Source: Dermatophilaceae bacterium
Lineage (GTDB): Bacteria; Actinomycetota; Actinomycetes; Actinomycetales; Dermatophilaceae
DNA length: 64,000 nucleotides
Reading direction: 5' to 3'
NCBI GenBank assembly: GCA_040006675.1
Contig: JBDTWM010000002.1
Location: forward strand, 4,177 to 68,176
Shown one piece after another: positions 1 through 64,000 of this stretch. The notes beneath the pieces are model-generated. The model was not told the origin of the DNA, did not search any database, and worked only from the letters and a program-made list of their open reading frames with translations. Each line of letters starts with the position of its first letter. Within the stretch, counting starts at the first letter, position 1. The translations under genes were made by a program, and so were the position numbers.

Positions 1-716
1 AACGAGGAGTCTCCCGCGCTGATCTCCGCGAGGCCGAGGCAGGCACGCGCCTGCTCGTCCGTCCTACCAGCCTCGACAAGCATCTGCGCCACTGCGCCCG
101 GTCCGATCTTGTCCAGCTTGTCCACGATCCGCAGGACCCCAGCCACCTCTTCGGCGGGGACCCCGAGGCCCAGATAGAAGCCCTCCGGGATCTTGCGATT
201 GTTGACCTGGATGCGGAACGGCCCGACCGGCAGCTGGCCGAACGCGTCGGCGATCACCAGTGGGAGTTCCACTTCGTAGTGGAACGGCAGAGTCTCGGCG
301 TCGATCACGTCGATGTCAGCCTGAATGAACTCGCGAAACCGGCCGTCCTGAGGACGCTCGCCGCGCCACACCTTCTGGATCTGATAGCGGCGGAACGGGA
401 AGGACAGCTTGCCCGCATTCTCCAGCACGTACCGCGCGAACGGCACGGTGAGGTCGAAGTGCAGGCCCAACTCTTCCTCGGAGCTGCCGCGTTCGTGCGA
501 GCGCGCGGCCAGCCGCGACACGCCGTAGATCTCCTTGTCCGCGTCGCCGCCTTTGCCCAGGAGCCGCTCCACCGGCTCGACCGCGCGGGTCTCGATCCCG
601 ACGAAACCATGCAGCTCGAATGTCCCGCGGATCACGTCCAGGAAGTGCTGTTCGACGATGCGCTGCTCTGGCAGCCACTCGGGAAACCCCGACAACGGGG
701 TGATCTTCGCGCTCAT
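1..716 (-). CDS. hisS: Histidine--tRNA ligase (5' part; runs off the window start)
   Basis: Hand translation from ATG at 716: MSAKITPLSGFPEWLPEQ...LHFDLTVPFARYV...YQIQKVWRGERPQDGRFREFIQADIDV, matching class II aaRS/HisS motifs. Not in the ORF track because it is truncated. Confidence 0.95.
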   Translation of the reverse strand, partial: MSAKITPLSGFPEWLPEQRIVEQHFLDVIRGTFELHGFVGIETRAVEPVERLLGKGGDADKEIYGVSRLAARSHERGSSEEELGLHFDLTVPFARYVLENAGKLSFPFRRYQIQKVWRGERPQDGRFREFIQADIDVIDAETLPFHYEVELPLVIADAFGQLPVGPFRIQVNNRKIPEGFYLGLGVPAEEVAGVLRIVDKLDKIGPGAVAQMLVEAGRTDEQARACLGLAEISAGDSS

Positions 717-836
717 CGCGACTGGGTCCTCATGTCGGCTCTCACGGATGGTGTGTGTACGGGGGTAGGCCGTCCGGGCGCGGATCTGGGCGTGGGATGG
801 GGACAGAGCCCGGACCGCCTGCGCGTGGCGGGCGGC

Positions 837-1532
837 TCAGAGGTTGTGCAGGAACGGGTTGGTCATCCGCTCCCGGCCGATGGTGGTGGCCGGACCGTGA
901 CCGGGCAGGACCAGCGTGTCGTCGTGCTCCGACAAAACGACGTCGCGCAGAGTCTCGAGCATCTCGTCCTCGGATCCACCCGGCAGATCGGTGCGACCGA
1001 TGCCCCCGGCGAACAGGACGTCGCCCGCGATCAGCGTCCGGATCAGGCCCGAGTCACCCGGCAGCGAGTCGGGCTGGCCTTCCAGGCGGAACATGACCGA
1101 GCCCTCGGTGTGCCCCGGCGCATGCTCGACGCGCATCGTCAGCCCGGCCATGTCGAGGTCGACTCCCCCGTCGAAGGTGACGACGTCGTCGGGATCGCGC
1201 CAGGTCACGTCCCCGTACTCCATCCGCAACATCGACAAGATGGCCGGATCGACGGCGGCGAGCGCGTCGCGCAACCGGTAGGCGTCTGCGCCGTGGATGT
1301 GCGCCGCGATGCCGTGAGCGCCGCAGACGGGCGTGACGGAGTACGTGTGGTCGATGTGGCCATGGGTGAGCAGCACCGCGTTCGGTCGGAGCCGGAACTG
1401 CTTCAGCGCGTCGCGCAACCGGTCCACGACCCCGACTCCGGGGTCGACGATCACGCACTCCTCACCCTCCGCAGGGGCCAGCACGTAGCAGTTGGTGCCG
1501 AAGGCTGCCGCCGGGAAACCGATCGTGAACAC
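837..1532 (-). CDS. MBL-fold metallo-hydrolase (glyoxalase II-like)
   Basis: THGHIDH motif, HAPGHTEGS, GDVLF, LPGHG; usual neighbour of hisS in actinobacteria. Confidence 0.9.
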   Translation of the reverse strand: MFTIGFPAAAFGTNCYVLAPAEGEECVIVDPGVGVVDRLRDALKQFRLRPNAVLLTHGHIDHTYSVTPVCGAHGIAAHIHGADAYRLRDALAAVDPAILSMLRMEYGDVTWRDPDDVVTFDGGVDLDMAGLTMRVEHAPGHTEGSVMFRLEGQPDSLPGDSGLIRTLIAGDVLFAGGIGRTDLPGGSEDEMLETLRDVVLSEHDDTLVLPGHGPATTIGRERMTNPFLHNL

Positions 1533-1820
1533 GCGGCCAGCCTAACCGGGGTCGCCGTCCCTCCGAGTCAGGGGCGACGTCGCGCAGGTAGGGAGTGCGT
1601 GCTTCGGCGCGGGCGAGGATCTTGGCGCGCGATCCCCGGCACGCGAGACGACTCTCGCCTGGTGGAAGTCCCAGCAGCTATGGTGTCATCCACGTCACAA
1701 GTTCGCCGCGGCCGGACGGTAAGGATCGCTGCGCGACTGTCGACGGGATATTTTCCGTTCTGTTCTGTCTTCGAGCTGGCGACGCGCCCGTGCTGCCGGT
1801 GTCTTTCAGAAGGGCCAGCT

Positions 1821-3326
1821 GTGTCGGACCCCACCTCGACCGATTCCACTCCCGACGAGTCGGCGGACCAAGCGGCAGCCGAGGCGCCCGAAGCCCAGCC
1901 CCCTGAAACTGAGGCCGCTGCAACCGAAGCCCCCGAAGCCCAGCCCCCTGAAACTGAGGCCGCTCCGACCGCTCCCCCCGTCGTATCGCCGGCGGTCCTC
2001 GCTCGGGCCGCCTCGGGAGTGCCGACTCCGGCAACGCTCGCAGGTCGCGTGCAGCCCGTGGTCCCGAGCGGGCTGCGCTCCAGCGAGTTCGGGCGGGTCG
2101 CCGACGACGGCACGGTCTTTGTCAAGACGCCGGAGGGCGAGCGGGAGGTAGGTTCCTACCCGGGCGCGACCCCGGAAGAGGCGCTCGCATACTTCACCCG
2201 CAAGTTCGACGAGACGAACGCGCAGGCGGACCTGTTGTTGCAGCGTGTCACTCAGACCGATCTGTCCGCCAAGGAGGCCGGGGACGCCCTGACCAAGCTC
2301 CGGGCCACCATGACCGACCTGCGGGCCGTGGGAGACCTCGTCGCCCTCGGCAACAAGGTGGAGAACATCGCCACCGCGGTGGAGGCACGCCGCCAGGTGG
2401 AGGCCGCCGACCGTGCGGCCGCCCGCGAGGCGGCTACGGCGCGCCGACTGGCGATCGTCGTGGCGGCCGAGAAGATCGCGGCTCAGCCGGAGGAACGTAT
2501 CCAGTGGAAGTCGAGCAGCTCCGCGATGCGTGAGCTCCTCGAGGACTGGAAAACCGCACAACGCGAGGGGCCGAAACTCGACCGTGAGACAGAGCAGTCC
2601 CTCTGGCGCCGCCTGTCAGGGGCCCGCAACAGCTTCGACAAGCTCCGCCGCGTCCACTTCGCCCAGCTCACCAGCACCCAGGGAGCGGCGAAGTCCGCCA
2701 AAGAGGATCTGGTCGAAGAAGCCGAGCGCCTCGCAGGCAGCACCGAATGGGGAACGACCGCTGGGGCGTTCAAACGGTTGATGGACCGCTGGCGTCAGGC
2801 AGGTCGCGCCTCACGCGGCGACGACGACGCGCTATGGGTGCGGTTCAAGACCGCTCAGGACGGCTTTTTCGCCGCGAAGGACAGCGTGGTCGCTGCAGAG
2901 AACGAGGAGTACTCCGGGAACCTCGCCGTGAAGGAGGAGCTCCTCACCCAGGCTCAGGCGCTGTTGCCCGTCAAGGATCTCGACGCGGCGAAAAGCGCCT
3001 TGCGAGCGATCCAGGACAAGTGGGATGTTGCCGGCAAGGTGCCGCGCACCGACATGGAGCGCATCGAACGAGCGATGCGTCGCGTCGAATCGACCATCCG
3101 CGAGGCGGAGGATCGCAAGTGGCAACGCTCTAACCCGGAGGTGGCGGCCCGCGCGCAGAGTCTGGTCACACAGCTCGAGGCTGCCTGCGAAGCGTTGCGT
3201 GCGGACCTGGCGAAGGCCGAGGCGGGCTCGGACTCCCGCGCGGTCGCGAAGGCCCGCGACGCGCTGACGGCGCGCGAGGCGTGGCTGGACCAGGCGCGCA
3301 CAGGGCTCGCCGAGTTCGGCGGCTGA
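1821..3326 (+). CDS. DUF349 domain-containing protein
   Basis: Likely GTG start at 1821 within ORF 279..3326; FGRVADDGTVFV and repeated helical W-x-x-x-G units; usual position between the MBL gene and rel. Confidence 0.85.
   Translation: MSDPTSTDSTPDESADQAAAEAPEAQPPETEAAATEAPEAQPPETEAAPTAPPVVSPAVLARAASGVPTPATLAGRVQPVVPSGLRSSEFGRVADDGTVFVKTPEGEREVGSYPGATPEEALAYFTRKFDETNAQADLLLQRVTQTDLSAKEAGDALTKLRATMTDLRAVGDLVALGNKVENIATAVEARRQVEAADRAAAREAATARRLAIVVAAEKIAAQPEERIQWKSSSSAMRELLEDWKTAQREGPKLDRETEQSLWRRLSGARNSFDKLRRVHFAQLTSTQGAAKSAKEDLVEEAERLAGSTEWGTTAGAFKRLMDRWRQAGRASRGDDDALWVRFKTAQDGFFAAKDSVVAAENEEYSGNLAVKEELLTQAQALLPVKDLDAAKSALRAIQDKWDVAGKVPRTDMERIERAMRRVESTIREAEDRKWQRSNPEVAARAQSLVTQLEAACEALRADLAKAEAGSDSRAVAKARDALTAREAWLDQARTGLAEFGG
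1887..1964 (+). repeat. 33-bp direct repeat, 45-bp period (PEAQPPETEAA x2), in the DUF349 N-terminus
   Basis: cccgaagcccagccccctgaaactgaggccgct at 1887-1919 and 1932-1964. Confidence 0.85.
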
Positions 3327-5849
3327 TCAGACGTCGCGAGGGGCGCCCTTGCCGTCGTTGACGCGGTAGACGTCGAAGACCCCGCTGACTTGCTTGATGG
3401 CGTTGATCACGTGGTCGAGGTGACTCCGCTCGCCCATCTCGAAATGGAACTTGAGGCGCGCCACCCGGTCCTGCAGTGTCTGTACCTCCGCCGAGCGGAT
3501 ATTGACGTGATGGTCCGCGAGGACACTGGTGACATCGGACAGGAGCCGGGGCCGATCGAGCGCCTCGGCCTGAATCGCGACAAGGAAGACGCTGGAGGCC
3601 GACGGCGACCACTCGACGTCGATGAGCCGCTCGGGCTGCTCCAGCAGCCGCTCCGCGTTGGGACAGTCTTTGCGGTGGACCGACACGCCCTGTCCGCGCG
3701 TGACGAACCCAAGGATGAGATCGCCGGGCACCGGGGTGCAGCACCGCGCCAGCTTGACCCATACGTCGGAGGCGCCGACGACGACGACGCCGGGATCGGT
3801 GGGGCGCTTCGAGCCGCGCCCAGCGCCGGGGATGGTGCCCTCGGCGAGGTCATCGCTCGCGCCCTCCTCCCCCCCGTGGGTCACGATGACCTTCTCCACG
3901 ATGCTCTGCGCGGAGATGTGGCCCTCCCCCACCGCCGCATAGAGCGCATCGATGTCCGCGTACCGCAGCTGAGCGGCAAGAGCCTTGAGAGTGTCGGCCG
4001 TCATCAGGCGCTGCACCGGTCGCTGCTGCTTGCGCATCGTCGTGGCGATCGCGTCCTTGCCGGTCTCGATGGACTCCTCGCGGCGCTCCTTGGAGAACCA
4101 CTGTCGGATCTTGTTGCGCGCCCGCGGGCTCTTGACGAAGTTGAGCCAGTCGCGGGACGGGCCGGCACCTTCGGCCTTGCTCGTGAGGATCTCGACGATG
4201 TCGCCGTTGTCCAGTGGGCTCTCCAACGGGGCGAGCCGACCGTTGACGCGGGCGCCCATGCAATGGTGGCCCACCTCGGTGTGCACGGCGTACGCGAAGT
4301 CCACCGGCGTCGACCCGGCGGTCAGCCCGATGACGCTGCCCTTGGGCGTGAACGCGTACACCTCGCGGGTGTTGATCTCGAACCGCAACGCCTCGAGGAA
4401 CTCCCCGGGGTCTGAAGTGTCCCGCTGCCAGTCCAAGACCTGGCGCACCCACCGCAGATCGGTATGGCCGTCGTCGGCGCCATCCTTGTACTTCCAGTGC
4501 GCCGCGATCCCGTATTCCGCTCGCTGGTGCATCTCGTGCGTGCGGATCTGGATCTCCACCGGTTTCCCGCCAGGGCCCACGACCGTCGTGTGCAACGACT
4601 GGTACATGTTGAACTTGGGCATCGCGATGTAGTCCTTGAAGCGCCCCGGCATGGGCTTCCATCGGGTGTGCATCGACCCGAGCACCGCGTAGCAGTCACG
4701 TACCGTGTCCACGAGCACCCGCGCCGCGACGAGGTCGTAGATCTCCTCGAAGTCGCGCCCCCGGACGATCATCTTCTGGTACACGGAGTAGTAGTGCTTG
4801 GGCCGTCCGGTCACGACACCGGTGATGCGAGCCTCGCGCAGCGCGTCGGAGACCTCCTCCTTGACCAGCATCAGATATTCGTCGCGCGCCGGCGCCCGCT
4901 CGGCGACCATCCGTACGATCTCCTCGTGCACCCGCGGGTAGATCGCGGCGAAAGCCAGGTCCTCCAGCTCCCACTTGATCGTGTTCATGCCGAGCCGGTG
5001 CGCGAGCGGGGCGTAGATCTCCAGCGTCTCCTTGGCGTGGCGCTCAGCCTTGCCCTCTGACAGGTACTTGTACGTCCTCGCGTTGTGCAGCCGGTCCGCG
5101 AGCTTGATCAGCAGGACCCGGATGTCCTTGGCCATCGCGACGACCATCTTGCGGACGGTCTCGGCCTGCGCCGCTTCGCCGTACTCGACCTTGTCGAGCT
5201 TCGTCACGCCGTCGACCATCATTGCGATCTCATCGCCGAAGTCGGCGGTGAGTTCTTTGAGGGAGTACGGGGTGTCCTCGACAGTGTCGTGCAGCAGGGC
5301 GGCTGCGAGGGTCGGCGGCGTCATGCCGAGCTCCGCCAAAATGAGCGCGACCGCCAGCGGGTGCGTGATGTACGGGTCCCCGCTTTTGCGCAGCTGACCC
5401 GCGTGGGCGCGCTCGGCCACCTGATACGCCTTCTCGATCAGCGCCACGTCGGCCTTGGGGTGGGTCTGCTTGACCACACGCAGGATCGGCTCGAGGGCCG
5501 GATGGCCTTGGTGGCGCGGGCCGCCGAACCGGGCGAGGCGGGCCCGCACACGCGACGGGCTCGCGGTGGTCCACATGCTGCCCACCGTGAGCGGGGGCGT
5601 CGTCGCCGGGGCGGCAGGTGCTGACCGGGCGGGTGCGCCGGCGGTGACGGGTTGGGCGGCCCGGGCAGGCGAGGCAGAGCGGACTGCTGGGGTTGCGGTC
5701 GCTGCCAAAGAGGTCGAGGAGGCCTCGGATGTCGCGATCGCCGGGCCGTCATCGGCGGGTGCGACCGCCGCCTCGCTCGGCTCCGGGCCATCATCCCGCG
5801 CGACATCGGCGGAGGCGGGCGCCTCGGCGGGGACGTCGCGCGGATTCAT
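3327..5849 (-). CDS. relA: Bifunctional (p)ppGpp synthetase/hydrolase Rel
   Basis: HD domain ([14 protein letters not shown]), synthetase ([16 protein letters not shown]), TGS and ACT domains. ATG at 5849 chosen; the ORF extends to 5876. Confidence 0.95.
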
Positions 5850-5918
5850 GGACCGATCATAGTTGCACTGGGTCACGGCCTGGCCATGGCCCGGTGGGTG
5901 GCGACGCGGCGCGGCGCG

Positions 5919-7136
5919 TCAGCGTTTGGCCTTGGGCAGACGGCGCGGTTGGTTCCGCGGACCCGTCTGAATCGACGGATGTATCGGGCGCCCCGTCAGG
6001 GTCCGCTCCCCCGCGTCGCCTTCGGGGGCGGGGGCGTCGTCGCCGGAACCCTGCCCCGTGGCCGGGACCCGCGCGCCAGCGGACCCGGGCTCACCCGTCC
6101 CGGGCTCCGCGTCCCCGCGCTCGATCGGGGTGGGCGCCTCCCGCTGGGCGCGGCTGGCGGCCTTCGCGTCGCGTTGAGCGACGCGCGCTGCGAGCTTGCG
6201 CATCTCCGGCTCGCGCTCGCGCAGGTGCGCCAGCAGCGGGGTGGCGATGAAGATCGAGGAATAGGCGCCGACGGCGATGCCCACGAACAACGCGAGCGAC
6301 AGGTCGAGCAGCGTTCCCGGGCCGATGAACACGAGTCCGACGACGAGGATGGCCCCGACCGGCAGCAGCGCCACGACGGTCGTGTTGATGGAACGCACGA
6401 GGGTCTGGTTGACGGCGAGGTTCGCCGCGTCCGAGTAGGTGCTGCGGCCACTCGCGAGCGCCTCGGTGGTGTTCTCGCGAACCTTGTCGAACACGACGAC
6501 GGTGTCGTAGAGCGAGTACCCGAGGATCGTCAGGAAGCCGATCATCGTCGCCGGGCTCACCTCGAACCCGGCGAGGGCGTAGATGCCGACCGTGATGAAG
6601 ATGTCGTGCAGCAACGCGACGATCGCTGACAGCGACATCTTCCAGGTGCGGAAGTAGACCGCCAACACGATCGAGACCAGCACCAGGAACCAGGCGAGGG
6701 CCTGCAGAGCCTGCTTGCTGACCGAAGCTCCCCACGACGGGCCGATGACGCTGCTCGTCACGGACGTGGCCGGAACGCCGAACTCCTTGGAGAGCGCAGC
6801 CGAGACGGCGCTCACTTTATCCGCGTCGAAGCGCTCGGTCTCGACGCGCACATCCGTACCGGCGACTTGCGTGACCCGAGCGCCCTCGACCCCGCCCGCA
6901 GACGCCACGACGGTTCGCGCGCGTTGCTCGAAGTTGTCCAAGGAGGCGACATTGGCGACGCGGAAGTCGGAGCCACCCGTGAACTCGATCCCCAGGTTGA
7001 GGCCGCGCAGCCCGAGACCGGCCAACGCGAGAAGGAAGAGGACGAGGGAGGCGACGTACCAGGTTTTGTAGCGGCCGACGAAGTCGGTCGAGCGCTTCCC
7101 CGTATAGAGGTCATTGCCGAGCTGGGCGAAGTTCAC
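5919..7136 (-). CDS. secF: Protein translocase subunit SecF
   Basis: NLGIEFTGG, GYSLYDTVVVFDKVREN, QTLVRSINT; GTG at 7136 overlaps the secD stop. Confidence 0.95.
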   Translation of the reverse strand: MNFAQLGNDLYTGKRSTDFVGRYKTWYVASLVLFLLALAGLGLRGLNLGIEFTGGSDFRVANVASLDNFEQRARTVVASAGGVEGARVTQVAGTDVRVETERFDADKVSAVSAALSKEFGVPATSVTSSVIGPSWGASVSKQALQALAWFLVLVSIVLAVYFRTWKMSLSAIVALLHDIFITVGIYALAGFEVSPATMIGFLTILGYSLYDTVVVFDKVRENTTEALASGRSTYSDAANLAVNQTLVRSINTTVVALLPVGAILVVGLVFIGPGTLLDLSLALFVGIAVGAYSSIFIATPLLAHLREREPEMRKLAARVAQRDAKAASRAQREAPTPIERGDAEPGTGEPGSAGARVPATGQGSGDDAPAPEGDAGERTLTGRPIHPSIQTGPRNQPRRLPKAKR

Positions 7137-9091
7137 GCCTGGCCTCCTTCGATGGCCGCGCGAGGGGCGGTCGGGCGCGTCGCGGCGCGTGTGGCGGGCG
7201 ACGAGGCGGTACGAGTGGCGGTGGGGATGACGTCGAAGCGACCCCGGCCCCGGTAGCGGGGCTTGGCCCCGAGTCGTTCCGGCGACAGGCCGGACCACGG
7301 GTGGCCGCCACCGAAGAACCGTGTGGTCGCGAGCAGCTTGAGCAGTGGGTGGGTGAAGAGGAATGTCACGACCACGTCGAGGATCGTCGTCCACATCAGC
7401 ATGAACGCGAAGCCGCGCACATTGCTCGCCGCGAGCACGTAAAGGACGGCGGCGGCGAGGAAGTTGACACCGTCCGAGACCAGGATGGTGCGCTTCGCTC
7501 GGGCCCAGCCGGTCTCCACCGCGGCCAGGAGCGCGCGGCCCTCGCGGATCTCGTCACGGACCCGCTCGAAGTAGATGATGAACGAGTCCGCTGTCGTGCC
7601 GATGGCCACGATCGCGCCGGTCACGCCGGCCATCGTGAGCCGCAGGTTCTGGCTCCACCCGAAGAGCGTGATCGTCAGGTACGTCAGGACCGCCACGATC
7701 AGGATGGAGGCGACGGTGACCAAGCCGAGAGCGCGGTACTGGAAGAGCGAATAGACCACGACGAGGAGCAGTCCGATGAGGCCCGCGATGATGCCCTTGC
7801 TGAGTTGCTCGCTCCCGATGGTCGGGCTGATCGACTGCAGCTCCTGCGCTTCGAAGCTCAGGGGCAGCGACCCGAACTTCAGCTGGTCTGCGAGCAGCTT
7901 GGCGCTCTCCGCGGTGAAGCTCCCGGAGATCTCGGCCCGCCCGTCGACGATCTCGCTCCTGAAGAACGGGGCGGAGATCACCTGGTTGTCCAGCACGACG
8001 GCGAGCTGGTTGCGCGGAGTCTGCAAGGGCACCATCGCCTTGCTCACGGCAGCGTAGATCTCGGTGGGCAGACCGCCGTTCATCTTGAGGTTGACGACCC
8101 ACTGCCCGGTCGGTCCGGTCTGGCCCTGCCCCATGCCGCTGCTGGCGTCCGCGAGGCTGTCCCCCGTCAGGACGGCGGGGCCGAGGACATATTTGGCGAG
8201 GACCTGGCCGCCCGCCTCCGGATCGGGGGTGCCGCAGACGACGATCGGTTTGGTGAGGTCTTCCGCCGTGGGGTCGAACGTCTTGTCGGGGCAGGTCAGC
8301 GAGGTCGCCTGCGCCTCCAGCCCGGGCTCGGTCAGCCAGCCGGTGCTCAGGGTGTACTCGACGAGCTTCGCGGGGTCGTCGCGCAGACCGTCGTACCAGG
8401 TGGGGATGCCCTGACCCTGCGGGACCGCCGGCGCGGTGGTGAACGGGTTGCCGCCCACGGTGTTGGGCGCCGGGGCAGGGCTGCTGGCCGCGGGAGTGGA
8501 GGTGCCTGGCGTGGGCGCCGGCGTCGTCTCAGCGGGCAGGCGCAGCGCCTCCGGGACGGGCGCTTTCGCGGCGCTCGAGCTGGCTGCAGGGGTGGCGCCG
8601 CCCGCGCCGGTCGTCGCGTCGGGCAGTGTCTCCGGGGCGCTCGGGCCACCGGGTAACGACTCGGGACCGTTCTGCTGTGGTTGCTGCTGCCCGGCCGGGG
8701 TGGGTAGCACCCCGAGCACCGGCCTGAACCGCATCTGTGAGGACTGTTCCAGCGCCCGCTGCTGTTCTTGGGTGATCTGTCCGGGCACGGTCACGACGAT
8801 GTTGCTGCCGAGCGTGCCGACCTCGGCCTCGGCGACGCCCTGCCCGTCCACACGCCTGCGGATGATGTCGACGGCGCGGTCGAGCTGTGCGGCGTTGACG
8901 TCCTCACCCTGGCGGACCTGCGGCTTCAGCGTCATCTGGGTGCCGCCCTCCAGGTCGAGGCCCAGCTTCGGGGTGAGCTGAGCTTCGCCCCAGGTGTGCA
9001 CTGCGCCCAGGAATCCCGTGAGCCCCAGCGTGATGACCAGCATCACGAGCAGGGTGCGGATCGGCCCGCGCCGGTGGGGGTTCTTCGCCAT
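7133..9091 (-). CDS. secD: Protein translocase subunit SecD
   Basis: KLGLDLEGG, DSFIIYFERVRDE; Pro/Ala-rich periplasmic insert. Confidence 0.95.
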   Translation of the reverse strand: MAKNPHRRGPIRTLLVMLVITLGLTGFLGAVHTWGEAQLTPKLGLDLEGGTQMTLKPQVRQGEDVNAAQLDRAVDIIRRRVDGQGVAEAEVGTLGSNIVVTVPGQITQEQQRALEQSSQMRFRPVLGVLPTPAGQQQPQQNGPESLPGGPSAPETLPDATTGAGGATPAASSSAAKAPVPEALRLPAETTPAPTPGTSTPAASSPAPAPNTVGGNPFTTAPAVPQGQGIPTWYDGLRDDPAKLVEYTLSTGWLTEPGLEAQATSLTCPDKTFDPTAEDLTKPIVVCGTPDPEAGGQVLAKYVLGPAVLTGDSLADASSGMGQGQTGPTGQWVVNLKMNGGLPTEIYAAVSKAMVPLQTPRNQLAVVLDNQVISAPFFRSEIVDGRAEISGSFTAESAKLLADQLKFGSLPLSFEAQELQSISPTIGSEQLSKGIIAGLIGLLLVVVYSLFQYRALGLVTVASILIVAVLTYLTITLFGWSQNLRLTMAGVTGAIVAIGTTADSFIIYFERVRDEIREGRALLAAVETGWARAKRTILVSDGVNFLAAAVLYVLAASNVRGFAFMLMWTTILDVVVTFLFTHPLLKLLATTRFFGGGHPWSGLSPERLGAKPRYRGRGRFDVIPTATRTASSPATRAATRPTAPRAAIEGGQA

Positions 9092-9445
9092 GACCGTCCT
9101 CGTGATCGCTGTCCTGGTGCCGCGTCGGTGCGTCCCGCGCGGTGTCCGGCGCCGGCCGACCCCGTACGGGTGTGAGCTGCGCCCATCCCATACCTGGTGC
9201 TATCGGGCACCATCCCTCTGGGCACCGCGGTGGTCCCCCGTGCGCCCCACCGCAGACGCGCCGCCGTCCACCCTGCCGACGCGCGGCCCGGGACGACCTG
9301 TGGTCGACGGTGCGCCCTTTCGTCGCCCGCGGCACCTCCGCGAGTCTAGGTGACGGGCTGTTCCGGGTGCCAACACGGCTCGCGTAGCACCGAACTCGTG
9401 TCGCGCGTGGACGACCGAGAAGCTCGGAGCCCAGCCGCGCGACGA

Positions 9446-10630
9446 TCAAGCCCCGGGGACGTTAAATCGACCGATGGGCTCGTCCCACGGCAGCGCGTCC
9501 TGAGCGGCAGCGCCGGGTGGCGGCGTCAGGTCCAGGTGTCGCCACGCGGACGCCGCCGCCGCGCGGCCGCGCGGGGTGCGGATCAAGAACCCCTCGCGCA
9601 CGAGATAGGGCTCGACGACTGTCTCGACCGTGTCAGGCTCCTCCCCCACCGCCACGGCCAGGGTCGCCAGCCCGACCGGACCGCCCCCGAACCGACGGCA
9701 CAACGCGTCGAGCACGGCCCGGTCGAGGCGGTCCAGACCGCGCGCGTCGACATCGAACAGGACCAGCGCGGCCAAGGATGCGCCCTCGTCGACCACGTGC
9801 TCTCCACGGACCTGGGCCCAGTCGCGCACGCGGCGCAGGAGCCGGTTGGCGACCCGGGGGGTGCCGCGGGAGCGTCGCGCGATCTCGGCGATGCCCGCGG
9901 CGTCGGCCTCGACGCCGAGCAGCCGTGCTGAGCGGCGCAGGATCGTCGCCAGCTCACCTGGGTCGTAGAAGTCCAGGTGGGCCGTGAAGCCGAACCGATC
10001 GCGCAGGGGCGCGGGCAGCAGGCCGGTGCGGGTTGTGGCACCGACCACGGTGAACGGCGCCAACTCCAGCGGGATCGCCGTAGCGCCCGGCCCCTTGCCG
10101 ACGACGATGTCGACCCGGAAGTCCTCCATCGCCAGGTAGAGCATCTCCTCCGCCGGGCGCGCCATCCGGTGGATCTCGTCGAGGAAGAGGACCTCGCCCT
10201 CGGTGAGCGAGGACAGGATCGACGCGAGGTCGCCGGCGTGCTGGATGGCGGGGCCGCTGGTCACCCGGATGGGGGCATCGAGTTCGGCCGCGACGATCAT
10301 CGCGAGCGTCGTCTTGCCGAGGCCGGGCGGCCCGGACAGCAGTACGTGATCGGGCGGGGTGCCGCGGCGCCGGGCCGCCTCCAGGACGAGCCCGAGCTGA
10401 TCACACACCCGGGTCTGTCCGGGGAACTCGGCGAGCCGCCTCGGTCGCAGCGCGGCCTCGACGCGGCGCTCATCGTCTTGGGCGTCCAGCCCTGCGTCGA
10501 CGACGCGGGCCGTCGCGTCGTATGACCCGTCGGACGACTCGTCGGACGACAACGGTTCGCCGCGCGCGTACGGGTCGTCGGGCACGTACGGCATGGGCTC
10601 GCCGGCGTCGCCGTCGCCGCAGTCGCTCAC
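9446..10630 (-). CDS. ruvB: Holliday junction branch migration helicase RuvB
   Basis: GPPGLGKT Walker [26 protein letters not shown]. Confidence 0.97.
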
Positions 10631-11235
10631 CGTCCGAGCTCCCGCAGGGCAGCCCGCAAGGCGTCACCGACGAGCGGCGAGCCGCCGAGCCTCTCCTCGA
10701 CGGTGTCCAGCGCACCGTCCGCCTGCTTGGCCGTCCAGCCCAGACCGAGCAACGCCTCGTGAACCTGCTCGCGCCACGCGGCACCTCCCCCCCGGGCCGA
10801 AGCGCCCGCGGGGCCTGACCCCCCCGCGCCTGCTGCGTGCCCGACCTTGTCACGCAACTCCAACACGAGACGTTCGGCGCTCTTCTTGCCGATGCCCGGC
10901 ACCTTGGTCAGGGCGAGCACGTCGCCGGAGCCGAGCGCCAGACGCAACGCGTCGGGTGGGTGCACCGCCAGCATCGCCAGCGCAAGCCGCGGCCCGACCC
11001 CCGACACGGTCTGGACGGTGTCAAAGAGCTCGCGCTCCTCGGCGTCGGCGAAGCCGTACAGCGTCAGCGAGTCCTCACGCACGACGAGCGAGGTGGCGAG
11101 CAGCACCTGTTGACCGACATGGAGGGCGGCTGCCGTGCCGATGGTGGTCCGCAGGAGCAAACCCACGCCGCCGACCTCCACCACGACGTGGTCCAGGGCG
11201 GCGCGCACCACCTCGCCCCGTAGGGACGCGATCAT
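10627..11235 (-). CDS. ruvA: Holliday junction branch migration protein RuvA
   Basis: MIASLRG start at 11235, [35 protein letters not shown]. Confidence 0.96.
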
Positions 11236-11786
11236 CGGGTGCCTCCCGCCCGCAGCGGGAGCTGACCTCTCGCGCCCCCGTGCGCGGCGAGTGCCGCGGC
11301 GATCCGCTCCTGTGCCCCGCCGCGCCACACGTGGCACACGGCGAGCGCGAGAGCGTCGGCCGCGTCCGCTGGGCGCGGCGGCGTGTTGAGCCGGAGGATG
11401 CGCGTCACCATCGCGGTCACCTGCGCCTTATCGGCACGGCCGTTGCCCGTGACCGCCGCCTTCACCTCGCTCGGGGTGTGCAGGGCAAGGGGCAGGCCGA
11501 GCCGTGCGGCGGCAAGCATCGGTATCGCGCTCGCCTGCGCGGTGCCCATGATCGTGGACACGTCGTGACGAGCGAAAACGCGCTCCACGGCGATGACGTC
11601 TGGGGTGTAGCGCGCAAGCCACTCGTCGAGTTCGGCCTGCAGGGTCAGGAGCCGCTCGTGAGTGGCGTCGACGCTCGGGGTGCGCGCGACGCCGACCGCG
11701 ACCATGCGCATCGGCCGTCCCAGCTCACCGTCGACGACGCCGAGGCCGCACCGGGTGAGGCCGGGATCGACGCCCAGGACGCGCAT
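11232..11786 (-). CDS. ruvC: Crossover junction endodeoxyribonuclease RuvC
   Basis: MRVLGVDPG start at 11786, [30 protein letters not shown]. Confidence 0.96.
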
Positions 11787-12011
11787 GCGCTCCCCTCCCC
11801 GACAGCGGCGCCCCGATGGCGCACATCTGTTCGATCCAGGGTAGCGTCCCACCGATCGGCGGGCTGTTGCGACGCGCCGTCCGGCCGGCCCGCGTCGCGG
11901 CGACACCACAGGTCGCGGCACGCGGCGACCTCAGGAAGCGGCCCGCACCCGCCGTCGACGGATGGTCGAGTTCACGCGTCGAGCTCGCTGATCAAGGCTC
12001 ATTCCTCAGGC

Positions 12012-12776
12012 TCATTCGTCGAGCTCCGCGGCCACCTCGTCACTCACGTCCCCGTTGACCCAGACGTTTTGGACGTCGTCGCTGTCCTCGAGGGCGTCGA
12101 CCAAGCGCATCATGTTCCGGGCGCCCTCGACGTCCAAGGGCACTTCGACGCTCGGGACGAACTCGGCCTCGGCCGAGTCGTAATCGACTCCCGCATCCCG
12201 CAGGGCGCTGCGCACCACGACGAAGTCCGTCGCCTCCGAGACGATCCGGAAGGCGTCGCCGAAGTCGTCGATCTCCTCCGCCCCCGCGTCCAGGACGATC
12301 TCCAGCAGCGCATCCTCGCTGGTCTGCCCATCCTTCTGCTCCTTGGGCACCATCACGACGCCCTTGCGCGTGAAGAGGTAGGCGACGGAACCGGGGTCTG
12401 CCAGCGCGCCGCCATTGCGGGTCAGCGCCGTGCGCACCTCGGCCGCAGCGCGGTTGCGGTTGTCCGTGAGGCACTCGATGAGCACCGCGACGCCATTGCT
12501 GCTGTACCCCTCGTACGTGATCGCCTGGTACTCGGCCCCACCGGCCTCGGCGCCTGAGCCGCGTTTCACCGCCCGGTCGATGTTGTCGTTGGGCACCGAG
12601 GACTTCTTGGCCTTGAGGATCGCGTCGAACAGCGTCGGGTTGCCGACCGGGTCGCCGCCGCCGGTGCGAGCCGCGACCTCGATGTTCTTGATGAGCTTCG
12701 CGAAGAGCTTGCCCCGTCTGGCGTCGATCAGAGCCTTCTTGTGCTTGGTCGTCGCCCACTTGGAGTGACCACTCAT
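12012..12776 (-). CDS. yebC: YebC/PmpR family protein
   Basis: [14 protein letters not shown] start at 12776; [10 protein letters not shown]. Confidence 0.95.
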
Positions 12777-12927
12777 CGCCTGTCGTCTCCCTGCTGTCCG
12801 ATCATGATCGCCGACATCCGCCGTTGCGGCGCGTGGCCGGCGCCGGCCGAGGAACGCGCGTTTGTGAAGCGACGCTCCCGCTCGTACGTGCGGGTTCTCG
12901 TTACGCCGCGCCGGGGGACGTCCGAGC

Positions 12928-13560
12928 CTACCGGTCCCGCACGATGTCCACGAAGTGGGCATGGACGCGGTCGTCGCCGCCGACCTCCGGGTGGAACGAC
13001 GTAGCGAGCAGCGCGCCCTGGCGGACCGCCACCACCCGCGCGGTCGGCGAGCCGGCCTCCGCGACGCGGCGCGGCAGAAACGCCAGCGCCTGCACGCTAG
13101 GCCCCATCTGTTCGACCCACGGCGCGCGGATGAAGACGGCGCGGAAGGTACGACCGGGATCGGTCACCTCCGCGATGTCGAGATCTACCTCGAAACTGTC
13201 CACTTGGCGCCCGAAGGCGTTGCGGCGCACCGTCATGTCGATCCCGCCAAGCGTCTGCTGGTCAGGGATCCCGTCGGCCACACGGTCGGCCAGCAGGATC
13301 ATGCCGGCGCACGAGCCATAGATCGGCAGCCCGTCCGCGATCCGCGCGCGGACCGGCTCCCGCAGCCCGAACGCGCGCAGCAGCTTGTCGATGACCGTGG
13401 ACTCGCCCCCCGGGATCACCAGTCCGGCCACCCCGGCGAGCTCCTCGCGGCGCCTGACCGGTACGGCGGCCGCACCGCAGCGCTCCAGAGCCGCCGCATG
13501 CTCGCGGACGTCGCCCTGGATGGCCAGCACGCCGATCCGCACTGGAGGACCCGGATTCAC
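12928..13560 (-). CDS. pdxT: PLP synthase glutaminase subunit
   Basis: [32 protein letters not shown]. Confidence 0.95.
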
Positions 13561-14456
13561 CAGCCGCGGTCGGCCATCCGGTGCGGTACCGGGATGTCGT
13601 CCACGTTGATGCCCACCATGGCTTCGCCAATTCCTCGGGAGACCTCCGCGATCACCGTCGGATCGTCATAGAAGGTGGTCGCCTTGACGATCGCGGCCGC
13701 CCGCTTGGCGGGGTCACCCGACTTGAAGATGCCTGAGCCGACGAACACGCCTTCCGCGCCGAGCTGCATCATCATCGCCGCGTCGGCCGGGGTGGCGATG
13801 CCGCCCGCCGTGAACAGGACGACCGGCAGCTTGCCGGCCTCCGCGACCTCCTTGACCAGCTCGTACGGGGCCTGCAGCTCCTTCGCCGCCACGTACAGCT
13901 CGTCCGGCACCATGTTCTGCAACCGACGAATCTCCTTGCGCAGCTGGCGCATGTGGGTGGTGGCGTTAGACACGTCGCCGGTGCCGGCCTCGCCCTTGGA
14001 GCGGATCATCGCGGCGCCCTCGGTGATCCGCCGCAGCGCCTCTCCAAGATTGGTCGAACCGCACACGAACGGCACGGTGAACGCCCACTTGTCGATGTGG
14101 TTCTCGTAGTCGGCCGGAGTGAGCACCTCAGACTCGTCGATGTAGTCCACCCCGAGGCTCTGCAACACCTGCGCTTCGACGAAGTGCCCGATGCGGGCCT
14201 TGGCCATGACCGGCACCGACACCGCCTCCATGATGCTGACGATCATGTCGGGGTCGCTCATGCGGGAGACGCCCCCCTGGGCGCGGATGTCCGCGGGGAC
14301 GCGCTCGAGCGCCATCACCGCCACGGCCCCGGCGTCCTCGGCGATCTTCGCCTGGTCGCGGGTGACGACGTCCATGATGACGCCGCCCTTCAGCATCTCA
14401 GCCATGCCGCGCTTGACGCGGGAGGTGCCGGTGGTGGTGGTGTGCTCGATGCTCAC
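13557..14456 (-). CDS. pdxS: PLP synthase lyase subunit
   Basis: [35 protein letters not shown]. Start is approximate (GTG 14456). Confidence 0.96.
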
Positions 14457-14653
14457 AGCGCTGACGTCAACTTTCGGGATGTGGGGGTGCGGAGCGTGGG
14501 GTGCTGACGCGGGTCGATCCTGCGGTGCGCGGGCGGCCCAGTCCGCTTGATCGAGCATATCCGCATCCCTGCTGACGCCGCCGCGCTTCCCCGGTGAACG
14601 GTGTTGGTTCGGGAAGCGGCCGTCTCATCTTCCCGATGCGGCGCCACCTCGTG

Positions 14654-15214
14654 TCACCGACGAAGCGGCAGGTCGTCATCGAACTCGACGGTGCGCGGCA
14701 GATCGGTGTACCCCGCCAGCCGGAACACCCGTACGAGGAGGTTGCGCCGCAGGCGCAGCACGTCGGTGATCGCGTCGTTGTGGAAGCGCCGCGCCATCGT
14801 CACCCGTTGGTGTGCGTCGTCGAGGCGCGTGAGCGCCTCCGTTCGTACGCTGTCGTCCACGTTCTGCTCACGCGTCGCGGACTGCGTCCCCGCCTGCCCT
14901 GCCGCGGTCACAAGCCGCAGCGCGTGCGTGAGCTCACTCTCAATAGCCTCCCGCTCGACCTGGGCCGCGTCACCCGCTTCCAGGGAGTCGGTCGCCGCTC
15001 CAGCGACGATCAGCGCCCCGGCAGGGTCGAGGGCGCCCGAGTTCGCCAGTTCCAACACCGCCTCGGCACGGCGAACGAGCTGCGCGTCGAGGGCGGCGTA
15101 CGTGCTCTCCACACGGGTATGTAGCCGGTCGAGGCGCGCGGCCGTGTACGTGAGATACCACGCGACGGCGATCAGCAGGATGACGACGAGGCTCAAGACC
15201 TCCAGGAAGCTCAC
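14654..15214 (-). CDS. Membrane-anchored LemA-like helical protein of the PIM cluster
   Basis: N-terminal TM helix, ALDAQLVRRA, RRFHNDA; directly downstream of the pimA-like gene. Confidence 0.65.
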   Translation of the reverse strand: MSFLEVLSLVVILLIAVAWYLTYTAARLDRLHTRVESTYAALDAQLVRRAEAVLELANSGALDPAGALIVAGAATDSLEAGDAAQVEREAIESELTHALRLVTAAGQAGTQSATREQNVDDSVRTEALTRLDDAHQRVTMARRFHNDAITDVLRLRRNLLVRVFRLAGYTDLPRTVEFDDDLPLRR

Positions 15215-16473
15215 GGACTTCTCCTTTCCCGCCGCTCGCCCGCGCGGTGGGACAGACGCAGGACGCGCTCCCCCCAGGACGCCCGCTCGACGTCGGAGCC
15301 GCGGCCCTTGCGCTCCACCGGATCCTTCGCGTGCGCCGGACGCACTTCGTGGCGTGCGGCGCTGGTTCCGGCGGTCACGGTCTCGTACACGGCCAGCACG
15401 TCCGCCGCGACCGTGGACCAGTCGTACCGGCGGGCGTGTCGGAACCCCCTCCCGGTGAACAACTGTCGGCGGGCGACGTCGCCCAGCAAGCCTCCCAACG
15501 TGTCGGCGAGCGCGACCGCGTCACCGACATGGAAGAGCACCCCCGCCCTCCCGTTGTCGAGCACCCTGGCGAACGCGGCCAGGTCGCTCGCCACGACGGG
15601 GGCCCCTGCGGCCATCGCCTCAACCAGAACGATGCCGAAGCTCTCGCCGCCGAGGTGGGGCGCGACATACACGTCGACGCTGCGGAGCAGCGACTGCTTA
15701 TCCGCATCGCTCACCCCGCCGAGGAAGGTCACGCACGCTCGGTCGTCGGGGGTCAGTCGCGAGCGTGCCGCGTGCTCGTCGCCGTGACCAGCGACGAGGA
15801 CCCGGACACCCGGGTGGGTGACGCGGAGGTGAGGAAGCGCCTCGAAGAGCACGTTCAGTCCCTTGCGCGGCTCGTCGAGCCGCCCCAGGAACGCGACGGT
15901 CGGGCTCCCTGGGCTGCCCTGCCACTCCGGGCGCACCCGGGCCTGGGCGAACCGGTCGACGAACACGCCGTTCGGGATCACCACCGCGTCGCCGCCGATA
16001 TGCGTGATGACGGTCTCCCGCGCTGCCTCCGAGACGGCGATGCGGCCGTTGATCTTCTCGAAGCTGGCCCGCACCAGCGGGTAGGCGGACTGCATGGCTC
16101 GGGAGCGCACGAAGCTCGTGTGGAACGTGGCCACGGTCGGGCCGTCCACCGCCCACAGGGCGAGGATCGACAGGCTCGGCACGATCGGCTCGTGGATATG
16201 CACCACGTCGAAACCGCCGGACTCCAGCCAGCGCGCCACCTTGCCGGCCGTGATCGGTCCGAACGCCAGTCGGGCCACCGACCCGTTGTAACGCACTGGG
16301 ACCGTCTTGCCCGTCCCCACAACGTAGTCCGGCAGCGGGGTGTCCTCCTCCGCTGGGGCGAGCACCCTCACGTGGTGCCCGCCCGCGATGAGCGCCTCGG
16401 CGAGATCCCGGACGTGGAACTGCACCCCACCAGGCACGTCGAAGCTGTATGGGCACACGATCCCGACCCTCAT
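15211..16473 (-). CDS. pimA: Phosphatidyl-myo-inositol mannosyltransferase (GT4)
   Basis: MRVGIVCPYSFDVPGGVQFHV, GRLDEPRKG, ESFGIVLVEAMAAG; pgsA-acyltransferase-pimA order. Confidence 0.88.
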   Translation of the reverse strand: MRVGIVCPYSFDVPGGVQFHVRDLAEALIAGGHHVRVLAPAEEDTPLPDYVVGTGKTVPVRYNGSVARLAFGPITAGKVARWLESGGFDVVHIHEPIVPSLSILALWAVDGPTVATFHTSFVRSRAMQSAYPLVRASFEKINGRIAVSEAARETVITHIGGDAVVIPNGVFVDRFAQARVRPEWQGSPGSPTVAFLGRLDEPRKGLNVLFEALPHLRVTHPGVRVLVAGHGDEHAARSRLTPDDRACVTFLGGVSDADKQSLLRSVDVYVAPHLGGESFGIVLVEAMAAGAPVVASDLAAFARVLDNGRAGVLFHVGDAVALADTLGGLLGDVARRQLFTGRGFRHARRYDWSTVAADVLAVYETVTAGTSAARHEVRPAHAKDPVERKGRGSDVERASWGERVLRLSHRAGERRERRSP

Positions 16474-17447
16474 GCGGCCCCCCCGGGTGGTTCGCCCCGG
16501 CGACGCCTCCGGGGTGCGATCAGCTCGGGGGGCGCCTCGTCGGTGAAGACCCGCTGCATCATGTGCCAGTCGTGCGTGTGCGTGCCGACCGCCGCGGTCA
16601 GCACGTCGGCGCAGGCCTGCGTCATGGCCTCCACGCGCGCGCGCGTCCGGCCCGCGCCGGGGTCCTGGACACGGTCGTGGAACGTCACCACAGTGCGGTA
16701 GCCACCCGGCAGCTCGCGACGCGGCGCCGGCTCGTAATGCACGGACACCGGGGCCAGTACGGCCCCGGTCGCGACCGCGAGCGCCGCCGGACCGGCGGCC
16801 ATCCGCGCGGGCAACCCGCAGAAGTCGACGGCCACCCCCTGGGCCGTGAGATCGCGATCCGCGAGCAGCGCCACAACCGCTCCCCCGAGACGAACCGTCT
16901 CCACGAGGGCGGGGAACGGCGGGGCGCCGCCGGTCAGCGGGAGCACCTCCAAGCCCAGCCGACGCCGGAACGCCACGAACTCGTCATACAGCGCCTCGGG
17001 GCGCAGCCGCTCCGCGACCGTCGTCACCGGACCGAACTGCGTCGTGGACCAGGCGCCGGCGAGATCCCAGTTGCCCAGGTGGCCGAGGAAACACACGACG
17101 GATCCTCCGGCGGCCAGCTCCGCGCGGTGCGGGCCGGTCCCGACGGCCCGCACCGAGGCGGCGATCTGCCCGACGGTCATGTCGGGCAGGCGAAACGCCT
17201 CACACCAGTAGCGCAGGTACGACCGCATCCCCGCGCGCACCAGGGCCTCCAGCTGCTCGCTGTCGACCTCGGGCCGGACGCGAGCGTAGTTCGCCCGCAA
17301 GCGCCGTACGTCTCGGGTGTCGCGGAGGTAGGCAGCGTCGGCGAGTGCCGCGAACAGCCCGTACGCGCGAGCGGCGGGCATCCGGCGCACGCCGCGCCAC
17401 CCGGCGCGGAACGCCTCCCGGGCGATGCGATCCCCTGCCCGGCTCAC
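16470..17447 (-). CDS. Phosphatidylinositol mannoside acyltransferase (PatA/lipid A lauroyltransferase family)
   Basis: GTG at 17447 overlaps the pgsA stop; HLGNWD and LLADRDL motifs. Confidence 0.9.
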   Translation of the reverse strand: MSRAGDRIAREAFRAGWRGVRRMPAARAYGLFAALADAAYLRDTRDVRRLRANYARVRPEVDSEQLEALVRAGMRSYLRYWCEAFRLPDMTVGQIAASVRAVGTGPHRAELAAGGSVVCFLGHLGNWDLAGAWSTTQFGPVTTVAERLRPEALYDEFVAFRRRLGLEVLPLTGGAPPFPALVETVRLGGAVVALLADRDLTAQGVAVDFCGLPARMAAGPAALAVATGAVLAPVSVHYEPAPRRELPGGYRTVVTFHDRVQDPGAGRTRARVEAMTQACADVLTAAVGTHTHDWHMMQRVFTDEAPPELIAPRRRRRGEPPGGAA

Positions 17448-18061
17448 GAGGGCGCGAGGATGTGTCGGCGCACCGCCATCATGCGCTGCAGCACGGTGAT
17501 CGAGCTGGCGAGGGCAAGAAGTCCGAGGGTGATCGTGAGCACGAGGTCCGGCCACCCGAACAGGCCGGTCAGCCCGGTCGCGGCGAGAGCCACCACGAGC
17601 CGGTCGGCGCGCTCGGCGATCCCGGTGTTGGCGGCTGTGATCCCGAGCCCCTCGGCACGGGCCCGCGCGTAGCTGGTCACGAAGCCGAACACGAGGCACG
17701 CGAGGGCGAACCAGGCGGTGAGCTCCCCGTCGGGGCGTGCGGCGAAGCACAGGAGCAGGCCGCCGAACACCGCACCGTCGCCGATCCTGTCCAACGTGGA
17801 GTCGAGGAAGGCGCCCCAGGTGCTCGTGCGGCCCGACAAGCGCGCCATCGTCCCGTCGAGGGTGTCGGAGAAGACGAACAGCACGATGACGAGCGTCCCT
17901 GTCCAGAATTCGTGGCGGGGGTAGAAGGCGAGCGCGCCGACGCACACTCCGATGGTCCCGATGATCGTGACCATGTCGGGGGTGAGGCCCATGCGCAGGG
18001 CCACCCGGGCCACGGGTGTGAGCATCCGGGTCATGAAGGCGCGCGCGAATCTGTTCAGCAT
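17444..18061 (-). CDS. pgsA: Phosphatidylinositol phosphate synthase (CDP-alcohol phosphatidyltransferase)
   Basis: SDTLDGTMAR-x-G-x-FLDSTLDRIGD motif. Confidence 0.92.
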   Translation of the reverse strand: MLNRFARAFMTRMLTPVARVALRMGLTPDMVTIIGTIGVCVGALAFYPRHEFWTGTLVIVLFVFSDTLDGTMARLSGRTSTWGAFLDSTLDRIGDGAVFGGLLLCFAARPDGELTAWFALACLVFGFVTSYARARAEGLGITAANTGIAERADRLVVALAATGLTGLFGWPDLVLTITLGLLALASSITVLQRMMAVRRHILAPS

Positions 18062-18220
18062 GGTGAGGCCAGCGTACTGATCGACTCACGGCGCCTGCGG
18101 CCTCCGCCACCGCTTCGGTGCGCTCCTGGCCGCCCGGATGGCGGCTGTGGTGCATCTGTCATCGAATTCCTGACCCGAAGCGCTTGTCCGTATGCGGTCG
18201 GCGAGGCATGGTGAGGGACC

Positions 18221-20332
18221 ATGAGCGGCAGACCAGCATCCACCACGTCAGCACCCGTCGCCACGACCCCGGACGGGCTGCGCAATGTCGTCCTCGTCGG
18301 CCCAAGCGGCTCCGGCAAGTCGCGCCTCTTCGACTATCTGGTCGCGACGACAACTCCCGGCTATCGGCCCACTCGCGCGGACGAGCGATCCACCCAGCTG
18401 TCGATCGCTGCGCTGGCTGCGGGGGACGCGGTCATCAACCTCATCGACACCCCCGGCTACCCGGACTTCGTCGGCGACCTGCGCGCCGGCCTGCGAGCAG
18501 CCGACGCCGCGATCTTCGTGGTCTCCGCCGCGGAGGGCGTGGACCCCTCCACTCGGCGCCTGTGGCATGAGTGCGCCCAGATCTCCAAGCCACGCGCCGT
18601 CGTCATCACGAAGCTCGATGCCGGTCGGGCGGACTACGAAACGATCCTGGCCGAATGCCAGGATGTCTTCGGCGAGAGCGTGCTGCCGCTGGCCGTGCCG
18701 GAGCTCGGCGCCGGCGGCTCGCTCGACCGCACGGTCGACCTCGTGCTCGGCGAGGTGCACGACTACACCGGCGAACAGCGGACGATCGCCAAGACCGGCC
18801 CGGAACACGTCGTGCACTTCGACACGTACCAGGGCCCGCTGATGGAGGGCATCATCCAGGAGGCGGAGGACGACTCCCTCCTGGACCGTTACCTGGAGGG
18901 TGAGGAGATCCCCTTCCACGTCGTGGAAGAAGCGCTGCTCAAGGCGCTGTCGCGGGCGTCCTTCTTCCCCGTGCTGCCCGTCTCCGTCGCGACCGGCGCG
19001 GGCGTCGACGTGCTACTGCACCTCATCGAGAAGGGATTCCCGCCGCCCACCATGCGCCGCTTGCCCGCGATCTACACCACCGCGGGTGCGGATGTGTCGG
19101 ACGTGGCGGTATCGGCCGACGGGCCACTCCTGGCTCAGGTGATCAAGACCACCTCCGACGCGTACGTGGGCGCCGTCGCCGTCGTCCGGGTGTTCAGCGG
19201 CACCTTGCACCCGGACTCGAACGTGCACGTCTCGGGTCACATGGAGTCGCTTGCCGGACGCGGCATCGAGGGCCACCACGACCACGACGAGGACGTGCGC
19301 CTCGGCCCGCTGAGCTCCCCCCTCGGCGACACGCTGCGCCCCAAGGACGAGGCGATCGCCGGCGACATCGCGGTCGTCGCCAAGCTGCCCGCCGCCCGGA
19401 CCTCCGACACGCTGTCCGACAGGGACACGCCCATGGTCGCGAAACCGTGGGATCTGCCTGAGGCGCTTCTTCCGGCCGCGATCAAGGCGGTGAGCCGCGC
19501 CGACGATGACAAGCTTCCCGCCGCGCTGCAACGCATGGCTGCCGGCGACCCGTCGCTGCGCGTGGAGCACAACGCCGAGACGGCGCAGGTCGTGCTGTGG
19601 ACGATGGGTCAGACCCACCTCGACATGGTCATGGACCGCCTCAGGAATCAGCTCAACGTCAACGTCGAGACCGAGCCGCTCAAGATCGCGCTGCGCGAGA
19701 CGTTCGTCGGCGCGTCCGGGGGAAAGGGTCGGCACGTCAAGCAGTCCGGTGGACATGGGCAATATGCCGTGTGCGACATCGAAGTCCAGCCCACCGAGCG
19801 CGGCGCGGGCTTCGAGTTCGTGGACAGGGTCGTCGGCGGCTCCGTGCCTCGCCAGTTCATCCCCTCGGTGGAGAAGGGCGTGCGGGCACAACTGCAGAAG
19901 GGCTGCCTCGCCGGATACCCGATGGTCGACGTTCGTGTCACCCTGTTCGACGGTAAGGCGCACTCCGTCGACTCCTCCGACGCCGCGTTCCAGATGGCGG
20001 GCTCGCTCGCCCTGAAGGAGGCGGCAGCCAAGCCGGGGGTGGCCACCCTGCTGGAGCCGATCGATCTGCTCACCGTGATGATCCCCGACGAGTACGTCGG
20101 CGCCGTGATGACCGACCTGCAGGGCCGGCGCGGACGACTGCAGGGCACCGAGCAGGGCGACCAGGAGGGAACGACCGTCGTCAAGGGCGAGATCCCACAG
20201 CTCGAGCTCGCGCGCTACGCGGTCGACCTGCGTTCGCTGTCCCAGGGCTCCGGTGCGTTCACGCGAGAGATGGTCGGCTACGAGCAGATGCCGCAGCGCC
20301 TTGTGGCAGAGCAGATGGCGGCCAAGGGCTGA
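18221..20332 (+). CDS. Elongation factor G-like protein EF-G2
   Basis: GPSGSGKS, DTPG, TKLD, KQSGGHGQY, DSSDAAF, LLEP: actinobacterial EF-G paralog with degenerate G motifs. Confidence 0.88.
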   Translation: MSGRPASTTSAPVATTPDGLRNVVLVGPSGSGKSRLFDYLVATTTPGYRPTRADERSTQLSIAALAAGDAVINLIDTPGYPDFVGDLRAGLRAADAAIFVVSAAEGVDPSTRRLWHECAQISKPRAVVITKLDAGRADYETILAECQDVFGESVLPLAVPELGAGGSLDRTVDLVLGEVHDYTGEQRTIAKTGPEHVVHFDTYQGPLMEGIIQEAEDDSLLDRYLEGEEIPFHVVEEALLKALSRASFFPVLPVSVATGAGVDVLLHLIEKGFPPPTMRRLPAIYTTAGADVSDVAVSADGPLLAQVIKTTSDAYVGAVAVVRVFSGTLHPDSNVHVSGHMESLAGRGIEGHHDHDEDVRLGPLSSPLGDTLRPKDEAIAGDIAVVAKLPAARTSDTLSDRDTPMVAKPWDLPEALLPAAIKAVSRADDDKLPAALQRMAAGDPSLRVEHNAETAQVVLWTMGQTHLDMVMDRLRNQLNVNVETEPLKIALRETFVGASGGKGRHVKQSGGHGQYAVCDIEVQPTERGAGFEFVDRVVGGSVPRQFIPSVEKGVRAQLQKGCLAGYPMVDVRVTLFDGKAHSVDSSDAAFQMAGSLALKEAAAKPGVATLLEPIDLLTVMIPDEYVGAVMTDLQGRRGRLQGTEQGDQEGTTVVKGEIPQLELARYAVDLRSLSQGSGAFTREMVGYEQMPQRLVAEQMAAKG

Positions 20333-20343
20333 TCGGCCTTAGA

Positions 20344-20445
20344 GCTGATCGTTCGGGGCTGATCGTTCGGGGCTGATCGTTCGGGGCTGATCGGTTCGGG
20401 GCTGATCGGTTCGGGGCTGATCGGTTCGGGGCTGATCGGTCCGGG
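20344..20445. repeat. Intergenic tandem repeat: 3 x GCTGATCGTTCGGG, 3 x GCTGATCGGTTCGGG, 1 variant
   Basis: 14-mers at 20344, 20358, 20372; 15-mers at 20386, 20401, 20416; GCTGATCGGTCCGGG at 20431. Confidence 0.95.
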
Positions 20446-20540
20446 GCGGATCGGGCCCTTAGGATCGGGGGCGGCGCTCGTGGTCTCACCACGGGGGCGC
20501 CGTCGATGTTCCGTACCCGAACCGACCCAGGAGACCCGCC

Positions 20541-22121
20541 GTGAGTTCCCTGCACGTCTATGACACGACCCTGCGCGACGGGGCCCAGCAGGAGGGTCTC
20601 AACCTGTCCGTCGAGGACAAGCTGGCGATCGCGCGGCACCTGGACGACCTGGGCGTCGGATTCATCGAGGGCGGGTGGCCCGGTGCGAACCCTAAGGACA
20701 CCGAGTTCTTCGCGCGGGCGGCACGCGAACTGAACCTGCGCAACGCCCAGCTGGCGGCGTTCGGTGCGACCCGACGGGCTGGGACGAGAGCGGCGGACGA
20801 CCCGCAGGTTCGGGCGCTCCTCGACGCGCACACGGACGTCATCACGCTGGTGGCCAAGTCGCACGTTCGGCACGTCGAGCTGGCGCTTCGGACCTCCCCG
20901 GGGGAGAACCTGGAGATGATCCGGGACACGGTCACGTTCCTGCGCGGGGAGGGTCGGCGGGTCTTTCTCGACGCGGAGCACTTCTTCGACGGCTACCGCG
21001 CCGACCGGGCGTACGCGTTGGAAGTGCTTCAGGTAGCAGCGGAGTCAGGGGCCGAGGTCATCGCTTTGTGCGACACCAACGGCGGCATGCTGCCCGACCA
21101 GATCGGCGAGACGGTCGTCGACGTGCTCGACGTCAGCGGCGCCCGTCTGGGCATCCACTGCCACGACGACACCGGGTGCGCGGTCGCCAACAGTCTGGCC
21201 GCGGTGTCCGCCGGGGTCACCCACGTCCAGGGGACCATCAACGGCTACGGCGAGCGGACGGGTAACGCGAACCTCATCACCGTGGTCGCGAACCTGCAGC
21301 TCAAGCGCGGGTTTTCGCTGCTGTCGCAGGACCACCTGCAGGAGGCCACTCGGATCGCCCACTCCATCGCAGAGGTCACCAACATCGCGCCCACCTCCCG
21401 GCAGCCGTACGTCGGTGCGAGCGCGTTCGCCCATAAGGCCGGACTGCACGCCAGCGCGATCAAGATCGACAGTGACCTCTATCAGCACCACGACCCGGCG
21501 GCCGTCGGCAACGAGATGCGGATGCTCGTCTCCGACATGGCCGGGCGGGCGAGCATCGAGCTCAAGGGACGCGAGCTGGGCTTCGATCTCGCCGAGGACA
21601 AAGACCTGCTCGCGAAGGTGCTGGCAGAGGTCAAGGCGTTGGAGGCCGGGGGCTATACCTTCGACGCGGCGGACGCCTCGTTCGAGATGCTGCTGCGTCG
21701 CCAGCTCGGGGAGGACCTGGCCTACTTCGAGGTGGAGTCCTGGCGCGTCACGACCGACCACCAGGGCAGGGCACCGGCCATGTCCGAGGCGAGCGTGAAG
21801 ATCCATGCGGACGGGGCGCGGCACATCGCGCTGGGAGAGGGAAACGGCCCCGTCAACGCGCTGGACCACGCGTTGCGCCTCGCGCTACTGAAGGTGTACC
21901 CCGAGCTGGGCCAGATCGAGCTGATCGACTTCCGGGTCCGCATCCTGGAGGCGTCGCATGGCACCGACGCGGTGACGCGTGTCCTCATCGAGCACCAGAA
22001 CGGCGACACGGCGTGGTCAACGGTCGGAGTGGCCGCCAATATCGTGGAGGCCAGCTGGGTCGCGCTCGTGGACGGGATCTCCTACGGGCTGATGCGAATG
22101 GGCGTGTCGCCGCGCCGCTGA
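20541..22121 (+). CDS. cimA: Citramalate synthase
   Basis: YDTTLRDGAQQEG, FLDAEHFFDG, HCHDD, GYGERTGN, AFAHKAGLH, C-terminal GNGPVNAL regulatory domain. Confidence 0.9.
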   Translation: MSSLHVYDTTLRDGAQQEGLNLSVEDKLAIARHLDDLGVGFIEGGWPGANPKDTEFFARAARELNLRNAQLAAFGATRRAGTRAADDPQVRALLDAHTDVITLVAKSHVRHVELALRTSPGENLEMIRDTVTFLRGEGRRVFLDAEHFFDGYRADRAYALEVLQVAAESGAEVIALCDTNGGMLPDQIGETVVDVLDVSGARLGIHCHDDTGCAVANSLAAVSAGVTHVQGTINGYGERTGNANLITVVANLQLKRGFSLLSQDHLQEATRIAHSIAEVTNIAPTSRQPYVGASAFAHKAGLHASAIKIDSDLYQHHDPAAVGNEMRMLVSDMAGRASIELKGRELGFDLAEDKDLLAKVLAEVKALEAGGYTFDAADASFEMLLRRQLGEDLAYFEVESWRVTTDHQGRAPAMSEASVKIHADGARHIALGEGNGPVNALDHALRLALLKVYPELGQIELIDFRVRILEASHGTDAVTRVLIEHQNGDTAWSTVGVAANIVEASWVALVDGISYGLMRMGVSPRR

Positions 22122-22207
22122 CGTGCCGATTCGGTGGATCCCTGCCTGCCCCGTCGGCCGGCCGACCATCGCTTGCACGACGGCCGCCCACGGGCACCAA
22201 GGACTCC

Positions 22208-22440
22208 GTGCCGCAGCCGTCGATCCTGGCGTGTGACCGGTACGCGCCGGGCGTCGGCGTGCCGCTGATGATCTTCAACAACCTCGAGCGCGTCGAGTGG
22301 GTCACCGCCAGGTACGACCTGGGTGCGGGGCCAGGCTCCTGACGCTCCCAAGCTCCGGGCGACTTCTACCAGGTCCGCGAGCTCATGGGTCTTGACCCGC
22401 AGCGAAGCCTGTGGAGCCGCGCGATCGAGGGTCGGACGAG
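22208..22440 (+). pseudogene. Coding-like remnant or 44-aa small ORF with an in-frame TGA at 22340-22342
   Basis: AAGGA 4 nt upstream of GTG 22208. Third positions are strongly G/C both before (ATC TTC AAC AAC CTC GAG) and after (GGC GAC TTC TAC CAG GTC CGC GAG CTC ATG) the TGA. Confidence 0.45.
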
Positions 22441-22502
22441 CCTCGTCACTCGGTGGTCGGTCACTCGGTGGTGGCGAGGACGTCTGTCCGCGAGGCTCGG
22501 TC

Positions 22503-23078
22503 TCAGATCCAGGCGTCGACCAGCGCCTGGCGGGCCTCCTCCAGGAGGCGAGGTAGGGCCTTGGTCTGGGCCACGACCGGCAGGAAGTTCATGTCGCCAC
22601 TCCACCGCGGTACGACGTGCTGGTGAAGGTGAGCGGCGACGCCCGCACCCGCGACGGCCCCCTGGTTCATCCCGAGGTTGTACCCCATGGGGCGGGCCGA
22701 GGTGTCGAGAGCCCGCAGCGCCCGCTTCGTGAGGTCGGAGAACTCCGCGGTCTCATCGTCAGTGAGATCGATGTACAGGGGCACGTGGCGGTACGGACAG
22801 ACGAGTAGGTGCCCGGGGTTGTACGGAAAGAGGTTCATCACGACGAAGCAGAGATCGCCGCGATGCACGATGAGGCTGTCCGGGTCGGGGCGGCCGGGGG
22901 CGGCGCAGAAGGGGCAACCGTCGCCCGCAGCCTCGCTGGGCCGCTCCCCCTTGATGTACACCATGCGGTGCGGCGTCCACAGCCGGTCGAACCCGTCGGG
23001 GATACCCACGAAATCGCTCAGCGGCTCGACCTGAATTCCGTCGGGCCAGGACTCAGGCGCGTCGCGATCAGTCCCCAT
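22503..23078 (-). CDS. HIT family protein (Ap4A phosphorylase-like)
   Basis: RLWTPHRM, CPFC, NLFPYNPGH, HLHQHVVPRW. Confidence 0.92.
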   Translation of the reverse strand: MGTDRDAPESWPDGIQVEPLSDFVGIPDGFDRLWTPHRMVYIKGERPSEAAGDGCPFCAAPGRPDPDSLIVHRGDLCFVVMNLFPYNPGHLLVCPYRHVPLYIDLTDDETAEFSDLTKRALRALDTSARPMGYNLGMNQGAVAGAGVAAHLHQHVVPRWSGDMNFLPVVAQTKALPRLLEEARQALVDAWI

Positions 23079-23622
23079 ACGCCGATCCTAGGCCCGCCCG
23101 GCGCCCGCTCGAGGGAAGGTGCGCCCGGCCGGGCCCAGGGAGATCGAGGCGCACCAGCCGAGCGTCGGCCGACGTGAACCCGGCCCGACGGTAGAGGCTG
23201 GATCCGCCCCCAGACCCGACGCGGAGCTGCACCCACATCGCCCGGTTGTCGCGGCACCACGCCAGGGCGCTGCGCAGCAGCTCCTCGCCGGCGCCCATGC
23301 GGCGGGCCCCCGGCGTGACGTAGAGGTTGGTGACGTGGACCCACGGGCGCGAGAGGCGGCCTGGTCGCGGCAGGCCGTCGACGACGAACAGCGTCACGCC
23401 GCCCCGGGGGCTGCCGTCGAAGGACTTCGCGATCCAGGCGGGTCGACGGTCGGAGTCGGCGAGCCAGGCATCGGCGTACCGATCCAGGAAACCCGTCTCG
23501 CCGGCGCCCCCCTGCTCCCGGCTGAGCTGGAGTTCCAGGGCGGCGAGGGCGAACGCGTCCGCAGTCTGGGCGCGCATCACCTGCCATAGTTGACCCTGGT
23601 CTGCCCTCACGTCTGCCCTCAC
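23068..23622 (-). CDS. GNAT family N-acetyltransferase
   Basis: VTNLYVTPGARRMGAG motif A and LYRRAGF. Start uncertain. Confidence 0.75.
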   Translation of the reverse strand: MRADVRADQGQLWQVMRAQTADAFALAALELQLSREQGGAGETGFLDRYADAWLADSDRRPAWIAKSFDGSPRGGVTLFVVDGLPRPGRLSRPWVHVTNLYVTPGARRMGAGEELLRSALAWCRDNRAMWVQLRVGSGGGSSLYRRAGFTSADARLVRLDLPGPGRAHLPSSGRRAGLGSAYGD

Positions 23623-23705
23623 GAGGGCATATAACCACGGATCTCACGCCTCGGACGGGACATCCGTCTGCGTCAACCGGCCCGTACCCGTGTCCGTGCC
23701 AGCGC

Positions 23706-25739
23706 TCACACCTGCGCGCGCGTGCGAATCGCCTCGAGGATCCTCGCCACCGCCTGGCTGACCGGCACCCCGTTTTCCTGTGCTCCGTCGCGGTATCGGA
23801 AGGACACCGCACCGGCGGCTCGGTCTTCCTCCCCTGCGATCAGCGTGAACGGCACCTTCGACCGGCTGGCGTTGCGGATTTTCTTGGGGAATCGATCGTC
23901 GGAGGCATCGATGTCGACCCGCACGCCCTGGGCGCCCAGCTGCGCCGCGACCTCCTCCAGGTGGGGCACGTACTCGTCGGCGACCGGCACGCACATGACC
24001 TGCACGGGGGCGAGCCACACCGGGAACGCGCCCGCGTAGTGCTCGACCAGCACCCCGAAGAAGCGCTCGATCGAGCCGAAAAGTGCCCGGTGGATCATGA
24101 CGGGGCGCTGGCGGGAACCGTCGGAGGCCTGATACTCCAGCTCGAACAGCTCCGGCAGGTTGAAATCGAGCTGGATCGTCGACATCTGCCACGTGCGGCC
24201 GATGGCGTCCTTGGCCTGGACGGAGATCTTCGGGCCGTAGAACGCGGCGCCGCCCGGGTCGGGGATCAGCTCCAGGCCGGAGTCGGTCGCGACCTGGCGC
24301 AGCGTCTCGGTCGCCTCCTCCCAGGTGACGTCGTCACCGACGTACTTCTCCGGATTCTTGCTCGACAACTCGAGGTAGAAATCGTCCAGCCCGTAGTCCT
24401 TGAGCAGGTCGAGGACGAACGTGAGCAGGCTGGCCAACTCGTCCTTCATCTGCTCGCGGGTGCAGTAGATGTGCGCGTCGTCCTGGGTGAACCCGCGCGC
24501 CCGGGTGAGACCGTGGATGACTCCGGACTTCTCGTAGCGGTAGACGGTCCCGAACTCGAAGAGCCGCAGGGGGAGCTCGCGATACGACCGACCGCGCGAG
24601 CGGAAGATGAGGTTGTGCATCGGGCAGTTCATCGGCTTGAGGTAGTAATCCTGCCCCTGCCGCTTGATGGTGCCGTCCTCGTGCAACTCCTCGTCCACCC
24701 GCATCGGCGGGAACATGCTGTCGCCGTACCAGTCGAGGTGTCCCGACGTCTGGAACAACTGCGCCTTGGTGATATGGGGGGTGTTCACGAACCGGTAGCC
24801 CTCCTCCACATGCCTGCGGCGGCTGTATTCCTCCATCTCCATACGGATGATCCCGCCGTGCGGGTGGAAGACGGGCAGCCCGGAGCCGATCTCGTCGGGA
24901 AAGCTGAACAAGTCCATCTCGACGCCGAGCTTGCGGTGGTCGCGCTTCTCCGCCTCGGCGAGACGGAACAGGTAGTCCTTCAGGTCATCCTTGGTCGGCC
25001 ACGCGGTGCCATAGAGGCGCTGGAGCTGCGCGTTCTTCTGATCGCCGCGCCAGTACGCGGCCGAGCTGCGCATCAGCTTGAAGGCGTTCCCCAGCACCTT
25101 GGTCGAGGGCACGTGGGGCCCGCGGCACAGGTCGAACCAGACGACGTCACCCTTGCGATCGACGCTCTCGTACACCGTCAGGTCGTTGCCGCCGATCTCC
25201 ACCTCGGCGCCCTCCGCGAGGGCGCCGACCTCGTCGGCGTTCTTCGCGCGGCCCTTGAGGGTGACGAGCTCCAGCTTGTACGGCTCGTCCTTCAGCAGCT
25301 CTTGCGCCTCGGCCTCAGTGACCACGCGGCGCCGGAAGGTCTGCCCGGAGTTGACGATGCGCTGCATCGCCTTCTCCAGCTTCTTGAGGTCCTCGGGGGT
25401 GAACGGCTCCGCGACGTCGAAGTCGTAGTAGAACCCGTCACGCACGGGCGGCCCGATCCCGAGGCGGGCGGCCGGGTTGATCTCCTGCACGGCCTGCGCG
25501 AGCACGTGCGCCGCGGAGTGGCGCAGCACGTCGGTGCCCTCGGGTGTGCCGAGCAGGACCGGCTCGACGCTGTCGCCGTCGGCAGCGGGCCGGAACAGGT
25601 CGAACACCTCGTCGCCGACTTTGGCAGCGACCACCCGGTCGGCCCCGCTACCGGTGAGCTCCAGGACGTCCCCGTACGTCGAGCCCGCGTCCATCGCGCG
25701 CTGCTCGCCTTCGACGGTGACAGTGATCTGAGTAGACAC
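23706..25739 (-). CDS. thrS: Threonine--tRNA ligase
   Basis: [53 protein letters not shown]. Confidence 0.98.
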
Positions 25740-25945
25740 GATCGGGCTCCTTGGAGTTCGCGGAACGCACGCGTCGTACGAAGAACGCGTGCCCGATCAG
25801 GGTAACGGCGCCCTGCGATAACGCCCGAATCCGACCCCCAGCGACACCAAGTATTTTGCGCGTCAAGAGAATTGGAGAAGGCGCGCTTAGACTGGGCACC
25901 AACGCAGAGGCCGGCATCCCGCCCGGGCGCGCGGGAGGGGCGGGC

Positions 25946-27088
25946 GTGAGCACACAGAGCATCGGGCTCAGAGGACCGTTCGCCGCAGCGTGCGCGGGCC
26001 TGCTCCTCGCAGCCACGGCTTGTGGGACGGCGATCTCCCCCCAGGCCACCAGCTCGCCGATGAATGCCGCGTCCTCGGCATCGGAGGCACCCCGTACGAT
26101 CACGCTCGCGTTCGGCGGAGACGTGCACTTCGAGGAGTACGTGGCGGGACTGCTCACGGACCCGGACCACGCCCTGTCCGACCTGCGGCCCACGCTGGGT
26201 GCGGCCGATTTCTCGATGGTCAACCTGGAGACCGCGATCACGACCGGCGGGGAGCGCGAGGATAAATCCTTCACGTTCCGGGCTCCGCCCACCGCCCTAC
26301 AGGCCCTGGCTGCCGCGGGCGTCGATGCGGTCAGCCTCGCCAACAACCACGCGGTCGACTTCGGCACCGTAGGCCTGACCGACACGCTCGCCGCCAAGGC
26401 CACCAGTCCGATCCCGATAGTGGGTATCGGCCATGACACCCGTGAGGCGTACCAACCGTACGTCGTCGACGTCAAGGGGGTGCGCGTCGCACTCCTCGCC
26501 GCGCTCCAGCTGTGGGAGGAGACCGCCACGCGCCACTCCGCCGCCGACGGCCAGGCCGGGGTCGCCACCTCGCAGACCCCCGCGGCGCTGACCCTTCTCC
26601 GCGAGGCGACCCGCGAGGCGGCCGCGACCGCGGACCTGGTGGTAGTGATGATGCACTGGGGGACCGAGTACGCCACCTGCGCCGACGCCGCCCAATCGGC
26701 CACGGTGCGGGCACTGGAGGCCGACGGCGCGGACATCATCGTCGGTGGTCACGCGCACCGTCTGCAGGGCGGTGGCTGGTCCGGGCGCAGCTACGTCGGC
26801 TACGCCCTGGGGAACTTTGTCTGGTGGCGCTCCACGGAGCCCGAGGCTCGCTCTGGGGTCCTCACGCTCACGGCGGACGCGGACGCGGCCAGGTCTCGTG
26901 GTCGCTCGTCGGGCGCCGAGCGCCTCACGGACACTTCACTCATCACCCGTGCGGAGTGGCAGCCGATGTTGATCGGTGCGGACGGGGTGCCGCGCCCCGC
27001 CGCCGAGGAAGCGACCACCCAGAGATTGCGGGGCGTGTGGGACGCCGCGGTCGCGTGCTCCGGTCTGTCGACCGCTCCCCCGCCCTGA
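25946..27088 (+). CDS. CapA/PGA_cap family metallophosphoesterase lipoprotein
   Basis: Lipobox-like LLLAATAC after GTG 25946; GDVHF, NLET, NNHAVDFG, HWGTE, GGHAH, LGNF. Confidence 0.85.
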   Translation: MSTQSIGLRGPFAAACAGLLLAATACGTAISPQATSSPMNAASSASEAPRTITLAFGGDVHFEEYVAGLLTDPDHALSDLRPTLGAADFSMVNLETAITTGGEREDKSFTFRAPPTALQALAAAGVDAVSLANNHAVDFGTVGLTDTLAAKATSPIPIVGIGHDTREAYQPYVVDVKGVRVALLAALQLWEETATRHSAADGQAGVATSQTPAALTLLREATREAAATADLVVVMMHWGTEYATCADAAQSATVRALEADGADIIVGGHAHRLQGGGWSGRSYVGYALGNFVWWRSTEPEARSGVLTLTADADAARSRGRSSGAERLTDTSLITRAEWQPMLIGADGVPRPAAEEATTQRLRGVWDAAVACSGLSTAPPP

Positions 27089-27286
27089 CCTCCACGCTGA
27101 CCGCACCCCACGTGGATCGCGCCCGCCACCGGTCGCGTCACCGGCGGCCTTGGTGTTTGGTCACCTGGCGGCACCCCGAGGCAGCGGATGCTCCCAGCAG
27201 ACGCAGGCACCCTGGCCCAACCGTATTAACGCCTTACCATCTGGTGGTTCGTGATCGAACGCACGGTGCCCGCGATTCCTCATCAG

Positions 27287-27360
27287 TGGACGTAAAGGGA
27301 CTTGAACCCCTGGCCTTTCGCGTGTGAAGCGAACGCTCTAACCAACTGAGCTATACGTCC
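27287..27360 (-). tRNA. tRNA-Val(CAC), CCA not encoded
   Basis: Reverse complement GGACGTATAGCTCAGTTGGTTAGAGCGTTCGCTTCACACGCGAAAGGCCAGGGGTTCAAGTCCCTTTACGTCCA folds as a cloverleaf with anticodon loop TTCACAC. Confidence 0.95.
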
Positions 27361-27448
27361 GAGCGTGCTGCCCAGACTATCGTCCGGGGCTCGCCCGGCC
27401 AAACCCGGATCCTACGTGTGTTCGACAGCGACGCGGCGCCCAAGGCGC

Positions 27449-27964
27449 TCACAACCCCCCGTACGTGCGCAGCGAGCTTTCGGCGATGTCCGGCAGCCAC
27501 GCGGGGACGCCCGCCAACTTGAACAGCACCCAGAACATCGCGCAGACAACCAGAATGGAGGCGAGCGTCACCAACGCGCGCACGGCCCAGCCCTGCCTCA
27601 GCATCCAGTCGGTCCAGCGCGACAGGAGACGCCGACCGACCTCGAGCAGTCGACGCGCCCAATGAAATTCCGAGGCCCAGATCGCAACGCCGATGAAGAC
27701 GATCAGCCAACCCGGCCCTGGGAACGGCACCATGATCAAGCCGATGACCACGACCACGAGGCCGACGCCGCCGACGACCCACCGATACACCTTCCGCGTG
27801 GCCGGGTTGGCCCGCAGGCGCTCGCGCCACGCACGGAGCCGCACCCGCCACTGCCAATCCGGTCCCGGCAGGTCCACCCGCGAAGGTTCACCGATCTGAC
27901 CTTCGCTCGCGCGTCCGTCCTTCCCCGACACGGCATCCCCTCCCGAACGGACCATGAATCTCAC
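27449..27964 (-). CDS. TIGR02611 family membrane protein
   Basis: GLIMVPFPGPGWLIVFIGVAIWASEFHWA motif. Start may be GTG 27931. Confidence 0.85.
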   Translation of the reverse strand: MRFMVRSGGDAVSGKDGRASEGQIGEPSRVDLPGPDWQWRVRLRAWRERLRANPATRKVYRWVVGGVGLVVVVIGLIMVPFPGPGWLIVFIGVAIWASEFHWARRLLEVGRRLLSRWTDWMLRQGWAVRALVTLASILVVCAMFWVLFKLAGVPAWLPDIAESSLRTYGGL

Positions 27965-28013
27965 CGTACGACCCGTGAACGGACCGAAGCGTGCTCCCAG
28001 TTCCTGAGCAGGA

Positions 28014-28046
28014 TGAAGCCCCCCGGCCGAGGGCCGGGGGGCTTCA
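28014..28046. terminator. Perfect 15-bp hairpin downstream of phaB
   Basis: TGAAGCCCCCCGGCC-GAG-GGCCGGGGGGCTTCA. Confidence 0.8.
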
Positions 28047-28073
28047 CCCTGAGCGCACGTGGTGGCGGTGTCG

Positions 28074-28823
28074 TCAGATCATCAACAGACCGCCGGTCAC
28101 CGGGAGCAGCACGCCGGTCACGTAGCGGGCGCCGTCCGAGCACAGGTAGCGCACCGCGTCGGCGATGTCGTCACCGCTCGCCCAGTCGCGCATGGGAATC
28201 GTCTCGGTGACCGCGTCGATAATCTCCTGCGGAAGCTTCGCCGTCATCTCCGTGGTGACCGCGCCCGGGATGATGCAGTTGACCGTCACTCCCTTCTGGG
28301 CAGACTCCAGCGCCAGCGTTTTGGTCAGGCCGAACAGACCGGACTTGGCCGCCGCATAGTTGGACTGGCCGACGCGGCCAAGCGCGCCGGAGAACGAGGA
28401 GATATTCACAATCCGGCCGTAGTTAGCCTCGTACATATACGGCAAGGCCGCCTTCGCCAGCCAGAACGGGCCCGAGAGGTTGGTCTTGATGACCTGCTCC
28501 CAGTCGAGCTGATTCATCTTGACGGCGGTGCGGTCGCGCACGATGCCGGCGTTGTTGACGAGCCAGTCGATGCGGCCATAGTCGCTGGCGATCGAATCCA
28601 CCAGGGTCTGGCAGTCGGACGTGTTGGCGACGTTGGCCTGGCGGATGTCGATCTCCAGGCCTTCGCTCGCGGCCGCCTCGGAGTACGCGGCGGCGGCCTT
28701 GGTGTTGCTGTTGTAGACCGCGACCACCTTAGCGCCGTCTTTGGCCAGACACCGCGAGATGGCCGCGCCGATCCCCCGCGTCCCACCGGTCACTAGAGCC
28801 ACACGGGCTTCGTTCTCACTCAT
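28074..28823 (-). CDS. phaB: Acetoacetyl-CoA/3-oxoacyl reductase (SDR, PhaB-like)
   Basis: TGGTRGIG, NNAGIVRD, GQSNYAAAKSG, TVNCIIPG; immediately downstream of phaC. ATG at 28823. Confidence 0.75.
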   Translation of the reverse strand: MSENEARVALVTGGTRGIGAAISRCLAKDGAKVVAVYNSNTKAAAAYSEAAASEGLEIDIRQANVANTSDCQTLVDSIASDYGRIDWLVNNAGIVRDRTAVKMNQLDWEQVIKTNLSGPFWLAKAALPYMYEANYGRIVNISSFSGALGRVGQSNYAAAKSGLFGLTKTLALESAQKGVTVNCIIPGAVTTEMTAKLPQEIIDAVTETIPMRDWASGDDIADAVRYLCSDGARYVTGVLLPVTGGLLMI

Positions 28824-28963
28824 CGGTTCTCCATTTCTTCGGCGTAGCGGAGGGCATCCGCACAGCGTGCTCATGCCGCGCGTCGAGACGCGCAGGCCTG
28901 TCCTTATTCAGTCGTGTCTGGGTCGGCCGCGCCTCAGTAGACGCGAGCGCATCACGAACAGGG

Positions 28964-30850
28964 TCAGGTGAAGATGTATGTGCCGGGTGCCTCTTCCATC
29001 GCAGGAAAGTTCTCGTTGCCGGCCGTCTTCGGTGGATCCTTGAGTTCCCCGGAGCGGGGCTGAAGCCACTCGACCCAGTCCGCCCACCAGGTGCCTTCGT
29101 GCCGCTCGGACCCGGCGAACCAGTCGTCGGCATCCTTCGACAGAGTCGGGTTGGTGTAATAGCCGAGGCCACGATGATTCGGGGCAGCGACGAGGCTCTG
29201 CACATGCCCGCTGGAACACAGCACGAATCTGCAATCCCCGGACACCATCTGCGTCGTGGAGTAGCACCCGTGCCACGGCGTGATGTGGTCGGTGAGCCCA
29301 CCCACCACGTATACGTCCTGAGTGATGTCGCTGATGTCGATCGGAGTGCCCAAGATGTTCAGGCTCCCCGGTTTCGTCAGCTGGTTGTGGATGACGATAT
29401 CCAGGAGTTGGTGGTGCAGCGCCTCGGGGAGTCGGGTGGTGTCGGCATTCCAGGCGAGGATGTCGAACGTCGGCGGCTCGTTGCCGAGCAGGTAGTTGTT
29501 GACCCAGTAGTTCCACACCAGTTCGTTGGGTCGCAACCAGGCGAAGACCTGGGCCATCCTCCACCCCTCGAGGTAGCCCCGCTTGCTGGACAACTTCTTG
29601 GCCGCGTTGACGGTCTTGGGTGATGCGAAGAGCAGGATCTCGGCGTCGGTGCGGCTGTCCAGGAGGGTCACGAGCATGGTTGCCGAGTGGATTCGTGGCT
29701 CCTCGCGGGCTGCGTCCATGGCCGCGAGGATGGCGACCATCATGCCGCCCGCGCAGCCGCCCATGACGTTGACATCTGATGAGCCGGACACCTCACGGAC
29801 GACGTCGATCGCGTCGAGTGTGGCCTCCGCATAGGTACTGAAGTCCCAGTGCCGCTCCTTGGCCGTGGGGTTGCGCCAGCTGATGCCGAACACTTGAATG
29901 CCGTGCTGCAAGAGGTACTCGTACATGCTGCGTCCTGGGGCCAGGTCGAGAGCGTAGTACTTGTTGACCTGCGGCGGCACAATCACCACCGGCCGCGTCC
30001 CCACCTGCTCGGACTGCGGCTGATAGTGAAGGATCTCCAGCGCATCCGTGCGATAGATCACTCGGCCTCGGGTCACGGCGAGATTGATACCGACGTGGAA
30101 CGGTTCCCGATTGACCTGCGTGGGCATGCCGTGGTTCTGGCGGACATCCCTCACCAGGCGATTAAACCCGCGGACGAGGCTCTTGCCCTTGGTCTCCTGC
30201 GCCTTCTTGATCGCCGACGGGTTGGTGAGGATGTTGTTCGTCGGCGCAAGTCCTTCACGGATCAGGCCGATCACGAACTCGACGCGCTCCACATCTTTGG
30301 GACCGAGACCGAGGTGCTCGACAATGTCGTCGGCTTCGGCCCCGAGGACGAGGTAGGCCTGCATGATCCGGCGCAGGAGTCGCTTGTCCTGCCACGCCGA
30401 ATCCCGGAACCGCTTATCCTTCTGATCCGGTGCGACCAGCGACTGTCCGACACCGATCTTGACCAACTCCGCCACGGTGCGAGGAGCGGCCGACAGCAAC
30501 GCTCTCGGATTACGCAACGACTCGCGACCCAACGTGACAAGGCCGCCGATCGCGTCCTGAACGCCGAACCCGACGAACGGGCTCGGTCCGACAACCGCCC
30601 CGGCGCCGCCGGCGAGGTTTTCGGCGTCGAACGCGATGCGGAGGTCGTCCGGATAGTCCTCCTGGCGGTCCACCAAGTGGTCGACATGGTCCTGCACCGG
30701 CTGCACCTGGTGGGCGGGCGCAGCGTCCCAATCGGAGCTGGACGTCGGCTCCGTGGTCGCCACGGGCGTGGAGCGTGGCGGCGAGGAGGCCTCGTCCTGT
30801 CCTGCGTGAGAGGGATCGGGGGTCGATGCGGCTGGTGTTGGTTCGGTCAC
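28964..30850 (-). CDS. phaC: PHA synthase, class II-like
   Basis: PPQVNKYYALDL, SWRNP, lipase-box MGGCAGG (catalytic Cys), TDHITPW (Asp), SSGHVQS (His), GTWWADW, EEAPGTY. GTG at 30850. Confidence 0.92.
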   Translation of the reverse strand: MTEPTPAASTPDPSHAGQDEASSPPRSTPVATTEPTSSSDWDAAPAHQVQPVQDHVDHLVDRQEDYPDDLRIAFDAENLAGGAGAVVGPSPFVGFGVQDAIGGLVTLGRESLRNPRALLSAAPRTVAELVKIGVGQSLVAPDQKDKRFRDSAWQDKRLLRRIMQAYLVLGAEADDIVEHLGLGPKDVERVEFVIGLIREGLAPTNNILTNPSAIKKAQETKGKSLVRGFNRLVRDVRQNHGMPTQVNREPFHVGINLAVTRGRVIYRTDALEILHYQPQSEQVGTRPVVIVPPQVNKYYALDLAPGRSMYEYLLQHGIQVFGISWRNPTAKERHWDFSTYAEATLDAIDVVREVSGSSDVNVMGGCAGGMMVAILAAMDAAREEPRIHSATMLVTLLDSRTDAEILLFASPKTVNAAKKLSSKRGYLEGWRMAQVFAWLRPNELVWNYWVNNYLLGNEPPTFDILAWNADTTRLPEALHHQLLDIVIHNQLTKPGSLNILGTPIDISDITQDVYVVGGLTDHITPWHGCYSTTQMVSGDCRFVLCSSGHVQSLVAAPNHRGLGYYTNPTLSKDADDWFAGSERHEGTWWADWVEWLQPRSGELKDPPKTAGNENFPAMEEAPGTYIFT

Positions 30851-31013
30851 GGAACCCTCGCTCGGCGGGGCGTCGAAGCATCCGGGCCAACGGGTCCGGA
30901 CACGGTGGACGCCGTGTTCTGTGGATCGGGGACGTGAGCGGTCCCTCCCCGGCGCGCGGTGGGAGACGAGTCTCCGGCGCCCCGGGGAGAGACCATCCCA
31001 CGTGTGTTCGTCA

Positions 31014-32180
31014 TTAGGACAGCCGCTCCACGACGATCGCCATGCCCTGGCCGCCGCCGACGCACATCGTCTCGAGGCCAAAGGTCTTGTCCTTGACCCT
31101 GAGTCCGTTGAGCAGCGTCGAGAGCATGCGCACGCCGGTCATCCCGAAGGGGTGACCGAGCGCGATCGCCCCACCGAACGGGTTGAGCTTGTCGCTGAAG
31201 GGGTCGAAGCCGATGGCCTGCGCCGACGGGATGACCTGGGCGGCGAACGCCTCGTTGATCTCGACGATGTCGATGTCGTCGATGGTCTTGCCGGCCCGCG
31301 CGAGCGCCTGCTGGCTCGACGCGATCGGCCCGATGCCCATGGCCTCAGGCGCGCACGCGCTGACGCCGGTCGACAGGATGCGGGCGATCGGTTCCAGACC
31401 GAGGGACTTGGCCTTGGTGTCGGACATGATCACGGTGGCGGCGGCTCCGTCGTTGAGGGGGCACGCGTTGCCCGCGGTGACCTTGCCGCCGCGACGGAAC
31501 ACCGGACGCAACCCTGCCAGGGACTCCATCGTGACGCCCTTGCGCGGTCCGTCATCCGTCGTGGCGAAGGTGCCGTCGCCGAGAGGCACCGGGATGATCT
31601 CGTGAGCGATGTAGCCCGCTTCCATAGCCGCCAGCGCCTTCGCGTGGCTCTGGACGGCGAGACGGTCCATGTCCTCACGGGTGATGCCGTACTCGTCAGC
31701 GACCAGCTCCGCGGTCAGCCCCATCGGCATGAACGCCTGCGGCAAGCCCTCGGCGTTCCCCCTGAACAGCCGGGGGTTGGCCGTCTCCGGCTGGTCGGCG
31801 TACACGCCTAGCGGCGAGTGGGTGCTGGACTCGATGCCTACGGCGACGAAGGCGTCGCCCTCACCGGCCTTGATGGCGTGGAACGCCATGCGCACGGCCT
31901 GCAGCGATGACGAGCAGTAGCGGTTGACGGTCGTGCCGGGCGCGTTGACCCCAGCCAGCAGGCTGACGATGCGGCCCAAGTTGTGGGCCTGCTCGCCACC
32001 GGGCAGAGCACAGCCTGCGAGGACGTCCTCGACCTCGGACCGATCGAACTGCGGGATCTTCTTGAGGACCTCGTCGACCACGAGAGCACCGAGGTCGTCG
32101 GGACGCTTGTGGATGAGCGATCCCTTCACGGCACGGCCGATCGGCGTCCGGCCGATGGCGACGATGACTGCTTCTGGCAT
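31014..32180 (-). CDS. Acetyl-CoA acyltransferase (thiolase)
   Basis: RTPIGRA, NRYCSSS, NEAFA, GHPFG, MCVGGGQG. ATG at 32180. Confidence 0.92.
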   Translation of the reverse strand: MPEAVIVAIGRTPIGRAVKGSLIHKRPDDLGALVVDEVLKKIPQFDRSEVEDVLAGCALPGGEQAHNLGRIVSLLAGVNAPGTTVNRYCSSSLQAVRMAFHAIKAGEGDAFVAVGIESSTHSPLGVYADQPETANPRLFRGNAEGLPQAFMPMGLTAELVADEYGITREDMDRLAVQSHAKALAAMEAGYIAHEIIPVPLGDGTFATTDDGPRKGVTMESLAGLRPVFRRGGKVTAGNACPLNDGAAATVIMSDTKAKSLGLEPIARILSTGVSACAPEAMGIGPIASSQQALARAGKTIDDIDIVEINEAFAAQVIPSAQAIGFDPFSDKLNPFGGAIALGHPFGMTGVRMLSTLLNGLRVKDKTFGLETMCVGGGQGMAIVVERLS

Positions 32181-32331
32181 GGTTGCGCTCCCGCTCTGTC
32201 GAGGAATCTCTAGGTCGGATCTGGATCTGGTCATGCGGTGACGTCGGCTCGCGACGCCCAGTTTGGTGAGGTCGGCGCCGCGCCGGAGAGGACGGTGTCC
32301 TGCGGCGTAGGAGCCGGCGCGAGGCGGGCGA

Positions 32332-33987
32332 TCACGTGGCCGCCGAGGCCTCAGCGCTGCCTCCGGATGCGAGGTCGAGGTTTCCGTCGGCGAGCTGATG
32401 TCGCAGCAGCTTCTTGTCGTACTTGCCCACAGACGTGCGGGGCACGTTCTCAACGTATGCCCACAGCTCTGGCAGCCACCACTTGGCGACCTTGCCCTTG
32501 AGGAAGTCGCGCAGTTCCGCCGGGCTGACCTCACTGCCCTGCTGGAGTGCTACGCATGCGAGGGGGCGCTCGCCCCAGCGCTGGTCGGGAGCCGCGATGA
32601 CCGCGACCTCGCGCACTGCCGGGTGCTCCAACAGCGCCGACTCCAGGTCGAGGGAGGAGATCCACTCGCCGCCGGACTTCACCACATCCTTCGCGCGGTC
32701 GCTGATGCGGATGTATCCGCGCGCGTCGATGGTGCCGACGTCGCCCGTCCGCAGCCACCCGTCGTGGAACTTCTCCTCCGCGGGGTCCTTGTAATAACTC
32801 GTGGTGACCCACGGGCCCCGGACCTCGATCTCTCCCACGGACTCCCCGTCGCGGGGCAACACGTTGTCCGCACCGTCGACGATACGGATCTCCACCCCGG
32901 CGAGCACCTGACCGGCCGTGGCTTGGTAGTCCAACGCGTCGTCCGGTGATGAGCCCCGCGGCGGGAACGCCAAGGACGCGATCGGGTGGGTCTCCGTGAG
33001 TCCCCAGCCGGCCGCGAAGGTGGCCCCATACCGCTGGTGGTAGGCCTCGATGAGGCTTCGTGGCGACGCCGCGCCGCCGCACAGGATCATGCGGAGCGTG
33101 CTCAGGTCGACCGTCGGATCGTCCAGGCCCAGCACGTCCCACCAGACGGTGGGCACGGCGCCGGCCACGGTGATCTTCTCGTCCGTGATGGTGCGCGCGA
33201 TGCGTTGCGCCTGCGCGTACGAGGACGGCAGGTACAGATCGGCACCGACCATCCAGCACACGTACGGAAGACCCCACGCGTTCCCGTGGAACATCGGCAC
33301 GATGGGCAGCACCCGATCCTGATAATTCATCATCAGGGCCTCACCGGAGGCCATGCCGAGCGAGAAGATGAACGTGGAACGCTGGCTGTAGACGACGCCC
33401 TTCGGGGGGCCGGTGGTGCCGCTCGTGTAACACATGGCGGCGGCCTGGTTCTCGTCCACGTCGGGCCAGTCGAAGTTCCCGGACTCCCCAGCGATGAAGT
33501 CCTCGTACTCGACCCACGCGACGGGGATGACCGACCGGTCGCCGTCACCGAAGACGACGACCTTCTCCAGGGTCTTCGCCTGCTCGAGCGCTGGGGCGAT
33601 GTACGCCGCCAGGTGCGCGTCCAGCAGGAGGATCCTGTCCTCCGCGTGGTTGATGATGTAGGCGATCTGCTGGGGGTCGAGGCGGATGTTGATCGTGTGC
33701 AGGACCGCTCCGGAGCAGGGGACGGCCATGTAGGCCTCCTGATGCTCCTGGGTGTTCCACGCGAAGGTGCCGACCCGGTCGCCCTGGCGCACCCCCGCGC
33801 GATGCAGCGCGTTGGCGAGCTGGCCGACCCGCTGGGCGAGGGAGGCGAAGTCGATCCGCCGCATCCCGTCGGCCGTGAGCGTGACGATCTGACTGTCCGG
33901 GTACGTGTCCCGGCCGTGTTCGAAGATGTGCCGGATCGTCAGTGGGAAGTCCGGCATGGTGCTCAGCATGGTCAACGTGTCCGTCAA
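32332..33987 (-). CDS. Fatty acid--CoA ligase (AlkK/medium-to-long-chain type)
   Basis: YTSGTTGPPKGV, PMFHGNAWG, WGLTET, GWLRTGDV, KSGGEWIS, VGKYDKK. Confidence 0.9.
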   Translation of the reverse strand: MTDTLTMLSTMPDFPLTIRHIFEHGRDTYPDSQIVTLTADGMRRIDFASLAQRVGQLANALHRAGVRQGDRVGTFAWNTQEHQEAYMAVPCSGAVLHTINIRLDPQQIAYIINHAEDRILLLDAHLAAYIAPALEQAKTLEKVVVFGDGDRSVIPVAWVEYEDFIAGESGNFDWPDVDENQAAAMCYTSGTTGPPKGVVYSQRSTFIFSLGMASGEALMMNYQDRVLPIVPMFHGNAWGLPYVCWMVGADLYLPSSYAQAQRIARTITDEKITVAGAVPTVWWDVLGLDDPTVDLSTLRMILCGGAASPRSLIEAYHQRYGATFAAGWGLTETHPIASLAFPPRGSSPDDALDYQATAGQVLAGVEIRIVDGADNVLPRDGESVGEIEVRGPWVTTSYYKDPAEEKFHDGWLRTGDVGTIDARGYIRISDRAKDVVKSGGEWISSLDLESALLEHPAVREVAVIAAPDQRWGERPLACVALQQGSEVSPAELRDFLKGKVAKWWLPELWAYVENVPRTSVGKYDKKLLRHQLADGNLDLASGGSAEASAAT

Positions 33988-35495
33988 CTCCCTGATACGT
34001 GTGAGCCGGTGTCGGCCCAGAACGGGTCGCGCAGGTCGCGCTTGAGGATCTTTCCGGCCGCGGACTTCGGCAGCTGCTTGCTCCTGACCTCGAGGGTCTT
34101 GGGCATCTTGAAGCCGGCGATCCGCGAGCGGCAGTGTTCGATGAGCTCATCCGACGTCACCTCGGTGCTAGTGACGACCACCGCGTGCACTGCCTCGCCC
34201 CAGCGCAGGTGCGGGATGCCGAAGACGGCAACCTCCTGCACGGCGGGGTGCGACGCGAGTGCGTTCTCCACCTCGACCGAGTACACGTTCTCACCGCCGG
34301 TGACAATCATGTCCTTGGCGCGGTCGACCAGATAGAGGTGCGAGCGCTCATCGAGGTAGCCGAGGTCACCGGTCTTGTACCAGCCGTTGATGATGGCACT
34401 CGACGAGTCATCCGCCTTTCCCCAGTATCCCTGCATCACGCTCGCGCCGCGGACGTAGAGCTCGCCGATGTCGTTCGGTGCCCGCTCCTCGCCCGTCGCC
34501 GGATCCACGATGCGCAGTTCCATCCCGATCGCCGGCTGCCCGCACGACTTGATCTGCGGGGTGTCGAAGAGCTGTTCTTCGCGGGCGAGCACCGCGGTGA
34601 TGGGCGTGGTCTCCGTGGTGCCGTAGAGGTGCACCAGTTCCGCGTTGGGGAACTGCTCGTGCGCGAGGCGCAGCGTCTCCACGGAGATGGGCGACGCCCC
34701 GTGGCTCAGGTATCGCAGGGATGAGACGTCACGGGGGTTGGCCGCCTGGGCGCGCGCGGCGGCTGCGAGCATCGTCGGTACGAGGAGGGTGTGTGTCACC
34801 TTCTCCTTCTCGATCAGGTCGAGCGCCTTCTCCGGATCGAAGCTCGGCAGGATGACGTGCGTTCCCGCGCCCCACACGGTGGACATGACCGCGAGGATTC
34901 CACCGGTGTGGAACATGGGCGACGCGACGATCCAGATGGTGTCGGGGTTGAACGGCCAGACCGCCATAAAGTGCAGACCGCTCGAGAGCAGTCCGCGGTG
35001 GGTGTGCATGGCCCCCTTGGCGAGCCCCGTGGTGCCGGACGTGTAGAACAGGACGGCGAGGTCGTCCTCGTGGACATCCTCTCCCAGCGTGACCTCCTCG
35101 GCCCCTTCCACCAGGGCGTCGTACTCATCGGGGACGCGAATGATCCGCTCGACGCAGTCGGGAACGGGGAAGTCGCCCTCCATGAAGACCACCTTCGCCC
35201 CGGCGTCCTCGAGGACGTCAGCGATCTCCGGGCCCGCGAGGCGGGAGTTGACCGGGACGAGGATGTAGCCGCACGCCGGCACAGTGAAGTAGAGCTCAAA
35301 GTACCGGTCAGAGTTCGGGCCGACGACGCCGACGCGGTCTCCCTTGTTCAGGCCCAGGCTTCGCAGGGCACCGCCCAGCTTGCGGCAGCGGACCGCCAAT
35401 TCCGCATACGTGAGCTCGCGGCCCTCACACACCACGGCGCGGGCGTTCGGGTTGGTCCGGACGGCCCGGTCGAGGGGAGTGGCAAAGGTGTACAT
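33984..35495 (-). CDS. Acyl-CoA synthetase (AMP-binding, FadD-like)
   Basis: YTSGTTGLAKG, YGTTET, WYKTGDLG, GGENVYS, AAGKILK. ATG at 35495. Confidence 0.9.
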   Translation of the reverse strand: MYTFATPLDRAVRTNPNARAVVCEGRELTYAELAVRCRKLGGALRSLGLNKGDRVGVVGPNSDRYFELYFTVPACGYILVPVNSRLAGPEIADVLEDAGAKVVFMEGDFPVPDCVERIIRVPDEYDALVEGAEEVTLGEDVHEDDLAVLFYTSGTTGLAKGAMHTHRGLLSSGLHFMAVWPFNPDTIWIVASPMFHTGGILAVMSTVWGAGTHVILPSFDPEKALDLIEKEKVTHTLLVPTMLAAAARAQAANPRDVSSLRYLSHGASPISVETLRLAHEQFPNAELVHLYGTTETTPITAVLAREEQLFDTPQIKSCGQPAIGMELRIVDPATGEERAPNDIGELYVRGASVMQGYWGKADDSSSAIINGWYKTGDLGYLDERSHLYLVDRAKDMIVTGGENVYSVEVENALASHPAVQEVAVFGIPHLRWGEAVHAVVVTSTEVTSDELIEHCRSRIAGFKMPKTLEVRSKQLPKSAAGKILKRDLRDPFWADTGSHVSGS

Positions 35496-35695
35496 GCTGG
35501 CTCGCAATCCCGTGCACCGGCACGGCTCTGGTCCGACACTGACGTGTTGCTGAGGATCCATTGGACTCGCGGGTCGCGTCTACGTTGAGAAGCGGTCGGC
35601 ATCTCGACATCGTTTCGTGTCTCGCCGATCATCGGTCGGGCGCGAACACGGCGTTGCTCCGATGGCCGGGGCCTACGGACCACCACCAGTCTATA

Positions 35696-35711
35696 TGTGA
35701 CGCGTCCCACG
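35696..35711. promoter_or_regulatory. Candidate CRP/GlxR site
   Basis: TGTGA-CGCGTC-CCACG (GTG-N8-CAC core) in the ligase/phaZ divergent intergenic region. Confidence 0.4.
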
Positions 35712-35724
35712 ATTGGGCACCAAA

Positions 35725-35746
35725 ACTAACCGACCGTCCGGTGGGA
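35725..35746. promoter_or_regulatory. PaaR-type operator
   Basis: ACTA-ACCG-AC-CG-TC-CGGT with a perfect core. Confidence 0.7.
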
Positions 35747-35930
35747 GTCAATTACCGATCCCGGCTCGCGGAAGCATGAGAGCGCACACTCCCCGACGCT
35801 CGTGACGTCAGGGGTCTCGGGCGCCCCGCGTGAGGGGCCTCCCCTTGCTGACCTGGCTGTGTAGGCGCAAGATGTAACCCATTCAACACGATCACGTCCT
35901 AGATCGGGGCTCGTTCGTGACGCAAGATAG

Positions 35931-35946
35931 AACCGAACGTTCGGTT
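35931..35946. promoter_or_regulatory. PaaR-type operator (perfect 16-bp palindrome)
   Basis: AACCGAACGTTCGGTT, 90 bp upstream of the phaZ ATG. Confidence 0.75.
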
Positions 35947-36036
35947 GTAAAGTCCGACAGGAGCGAGCGGGCCACCGCGACGGCGCACGACGGAGCTAGG
36001 CCCGTCGGCGTGGTCCGGACACCGCGAGGAGCTAAA

Positions 36037-36870
36037 ATGCCCGACATCTCGATCTCTGACCTGCTGGCCGGGATTTCCCAGGCCGAAATCACCACCACGA
36101 CGATCCACCTGCGTGGAATCAACATCCACGTGCAGATGTGCGGGGGGACGGGTCCCGTCTTGCTCATGTACAACGGAGCCTTCGCCGAAGTGGACCTGTG
36201 GAAGGCCCTCCTTCCGTACCTGAAGGGCTTCCGGATCATCATGTTTGACCCGCCGGGCGTCGGACAGACCGAGATCCCGCTCCTGCCGATGAACATGTTC
36301 GCGCTGGCCGAGCTCGGCACGTTGATCCTGGACTTCCTCGAGATCGAGAAGGCGCACGTGCTGGGGGTCTCGTTCGGCGGCGCCACGGCGCAGCAGATGG
36401 CGCTCATGCACCCGCGCCGCGTGGACAAGCTCGTCTTGGTGTCCACGTCCTTCGGTGGGTTCGCCATGCCCGGCAAGCTGAAGTCGTTCTACTACTTCTG
36501 TCAGCCTTCCAGCCACAAGCCGGGCAAGGTGGAAAAGGTCGCCGGTGAGTTGTACGGCGGTCGGCTGCGCGAGGAGCCGGAGATCATCAACTCCCTGCAC
36601 ATGACGCGTGCGCCCAGCATGCGAGCGGCGATGCTCCGGATGTCCGCGCTGATGGGCTGGACATCGTTGCCGTGGCTGTGGGCCATCCGGCAACCCACGC
36701 TCATCGTGGCAGGCGACGATGACCCGGTGACCCGCCTGTTCAACCACAAGGTGATGGCTCGGATGATCCCGAAGGCGCGCCTGCACGTCGTCCCCGATGG
36801 CGGACATATGGTGCTGCTTGACAGCCCAGAGCGGGTCGGGCCGGTCATTTCCAAGTTCCTGCGCGAGTAG
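36037..36870 (+). CDS. phaZ: Intracellular PHA depolymerase (Pseudomonas PhaZ-like alpha/beta hydrolase)
   Basis: LLMYNG, FDPPGVG, lipase box GVSFGG, GDDDPV, GGHMVL. GAGGAG precedes ATG 36037; near phaC. Confidence 0.75.
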   Translation: MPDISISDLLAGISQAEITTTTIHLRGINIHVQMCGGTGPVLLMYNGAFAEVDLWKALLPYLKGFRIIMFDPPGVGQTEIPLLPMNMFALAELGTLILDFLEIEKAHVLGVSFGGATAQQMALMHPRRVDKLVLVSTSFGGFAMPGKLKSFYYFCQPSSHKPGKVEKVAGELYGGRLREEPEIINSLHMTRAPSMRAAMLRMSALMGWTSLPWLWAIRQPTLIVAGDDDPVTRLFNHKVMARMIPKARLHVVPDGGHMVLLDSPERVGPVISKFLRE

Positions 36871-36951
36871 GGGCGCCGGCGCGCGGATCACATCACCCGG
36901 GGGGCCCGTCCGTGTTCCGCAAGGACCCCTCGGCTCCCGTGAGGCGACCCC

Positions 36952-38244
36952 TCAGGAGGCCATGGCCGGTGAGGGCGGCCGCAGGGCCAGCGACAAGGCG
37001 CAGGCGCAGGCCGCGAGCGCCGACACCATCAGGAACGACGTCGAGAATCCCCCGGACTTCTCCGCAAGCACCCCCGCCACGAGGGGGCCGATCGCCTGGC
37101 CCAGACCGAAGATCACGGTGAGCATGCCGAAGGTTGTCGCGGCCTGGCCGGGACCCATGTAGTCGCCGACCGCCGCCGCGATGATTCCGGGGATGCTCCA
37201 GGCGGCGAAACCAAAAAGGGCCACCGAGGCGTAGACGGCTTCGATGGGTAGGTGCAGACCAACGAGCAGGTACGACACCGTGTGCAGCGCAAACACCGCC
37301 GCCATGCCGACGCGTCGGCCCGCGCGGTCTGAGAGCGCACCGAACACGGGTCCCGAAAACATGCTCAGGGCGCCGACGGCGAACCAGAAGTAGCCGGCGT
37401 TTCGCTCGCTGACACCTCGCTCCTGGACCAGGGACGTCACGATGAACGTGACGTACACCACGTAGGTGAAGCCGAACAGGAAGTAGATCGCGCCGAAGTG
37501 CGCGACGGTGCGCGCGTTGCCCGTCGGCGCAGACTCGCTGCTCTGCCGCCCGTGGGCAGTCATGTCGACACGGTGTGTGTGCACGCGTATCCCGAGATCG
37601 GCGGGGGCGTTGCGGATCAGCACACCGACCACCAGCGCGACGACGAGAACGACGACGGCCAAGCAGACCCAGCCAATCCGCCAGCCTGCAGGTCCCCAGC
37701 GATCGGTGATCGCGGGGATGAGCAGCCCGCTCATCATGATGGCCGGTCCACTGCCGATCACCATGATTCCCGCCGCGCGTCCCCGCCAGCGCCGTGAGAA
37801 CCAATGCGGCACGAGGCTCATCACCCCCACGTTGGCGGCCCCGCTCCCGAGGCCGGTGACGAGATACGCCGGCCAGATGAGCGTCACCGCGCCTGCCGAC
37901 GCGACGACAAAGAGGCTGAGCGCGATGATGATCAGCGAGGAAAAGACCACGGCGCGTGCCCCGAAGCGCCGCACCAGCCTTCCGCAGACCAGCGCCGCCA
38001 CCAAGTACCCGACGAAGTTTCCGGTGCTGATGAAGCCCATGTCGGTGTAGGACAGGTCCATGTCGGCCCGCATGGACGGCAGCAGCATGCCCAGCGAGAA
38101 CCGTGCGATCCCCAGGCAGGCGAAGACCGTCGCCATTCCCAGCCCAGCGATGACCCAGCCGTAGTGCACGCGGCTCCCGGCGAGACGAGCCGCCCACGAG
38201 CCGTCGCCGCGGCCCAGCTGCCGGGCGTTACGGGTGTCCTTCAT
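36952..38244 (-). CDS. MFS transporter (YbfB/YjiJ-like)
   Basis: About 12 hydrophobic segments, GIARFSLGMLLP, GALSDRAGRR. Confidence 0.85.
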   Translation of the reverse strand: MKDTRNARQLGRGDGSWAARLAGSRVHYGWVIAGLGMATVFACLGIARFSLGMLLPSMRADMDLSYTDMGFISTGNFVGYLVAALVCGRLVRRFGARAVVFSSLIIIALSLFVVASAGAVTLIWPAYLVTGLGSGAANVGVMSLVPHWFSRRWRGRAAGIMVIGSGPAIMMSGLLIPAITDRWGPAGWRIGWVCLAVVVLVVALVVGVLIRNAPADLGIRVHTHRVDMTAHGRQSSESAPTGNARTVAHFGAIYFLFGFTYVVYVTFIVTSLVQERGVSERNAGYFWFAVGALSMFSGPVFGALSDRAGRRVGMAAVFALHTVSYLLVGLHLPIEAVYASVALFGFAAWSIPGIIAAAVGDYMGPGQAATTFGMLTVIFGLGQAIGPLVAGVLAEKSGGFSTSFLMVSALAACACALSLALRPPSPAMAS

Positions 38245-38264
38245 GGAGCCTCCTCACACGTGAC

Positions 38265-38295
38265 GGGCCGCCCGACGGTGTGCGTCGGGCGGCCC
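38265..38295. terminator. 13-bp hairpin between actP and the MFS gene
   Basis: GGGCCGCCCGACG-GTGTG-CGTCGGGCGGCCC, 24 nt after the actP stop. Confidence 0.6.
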
Positions 38296-38318
38296 GCCCT
38301 GCGTCGTCGACCGTCCGT

Positions 38319-39887
38319 CTACACGGACGATATCCGCGCGCTGTCGGTGGTGGTCCGCAAAGCGTCCGGGTCGATCCCCGTCACGGCCTGGATGCGGATC
38401 CGATCGAAGGTGCGATTCGCCGCCGTAAGTTCTTCCCCGCGTGGTTGGGTCGCCAGCGAGACGAGCCACATCACGAGGAACCCGATAGGCACCGAGACGA
38501 TGCCGGGGCTGCTGAACGGCAAGAGGGCGCTCTCGGCCGAGCCGTGGAACGTCGGGCTCAACAAGATGATCGTGACAGCGGTGACCAAGCCCGCCACCAT
38601 GCCGACCGCGATGCCCTGGGCCGTCGCCTTGCGCCAGTAGATGGTGAACAGCAGCGCCGGCAGGTTGGCGCTCGCCGCCACCGCGATGGCGAGCGTGGCC
38701 AGGAACGCCACGTTCTGTTTCTGTGCGGCCAGCGCGATCAGCATCGAGATGAGGACGCTCGCGAACGTCGCGATCCGCGTCACCCGAAGCTGCGCGTGGT
38801 GGTTGACGTGATCACGCTTGATGAGCTTGGCGTAGATGTCGTGAGCCACGGACCCGGTGGTGGCGATCACCAGACCGGACAGCGCCGCGAGGATCGTCGC
38901 GAACGCCACCGCAGACACGAACGCGAGGAGGAGGTCACCGCCGAGCACGTCCGCCAACTGCGGCATCGCGAGGTTGCCGCCGGGACTTGCCTTCTTGATC
39001 TCCGCCTGGGTCACGAGCAGCATCGCGCCGTAGCTCACCACGGGGAGCGTGATCAGGAAGCACGCAAAGATCCAAATAGCGGTCACAGCGGAGGTGCGTG
39101 CCGCGGCGCCGTCCTTCACGGTCAGGAAGCGGATCATGACGTGGGGTAGGCCCAGCACGCCGAGCGTGACACCGAAGATCAACGAGAACTGCTCGACCTG
39201 CTTTCCGGCGCCAGCTCGGGTCGGGATCAGCGCCTTGTTGCCGTTCCCAGCGCCGGCCTCCCGGAACACCTCGAGCGGGTTCCAGCCGAACTTCGCGAGC
39301 ACCAGAGCCAAGAGCAGCGCCCCGCAAAACAGCAGCAGGGCTGTCTTGACGATCTGGATGTACGTGGTGGCGATCATCCCGCCGAAGAGCGTGTAGATCA
39401 TGGTCAACACGCCGATGGCCAGGGCGGCCACCAGGTACGGGATACCGAAGAGCAACTGCACGAGCAGCGCCGCACCCACGAACTGAGCGACGATGTAGAG
39501 CAGCGAGACCACGATCGAGGCGGTGGCGATGACGGCCCGGACCCCGCTCCCGGGGAACCGGGTGGCCAGCACGTCGCCCAGGGTGAAGTGGCCCAGGTTC
39601 CGCAGCGGCTCGGCCACGAGCAGCATGCACAGCAAGTACGCGATGGGGATATAGACAGCCAGGTAGAAGCCGTTGAACCCGCCGAGAGCGATCGCGCCGG
39701 TCGTGCCGAGGAAGGTCGCGGCCGAGATGAAGTCGCCCGCGATGGCGACGCCGTTGGCGCGGCCCGAGATCGCCCCCCTGGCGACCAGGTGGGATTCGAC
39801 GGTCTTGTTGCGCTTGCCCGCCCAGTACGTAATACCCAGCGTGACCGCGACCAGCGCGAGGAAGAGAACGGCAGCCTGAACGCTCAT
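38319..39887 (-). CDS. actP: Cation/acetate (monocarboxylate) symporter, SSS family
   Basis: NGVAIAGDFISAATFLG, AEPLRNLG, GLPHVMIRF, AVAFATILA, ASANLPAL; downstream of DUF485. Confidence 0.85.
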   Translation of the reverse strand: MSVQAAVLFLALVAVTLGITYWAGKRNKTVESHLVARGAISGRANGVAIAGDFISAATFLGTTGAIALGGFNGFYLAVYIPIAYLLCMLLVAEPLRNLGHFTLGDVLATRFPGSGVRAVIATASIVVSLLYIVAQFVGAALLVQLLFGIPYLVAALAIGVLTMIYTLFGGMIATTYIQIVKTALLLFCGALLLALVLAKFGWNPLEVFREAGAGNGNKALIPTRAGAGKQVEQFSLIFGVTLGVLGLPHVMIRFLTVKDGAAARTSAVTAIWIFACFLITLPVVSYGAMLLVTQAEIKKASPGGNLAMPQLADVLGGDLLLAFVSAVAFATILAALSGLVIATTGSVAHDIYAKLIKRDHVNHHAQLRVTRIATFASVLISMLIALAAQKQNVAFLATLAIAVAASANLPALLFTIYWRKATAQGIAVGMVAGLVTAVTIILLSPTFHGSAESALLPFSSPGIVSVPIGFLVMWLVSLATQPRGEELTAANRTFDRIRIQAVTGIDPDALRTTTDSARISSV

Positions 39888-40198
39888 CGGTCGCTCCCCC
39901 CTGTCGCTGTGCTGCGCAGCGGACGCAGTTCCTCCTCGACCTTCTGCATCCGGGTCCGGTAGCTGGTCGTCAGGATGACGACGAAGAAGAACTGCGCGAA
40001 GGCATACACGTAGGCCCAGCTCATGCCGTCGAAGGCCATACCGTCAAGAACTGGGGTGAAGTTCGTGAGCACCTGCTGGAGGAAGAAGAAGACCAGGGTG
40101 AGCACCACCAGCGGGACGACGATCTTGCGACGCGCGGCGACCATCTCCGCGTAATAGCGGTCGTTCGCCGCTCCGGTTTCCTCAAGGTTCGGGGGCAT
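39884..40198 (-). CDS. DUF485 (YjcH-like) small membrane protein
   Basis: Two TM helices with YAFAQF; overlaps the actP start. ATG at 40198. Confidence 0.85.
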   Translation of the reverse strand: MPPNLEETGAANDRYYAEMVAARRKIVVPLVVLTLVFFFLQQVLTNFTPVLDGMAFDGMSWAYVYAFAQFFFVVILTTSYRTRMQKVEEELRPLRSTATGGSDR

Positions 40199-40473
40199 GC
40201 AGTTGGTTCCTTTCCGCAGGGCGGCCCTCCGCGTGATGGTGGGGCGCTGGCGTCGTTGACGGGGTGAGACGAAAAAGACGTCGGACGTCGAGGAGTGGCC
40301 AAGACACGTCCGGCGGTACCGAGTCCGGCCTATGCACGGCCGCCACAAGGAACGCCTCAGTGCCTATCGTCAGTGAGACGTGAGTGTCCCGGCGCCGCTC
40401 GTGACGACGGGTTTTTCGCGCCTCGCCTTCCCGCCGATCGTGGAGGGTCTCCTGGACACCTCGCATCATGCCA

Positions 40474-40489
40474 TGTGGCATAGGTCACG
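40474..40489. promoter_or_regulatory. Candidate CRP/GlxR site upstream of DUF485-actP
   Basis: TGTGG-CATAGG-TCACG. Confidence 0.4.
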
Positions 40490-40513
40490 CCGGGAAGGAC
40501 GAAGCTCAGTATT

Positions 40514-40554
40514 ACCGACCGAACGTTCTGATGTCCAGACACCGACCGATCAAT
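40514..40554. promoter_or_regulatory. PaaR-type operator(s) upstream of DUF485-actP
   Basis: ACCG-AC-CG-AA-CGTT (one mismatch, 40514-40527) and a degenerate ACCG-AC-CG-AT-CAAT (40541-40554). Confidence 0.55.
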
Positions 40555-40606
40555 CTCCGTCGGGCGCGCAGCGGCCATGTCGCAAGGATCTCGCCGCACG
40601 CTCCGG

Positions 40607-41995
40607 TCAGCCTGTGGAGGCCATTGCCTCGCAAAGTAACTCGAGTTCGTCCCCCAGGTACGCGCCCAAGCGCGGCAGATTCGGGACAAGCGACGGATCC
40701 GCGATCAAACCCCAACACAGCCGTCCCGCGATGCTGAAGACGGAGATGTTGAGCCCCTGGCCGTGCACCAACACCGAGACCGGGTAGTTCCCGATCACCT
40801 CGGCACCCGCCAAGTACCTCGTCCTGTCGGGCCCCCGCACATTCGACACCATCACGTTCCACGCGTTGACGTGCTTCATCACCCTCGCTGACAGCCGCCA
40901 TGCGGCGTCGGCGACGATCGGCGGAGCGAACTGCGCGGCATCGATCAGCAGCTGCGGCGGGCGCGCGCCGTGCCGCCGCCGCGAGGCCCTCATCTCCTCC
41001 CGCGTCGCGGCGAGACGCTCGAGTGGGTCCTCGAGGTGAGTCGGTAGCAGCCCTCGTACGAGCGACAGCCGGTTGCCGAACGCGTGCCCATCTCGCCGGT
41101 CGCGAACGGACACCGGGACGACGGCGATGAGCGGCACGACCGGCAGCGCCCCCGCGTCGATCAGCCAGCGTCGCAGGGCGCCGGCGACGACGGCCATCAC
41201 GACGTCGTTCACCGTCGCGTCCGCGCGGCGCCGAAGTTCCAGGACGTCCGCCATGGGTAGGTCGACCAGGACGCAGCTGCGCGCCCCGGTGATCTCGCGG
41301 TTGAACGGCGTGGGAGGAGCCGTCAGCGGCAGGGGCCACTGCTCCGGGGCGAGGCGATTGGCCGCGACCAAAGGCGCGCGGAACATGAAGTCGAGTCCCA
41401 GCTTTACGCTGCGCACGGACGAGCGGGTCATCGACCACCCGCCGCGCCTCATCAGATCCCACTGGGTCGGGCCGGAGCGCGCCTCCCACGCGCCGGCCGG
41501 GAGCGCAGGGTTCCCCGGTTCGTCGTCCAACAAGGCGTCCATCAACGCCGACCACCCTGCGCCGTCCATGACCGCGTGGTGGATCTTGAGGTAGATCGCA
41601 GACCTTCCCTCGGACAGTCCGCTGATCAGATACAGCTCCCACAGGGGACGTCTCCGGTCGAGGCGCCGGGCGTGCAGCCCTGCGACGGCGTTCGCGAGCT
41701 GCCACAGGTCCGAACTCGTCGGGAGTGCCACCTCGCGCACGTGGAAGTCAAGGTCGAAACCCGTGTCGTCGACCCAGTACGGCTGGTCGACCCCAAAGGC
41801 CACCGTCAACAGACGCTGACGAAGCACAGGCACAGAGGTCAGGCAAGAGGCCACGCGCTCACGCACCGCGCGCACGTCCAAGGGCGCGCCGGTGAGGGTC
41901 CGCACGACGGTGACGGTCCCGAAGTGGCCTTGGACCGCGCCCGACTCCATCGCCAGAAACTCCGCGTCCATCCCGCTGAGCTGACGCACGACCAT
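40607..41995 (-). CDS. Wax ester synthase/diacylglycerol acyltransferase (WS/DGAT)
   Basis: LSGMDAEFL, PYWVDD, LDRRRPLWELY, catalytic HHAVMDG, TVNDVVMA, VSNVRGP. ATG at 41995. Confidence 0.92.
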   Translation of the reverse strand: MVVRQLSGMDAEFLAMESGAVQGHFGTVTVVRTLTGAPLDVRAVRERVASCLTSVPVLRQRLLTVAFGVDQPYWVDDTGFDLDFHVREVALPTSSDLWQLANAVAGLHARRLDRRRPLWELYLISGLSEGRSAIYLKIHHAVMDGAGWSALMDALLDDEPGNPALPAGAWEARSGPTQWDLMRRGGWSMTRSSVRSVKLGLDFMFRAPLVAANRLAPEQWPLPLTAPPTPFNREITGARSCVLVDLPMADVLELRRRADATVNDVVMAVVAGALRRWLIDAGALPVVPLIAVVPVSVRDRRDGHAFGNRLSLVRGLLPTHLEDPLERLAATREEMRASRRRHGARPPQLLIDAAQFAPPIVADAAWRLSARVMKHVNAWNVMVSNVRGPDRTRYLAGAEVIGNYPVSVLVHGQGLNISVFSIAGRLCWGLIADPSLVPNLPRLGAYLGDELELLCEAMASTG

Positions 41996-42054
41996 CTCAC
42001 CTCCCGATCGGCGCCCCGAACGCCCACACCGGCGACTCCATCGGCGCGTCGGGC

Positions 42055-43074
42055 CTACCCGTCCACCTGCTCGTAAAAGCCCTCCGTGTGGATGCGTCGC
42101 TCCTCCGCGCCCAACACGTGGACGGCGTCGGCACACGCCTCTACGAACTCTGGCACACCGGCGATGAAGACGCTATGTTGCCGTAGCGATGGCATCAGGG
42201 CTGGCAAAATGTCCGGGATCCGCCCGTGACGCACACCTGGGACCTTCTCGCGGGTCAGCGTCGGCACGATGCGGAAGTTCGGGTGTTTGATCTCCCAGTA
42301 ATGCAGCAGCCCCAGGTCGTAAAGGTCGTCCCGCTGCCTCGCCGAGAAGATGAGCGTCACCGGCTCGCGGAAATCACGCCGGAGCGCCGCCTCCGCGAGC
42401 GACAGGATCGGCGCCAACCCCGACCCCGCAGCCAGACACAGGACCGGCGTCTCCTCGGACGGATCCCCGACGAACGTGCCGTGCGGACCCGACAGCTCCA
42501 CGCACTCCCCCGGGGCCACTGCGTGCAGCCAGGCGCTCGTCCGACCGTCGTCCACCCTGGTCACCTGCAAACGTAGCTCCCCGTCGGGGCGCGGCGCGCT
42601 CGCGAGCGAATAGGAGCGAGCTGGCATGCCGCGCGCAGGGTCCCCGACGCGCACGTACTGACCCGCCCAGTAGCGCATCGGCTCCGCCAGGGGGCGCAGG
42701 ACGAGTTCCGCGATCCGTGGCGTCCGCCGAACGTTGTCGACGACCACGAACCGCTGCCCCTCACGCACTGGGAACATGGCGGGCCGCGCGTCGGCGGTCC
42801 CCCACTCGATCTCCAACTCCGGAGACGTCAACTTCGCCATGCACATGAGCCCATAGCCCTCGGCGCGCTCCTCCGGCGAGAGGGCCATATCCAGGACGAA
42901 ACCCTGATCGAAGGCACCGGAGCGCACCTTCACCTTGCACTCCCCGCACGCGCCCGCGCGGCAGTTGTTAGACAAGGCATACCCGGCCCGCTCCAACGCC
43001 TCCAACACCGTATCCCCGGACTCGCACGACACCGCATGGGATGACGGATACAAGCGGATCCGCCCCATGGCCAT
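42055..43074 (-). CDS. 2Fe-2S ferredoxin:NAD(P)H/FAD reductase (oxygenase reductase type)
   Basis: CRAGACGEC...LMC, RSYS, GRTS, AAGSGLAP, TEGF. Confidence 0.9.
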   Translation of the reverse strand: MAMGRIRLYPSSHAVSCESGDTVLEALERAGYALSNNCRAGACGECKVKVRSGAFDQGFVLDMALSPEERAEGYGLMCMAKLTSPELEIEWGTADARPAMFPVREGQRFVVVDNVRRTPRIAELVLRPLAEPMRYWAGQYVRVGDPARGMPARSYSLASAPRPDGELRLQVTRVDDGRTSAWLHAVAPGECVELSGPHGTFVGDPSEETPVLCLAAGSGLAPILSLAEAALRRDFREPVTLIFSARQRDDLYDLGLLHYWEIKHPNFRIVPTLTREKVPGVRHGRIPDILPALMPSLRQHSVFIAGVPEFVEACADAVHVLGAEERRIHTEGFYEQVDG

Positions 43075-43134
43075 CACCTTCCAGCCCAACCCTCCAGCCA
43101 CCCGCCGGTCGGCGTGTGACCGCATCGTCGCCGT

Positions 43135-44163
43135 TCAGAAGACCGGGATGATGTCTTCCATGTCGACATCGGTGACCTCGACACCGGTGATCTCGACCTC
43201 GGGAATGGCCGGGAACGGGATGCCGTAGCGGTCTAGGACGCCCTTGAGGTTGAGCATCGCGCGACGCCAGTTCGCCTTCTTCTCCTCGTACTCGGGGATC
43301 GCGAAGCCAGCCTCCCGCGCCACCGACTCGCCGAGGCGCTGGTTGGTGATGAAGTCGTCCGGCAAATCCCAGAAGTCCGTCGGCGGCTCGAACAGGATGG
43401 CCGACAAGAACAGGTACCCGGCCCGGATCTGCTTGGTGATCAGGGCGTGGTCCTCGACATCGATCTTGGGGTAGTCGCGCTCCATGAGCGCCAGACAGAT
43501 GCCCATGTGACGCCCCTCGTCGCGGCCGATCCGCCGGAACGCCTCCTGGAAGACAGGCTCGGTGCATCCCGCGGCCATCTCGTGGAAGATCGTTGCGGCC
43601 GCGATCTCACCCATGAGGAACGAGGAGAACAGCACGGCCAGGCTGTACTTCGGGACGGCCTCCTTGTAACCCGCCCAGTAGCGACCACCGTTATGGAACA
43701 ACCAGAGGACGTTCTTTTGCAGCCGGTGCCCCAGCTCGGTCTTGGGAAGGTAGGTCGCCGGGTCGTCGTGCTCCAGCAAGGACGTGATGGCGAGTTTGCA
43801 CATCTGCTCGTGGACGCCCTCGTCGCGGGTGATGGAGAAGAAGCACCGCCGCACCACGTCGTCCTCGTGATCCTCGTACGTCTTCACGAACGCCGTGGCC
43901 ATCACGGGCGGCGCTGAGGCGTCGAACACGGCGCACAGCGTCCACCAGTACGCGATCGCCTCACGCTGCTCCCACGAGTACCGGTTCACGTCGAACCCGG
44001 CCCACGGCAACTGGGCGGGTTCCCACAATTCACGCAGTGAGGACTTCCAGATCTCCTCCATCTTGGGCGGGCCCTCCGGCCAGCTCAACGGGTAGATATT
44101 GGGCTGCTGGACCTCCGGCGGGAAGTCCTGCAAGTGCGCGATCTTCTCGTAGTGTTCGCTCAC
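43135..44163 (-). CDS. Ferritin-like (R2-fold) diiron protein of unknown function
   Basis: D81, E115/H118 (RDEGVH), E186, E216/H219 (RDEGRH). AGGAG precedes GTG 44163. Confidence 0.8.
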   Translation of the reverse strand: MSEHYEKIAHLQDFPPEVQQPNIYPLSWPEGPPKMEEIWKSSLRELWEPAQLPWAGFDVNRYSWEQREAIAYWWTLCAVFDASAPPVMATAFVKTYEDHEDDVVRRCFFSITRDEGVHEQMCKLAITSLLEHDDPATYLPKTELGHRLQKNVLWLFHNGGRYWAGYKEAVPKYSLAVLFSSFLMGEIAAATIFHEMAAGCTEPVFQEAFRRIGRDEGRHMGICLALMERDYPKIDVEDHALITKQIRAGYLFLSAILFEPPTDFWDLPDDFITNQRLGESVAREAGFAIPEYEEKKANWRRAMLNLKGVLDRYGIPFPAIPEVEITGVEVTDVDMEDIIPVF

Positions 44164-44288
44164 GGAGCATCTCCTGGTCGCCGTGCGCGCCGCGTCGGCG
44201 CGTCTGCGTGGTCGGCGCGGGGTGGCGCCCGGTCGGATCGGCGCGTCAGGCGCCGTCGGTACCAGAGTAGCGGTTCCTGCACCCCTTT

Positions 44289-44306
44289 ACTGACTCTCCA
44301 TTCGGT
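44289..44306. promoter_or_regulatory. Degenerate PaaR-type site in front of the diiron operon
   Basis: ACTG-ACTC-TC-CA-TT-CGGT, just upstream of a minus-strand TACTCT -10 candidate (44264-44269). Confidence 0.35.
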
Positions 44307-44412
44307 TTTTCGTCGACGGACGAGGATGAATCGTCGACCGGTATCCCCGCAGGCCGCGCCACCTGAGGTGACAGATCCCGCGACGCCGGAACATATCCCA
44401 GGGTCGCCGCGG

Positions 44413-44477
44413 TTGACAGGGAGGGGACGGCAACCCGACGATAAGAGCCGTCGCCGGCGACCGAACGCTCGGTCGCC
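44413..44477 (+). promoter_or_regulatory. paaH promoter with PaaR-type operator
   Basis: TTGACA at 44413-44418, -10 candidate GACGAT at 44437-44442, palindrome GGCG-ACCG-AA-CG-CT-CGGT-CGCC at 44456-44477. Confidence 0.7.
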
Positions 44478-44519
44478 GATCTGTCCTCTTCCCCCGCCGC
44501 CTCCCGTGAGGAAGTCGCC

Positions 44520-46040
44520 ATGGTCAACGCCCTGAAACCCGCCGAGACCGTCGGCGTCATCGGCGTCGGGACGATGGGCGCGGGGATCGCCCAGGTGGCG
44601 GCCGCGGCCGGGCACCCGGTCGTCCTGACGGACGTCGCGCCGGGCCGCGCCGCGCACGCCGTCGAACAGCTCCGCGCCACATTCGAGAAGCTGGCCGCCA
44701 AGGGCCGCATGACCCCGGAGGCGGCCGGCGAGTCCGTGGGACGGTTGAGCGTCGGCGACGACCTGGCCTCGCTGGCGGGCGCGTCCCTCATCATCGAGGC
44801 GGCCCTGGAACGACTCGACATCAAGACCCAGCTGTTCGCGCAGCTGGAGCAGATCGTGTCGCCGGACTGCATCCTCGCGACGAACACCTCCACGATCTCC
44901 ATCTCCGCGATCGCGGCTCCGCTTGAGCACGGCGGCCGCGTCGTCGGCATGCACTTCTTCAACCCCGCCCCCTTGATGCGCCTCGTCGAGGTGATCAACG
45001 GTCTGCGGACCGACCCCGACGCGATGGAGAGGGTCGCGCTCACCGCGACCGCATGGGGCAAGACCGCCATCAAGGTCGCGTCGACCCCGGGGTTCGTGGT
45101 CAATCGGGTGGCGCGCCCCTTCTACGGGGAGGCGCTTCGCGCGTACGAGGAACGGACGGCGTCTGCGGCCACGATCGACGCGGTGGTGCGCGAATCCGGG
45201 GGCTTCCGGATGGGCCCGCTCGAGCTCACGGACCTGATCGGCCAGGACATCAACTACGCGTCCGCCCGCAGCGTGTGGGAGGGGTTCGGGTTCGACCCCC
45301 GGTACTCCCCCTCACTGACCCAGGGGGAGCTCGTCGCCGCTGGTCTGCTCGGGCGCAAGACCGGCCGCGGGTTCTACACCTACGACGGGTCGGCCCACCC
45401 CGAACCGACATCGGCAGCTCCAACTCCTGCCCCGTCCCACATCGACGTGAGCGGCGAGTGGGGTCCCTGGGAACCGCTGTGGACTCGGATCGCCGAAGCT
45501 GGGGTCGATGTACGGCGGGGCGAGCCCGATGGCCCCCCCGCGGCACGTACGGCCGGCGCCAGCCTCGTACCCGTCAGCGGACCGACCGCCACCGAGATCG
45601 CCGCTGCCTGCGGCCGACCCACTGTCGTGCTGGACCTCGCCCTCGATGTCGCCACCGCCACGCGTCTCGCGGTGGCCCCCTCCGACGATTGCCCGACCGA
45701 GGCCCTCGCCGAGGTCGTCGGTGTCCTCCAGGCGAGCGGGGCGGCGGTCAGCGTGATCGATGACCTCCCCGGAATGCTCGTGGCCCGCACCGTGGCCATG
45801 CTCGTCAACGAGGCCGCGGACGTCGCCGCTCGCGGGGTGGCCAGCCCGGCGGACGTCGACGCCGCGATGCGACTCGGGGCGAACTACCCCAAGGGACCTC
45901 TGGAGTGGGGCGATACAGTGGGGGCGCGGTGGATTCAGAACCTCCTGACGAGCCTCGGAACCCACTACGGAGACGGTCGCTACCGCCCGTGCCCCCTCCT
46001 GCGTCGCACCGCCCTGACCGGCGGGAAGCTGAGCGCCTGA
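44520..46040 (+). CDS. paaH: 3-hydroxyacyl-CoA dehydrogenase (PaaH)
   Basis: GVGTMGAGIA, ATNTS, GMHFFNPAP, GFRMGP, duplicated C-terminal domain with ANYPKGP. Confidence 0.9.
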   Translation: MVNALKPAETVGVIGVGTMGAGIAQVAAAAGHPVVLTDVAPGRAAHAVEQLRATFEKLAAKGRMTPEAAGESVGRLSVGDDLASLAGASLIIEAALERLDIKTQLFAQLEQIVSPDCILATNTSTISISAIAAPLEHGGRVVGMHFFNPAPLMRLVEVINGLRTDPDAMERVALTATAWGKTAIKVASTPGFVVNRVARPFYGEALRAYEERTASAATIDAVVRESGGFRMGPLELTDLIGQDINYASARSVWEGFGFDPRYSPSLTQGELVAAGLLGRKTGRGFYTYDGSAHPEPTSAAPTPAPSHIDVSGEWGPWEPLWTRIAEAGVDVRRGEPDGPPAARTAGASLVPVSGPTATEIAAACGRPTVVLDLALDVATATRLAVAPSDDCPTEALAEVVGVLQASGAAVSVIDDLPGMLVARTVAMLVNEAADVAARGVASPADVDAAMRLGANYPKGPLEWGDTVGARWIQNLLTSLGTHYGDGRYRPCPLLRRTALTGGKLSA

Positions 46041-46136
46041 CCTCGACCGAGCAGCCAGCTGGGACACCCAGCTCGTCGCAGCCGCACCCGCAGCCCCCTA
46101 CGCCCGACGTCACCCGCCCACGAACGGAGACCCTCC

Positions 46137-47333
46137 TTGGATGCCTTCCTGGTAGCCGGTACCCGCACCCCCATCGGCCGGTACGGCGGGGCGCTCGCGC
46201 CCGTCCGCCCCGACGACCTCGCAGCGCACGCGATGCGCGCGCTCGCTGAGACCTTTCCCAGTGTCGACTGGGAGGCTGTCGACGATGTGCTCCTCGGCTG
46301 CGCCAACCAGGCCGGGGAGGACAACCGCGATGTCGCCCGCATGGCCGTCCTCCTCGCCGGGCTCCCCGTCGGGATCTCGGGGACGACCGTGAACCGCTTG
46401 TGCGGTTCGGGCGCGGACGCCGTCGGTCTGGCCGCCCGGACGATCCGGGCCGGCGACGCGGACCTCATCATCGCCGGCGGCGTCGAGTCGATGAGCCGGG
46501 CTCCGTTCGTGATGCCGAAGGCAACATCCGCGTACAGTCGTAGCAATGCCGTGTACGACACGACGATCGGCTGGCGCTTCGTGAACCCGGTCCTGAAGGA
46601 ACGGTTCGGCGTCGACACCATGCCGGAGACCGCGGAGAACGTCGCGCGGGACTTCGGGGTCAGCCGCGAGGACCAGGACGCGTTCGCGCTGCGCAGCCAG
46701 ACCCGGACTGCGGCCGCGATAGCGGCAGGTCGTCTCGGGCGGGAGATCACGCCGGTCCTCGTGCCGCAGCGCAAGGGCGACCCGGTGATCGTCGACACGG
46801 ACGAGCACCCCCGCGCCACCACCCTGGAGTCGCTCGCGCGTCTGCGACCGCTCTTCAAAGATGGCACGGTCACGGCCGGCAACGCGTCGGGCGTGAACGA
46901 CGGAGCGGCGGCGTTGCTGATCGCTTCGGACCGCGCGGTGGAGAAGTACGGCCTCACGCCCCTGGCGCGAATCACGTCCATGGCGACCGTCGGCGTTGCG
47001 CCGCGGATCATGGGCATCGGACCGGACCCGGCGATGAAGAAGCTCCTCGCGCGCAACGGGCTGGCCATCGGGGACATCGACGTGATCGAGCTCAACGAGG
47101 CATTCGCGTCGCAGTCGCTCGCTGTGCTTCGCGGGCTCGGGCTGCCCGACGACGCGGAGCACGTCAACCCCAACGGTGGGGCGATCGCTCTCGGTCACCC
47201 GCTCGGCATGACCGGTGCCCGGTTGGCGCTGACCGCCGCCATCGAGTTGGGCATTCGCGACGTCCGTCGCGCGGTGGCGACGATGTGCGTCGGCGTGGGT
47301 CAGGGCGTGGCCCTCCTGCTCGAGCGACCCTGA
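46137..47333 (+). CDS. paaJ: 3-oxoadipyl-CoA/3-oxo-5,6-dehydrosuberyl-CoA thiolase
   Basis: RTPIGRYGG, NQAGEDNR, NRLCGSG, GHPLG, MCVGVGQG. TTG start. Confidence 0.88.
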   Translation: MDAFLVAGTRTPIGRYGGALAPVRPDDLAAHAMRALAETFPSVDWEAVDDVLLGCANQAGEDNRDVARMAVLLAGLPVGISGTTVNRLCGSGADAVGLAARTIRAGDADLIIAGGVESMSRAPFVMPKATSAYSRSNAVYDTTIGWRFVNPVLKERFGVDTMPETAENVARDFGVSREDQDAFALRSQTRTAAAIAAGRLGREITPVLVPQRKGDPVIVDTDEHPRATTLESLARLRPLFKDGTVTAGNASGVNDGAAALLIASDRAVEKYGLTPLARITSMATVGVAPRIMGIGPDPAMKKLLARNGLAIGDIDVIELNEAFASQSLAVLRGLGLPDDAEHVNPNGGAIALGHPLGMTGARLALTAAIELGIRDVRRAVATMCVGVGQGVALLLERP

Positions 47334-47356
47334 GAGACTAATCTCATACCGACTGG

Positions 47357-47401
47357 TTGACAGATCCGAAGACACAATGAAAAACTGACTGAACGTTCGG
47401 T
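47357..47401 (+). promoter_or_regulatory. paaA promoter with PaaR-type operator
   Basis: TTGACA at 47357-47362. ACTG-ACTG-AA-CG-TT-CGGT at 47384-47401 overlaps the expected -10 position. Confidence 0.72.
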
Positions 47402-47416
47402 ACCCAAGGAGTTCCA

Positions 47417-48412
47417 GTGTACGGAAATTACGACACCGAAACCCCTGCCAATGCCGCGAATGGCTCGGCGGAGCAGGAGGCCTACTTCAACCAGCTGATC
47501 GCCGACGATCAGCGGATCGAGCCCCGGGACTGGATGCCCGAGGCTTACCGCAAGACCCTGGTCCGCCAGATCGCCCAGCATGCGCACTCCGAGATCATCG
47601 GCATGCAGCCGGAGGGCAACTGGATCAGCCGGGCGCCGAGTCTGCGCCGCAAGGCCATCCTCATCGCCAAGGTCCAGGACGAGGGCGGCCACGGGCTGTA
47701 CCTCTACTCCGCGGCCGAGACGCTCGGGGTGGACCGCGACGACCTGCTCGACATGCTCCACACCGGCCGTCAGAAGTACTCGACCATCTTCAACTACCCG
47801 ACCCTCACGTGGGCCGACGTGGGCGCGGTCGGATGGCTGGTCGACGGGGCCGCGATCATGAATCAGGTGCCGTTGTGCCGGTGCTCATACGGGCCGTACG
47901 CGCGAGCGATGGTGCGCGTCTGCAAGGAAGAGTCGTTCCACCAGCGGCAGGGCTTCGAGCTCCTCTACACCCTGGCCAAGGGGACCCCGGAGCAGAAAGA
48001 GATGGCGCAGGACGCGATCAACCGCTTCTGGTGGCCGGCCCTGATGATGTTCGGACCCTCCGACACCGACTCGCCGCATTCGGCGCAGTCGATGGCGTGG
48101 GGCATCAAGCGCTTCAGCAACGACGAACTGCGGCAGCGCTTCGTGGACATGTCCGTCCCCCAGGCCGAGGTACTCGGTCTGAGCCTGCCGGACGAGCACC
48201 TGCGCTGGAACGAGGAGCGCGGCCACTACGACTTCGGCGAGATCGACTGGGCCGAGTTCAAGCGGGTCGTGTCCGGTGACGGGCCGTGCAACGTGCAGCG
48301 CATGCGCAAGCGCCTGAAGGCCCATGAGGAGGGCGCCTGGGTCCGGGAGGCCGCCGAGGCCTATGCGGCGAAGCGGAGCCGACGCGAACTCTTGGAGGCG
48401 GCAGCATCATGA
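47417..48412 (+). CDS. paaA: Phenylacetyl-CoA epoxidase subunit A
   Basis: [37 protein letters not shown]. Confidence 0.96.
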
Positions 48413-48732
48413 CCGAAGGACAGACGAACTCGCCGGCGGGGTCGACCAACCGGGGCTCCTGGCCGCTCTGGGAGGTCTTTGTCCGCGCCAAGCGCGGCTT
48501 GTCCCACCACCACGTGGGCAGCCTGCACGCGCCGGACGCCCAACTGGCCTTGCACAACGCGCGCGACGCCTACACCCGCCGGTCCGAGGGCGTGTCCTTG
48601 TGGGTCGTGCCGTCGAGCGCGATCGTTGCGAACAGCCCCGACGAGAAGGACTCCTTCTTCGATCCGTCCATGGACAAGCCGTACCGACACCCGACGTTCT
48701 ATGACGTGCCGGAAGGAGCGGAGCACCTGTGA
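48409..48732 (+). CDS. paaB: Phenylacetyl-CoA epoxidase subunit B
   Basis: [35 protein letters not shown]. Confidence 0.96.
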
Positions 48733-49499
48733 CCGTCATCAGCACCTCCACGAAGCTCGCGCCGCTGTCGCGGTACGCGCTGGGATTGGGCGACGACGCC
48801 CTCGTTCTGGCCCAGCGCCTCGGCGACTGGGTCGCGGACGCGCCCCAGATCGAAGAGGATCTGGCGATGGGCAACATCGCGCTGGATCTGCTCGGCCAGG
48901 CGCGGTCCTTGCTCACGTACGCGGGTGAGGTCGAAGGTGCCGGGCGCGACGAGGACGACCTCGCGTTCTTGCGCAACGACGCCGACTTCCTCAACGTCCA
49001 CCTGGTGGAGGCGCCGAACGGCGACTTCGCCTTCTCGATGGCGCGCCAGCTCGTGTTCTCCGCCTATCAGTACGAGCTCTATTCCGCGCTGCTCGGGTCC
49101 AGCGACCAGATGTTGGCCGGCGTGGCCGGCAAGGCGGTCAAGGAGGTCAGCTACCACCGGGAGCACGCCACGTTGTGGGTGCTGCGACTCGGCGACGGCA
49201 CGGAGCTGTCCCACCAGCGGATGCAGACCGGGTTGGACGATGTCTGGCCCTATGTCGACGAGCTCTTCGATGCCAGCGACGTCGTGGCGCAGCTGCCCTC
49301 CGTGGCGGTGGACCCCGCGAGCCTGCGTGCGCCGTGGCAGGCGTACATCGGACCGGTCCTCGCCGAGGCCGGCCTCACCGTGCCCGAGTTCACGTGGCGT
49401 TCCCGCGGAGGCCGCGACGGATACCACTCCGAGCATCTGGGGCACCTACTGGCCGAGATGCAGCACCTGCACCGCTCACACCCGGGAGCCACGTGGTGA
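48729..49499 (+). CDS. paaC: Phenylacetyl-CoA epoxidase subunit C
   Basis: LGDDALVLAQRL, APQIEEDLA, KEVSYH, HSEHLGHLLAEMQ. Confidence 0.96.
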   Translation: MTVISTSTKLAPLSRYALGLGDDALVLAQRLGDWVADAPQIEEDLAMGNIALDLLGQARSLLTYAGEVEGAGRDEDDLAFLRNDADFLNVHLVEAPNGDFAFSMARQLVFSAYQYELYSALLGSSDQMLAGVAGKAVKEVSYHREHATLWVLRLGDGTELSHQRMQTGLDDVWPYVDELFDASDVVAQLPSVAVDPASLRAPWQAYIGPVLAEAGLTVPEFTWRSRGGRDGYHSEHLGHLLAEMQHLHRSHPGATW

Positions 49500-49987
49500 G
49501 CAACTCATCGCTGACCTCGCCTCACCTCGACGCGCTGATCGTCGCGGCCAAGGCCGTCCCCGACCCAGAGATCCCCGTGCTGTCACTGGGAGATCTGGGG
49601 GTGATCCGCGATGTGCGCATCGCTGACGACGGCAGCGTCGACGTCGACATGACGCCGACCTATTCTGGGTGCCCGGCCACGGCGGTGATGGCGCAGGACG
49701 TCACGACTGCCCTCCGGGCCTGCGGCGCATCAGAGGTGCGGGTGCGCACCGTTCTCTCCCCCGCGTGGACGAGTGACTGGATCAGCGAGGAGGGGCGGGA
49801 GAAGCTGCGCGGTTACGGCATCGCGCCTCCCGGCCGGGCGACACTGCCCCTCGCCACGTCGGTCCGATGCCCTCGCTGCGACTCGAGCGACACCATAGAG
49901 GTGAGCCGCTTCGGCTCCACCCCCTGCAAGTCCTTGTGGACGTGCCGCTCCTGTAGCGAACCCTTCGATTTCTTCAAGGCGATCTGA
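49496..49987 (+). CDS. paaD: Phenylacetyl-CoA epoxidase subunit D
   Basis: VPDPEIP, TPTYSGCPA, WTSDW, CPRC, FGSTPCK, EPFDFFK. GTG at 49496 overlaps the paaC stop. Confidence 0.94.
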   Translation: MSNSSLTSPHLDALIVAAKAVPDPEIPVLSLGDLGVIRDVRIADDGSVDVDMTPTYSGCPATAVMAQDVTTALRACGASEVRVRTVLSPAWTSDWISEEGREKLRGYGIAPPGRATLPLATSVRCPRCDSSDTIEVSRFGSTPCKSLWTCRSCSEPFDFFKAI

Positions 49988-51123
49988 TGGTTGACACGGC
50001 GACTCCCGGGCAGGCCGACCTGCCCACCACTTCTCCTGTCGGACGCCGCCACCTGACGTTCCACACGTTGCGCGTGGCGGCGGTCGACCGGCTGACCGAG
50101 GACGCCGTCGCGGTGACCTTCGATGTGCCGGCGGAACTGCGCGAGCAGTTCCAGTTCAAGCCGGGCCAGCACGTGTCGGTGCGCTCCAAGGTCCTCGGCG
50201 ATCGTGTCCGTCGCAACTACTCGATCTGCGCGCCCGCCGGCTCCGGCAGGCTCCGGATCGGCGTGAAGAGAATCCCGAACGGCGTGTTCTCCGGATTCGC
50301 CACAGAGAAGCTCCTCGCCGGCGACGTCCTGGACGTGCTGACCCCCTCCGGCAGCTTCACCATCGACCCTGACGCCACCCGTGCGCACCACTACGGCGCG
50401 ATCGCGGCGGGCTCTGGGATCACGCCCGTCCTGTCGATCCTGTCCACGGCCCTGGAGCAGGAGCCGCACAGCAGGGCGACGCTGATCTACGTCAACCGCA
50501 CCACCTCGAACATCATGTTCTTGGAGGAGCTGGAAGACCTGAAGAACGCATACCCGTCGAGGTTCCAGCTCATCCACGTTCTCGACTACGAAACTGTCGA
50601 CGTCGACATCCTGTCGGGACGGTTGGACGCCGACCGGCTCAACCGCATCCTGCACCACCTGATCCAGGCCGATGAGATCGACGACTGGTTCCTGTGCGGC
50701 CCGCTGCCGATGACGGATGCCGCGCGCCAGGTGCTGATGGACGCAGGCGCGGACCCCGAGCACATCCACCGTGAGTTGTTCCACGTCGGGGGTCCGGCCG
50801 TCGCGTCAGCCGCCCCGCCACCGGACGAGGCGGCCACCAAGATCGGCTCATCGGTGACCGTCATGCTCGACGGTCGCTCGCAGAGCTTCATCCTCGCGCC
50901 GAACGGACCCGCGATCCTCGACGCGCTCATAGAATTCCGCCCCGACGCCCCGTACGCCTGCAAGAACGGCGTCTGTGGCACCTGCCGGGCCAAGGTCATG
51001 TCCGGCGACGTCTCGATGGACAGCAACTTCGCGCTGGAACCCTATGAGATGGCGGCCGGCTTCGTGCTGACCTGCCAAGCCCATCCGGTCAGTGACCACG
51101 TGACCGTCGACTTCGACCAGTAG
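49987..51123 (+). CDS. paaE: Phenylacetyl-CoA epoxidase reductase subunit E
   Basis: RRNYSIC, AAGSGITP, FLCGP, C-terminal CKNGVCGTC...LTCQ. Confidence 0.94.
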   Translation: MVDTATPGQADLPTTSPVGRRHLTFHTLRVAAVDRLTEDAVAVTFDVPAELREQFQFKPGQHVSVRSKVLGDRVRRNYSICAPAGSGRLRIGVKRIPNGVFSGFATEKLLAGDVLDVLTPSGSFTIDPDATRAHHYGAIAAGSGITPVLSILSTALEQEPHSRATLIYVNRTTSNIMFLEELEDLKNAYPSRFQLIHVLDYETVDVDILSGRLDADRLNRILHHLIQADEIDDWFLCGPLPMTDAARQVLMDAGADPEHIHRELFHVGGPAVASAAPPPDEAATKIGSSVTVMLDGRSQSFILAPNGPAILDALIEFRPDAPYACKNGVCGTCRAKVMSGDVSMDSNFALEPYEMAAGFVLTCQAHPVSDHVTVDFDQ

Positions 51124-51136
51124 GAGACGGTGAGAG

Positions 51137-52402
51137 ATGGCCCTGATACACACTGAACGGCGCGGTGCTGCCCTCCTGCTCGGCCTGAACCGGCCGGAGA
51201 AGCACAACGCCTTGGACGAGGCGATGGTCGAGCAGATCGATCGGGTGCTCGCGGAGGCGTCGCGGGAACCCTGCGTCATCGTCCTGCATTCCACGACCCC
51301 AGGGCTCTTTGCTGCGGGCGCGGACATCGCCCAGCTCCGAGATCGCGACGCGGACGCCGCGCTGAGGGCGATCAACGCCGGCCTGTTCGAGAGGCTGGAA
51401 GCTCACCGCTGGCCGACCATCGCTCTCATCGACGGACCCGCCATCGGCGGCGGCTCCGAGCTGGCGCTCGCCTGCGACCTTCGCTTGGCGACACCGCGGG
51501 CTCGGTTCGCGCAGCCGGAGCTCGCGCTGGGCATCCTCGCCGGCGCGGGCGGCAACTGGAGACTCGCTCAGGTCGTCGGCCTCTCCGTCGCTCGCCGGAT
51601 GCTGTTCACCGGTGAGGCGCTCGACGCGTCGGCCGCCGCAGAGGCGGGGCTCGTCGACGCGATCCACGATCCCGAGGATCTGCTCGCGGCTGGCTTGGCG
51701 CTGGCCGAGCAGATCGGCCAGCGGTCTTGGCGCGCTCTGGAATTGACCAAGCTCGCGCTGCGGCTGCACCGCCCGGCGACCACCACCTTCGACATCGCGG
51801 CCCAGGCCCTGCTCTTCGACACCGACGACAAGCGCGAGCGGATGACCCGTTTCCTCGATCGCCACGCGGCGCGCAAAGCCTCGCCTCCCGCTGCCCCAGC
51901 CGCTGCTGCGAGCGGCGGGCCCGACCCGGTCGGGCCGCTGAGCGTGCGTCAGCTCACCATCGAGGACGGCCTGGCCCTCGCGATGTCCCCGGCCCCGGGG
52001 GCTTGGCACGTCCACGACGGCTCAGAGATGCCGGACGAGGGCTACCGCGCCGTCGTCGACGGCGAGGGACGTCTGATCGGGCACTGCTGCTTCGGCGAGG
52101 CGGCGCGGGCCACGGGAGCTCCGAGCCATCCCACGGTGCTGGACGTGTCCATCGGCATCCGCCCGACATACGCCGGGCGCGGCTGGGGAGCGTCCCTGGG
52201 CCGGGCGGCTATTGCCCACGCGCGCAAGGTGGCTGCCGATCGCCGACTGCGGACGACGGTCCCGGAGTGGAACTCAGCAGCTATCCACGTCGCTGAGCTG
52301 TCCGGTTTCACCCGAATCGGCACGGCCACCTATGGCGGTCAGCCCTACCACGTGCTGGAGCAGGCGGGCTCTCCTCCACCGGGAGAGCCGACCGACGATT
52401 GA
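51137..52402 (+). CDS. Enoyl-CoA hydratase (PaaF-like) fused to a C-terminal GNAT-like domain
   Basis: FAAGADI, GGGSELALACD, AQPELALG in the first ~245 aa; Pro/Ala linker; then IRPTYAGRGWG and WNSAAI..SGF. Confidence 0.8.
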   Translation: MALIHTERRGAALLLGLNRPEKHNALDEAMVEQIDRVLAEASREPCVIVLHSTTPGLFAAGADIAQLRDRDADAALRAINAGLFERLEAHRWPTIALIDGPAIGGGSELALACDLRLATPRARFAQPELALGILAGAGGNWRLAQVVGLSVARRMLFTGEALDASAAAEAGLVDAIHDPEDLLAAGLALAEQIGQRSWRALELTKLALRLHRPATTTFDIAAQALLFDTDDKRERMTRFLDRHAARKASPPAAPAAAASGGPDPVGPLSVRQLTIEDGLALAMSPAPGAWHVHDGSEMPDEGYRAVVDGEGRLIGHCCFGEAARATGAPSHPTVLDVSIGIRPTYAGRGWGASLGRAAIAHARKVAADRRLRTTVPEWNSAAIHVAELSGFTRIGTATYGGQPYHVLEQAGSPPPGEPTDD

Positions 52403-52496
52403 ATTGCTGGGGCGACGCCCCACCGTCCACATCCTGATGACCTTGAACCCGTGTCGGCGAGCCGTCGGCCGGCACCCTTCACACCCGAGGTGATGC

Positions 52497-54197
52497 ATGT
52501 CCGAGCCCACCACTACGCAACCCGACTTCTTCTCACGACACCGCGAGCTGCTTGAGCGATCCGTCACCGCCATCCAGGAACGCACCAATTTCTCGGCGTT
52601 CTCGGAGAACCCCCGCGACCCTGGCTACGGGGAGAACGCGATCAACGACGGCGCGACCGCGTTCCAGGCGCTGCTCGGCAAGAAGTTCGATCTGGGCCAG
52701 CCCGAGGCGGGCACGGTTCCCGCGACCGAGAAGTCACCGTATGGGATCCCCCTCGACCTGACCTACTCCTACCTCGGCCCCGACGAACTCGTGGCGGCCG
52801 CGAAGGAGGCGGGCCGCTCCTGGCGCCGGGCGAGCGCGGACGAGCGCGCCGGTGTGTGCCTGGAGATCCTGGTCCGCCTCAACCAGGCGAGCTTCGAGAT
52901 CGCCAATGCCGTCCAGTTCACGACCGGACAGGCTTTCGCGATGGCCTTTCAGGCGGGAGCCACCCACGCCCAGGACCGAGGCCTAGAAGCGGTGGCCTAC
53001 GCCTGGAAGGAACAGCACTTCCACCCGGGGTCCGCCATCTGGAGCAAGCCGCAGCCCAAGGGCGGACCGCTGACGATGGAGAAGACATTCACGACGCTCG
53101 GGCGCGGCGTTGCGCTCGTCGTCTCGTGCGTGACCTTCCCGACCTGGAACACGTACCCGGGTCTGTTCGCGAGCCTCGCGACCGGCAACCCGGTCATCCT
53201 CAAGCCGCACCCGCGCTCGATCCTCCCGGTGGCCATCACCGTGCGGATCGCCCGCGAAGTCCTCGCGGAGGCCGGTTTCGACCCGAACACCGTGCTTCTC
53301 GCGCCCGACATGCCGGGAGAGCCCATCGCCGGCAAGCTCGCCACCAATCCGGACGTGCGGATCATCGACTACACCGGTTCCACGGAGTTTGGCGAATGGA
53401 TCGAGGCGAACGCGCGGCAGGCGACCGTGTACGCGGAGAAGGCCGGCCTCAACACGGTAATCCTCGACTCGACGGACAACTACAAGGGCCTGCTGTCCAA
53501 CCTGGCGTTCTCCCTGTCGCTCTACAGCGGCCAGATGTGCACCACGCCGCAGAACCTGCTCATCGCGTCCGCTGGGATCGAGACCGACCAGGGCCACCGG
53601 AGCGTGGAGGAGTTCGGCGCGGATCTGACGGCCGCGCTCAACGGGCTGCTCGGGGACGTCAAGCGGGCGACGGGCATCCTGGGCGCTATCTCCAACGAGG
53701 CGGTCACGGAGCGCATCGACGACGCCGCAGGCCAGGGTCCGGTGGTGCGCGCCTCCGAGGCGGTCGGGCACCCCCAGCACCCGGACGCGACCGTTCGCTC
53801 TCCCTTGCTCGTCGCGTTGAAGGCGAGCGACGAGGGCACGTACACCAAGGAGTGGTTCGGCCCGATTTCGTTCATCATCGAGACCGACAGCACTCCTGCG
53901 AGCCTGGACATCCTGCGTGAGACGGTGCGGCAGCACGGGGCCCTGACGGCGGCCGTGCACTCCAGGGACGAGTCGGTCCTGGAGGCGGCGCGTGAGGCGG
54001 CGCTCGATGCCGGCGTGCACCTTTCGGAGAACCTGACCGGCGGCGTCTTCGTCAACCAGTCGGCCGCGTTCAGCGATTTCCACGGGAGCCCGGCGAACCC
54101 GGCCGCGACCGCCACCTTGTCCGACCCTGCTTTTGTCGCCGGACGTTTCTCAACCTTGCAGAGCCGCCGCCACGTTCCTGCACCTGCGCAAGCCTGA
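52497..54197 (+). CDS. paaN: Phenylacetate degradation aldehyde dehydrogenase (PaaN type, no MaoC domain)
   Basis: TFPTWN, DYTGST, EKAGLN, GQMCT, EWFGP, VFVNQSAAFSDFH. Confidence 0.9.
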   Translation: MSEPTTTQPDFFSRHRELLERSVTAIQERTNFSAFSENPRDPGYGENAINDGATAFQALLGKKFDLGQPEAGTVPATEKSPYGIPLDLTYSYLGPDELVAAAKEAGRSWRRASADERAGVCLEILVRLNQASFEIANAVQFTTGQAFAMAFQAGATHAQDRGLEAVAYAWKEQHFHPGSAIWSKPQPKGGPLTMEKTFTTLGRGVALVVSCVTFPTWNTYPGLFASLATGNPVILKPHPRSILPVAITVRIAREVLAEAGFDPNTVLLAPDMPGEPIAGKLATNPDVRIIDYTGSTEFGEWIEANARQATVYAEKAGLNTVILDSTDNYKGLLSNLAFSLSLYSGQMCTTPQNLLIASAGIETDQGHRSVEEFGADLTAALNGLLGDVKRATGILGAISNEAVTERIDDAAGQGPVVRASEAVGHPQHPDATVRSPLLVALKASDEGTYTKEWFGPISFIIETDSTPASLDILRETVRQHGALTAAVHSRDESVLEAAREAALDAGVHLSENLTGGVFVNQSAAFSDFHGSPANPAATATLSDPAFVAGRFSTLQSRRHVPAPAQA

Positions 54198-54214
54198 CGG
54201 GGCGGGTGATGGCT

Positions 54215-54251
54215 GTCGGCCCCGGCGGTGTGCGCTACCGCGGGGGCCGAC
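54215..54251. terminator. Hairpin between the convergent paaN and paaR genes
   Basis: GTCGGCCCC-G-GCGGT-loop-ACCGC-G-GGGGCCGAC. Confidence 0.65.
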
Positions 54252-54315
54252 TCAGCACCGTGTCAAGCAGGTGCAGCGGGCCATCCTTCGAGGTGTGACC
54301 TTCGGGGAGGGCAGG

Positions 54316-54957
54316 TCAGCGACGAAGGCCTTCGAAAGCGACGGCCCGGATCACTTCTGCGAGATCTTCGGGTCGGTCGCTGCGGCGTGGCCGGTACCAC
54401 TCCACCACCGAGTTGATCATCCCGAAGAGCAGTCGAGCGGCGACGGCGGGCTCGATGTCGACGCGCAGGTCGCCCTCGTCCCTGGCCTGAGTGACCAGCC
54501 CCGTGACGAGAGAGTCGAACCGCCGCCGGCGGGCCAGAGCGCGCCGTTCCACCGGCGTGTTGCCCCGCACGCGGAGCAGCAAGGTCACCAACGGAAGCTC
54601 GTCGGCCAGGAGGAGCACGCTGCGCCGCACCAACTCCTCGAGGCGCTGGAAGGCCGTGCCGTGCACGTCGGACACCTCGTCGAGCACGGTGAACAGGCCG
54701 TCGAGCGCGCGTTCCGTAGCCAGGCGCAGCAGTTCTTCCTTGCTGGACACGTGGTGGTAGATCGCGGATTTGGTGATGCCCAGCTCGTGAGACAGATCCT
54801 CCATGCTCGTGCCGTCGTACCCGCGATCGTTGAAGACCCTGACCGCGCCGCGGAGCACGGATTCGAGGTCATGTCCGGGGCGCCCACGCCGCGTCTTGGT
54901 CACAGGTGACCTCGCCCCGGGGGCGAGATGAACTGTCATAATGTCTGACCCTGCCAT
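54316..54957 (-). CDS. paaR: TetR family regulator, PaaR-like
   Basis: GYDGTSMEDL...KSAIYHHVSSKEELL HTH, LLFGMINSVVEWYRP; embedded in the paa cluster. Alternative ATG at 54939. Confidence 0.8.
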   Translation of the reverse strand: MAGSDIMTVHLAPGARSPVTKTRRGRPGHDLESVLRGAVRVFNDRGYDGTSMEDLSHELGITKSAIYHHVSSKEELLRLATERALDGLFTVLDEVSDVHGTAFQRLEELVRRSVLLLADELPLVTLLLRVRGNTPVERRALARRRRFDSLVTGLVTQARDEGDLRVDIEPAVAARLLFGMINSVVEWYRPRRSDRPEDLAEVIRAVAFEGLRR

Positions 54958-55101
54958 TCTGGTCGACGTCTCAGAGGAACTGCAGCTGAGCAGCTAGGTG
55001 CGAGTATACGAACGACCAGGCGGAGTCCCCGGGATCGACGACGTCCGATCGGTCGAGGTCGGCCTCGCAGACGGTGCCGTCGCACCCCGCGGTCGTTGGT
55101 T

Positions 55102-55890
55102 TCAGCGACCCGTGAACGTCGGGCGCGCTTTTGCCAGGAACGCCTCGACGGCCCCCCGGTGATCCGCGGTCGAGCCCACCGTCATCTGATCTTCGCCCTC
55201 GGCCGCCAGCGCGGCCTCGAGGTCGAGGTTCCAAGCGCCCTGGAGGGCCTTCTTGACCGTCGCGTACGCGGCCGTCGGCCCCGCGGCGAGCCTGGCCGCC
55301 ATCTTCTGCGCCTCGGCCGCCAAGGTGTCGGCCGGCACGACGCGCCCGACCAGGCCCCACTCGTACGCTTGCGCGGCGTCGAACGTGGGAGCCAGCAGCA
55401 GCAACTCGCTGGCCCGGGCCATCCCGACGGCGCGCGCCAGCGTCGCTGACAGGCCGGAGTCGGCGGTGAGTCCGATCCCCGTGAACGCGGTGCCGAACTT
55501 CGCCGTGTCCGCCGCGATCCTCAGGTCGCAGGCCAGCGCGAAACCCAGTCCCGCGCCCACACACGTACCGTTGATCGCGGCGATCACGGGCTTGGGCATC
55601 GTGGACAGTGCCATGACGATGGGGTTGTAGCGCTTCTCCACGGTGGACAATGCGAGCTCCGGGCCACCGTCCGCCAGCGCCTGCGCATGCTCGGCGAGGT
55701 CTTGCCCGACGCAGAACGCCTTGCCGGCGCCCGTGAGGATGACAGCGCGAACGGTGTCGTCCTGCCCCGCTGCCGCCAGCGCCTCGCGGAGCGCGACCTT
55801 CACGTCGTCGTTCAGTGCGTTGCCCTTCTCCGGCGCGTTGAGGGTGACGGTGACAACCGCCCCGTCCTGCGCGACGAGCAGCTGCTCCAT
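55102..55890 (-). CDS. paaG: Enoyl-CoA hydratase/isomerase (PaaG-like)
   Basis: AFCVGQDL, GAGLGFALACD, GLTADSG, DHRGAVEAFLAK; Asp-type crotonase in paa context. Confidence 0.72.
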   Translation of the reverse strand: MEQLLVAQDGAVVTVTLNAPEKGNALNDDVKVALREALAAAGQDDTVRAVILTGAGKAFCVGQDLAEHAQALADGGPELALSTVEKRYNPIVMALSTMPKPVIAAINGTCVGAGLGFALACDLRIAADTAKFGTAFTGIGLTADSGLSATLARAVGMARASELLLLAPTFDAAQAYEWGLVGRVVPADTLAAEAQKMAARLAAGPTAAYATVKKALQGAWNLDLEAALAAEGEDQMTVGSTADHRGAVEAFLAKARPTFTGR

Positions 55891-55912
55891 GCGGATCTCC
55901 TCACGGCACCCA

Positions 55913-55937
55913 AACGACCGGTCACTGAACGTTCATG
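55913..55937. promoter_or_regulatory. Degenerate PaaR-like sites upstream of paaG
   Basis: AACG-AC-CG-GT-CACT and ACTG-AA-CG-TT-CATG; the latter shares the GAACGTTC centre with the other sites. Confidence 0.35.
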
Positions 55938-55978
55938 TGGTTATTCATTCTAGGACCGCACGGCGTCAGGTCAACCGC

Positions 55979-56146
55979 ATGAACACGCGTCCAACTCAAG
56001 TGCCCGTGCAGCCGCCTGCCCGGCCAGCACGAGCTCACGATCTCCGAGGCACACCTCGGATCGGTCTACCGGCGCAACGACGACGTGGTCGGCAGGTTGG
56101 AGCTGGTCCTGGAGAAGTTCGACCAGTTGGGCGAGCTGGGACGTGA
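55979..56146 (+). pseudogene. Frameshifted small coding-like remnant
   Basis: The frame starting at 55983 (TRVQLKCPCSRLPGQHELTISEAHLGSVYRRNDDVVGRLELVLEKFDQLGELGR) has high GC3 but lies 1 nt out of frame with ATG 55979. Confidence 0.35.
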
Positions 56147-56149
56147 TGC

Positions 56150-56184
56150 ACACGGCCCCCCGGCGTCTTGCCGGGGGGCCGTGT
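56150..56184 (-). terminator. tRNA operon terminator hairpin
   Basis: ACACGGCCCCCCGGC-GTCTT-GCCGGGGGGCCGTGT, a 15-bp stem 4 nt past tRNA-Val. Confidence 0.85.
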
Positions 56185-56188
56185 CTGC

Positions 56189-56265
56189 TGGTGGGCGATA
56201 CAGGACTTGAACCTGTGACCTCTTCCGTGTCAAGGAAGCGCGCTAGCCACCTGCGCCAATCGCCC
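56189..56265 (-). tRNA. tRNA-Val(GAC)
   Basis: GGGCGATTGGCGCAGG...CTTCC-TTGACAC-GGAAG...TATCGCCCACCA. Confidence 0.96.
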
Positions 56266-56274
56266 AAGACGAGA

Positions 56275-56348
56275 TGGAGGTGGAGACGGGATTTGAACCC
56301 GTGTACACGGCTTTGCAGGCCGTTGCCTCGCCTCTCGGCCACTCCACC
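56275..56348 (-). tRNA. tRNA-Cys(GCA)
   Basis: GGTGGAGTGGCCGAGAGG...ACGGC-CTGCAAA-GCCGT...CTCCACCTCCA. Confidence 0.96.
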
Positions 56349-56393
56349 GTGAGTGCTCCGTGACCCTCCTCGGAGACCCCGGACGGCCCCCAG

Positions 56394-56466
56394 AGCGGAC
56401 GACGGGATTCGAACCCGCGACCCTCACCTTGGCAAGGTGATGCTCTACCAACTGAGCCACGTCCGC
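56394..56466 (-). tRNA. tRNA-Gly(GCC), CCA not encoded
   Basis: GCGGACGTGGCTCAGTTGGTAGAGC-ATCACC-TTGCCAA-GGTGA...CGTCCGCT. Confidence 0.96.
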
Positions 56467-56679
56467 ATGTCGCACGAATTAGGAACCGAGAGCCGGTCGC
56501 TGCGTGCCCCCCGACCCTAACGGATCACCCGGCTCGTCGTCCAACTCGCCGAGCGCACGTGGCCGAACCCGGCCCCGCGGACGTGACATGCGGGTCGACT
56601 GTCAAAATGGGTCGCGGCGACAGCTCCCGTCGGCCGGTGCGGCCCGAGCGCGTCATGATCCACGAAGGGCGATCTAGAC

Positions 56680-58947
56680 ATGGACATCTGGCCCGGAAGG
56701 CCCTATCCGCTCGGCGCCACGTACGACGGCTCGGGGGTCAACTTCGCGCTGTTCTCCGGGGTGGCCGACCGCGTGGAGCTATGCCTCATCGACGAGGACG
56801 GCGCCGAGGAACGACTGAACGTCACCGAGGTCGACGGCTACGTGTGGCATGGGTACGTGCCCAATCTCCAGCCGGGCCAGCGCTACGGATACCGGGTCCA
56901 CGGTCCGTACGACGTGGCCAACGGCCACCGCTGCAACCCCGCCAAGCTGCTGCTCGACCCGTATGCCAAGGCCATCCACGGCCAGATCAGCGGTGATGAG
57001 TCCCTGTTCTCGTATCGCTTCGACTCCCCGGAGGAGTTCAACGACGCGGATTCGCTCGGGCACACGATGGTCTCAGTGGTCATCAACCCGTTCTTCGACT
57101 GGGGTCACGACCGCCCACCGCGGCACGAATACCACGAGAGCATCTTCTACGAGGCCCACGTCAAGGGCCTCTCGATGACGCACCCGGACGTGCCCGAGGC
57201 GGTGCGGGGCACGTACGCGGCGATCGCGCACCCGACGATCATCAAGCACCTGAAAGACCTCGGGGTCACGGCCATCGAGCTGCTCCCGGTGCACCAGTTC
57301 GTGCAGGACAGCCACCTGCAGGCGAAGGGGCTGCGCAACTACTGGGGCTACAACACGATCGGGTTCCTGGCGCCGCACAACGAGTACGCGGCCACCGGAA
57401 CACTCGGCCAGCAGGTGACCGAGTTCAAGACCATGGTCAAGGCCCTGCACGATGCGGACATCGAGGTCATCTTGGATGTGGTCTACAACCACACCGCGGA
57501 GGGCAGCGAGTTGGGCCCGACGCTCTGCTTCCGGGGCATCGACAACGCGTCCTACTACCGGCTGGTCGATGACGCCAAAGAGCACTACTACGACACGACG
57601 GGCACGGGCAACAGCCTGCTGATGCGTCACCCGCACGTCTTGCAGCTGATCATGGACTCACTGCGCTACTGGGCGACCGAGATGCACGTGGACGGCTTCC
57701 GGTTCGACCTCGCCGCCACCCTCGCCCGCCAGTTCCACGAGGTGGACAAGCTGAGCGCTTTCTTCGATCTCATCCAGCAGGACCCCGTCATCAGCCAGGT
57801 CAAGCTCATCGCCGAGCCGTGGGACCTCGGCGACGGCGGCTACCAGGTCGGCAACTTCCCCCCGCTGTGGACGGAGTGGAACGGTAAGTACCGCGACACG
57901 GTGCGCGACTACTGGCGCGGCGAGGCCGCCGCATTGTCCGAGTTCGCCTCCCGTCTCACCGGCTCCTCTGATCTGTACGAGCACTCGGGCCGACGCCCGA
58001 TCGCGTCGATCAACTTTGTCGTCGCCCACGACGGGTTCACGCTGCGCGACCTCGTGACGTACGACGACAAGCACAACGAGGCAAACAGGGAGGGTGGCGA
58101 GGATGGCGAGTCTCACAACCGGTCCTGGAACTGCGGTGTCGAGGGCGAGACGGACGACATCGAGATCAGGGCGTTGCGGCGCCGCCAGATCCGTAACATG
58201 CTCACGACGCTGATGCTGAGCCAGGGCGTGCCGCTGCTCGCCCACGGCGACGAGTTGGGTCGCACCCAGGGCGGCAACAACAACGTCTACTGCCAGGACA
58301 ACGAGATCTCCTGGATCGACTGGGACCTGAGCCGCGAGCAAGAGCTCCGACTGATGTTCACCGCCGCGTTGATCGATCTCCGCAAGAAGCATCCCGTGTT
58401 CCGGCGGCGCCGGTTCTTCCAGGGGAGCGCGGACCACGGCGGCGAGTCGGATCTGCGCGACATCGTGTGGCTCGCCGTCAACGGGGAGGAGATGCGCGAG
58501 GAGGACTGGCAGACCGGCTACGCCCGGACCCTGACGGTGTTTCTGAACGGCGACGGCATCCTCGCGCCGGACGAGCTCGGTCGCAGGGTCGTCGACGACG
58601 ACTTCATCCTCATGTTCAACGCCCACAACGACGAGGTCGAGTTCACCATCCCAGAGCCTCGGGAGTGGACGACCCGCAGGTGGCGGGTCGCCGTCAACAC
58701 GGCCCTGCCGACCGGCCTTCCGGACAGCGACTCCGACCTGCTCGCGCCCGGAGAGGCCGTGGCGGTGGCGGGGCGCTCCGTGCTCGTCCTGCAGGGGACG
58801 CAGGCCCCACCGGAGGTCGACGACGTCTACGCTCGAGCCGAAGCCGACGCCCGCTCATCCGCTCTCCCCGGGGCCTCGGTCACGCGAGTGTCACAGCATG
58901 GTGCCCGCGAAGACGGTGCCCACGAGGACGGCGCCGCCGAGGCATAG
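56680..58947 (+). CDS. glgX: Glycogen debranching enzyme (GH13)
   Basis: PYPLGAT, NYWGYNT, DVVYNHTAEG, DGFRFDLA, LIAEPWD, HDGFTL, SWNCG. Confidence 0.96.
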   Translation: MDIWPGRPYPLGATYDGSGVNFALFSGVADRVELCLIDEDGAEERLNVTEVDGYVWHGYVPNLQPGQRYGYRVHGPYDVANGHRCNPAKLLLDPYAKAIHGQISGDESLFSYRFDSPEEFNDADSLGHTMVSVVINPFFDWGHDRPPRHEYHESIFYEAHVKGLSMTHPDVPEAVRGTYAAIAHPTIIKHLKDLGVTAIELLPVHQFVQDSHLQAKGLRNYWGYNTIGFLAPHNEYAATGTLGQQVTEFKTMVKALHDADIEVILDVVYNHTAEGSELGPTLCFRGIDNASYYRLVDDAKEHYYDTTGTGNSLLMRHPHVLQLIMDSLRYWATEMHVDGFRFDLAATLARQFHEVDKLSAFFDLIQQDPVISQVKLIAEPWDLGDGGYQVGNFPPLWTEWNGKYRDTVRDYWRGEAAALSEFASRLTGSSDLYEHSGRRPIASINFVVAHDGFTLRDLVTYDDKHNEANREGGEDGESHNRSWNCGVEGETDDIEIRALRRRQIRNMLTTLMLSQGVPLLAHGDELGRTQGGNNNVYCQDNEISWIDWDLSREQELRLMFTAALIDLRKKHPVFRRRRFFQGSADHGGESDLRDIVWLAVNGEEMREEDWQTGYARTLTVFLNGDGILAPDELGRRVVDDDFILMFNAHNDEVEFTIPEPREWTTRRWRVAVNTALPTGLPDSDSDLLAPGEAVAVAGRSVLVLQGTQAPPEVDDVYARAEADARSSALPGASVTRVSQHGAREDGAHEDGAAEA

Positions 58948-59024
58948 GCTTCTGGCGAATAAGCGCGCCACGAGGGGCCGGACGGGGCCGACGCCGCGCC
59001 TGATCACCTGACCTCACGGCGACG

Positions 59025-60143
59025 TCAGGTCGCGGCCAGGCGGGCCTGCTGCTCGGCCACGTCGTAATCGGGCGGCGGCCACTGCGGGTTCATGGCCCGC
59101 AGCTCGCCCAGCAGAATGTGCTGCACCGCCAGCCGCGCATACCACTTCTCGTTGGCCGGCACCACGTACCACGGGGCGTCGTCGGTGCTGGTCCGCTCCA
59201 GGGCGGCCTGGTAGGCCACCTGGTAGTCGTCCCACTGCGCGCGCTCGTCGATGTCGCCGGGATTGAACTTCCAGTGCTTGTCTGGCCGGGCGAGCCGCTC
59301 GGCCAGCCGCGCTCTCTGCTCGTCACGCCCGATGTGCAACATCACCTTGACGATCGAGGTCCCCTGGTGGGCCGTGGTCCGCTCGAAGGTGTTGATCTGT
59401 CCGTAGCGGCGGGTCCAGGTGGACTTCGCCACGAGATGGTGGACACGCACCACGAGGACGTCCTCGTACTGCGAGCGATCGAACACCCCGACCTGCCCGG
59501 GCGCCGGAAGGGCGCGGCGGATCCGCCACAGGAACGGGTGCCGGCGCTCTTCGGGAGTGGGAACCTTGAATGCGGTGATCTTCACGCCCTGGGGATCCAT
59601 GAGCCCGATGACGTGCCGCATGATGCCGCCCTTGCCGGACGTGTCCATGCCCTGCACGAGGAGTAGCACGCTGCGTCCGCCCTCGCTCCTGCCCTTGGCC
59701 TCGGCGTACAGGCGTTCCTGCAGCTCGGCGACCTCGTCGGCGGTCTGGACCATCACCTTCTCGGCGTCGTTCTTGCCTCCCTCGAAGCCGGGCGTGGAGC
59801 CGGGATCGACGTCGGCCAGCTGGAACCCCGGCCGTACGCGCAACGCGGTGCGGATCGCGTCGCTCAGCCCGTCATGGCCCGGGGCGCGCCGCGCCCGGGC
59901 GGACGGTTCGTCGCCCGCGGGTTCCGGCGGAGTCGGCACCGAGGTGAGCACGACACGACCCTCCTGGGCCTGTGCCTCGGTCTGGTCGGAGTGCTCGCTC
60001 TTCGCGTCCTGAGTCTCGCCGTCCTGGTTCTTCTCGTGATTCTTCCCGCGATCCTTGCCGTAGTTCTTGCCGCCGTTTTTCCCGTGGTTCTTGCCGTCCT
60101 TGGTCTGTGCGTCCTTGTTCTTCCCGTCCTTCTTTTTCGCCAT
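59025..60143 (-). CDS. PPK2 family polyphosphate:nucleotide phosphotransferase with a low-complexity N-terminus
   Basis: QGMDTSGKGG, FKVPT, FLWR, FDRSQYEDV, KHWKFNPGD. ATG at 60143. Confidence 0.92.
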   Translation of the reverse strand: MAKKKDGKNKDAQTKDGKNHGKNGGKNYGKDRGKNHEKNQDGETQDAKSEHSDQTEAQAQEGRVVLTSVPTPPEPAGDEPSARARRAPGHDGLSDAIRTALRVRPGFQLADVDPGSTPGFEGGKNDAEKVMVQTADEVAELQERLYAEAKGRSEGGRSVLLLVQGMDTSGKGGIMRHVIGLMDPQGVKITAFKVPTPEERRHPFLWRIRRALPAPGQVGVFDRSQYEDVLVVRVHHLVAKSTWTRRYGQINTFERTTAHQGTSIVKVMLHIGRDEQRARLAERLARPDKHWKFNPGDIDERAQWDDYQVAYQAALERTSTDDAPWYVVPANEKWYARLAVQHILLGELRAMNPQWPPPDYDVAEQQARLAAT

Positions 60144-60301
60144 GGGGCATCCTTGCATTCCGCGATCGACGGCACGACCCGGGCGGATGGTCCGCCCTCG
60201 TCCGCCGGTTGGGCCGCGTTCTCTCACGGACATCGCACCGCTCGACCCCGCGCGATGTTCGTCCCGTCATCGTGTCGGGTCCGCCCATCCCGTCGCAGAA
60301 A

Positions 60302-61510
60302 TCATCCCATCGAGTGGCCGAGACTGCTCGGAAAACCCTCCGCGCACAGAAACCCACGGACGACCCGGCCCCACCGTTCGGGCTCGGTGTTCCATTCTTG
60401 CGTATGTCGAGCGGTCTTCCACGGTTCGAACCGGACGAGGTCCGGGCGGGCCGTCGCGAGCGCGATCGACGGGCCGACCGGCACGAACTCGTCATGGATG
60501 GAATGGATCAGCAGCGTCGGGTGCCTCAGGTCGGCGGAGCGCAGCACCCAGTCCGCTTCCACGAGATCGAGCGGAGCTCCGACGCCCACCAGAGTGCGGG
60601 CGCCGCGCGAACGCAGCACGTGCGGCGCCAGGTGCCCGATGGCGGCGGGAACCTTGCCGAGCGCCACGTGATGACGAATCACATCGGCCCAGTCGACGAC
60701 CGGGGCGTCCAACACGACGTGCCGCACCGCGTCGGCATACCGTGAACGCGCCGCGGCCTGCAACACCATGGCCCCGCCCATGGACCAGCCGACCAGATCA
60801 AGCGATTTGGCACCGGCCGCCAGCGCGTGGCCCATCGCGGCGTCCACGTCGCGCCACTCGGACAGGCCGAAGCCGTAGCGCCGGTCCGGGCTCGCTGGCG
60901 CACCGACGTCATTGCGGTAGGAGATGACGAGGCTCGTGATCCCCAGGGCGTACGCGATCGGCACGGCCCGCAGGCACTCTTGGCGCTGTGCCCCGCGTCC
61001 ATGCACCAGAACAGCCCACCGGTTCCGACCCGCGAGACGGCCCGCAGGGTCACCCCGCACCAGCCATGCGGGGACCTCGCCGAGTTCGCTCGCGTAGGTG
61101 ACGTCTTCGTACGGTAGGCCGAGCGACACGTCAGGCGGTCTGCCGTAGTGATAGATGTTCCAGCGGGCTCGGCCGAGGCGCAGTTCCCCCGCGTCGACGA
61201 GAATCAGCCGACGTCGTACCCTGCCCGCAGCCCGGTCGACCGCAAGGACGTCGCCGACGCGCGCATGACCGTTTCCCCCGTCGAGCCACAGCCCGTAGAG
61301 CCCTGGCGCGACGGTCTCATCGGTCAGGGACAGCTCGACGGCGTCGGGTTCGACGGCGACCACGTCGACGTCGTCGAGGCGTTCGGCAAGGCTCGTGAAC
61401 CGGCGCAACACGTACGAGGCCACACCGAGGCTCCCGGCCGCCAGCCCCGCCGCTGCGGCGGTCGCCGGTGCCGCCGACCACGCAACGCGTCCTACCCGTC
61501 CCGTCGTCAC
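60302..61510 (-). CDS. Alpha/beta hydrolase family protein
   Basis: LVHGRG, SYRND, nucleophile elbow GWSMGG, HSIHDEFVP, RHTQEWN. GTG at 61510. Confidence 0.85.
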   Translation of the reverse strand: MTTGRVGRVAWSAAPATAAAAGLAAGSLGVASYVLRRFTSLAERLDDVDVVAVEPDAVELSLTDETVAPGLYGLWLDGGNGHARVGDVLAVDRAAGRVRRRLILVDAGELRLGRARWNIYHYGRPPDVSLGLPYEDVTYASELGEVPAWLVRGDPAGRLAGRNRWAVLVHGRGAQRQECLRAVPIAYALGITSLVISYRNDVGAPASPDRRYGFGLSEWRDVDAAMGHALAAGAKSLDLVGWSMGGAMVLQAAARSRYADAVRHVVLDAPVVDWADVIRHHVALGKVPAAIGHLAPHVLRSRGARTLVGVGAPLDLVEADWVLRSADLRHPTLLIHSIHDEFVPVGPSIALATARPDLVRFEPWKTARHTQEWNTEPERWGRVVRGFLCAEGFPSSLGHSMG

Positions 61511-61545
61511 CGCGCCATCGTCCCAGGCACGCCACAATGGCCGCC

Positions 61546-62610
61546 ATGGACCTCCCGATCCCCCTGCCGATCGTCCCGATGCTCGCGAAGGCGGTCACCT
61601 CGGTGCCGTCGCCGGACAGCGTTCCGGGCGGGATGGCGTACGAGCCGAAGTGGGACGGCTTTCGCTGCTTGGTGTTGCGTGACGGGGACGAGATCGAGCT
61701 CGCGAGCCGGGGCACGAAGCCCCTCACCCGCTATTTCCCGGAGGTGGTCGAGACGGTCCGCACGATGCTGCCGGCCCGCTGCGCCGTCGACGGCGAGTTG
61801 GTGGTCCGCGCCGGGCACCCCGGCGACCAGCGTCTGAGCTGGGAGGCGATCAGCGCTCGCATCCACCCGGCGGCGTCGCGGATCGAGCGACTCGCGCGCG
61901 AGACGCCGGCCGAGTTCGTCGCCTTCGACCTGCTGGCCGACGGCGACGATTCCCTGCTGGACGTCGCCTTCCAGGAGCGGCGCCGACGGTTGGAGGCGCT
62001 CGCCGCCGGCTGGCCGATGGCCGGGGGGCTCCATCTCACGCGGCTCACGCGCGACCCGGAGGTGGCGACGGCATGGTTCGAGCGCTTCGAAGGGGCGGGT
62101 TTGGACGGGGTGGTCGCCAAGCCGTTGGGGGCCCCGTACCAACCCGGCAAGCGCGTGATGCTCAAGGTGAAGCACAAACGCACCGCGGAGGCCGTCGTGG
62201 TGGGCTACCGGGTGCACAGCTCGGGGGCGGGCGTGGGATCGCTCCTGCTCGGTCTGTACGACCGGGACGGGGTGCTGCGCAACGTCGGCGGCATCGGGGC
62301 CTTCTCGGCGTCCCGTCGCCGTGAACTCGTCGACGACCTCGACTCACTGGTGGTGCGCGACGTGGGCGGCCAGGTCGCGTACGCCGCGACCGACCGTTCC
62401 CGGTTCAGCTCGTCGACGGACGTCAGGTTCGTCCCGCTGCACCCCGAACGTGTGGTCGAGGTGGCGTTCGACCAGCTGGAGGGCGTCAGGTTCCGGCACG
62501 CCGTCACGTTCCTGCGCTGGCGTGCCGATCGCGATCCTCGCTCGTGCACCCTGGATCAGATCGAGCGCGCCCCCGCGTACGACCTGTCCGAGGTGCTGGC
62601 CGAACACTGA
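61546..62610 (+). CDS. ligC: ATP-dependent DNA ligase (LigC type)
   Basis: PMLAK, YEPKWDGFR, VDGELV, FDLL, DGVVAK, KVKH, FRH. ATG at 61546. Confidence 0.88.
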   Translation: MDLPIPLPIVPMLAKAVTSVPSPDSVPGGMAYEPKWDGFRCLVLRDGDEIELASRGTKPLTRYFPEVVETVRTMLPARCAVDGELVVRAGHPGDQRLSWEAISARIHPAASRIERLARETPAEFVAFDLLADGDDSLLDVAFQERRRRLEALAAGWPMAGGLHLTRLTRDPEVATAWFERFEGAGLDGVVAKPLGAPYQPGKRVMLKVKHKRTAEAVVVGYRVHSSGAGVGSLLLGLYDRDGVLRNVGGIGAFSASRRRELVDDLDSLVVRDVGGQVAYAATDRSRFSSSTDVRFVPLHPERVVEVAFDQLEGVRFRHAVTFLRWRADRDPRSCTLDQIERAPAYDLSEVLAEH

Positions 62611-62724
62611 CTCCCGACCCCGCCGACCTGACGCCCCGTCGGCGTCCTGTCGCGAGAAGGCGCCATCCGTCTCGTTCCACCACCGTCTTGTTCCACGCAC
62701 AGGACCGCATGGCTCTGCGCCGGA

Positions 62725-64000
62725 TCAATGCTCCGCCTCGAACCAGCTCCGGCCCACGCCGACGTTGACCTCCAGGGGCACATCCAAGGCCACGGCCGCA
62801 CCCATCTCTTCGCGCACCAGCGCCTCCAGCGCCTCCCGCTCCCCCGGCGCCACCTCCAGCACCAACTCGTCGTGCACCTGGAGCAGTGCCCGCGAGGCCA
62901 GGCGCTGCTCGCGCAGCGCCGCGTCGACCCGAAGCATCGCCACCTTCATCACGTCCGCGGCCGAGCCCTGAATGGGCGCGTTCAGCGCCATTCGCTCGGC
63001 CATGTCGCGTCGTTGCCGGTTGCTCGACGTGAGATCCGGCAGATAGCGACGACGGCCCAGCATCGTCTCCGTGTACCCCTGGCGTCGAGCCACGTCCACC
63101 ACCTGCCGCAGGTAGTCACGCACCCCCCCGAAACGAGCGAAATACGCCTCCATCAGCTCGTTCGCCTCCGGGGTGGAAATGGCCAGCTGCCGGGACAGGC
63201 CGAACGCCGACAGCCCGTACGCCAACCCGTAGGACATCGCCTTCACCTTGCCCCGCATCGCCGACGTGACGTCCTCCGGCGCGACGTCGAACACCCGCGC
63301 GCCCACGAACCGGTGCAGGTCCTCCCCCTCGCGGTAGGCGTTGATCAGACCCTCATCACCCGACAGGTGCGCCATGATCCGCATCTCGATCTGGCTGTAG
63401 TCGGCCGACATCAACGATTCGAAAGGCCGGCCCTCCGGCGCCCCGACCACGAAGGCACCGCGGATCCGACGGCCTTCTTCGGTGCGGATCGGGATGTTCT
63501 GCAGGTTCGGGTCCGTCGACGACAGGCGCCCGGTCGCGGCGATGTTCTGCACGTACGTGGTGTGGATCCGCCCGTCGTCGGCGATCGACTTCAGCAGACC
63601 CTCGACCGTGACGCGCAGCCGGGCCGCGTCCCGGTGCCGCAGCAACGCCTCGAGGAACGGGTGTTCCGTTTTTTCGTAGAGGTCCGCCAGAGCCTCCGCG
63701 TCCGTCGTCCACCCGGTCTTGGTGCGCTTCGTCTTCGGCATCCCCAGGGTGTCGAAGAGGACCACCTGCAGTTGTTTCGGCGAACCGAGGTTGACGGTCT
63801 GGCCGTCGATCGCCGCGTACGCATCGTCCTGGGCCTGCACGAGCTTGCTGTGGAAATCCCCCTCCAGCTCCAGCAACGCATCCCGGTCCACGGCGATCCC
63901 CCGGCGCTCCATCGTGGCCAGCACCCTGACGAGGGGCACCTCGACGTCCGCCAGCAGCGCTGTTCCCCCCGACGCGGCCAGCTCCACGTCGAGTGCCTGC
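62725..64000 (-). CDS. polA: DNA polymerase I (3' part; runs off the window end)
   Basis: TGRLSSTDPNLQNIP, ADYSQIEMR, KAMSYGLAYG, NAPIQGSAAD, QVHDEL. Confidence 0.97.
   Translation of the reverse strand, partial: QALDVELAASGGTALLADVEVPLVRVLATMERRGIAVDRDALLELEGDFHSKLVQAQDDAYAAIDGQTVNLGSPKQLQVVLFDTLGMPKTKRTKTGWTTDAEALADLYEKTEHPFLEALLRHRDAARLRVTVEGLLKSIADDGRIHTTYVQNIAATGRLSSTDPNLQNIPIRTEEGRRIRGAFVVGAPEGRPFESLMSADYSQIEMRIMAHLSGDEGLINAYREGEDLHRFVGARVFDVAPEDVTSAMRGKVKAMSYGLAYGLSAFGLSRQLAISTPEANELMEAYFARFGGVRDYLRQVVDVARRQGYTETMLGRRRYLPDLTSSNRQRRDMAERMALNAPIQGSAADVMKVAMLRVDAALREQRLASRALLQVHDELVLEVAPGEREALEALVREEMGAAVALDVPLEVNVGVGRSWFEAEH

Follow-up and report, generated by a model that had tools for sequence, protein, structure and literature searches.

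A putative PaaR regulon that would reach from paa genes to uptake, CoA-ligase, diiron-reductase and storage-polyester genes in a Dermatophilaceae bacterium

Described PaaR regulons consist of paa genes: PaaR acts there as a local switch, and paaK is a standard target. The window analysed here (the whole stretch of 64,000 nucleotides) raises the question of whether such a switch may have a longer reach, since a sequence-only reading had traced one PaaR-type palindrome to the promoters of paa, PHA, permease and diiron genes and had proposed that the local PaaR may govern them all.

The regulator and the paa promoters

The paa part of the locus comprises the following genes and promoter elements:

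54316..54957, minus strand: paaR, TetR-family repressor (TetR_N and TetR_C_24)
55102..55890, minus strand: paaG-like enoyl-CoA isomerase, at the head of the paaG-paaR unit
44520-47333, plus strand: paaH-paaJ
47417-54197, plus strand: paaABCDE, paaF-GNAT fusion, paaN
47384..47401, unstranded: putative PaaR box of P_paaA, 14-mer ACTGAACGTTCGGT (47388-47401), 18-mer ACTGACTGAACGTTCGGT (47384-47401)
44460..44473, unstranded: putative PaaR box of paaH, ACCGAACGCTCGGT, perfect core
55924..55941, unstranded: putative PaaR box of P_paaG, 18-mer, minus-strand reading ACCACATGAACGTTCAGT
55969-55974 and 55947-55952, minus strand: -35 TTGACC and -10 TAGAAT of P_paaG

The product of paaR (213 aa) matches PF00440 and PF17932, i.e. 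the TetR HTH and C-terminal ligand domains, and is the only PaaR-family protein encoded in the genome (G000). It matches SCO3833 with an E-value of 1.6e-56, and orthologues 74-79% identical adjoin paaABCDE in Kineosporiaceae and other actinobacteria, among them three loci (L066, L067, L068) with identities of 74-77%. These loci from outside the family carry the same type of box ahead of paaA, paaH, paaG and paaR, and in a TetR tree built from tblastn segments the PaaR clade is supported by 100/100. Judged by its sequence the local protein is thus a genuine PaaR orthologue, as had been supposed. The gene is probably co-transcribed with paaG, so that PaaR would be autoregulated.

The neighbouring paa genes gave NCBIfam matches above the cut-off for PaaA, PaaB, PaaC, PaaD, PaaE, PaaN and the thiolase. 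The box of P_paaA overlaps the putative -10 or transcription start, is preceded by TTGACA (47357-47362) and 17 nt, and is conserved in the relatives G002, G005 and G006. The paaH ATG follows its box at a distance of 47 nt, and another TTGACA (44413-44418) precedes the box, so that the perfect TTGACA hexamers noticed ahead of two boxes, at 44413 and 47357, are indeed there. At P_paaG, where the hexamers are spaced as TTGACC-16-TAGAAT, the box follows the -10 by 5 nt, and its position is kept in G002.

The local motif proper reads ACYGAACGTTCRGT or, in a doubled version, is an 18-mer. The site preferred by PaaR of T. thermophilus, a REPSA consensus, is AACnAACGTTnGTT (PMC6651687), with which ACYGAACGTTCRGT agrees at 10 of the 12 specified positions, and the local boxes also resemble the PaaR operator of B. 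cenocepacia, ACCGACCGGTCGGTT (PMC9493321). A literal search with the 22-mer consensus cited for C. glutamicum PaaR returned no match.

Promoters beyond the paa genes

Two further transcription units with boxes encode a hydrolase and permeases:

36037..36870, plus strand: alpha/beta hydrolase, PhaZ-like, best family TIGR02240 (below cut-off)
35932..35945, unstranded: putative PaaR box of the hydrolase gene, ACCGAACGTTCGGT, perfect, at the centre of the 22-bp near-palindrome TAGAACCGAACGTTCGGTTGTA
36952..40348, minus strand: operon of the next three genes
39884-40348, minus strand: DUF485
38319-39887, minus strand: ActP/MctC-like sodium:solute symporter
36952-38244, minus strand: MFS transporter
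40508..40537, minus strand: P_actP, -35 TGGACA 40532-40537, -10 AATACT 40508-40513

The best family of the hydrolase is the Pseudomonas-type PHA depolymerase TIGR02240 at 171 bits (cut-off 251). Its start, the conserved ATG 36037 with an RBS, was set by comparison of five genomes; once it is moved there from the longest-ORF GTG 35917, all sites are intergenic, as the sequence-only reading had held. The box lies 92 nt upstream of this ATG, immediately ahead of a TAAAGT -10-like hexamer, and in five genomes a box precedes the orthologous gene by 90-120 nt. At P_actP the putative box CAGAACGTTCGGTCGGT makes up the entire 18-nt spacer (40514-40531), and promoter and box are invariant in four genomes with diverging flanks.

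The diiron-reductase unit (40607..44163) stands next to the paaH promoter region:

43135-44163, minus strand: R2-like diiron protein
42055-43125, minus strand: Fer2/FNR reductase
40607-42136, minus strand: WS/DGAT
44289..44306, unstranded: degenerate 18-mer box of P_diiron, minus-strand reading ACCGAATGGAGAGTCAGT

Its box lies upstream of the diiron gene, directly against an A/T-rich, conserved -10-like element, and this position is kept in five genomes, another genus among them (the window, G002, G005, G006 and G084). The diiron protein has two ExxH motifs, no match to PF05138 (PaaA_PaaC) and weak matches to Rubrerythrin, R2 and AurF; among solved folds R2 and R2lox come closest (TM ~0.5), and PaaA is absent from the best 50 of the fold search. 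With neither a PF05138 match nor a fold tie to PaaA, we rejected it as a PaaA/PaaC epoxidase subunit. The diiron-reductase pair is 70-78% identical across phyla, and in other phyla it is found inside paa clusters (e.g. in Ramlibacter) or adjoining PaaX (e.g. in Paucibacter and Sulfurospirillum). We know of no activity of this pair.

The last unit is the operon lig1-lig2-thiolase-phaC-phaB (28074..35495, minus strand), in which stops and starts overlap:

33984-35495, minus strand: lig1, FadD-type CoA ligase
32332-33987, minus strand: lig2, FadD-type CoA ligase
31014-32192, minus strand: thiolase
28964-31081, minus strand: phaC, class II-like
28074-28874, minus strand: phaB-like reductase
35723..35751, minus strand: P_lig1, -35 TTGACT 35746-35751, -10 TAGTTT 35723-35728

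Gene content matches what had been noted, except that there are two ligases, not one. PhaC matches PF07167 at 176 bits and has the lipase box (G-x-C-x-G-G) in the form GGCAGG; it scores 620 bits with class II TIGR01839 (cut-off 855) and 488 bits with class I (cut-off 623). The hexamers of P_lig1 are conserved in five genomes, while the putative box ACCGGACGGTCGGT (35729-35742), which starts the 17-nt spacer, is found in the window and its closest relative G002 only, the spacers of G005, G006 and G084 having no box. Control by PaaR beyond paa, as proposed earlier, can therefore be maintained as putative for the hydrolase, DUF485-actP-MFS and diiron-reductase units, the boxes of which are kept in four to five genomes, and less readily for the ligase-phaC-phaB unit, where the box is weaker and confined to two.

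Canonical PaaK is absent from all five cluster-bearing genomes (G000, G002, G005, G006 and G084): in the present genome the best match to TIGR02155 reaches 47 bits (cut-off 646), and tblastn with a relative's PaaK gave 25% identity at best. Given this absence, it may be that the ligases and permeases supply the entry steps that are missing and do not serve storage. The argument that the ligases replace PaaK is not a clean one, because in G003 neither PaaK nor lig1 is present. A homologue of lig1 (52% identity) occurs in G194, which does not have the cluster.

Genomic background and competing readings

An independent matrix, trained solely on paaR-linked loci of other actinobacterial families, placed the paaA box (26.0), the hydrolase box (23.2) and the paaH box (19.6) as the top three of the 3.0-Mb genome, the maxima in Markov genomes being 17.5-21. 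The paaA box had the highest score genome-wide with every matrix, and the hydrolase box, in second rank, exceeds all Markov-genome maxima. Scores such as those of the actP (13.9, rank 12), diiron (18.1) and lig1 (10.7-11.3) boxes are also reached in random or reversed genomes; the diiron box ranks third with an 18-mer matrix made from relatives only, at about the noise ceiling. By score the actP and diiron boxes are not outstanding, and the case for them comes from conservation in fairly close relatives. These scores would suit a regulon in which the real PaaR targets are the paa and hydrolase promoters only, the actP, diiron and lig1 boxes being look-alikes that serve another factor or are non-functional. 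We regard this as unlikely in view of the invariance of the actP box and hexamers in four genomes with diverged flanks, the constant position of the diiron box in five genomes from more than one genus, the place of the lig1 box in the 17-nt spacer of a conserved promoter, and the lack of any other PaaR-family protein encoded in the genome.

With the same regulator and sites, the signal could be of another kind, namely the general acyl-CoA or hydroxyacyl-CoA pool, as for T. thermophilus PfmR or FadR; the locus would then be a carbon-storage/beta-oxidation switch with paa as one branch. PfmR is a TetR repressor of phenylacetate and fatty-acid genes and, like the PaaR discussed here, spans paa and other acyl-CoA metabolism. 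PDB 3VPR, T. thermophilus PfmR, is the second-best PDB match of the local regulator, but the similarity is distant (E 5e-21), and PfmR is not known to have storage-polymer or uptake targets. The presence of PHA and WS/DGAT storage genes in the putative regulon would fit such a switch, and so would the situation in G084. In the window, G002, G005 and G006 paaR lies beside paaABCDE; G084 is the exception, as its regulator accompanies boxed diiron, hydrolase, ligase and phaC genes and its paaABCDE lacks a box and is found 165 kb away. The gene set thus keeps its linkage to paaR through rearrangements even there, and the boxless paaABCDE indicates that targets shift between lineages. Set against a general acyl-CoA signal are the 74-79% identical orthologues of other families, which adjoin paaABCDE with the same box, the response of characterised PaaR proteins to phenylacetyl-CoA, and the linkage of the diiron pair to paa elsewhere. 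On balance we find this reading rather improbable.

Counts of the palindrome bear on whether the boxes are operators at all. The exact core ACCGNNCGNNCGGT occurs three times in the window (35729-35742, 35932-35945 and 44460-44473), just where the sequence-only reading had placed it, with 0.35 expected and none of 100 shuffles reaching three. The 3.0-Mb genome has 17 exact cores in total; the 14 outside the locus are scattered, 12 of them in coding sequence, and the Poisson probability of at least three within a 20.2-kb span is 1.3e-4. The motif is therefore above its background frequency. The 11-mer GAACGTTCRGT has seven matches in the genome, six of them inside the locus, and in the relatives the locus holds seven of nine (G002), two of two (G005) and two of three (G006), the remaining matches having no second half-site or lying within genes; the reversed pattern, used as a control, gave none in seven genomes and one in G003. 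One-mismatch copies are about twofold enriched (21 vs 10.2 expected), those elsewhere in the window having the look of chance matches. Both one-mismatch copies picked out earlier are present, but the one at 40514 is better placed at 40518-40531, or taken as the full block 40514-40531; the "degenerate" copies also exist, with other limits, since 44293-44306 belongs to the 18-mer 44289-44306 and 55913-55937 is the 18-mer 55924-55941. It is very improbable that the palindromes arose by chance in a GC-rich genome or are RNA hairpins or terminators, and the tests of enrichment and conservation contradict it: although a sequence scan listed 35729-35742 as a terminator-like hairpin and most one-mismatch matches elsewhere in the window are due to chance, the sites are strongly enriched and concentrated in the locus, lie upstream and not downstream of genes and are conserved across genomes, and the spacers with boxes match no Rfam family (an Rfam search gave three tRNAs only).

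The proposed regulon and its known counterparts

The reading that we favour, and consider probable, is a widened PaaR regulon of seven promoters with acyl-CoA-released repression in a PaaK-less lineage. A PaaR dimer, or at the 18-mer sites a pair of overlapping dimers, would bind palindromes of the ACYGAACGTTCRGT type at seven promoters in 20 kb, where the box either lies within the -35/-10 spacer or covers the -10 or the transcription start, and the bound repressor would block RNA polymerase. Under this control P_paaA would drive paaABCDE, paaF/GNAT and paaN; P_paaH, paaHJ; P_paaG, paaG-paaR, hence autoregulation; P_diiron, the R2-like diiron protein, reductase and WS/DGAT; P_actP, DUF485, the ActP-like symporter and MFS; P_hyd, the PhaZ-like hydrolase; and P_lig1, less surely than the others, the two ligases, thiolase, class II-like PhaC and PhaB. 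Release would be by an aryl-acyl-CoA, most likely phenylacetyl-CoA, an inducer that we assume by analogy with the homologues; likewise we infer binding by PaaR, repression and what the added genes do. In a lineage without PaaK the regulon would thus have widened to uptake (ActP/MFS), to CoA activation by lig1/lig2 and to an auxiliary oxygenase, and the polyester synthase/depolymerase set would absorb or release acyl-CoA flux. Given the conserved sites ahead of uptake, CoA-activation, storage-polyester and iron-oxygenase genes, one signal probably switches on a far larger programme than is described for PaaR.

A more specific scheme, which we put forward as conceivable but doubtful, is that a single PaaR signal commands FadD-type ligases in place of PaaK, a second two-component ring oxygenase made up of the widespread R2-like diiron protein and its own reductase, and a polyester cycle of the class II-like PhaC/PhaZ pair that the aromatic route feeds directly. 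The substrate of such an oxygenase might be phenylacetyl-CoA or a close aryl-acyl-CoA, and the diiron enzyme might be the same as the one that would replace PaaABCDE in Sulfurospirillum and occurs in the Ramlibacter paa cluster.

The known PaaR proteins (T. thermophilus TTHA0973, B. cenocepacia, C. glutamicum) share with the present one the TetR fold, a gene in the paa cluster, an AACGTT or ACCG...CGGT operator core, sites over the paaA, paaH and paaG promoters and likely autoregulation. Here, in contrast, boxes also stand ahead of the PhaZ-like hydrolase, ActP/MFS and diiron-WS/DGAT units, less surely of the ligase/PHA operon, and paaK has no copy in the genome. The P. putida phenylacetyl-CoA catabolon and PHA cycle (PhaC1-PhaZ-PhaC2-PhaD, FadD/ACS1, PhaJ/PaaL permease) likewise tie a class II-like PhaC, a PhaZ-like hydrolase, ligases and an SSS-family permease to phenylacetyl-CoA metabolism. 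That link is metabolic, as in Pseudomonas the pha genes are under PhaD and the paa genes under PaaX, whereas in this actinobacterium, the PhaC and PhaZ of which score below the family cut-offs, one type of PaaR box is common to both sets. A literature search for PaaR and PHA together gave unrelated matches only (of the "Anton Paar" type).

Comparative evidence thus points to a PaaR box type shared with uptake, CoA activation, a polyester set, neutral-lipid synthesis and iron-oxygenase genes; the repressor of a catabolic pathway would here steer carbon storage as well. The host group are wastewater (sludge) actinobacteria, where storage polymers affect process performance. The locus also suggests candidates for how phenylacetyl-CoA may be formed without PaaK and for what the diiron-reductase pair may do, two roles that have yet to be filled.

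In E. coli W and Pseudomonas the GntR-type PaaX has the penicillin acylase gene pac among its targets; it resembles the present PaaR as a phenylacetyl-CoA-responsive repressor with a reach past the core paa genes, but protein family and operator are unrelated. A penicillin-acylase-like gene with a box 55 nt upstream (C36:3071, score 14.9) was considered as a target and dropped, as the box is weak and non-conserved, the orthologous regions of G002, G005 and G006 having a different palindrome, CGGACGTCCG, with a score <7. Two other matches outside the locus were also set aside: C31:14997 and its counterpart in G084 fall on ndk start codons (MTER...), a coding coincidence, and the 14-mer at C137:5482, identical to the lig1 box, falls by chance on a stop codon. 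A further match, C31:2346, lies upstream of a TauE-like permease gene and has a matrix score of 18.8.

Layout of the locus and identity of the regulator

The window represents positions 4177-68176 of contig C2 (C2:4177-68176) of the source genome G000 (3.0 Mb, 68% G+C, 228 contigs); among named records, an Austwickia MAG obtained from activated sludge comes closest to it. Genes were assigned by family searches as follows; two starts were set by comparing five genomes, namely G000, its closest relative G002, G005, G006 and G084.

28074-28874, minus strand: PhaB-like reductase
28964-31081, minus strand: class II-like PhaC, lipase box GGCAGG
31014-32192, minus strand: thiolase
32332-33987, minus strand: ligase 2 (lig2)
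33984-35495, minus strand: ligase 1 (lig1; start at 35495 from the five-genome comparison)
36037-36870, divergent from the lig1-phaB genes: alpha/beta hydrolase (start at ATG 36037 from the five-genome comparison), best family Pseudomonas-type PHA depolymerase with a score below the cut-off
36952-40348, minus strand: MFS transporter, ActP/MctC-like symporter, DUF485
40607-44163, minus strand: WS/DGAT, BenC-like reductase, 342-aa protein with two ExxH motifs (diiron protein)
44520-54197, plus strand: paaH, paaJ, paaABCDE, paaF-GNAT fusion, paaN
54316-54957, minus strand: TetR gene (paaR)
55102-55890, minus strand: paaG

With these starts of the hydrolase and lig1, all the palindromes by which the sequence-only reading tied the PHA, permease, diiron and paa promoters into a single PaaR regulon are therefore intergenic, as it had stated. 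The interval from paaG to glgX contains three minus-strand tRNA genes (Val-GAC, Cys-GCA, Gly-GCC; 56189-56466). The fusion of a PaaF-like enoyl-CoA hydratase to a GNAT domain (51137-52402) is not unique to G000: a Kineosporiaceae paa cluster (L066, 12362-13717) has a 451-aa ECH + Acetyltransf_1 fusion in the equivalent position.

The TetR gene is the single PaaR-family gene in G000, and its earlier identification as PaaR is borne out. In a tree of relatives its product groups with the TetRs of G002, G005, G006 and G084 (support 100/100), separately from a second TetR type, about 53% identical, which adjoins paaK (canonical phenylacetate-CoA ligase) in G001 and G004. The possibility that it is a diverged paralogue was dropped, as a database search found 74-79% identical proteins to be common in other actinobacterial families. 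In three contigs examined the gene for such an orthologue stands beside paaABCDE, and one of them, a Kineosporiaceae MAG, has the matching layout paaH-J-ABCDE-F/GNAT-N, TetR, paaG. These outside-family loci have the same box before paaA, paaH, paaG and the regulator gene, e.g. a perfect ACCGAACGTTCGGT. The C. glutamicum PaaR consensus quoted earlier agrees with what Chen et al. reportedly described in 2012. The B. cenocepacia PaaR operator is ACCGACCGGTCGGTT (PMC9493321), and T. thermophilus PaaR (TTHA0973) prefers AACnAACGTTnGTT, as measured by REPSA (PMC6651687); the latter site and the window boxes are alike in 14-bp architecture and match at 10 of 12 specified positions. G005 and G006 (loci L015, L016) also possess a second paralogue of the PaaR type (about 53% identity), which has a ACCGACCAGTCGGT box of its own and neither paa genes nor paaK nearby.

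Predicted operators and extent of the proposed regulon

The palindromes were confirmed. For the exact core ACCGNNCGNNCGGT, 0.35 copies are expected in the window and 3 are present, a count reached in 0 of 100 shuffles, and the Poisson P for at least three cores within the 20.2-kb span is 1.3e-4. There are 17 copies genome-wide, with 12 of the 14 outside the locus being coding; one-mismatch copies are enriched only twofold and the majority are noise. Reading of the sites gives a local motif narrower than the core (ACYGAACGTTCRGT). The 11-mer GAACGTTCRGT has six of its seven genome-wide matches in this locus, and the orthologous locus contains 7/9 matches in G002, 2/2 in G005 and 2/3 in G006; the reversed pattern, used as a control, had no matches in all genomes tested but one.

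A matrix from five outside-family sites alone, scanned over the 3.0-Mb genome, gave its three highest scores, in this order, to the boxes of paaA (26.0), the hydrolase (23.2) and paaH (19.6); five Markov-1 random genomes peaked at 17.5-21.0 and the best non-locus match reached 17.8. The hydrolase box, exceeding the random-genome peaks, is therefore as good a site as the genuine paa operators. A score of 13.9 (rank 12) was obtained for the actP box. When an 18-mer matrix was trained solely on the relatives, its three best matches in the genome were paaA, paaG and the diiron site, the last scoring 18.1, at the control ceiling. The lig1 box (10.7-11.3) is within noise on both matrices.

On contig C31, the A/T-rich spacer that separates a DNA-methylase-like gene from a TauE/SafE-like permease contains a good box-like site, ATGACTGAACGTTTGACAAT (C31:2346, score 18.8), which may mark a further member of the regulon. 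Upstream of a gene of the penicillin-acylase family (868 aa), a weak box at C36:3071 is flanked by TTGACG and a -10-like element; the equivalent in relatives is a different palindrome, CGGACGTCCG, and may belong to another regulator.

In all five genomes a box is found 90-120 nt before the hydrolase ATG, and in four of them a TAnnnT hexamer comes 0-3 nt after the box. Upstream of DUF485-actP, the block (T/C)(G/A)GACA-CAGAACGTTCGGT-nnn-AATACT is invariant in four genomes with diverged flanks, and the box occupies the whole 18-nt spacer of a predicted TGGACA/AATACT promoter. This operon has an untranslated leader of ~160 nt (40350-40505, minus strand); a second conserved block, CCCGGCGTGACCTnnGCCACA, directly downstream of the promoter (alignment A2 columns 107-126), matched no Rfam family. 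The diiron gene is preceded in 5/5 genomes, including G084 from another genus, by an 18-mer with the pattern ACCGAAYG-NN-GATTCAGT that abuts a conserved A/T-rich element, the window copy (44289-44306) being the most degenerate. Upstream of paaG, the box lies 5 nt beyond TTGACC-16-TAGAAT, likewise in G002. The promoter of the ligase operon (TTGACT-17-TAGTTT, minus strand) can be made out in each of the five genomes; the box ACCGGACGGTCGGT occupies its spacer only in the window and G002. The 18-mer boxes can be read as two 14-mers with a 4-bp offset, so that two dimers might occupy one operator, as is known for some TetR proteins; this is inferred, as is the rest of the mechanism apart from the presence of the sites, their conservation and the orthology of the regulator.

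Despite rearrangements, linkage of the non-paa genes to paaR is kept. The arrangement in both G005 and G006 is actP-MFS, phaC-lig2-lig1, hydrolase, Fd-diiron, paaR, paaEDCBA. In G084 it is paaR-diiron-reductase, hydrolase, lig1-lig2-thiolase-phaC, and paaABCDE, 165 kb from this cluster, has no box.

Judged from sequence, the predicted regulon has good support at the paa and hydrolase promoters. For actP and the diiron unit, footprints support the proposed wider control by PaaR, which is tentative for the ligase-phaC operon.

Possible entry steps, the diiron-reductase pair and polyester genes

PaaK was not found in G000 (best match 47 bits vs a cut-off of 646), G002, G005, G006 or G084; it is present in 15 of 31 relatives. 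Ligase 1 is nearest to feruloyl/fatty-acyl-CoA synthetases, and ligase 2 to 6IHK/6IJB, listed as "AMP-binding domain protein" and taken to be a methylthiopropionate-CoA ligase, and to T. thermophilus long-chain fatty-acid-CoA synthetase. Given these similarities and the absence of PaaK from the five genomes, a reasonable hypothesis is that phenylacetate or phenylalkanoates enter through the ActP/MFS permeases and the ligases; G003, in which both PaaK and ligase 1 are missing, is an exception.

The diiron protein (43135-44163) is 70-78% identical to "hypothetical" proteins of Burkholderiales, Rhodospirillales, Campylobacterota and Bdellovibrionota, in every case adjoined by an orthologous Fer2/FNR reductase; the window reductase (42055-43125) is 50-63% identical to partners in Proteobacteria and Campylobacterota (loci L059, L063, L065, L062). 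Among the 31 relatives the pair is limited to G000, G002, G005 and G006. In two Sulfurospirillum genomes it lies within a cluster of iorAB, liv-type transporter genes, ECH, paaX, paaK, paaJ, paaI, paaH, paaG, paaF and paaN, and the complete genome of Sulfurospirillum sp. 1612, with the pair inside the paa cluster, gave no PaaA match. In Ramlibacter the pair stands between paaG-paaK-paaJ and paaF-paaZ, and in Paucibacter it follows a PaaX gene; other contexts were uninformative. In different phyla the pair is thus associated with phenylacetyl-CoA sensors of two unrelated kinds, which supports its place in the proposed PaaR regulon. In a fold search, an AlphaFold model of the diiron protein (pLDDT 81) came closest to R2 and R2lox (TM about 0.5) rather than to PaaA. 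The pair could be a substitute for the ring epoxidase.

Homology suggests a complete polyester cycle made up of the thiolase, the PhaB-like reductase, the class II-like PhaC and the PhaZ-like hydrolase. A link between PaaR and PHA was not described in the literature searched; in Pseudomonas, phenylacetyl-CoA and aromatic PHA are metabolically tied. The PaaR-linked synthase is not the sole PhaC in the genome, since a paralogue 43% identical to it is encoded at C6:12182-13687.
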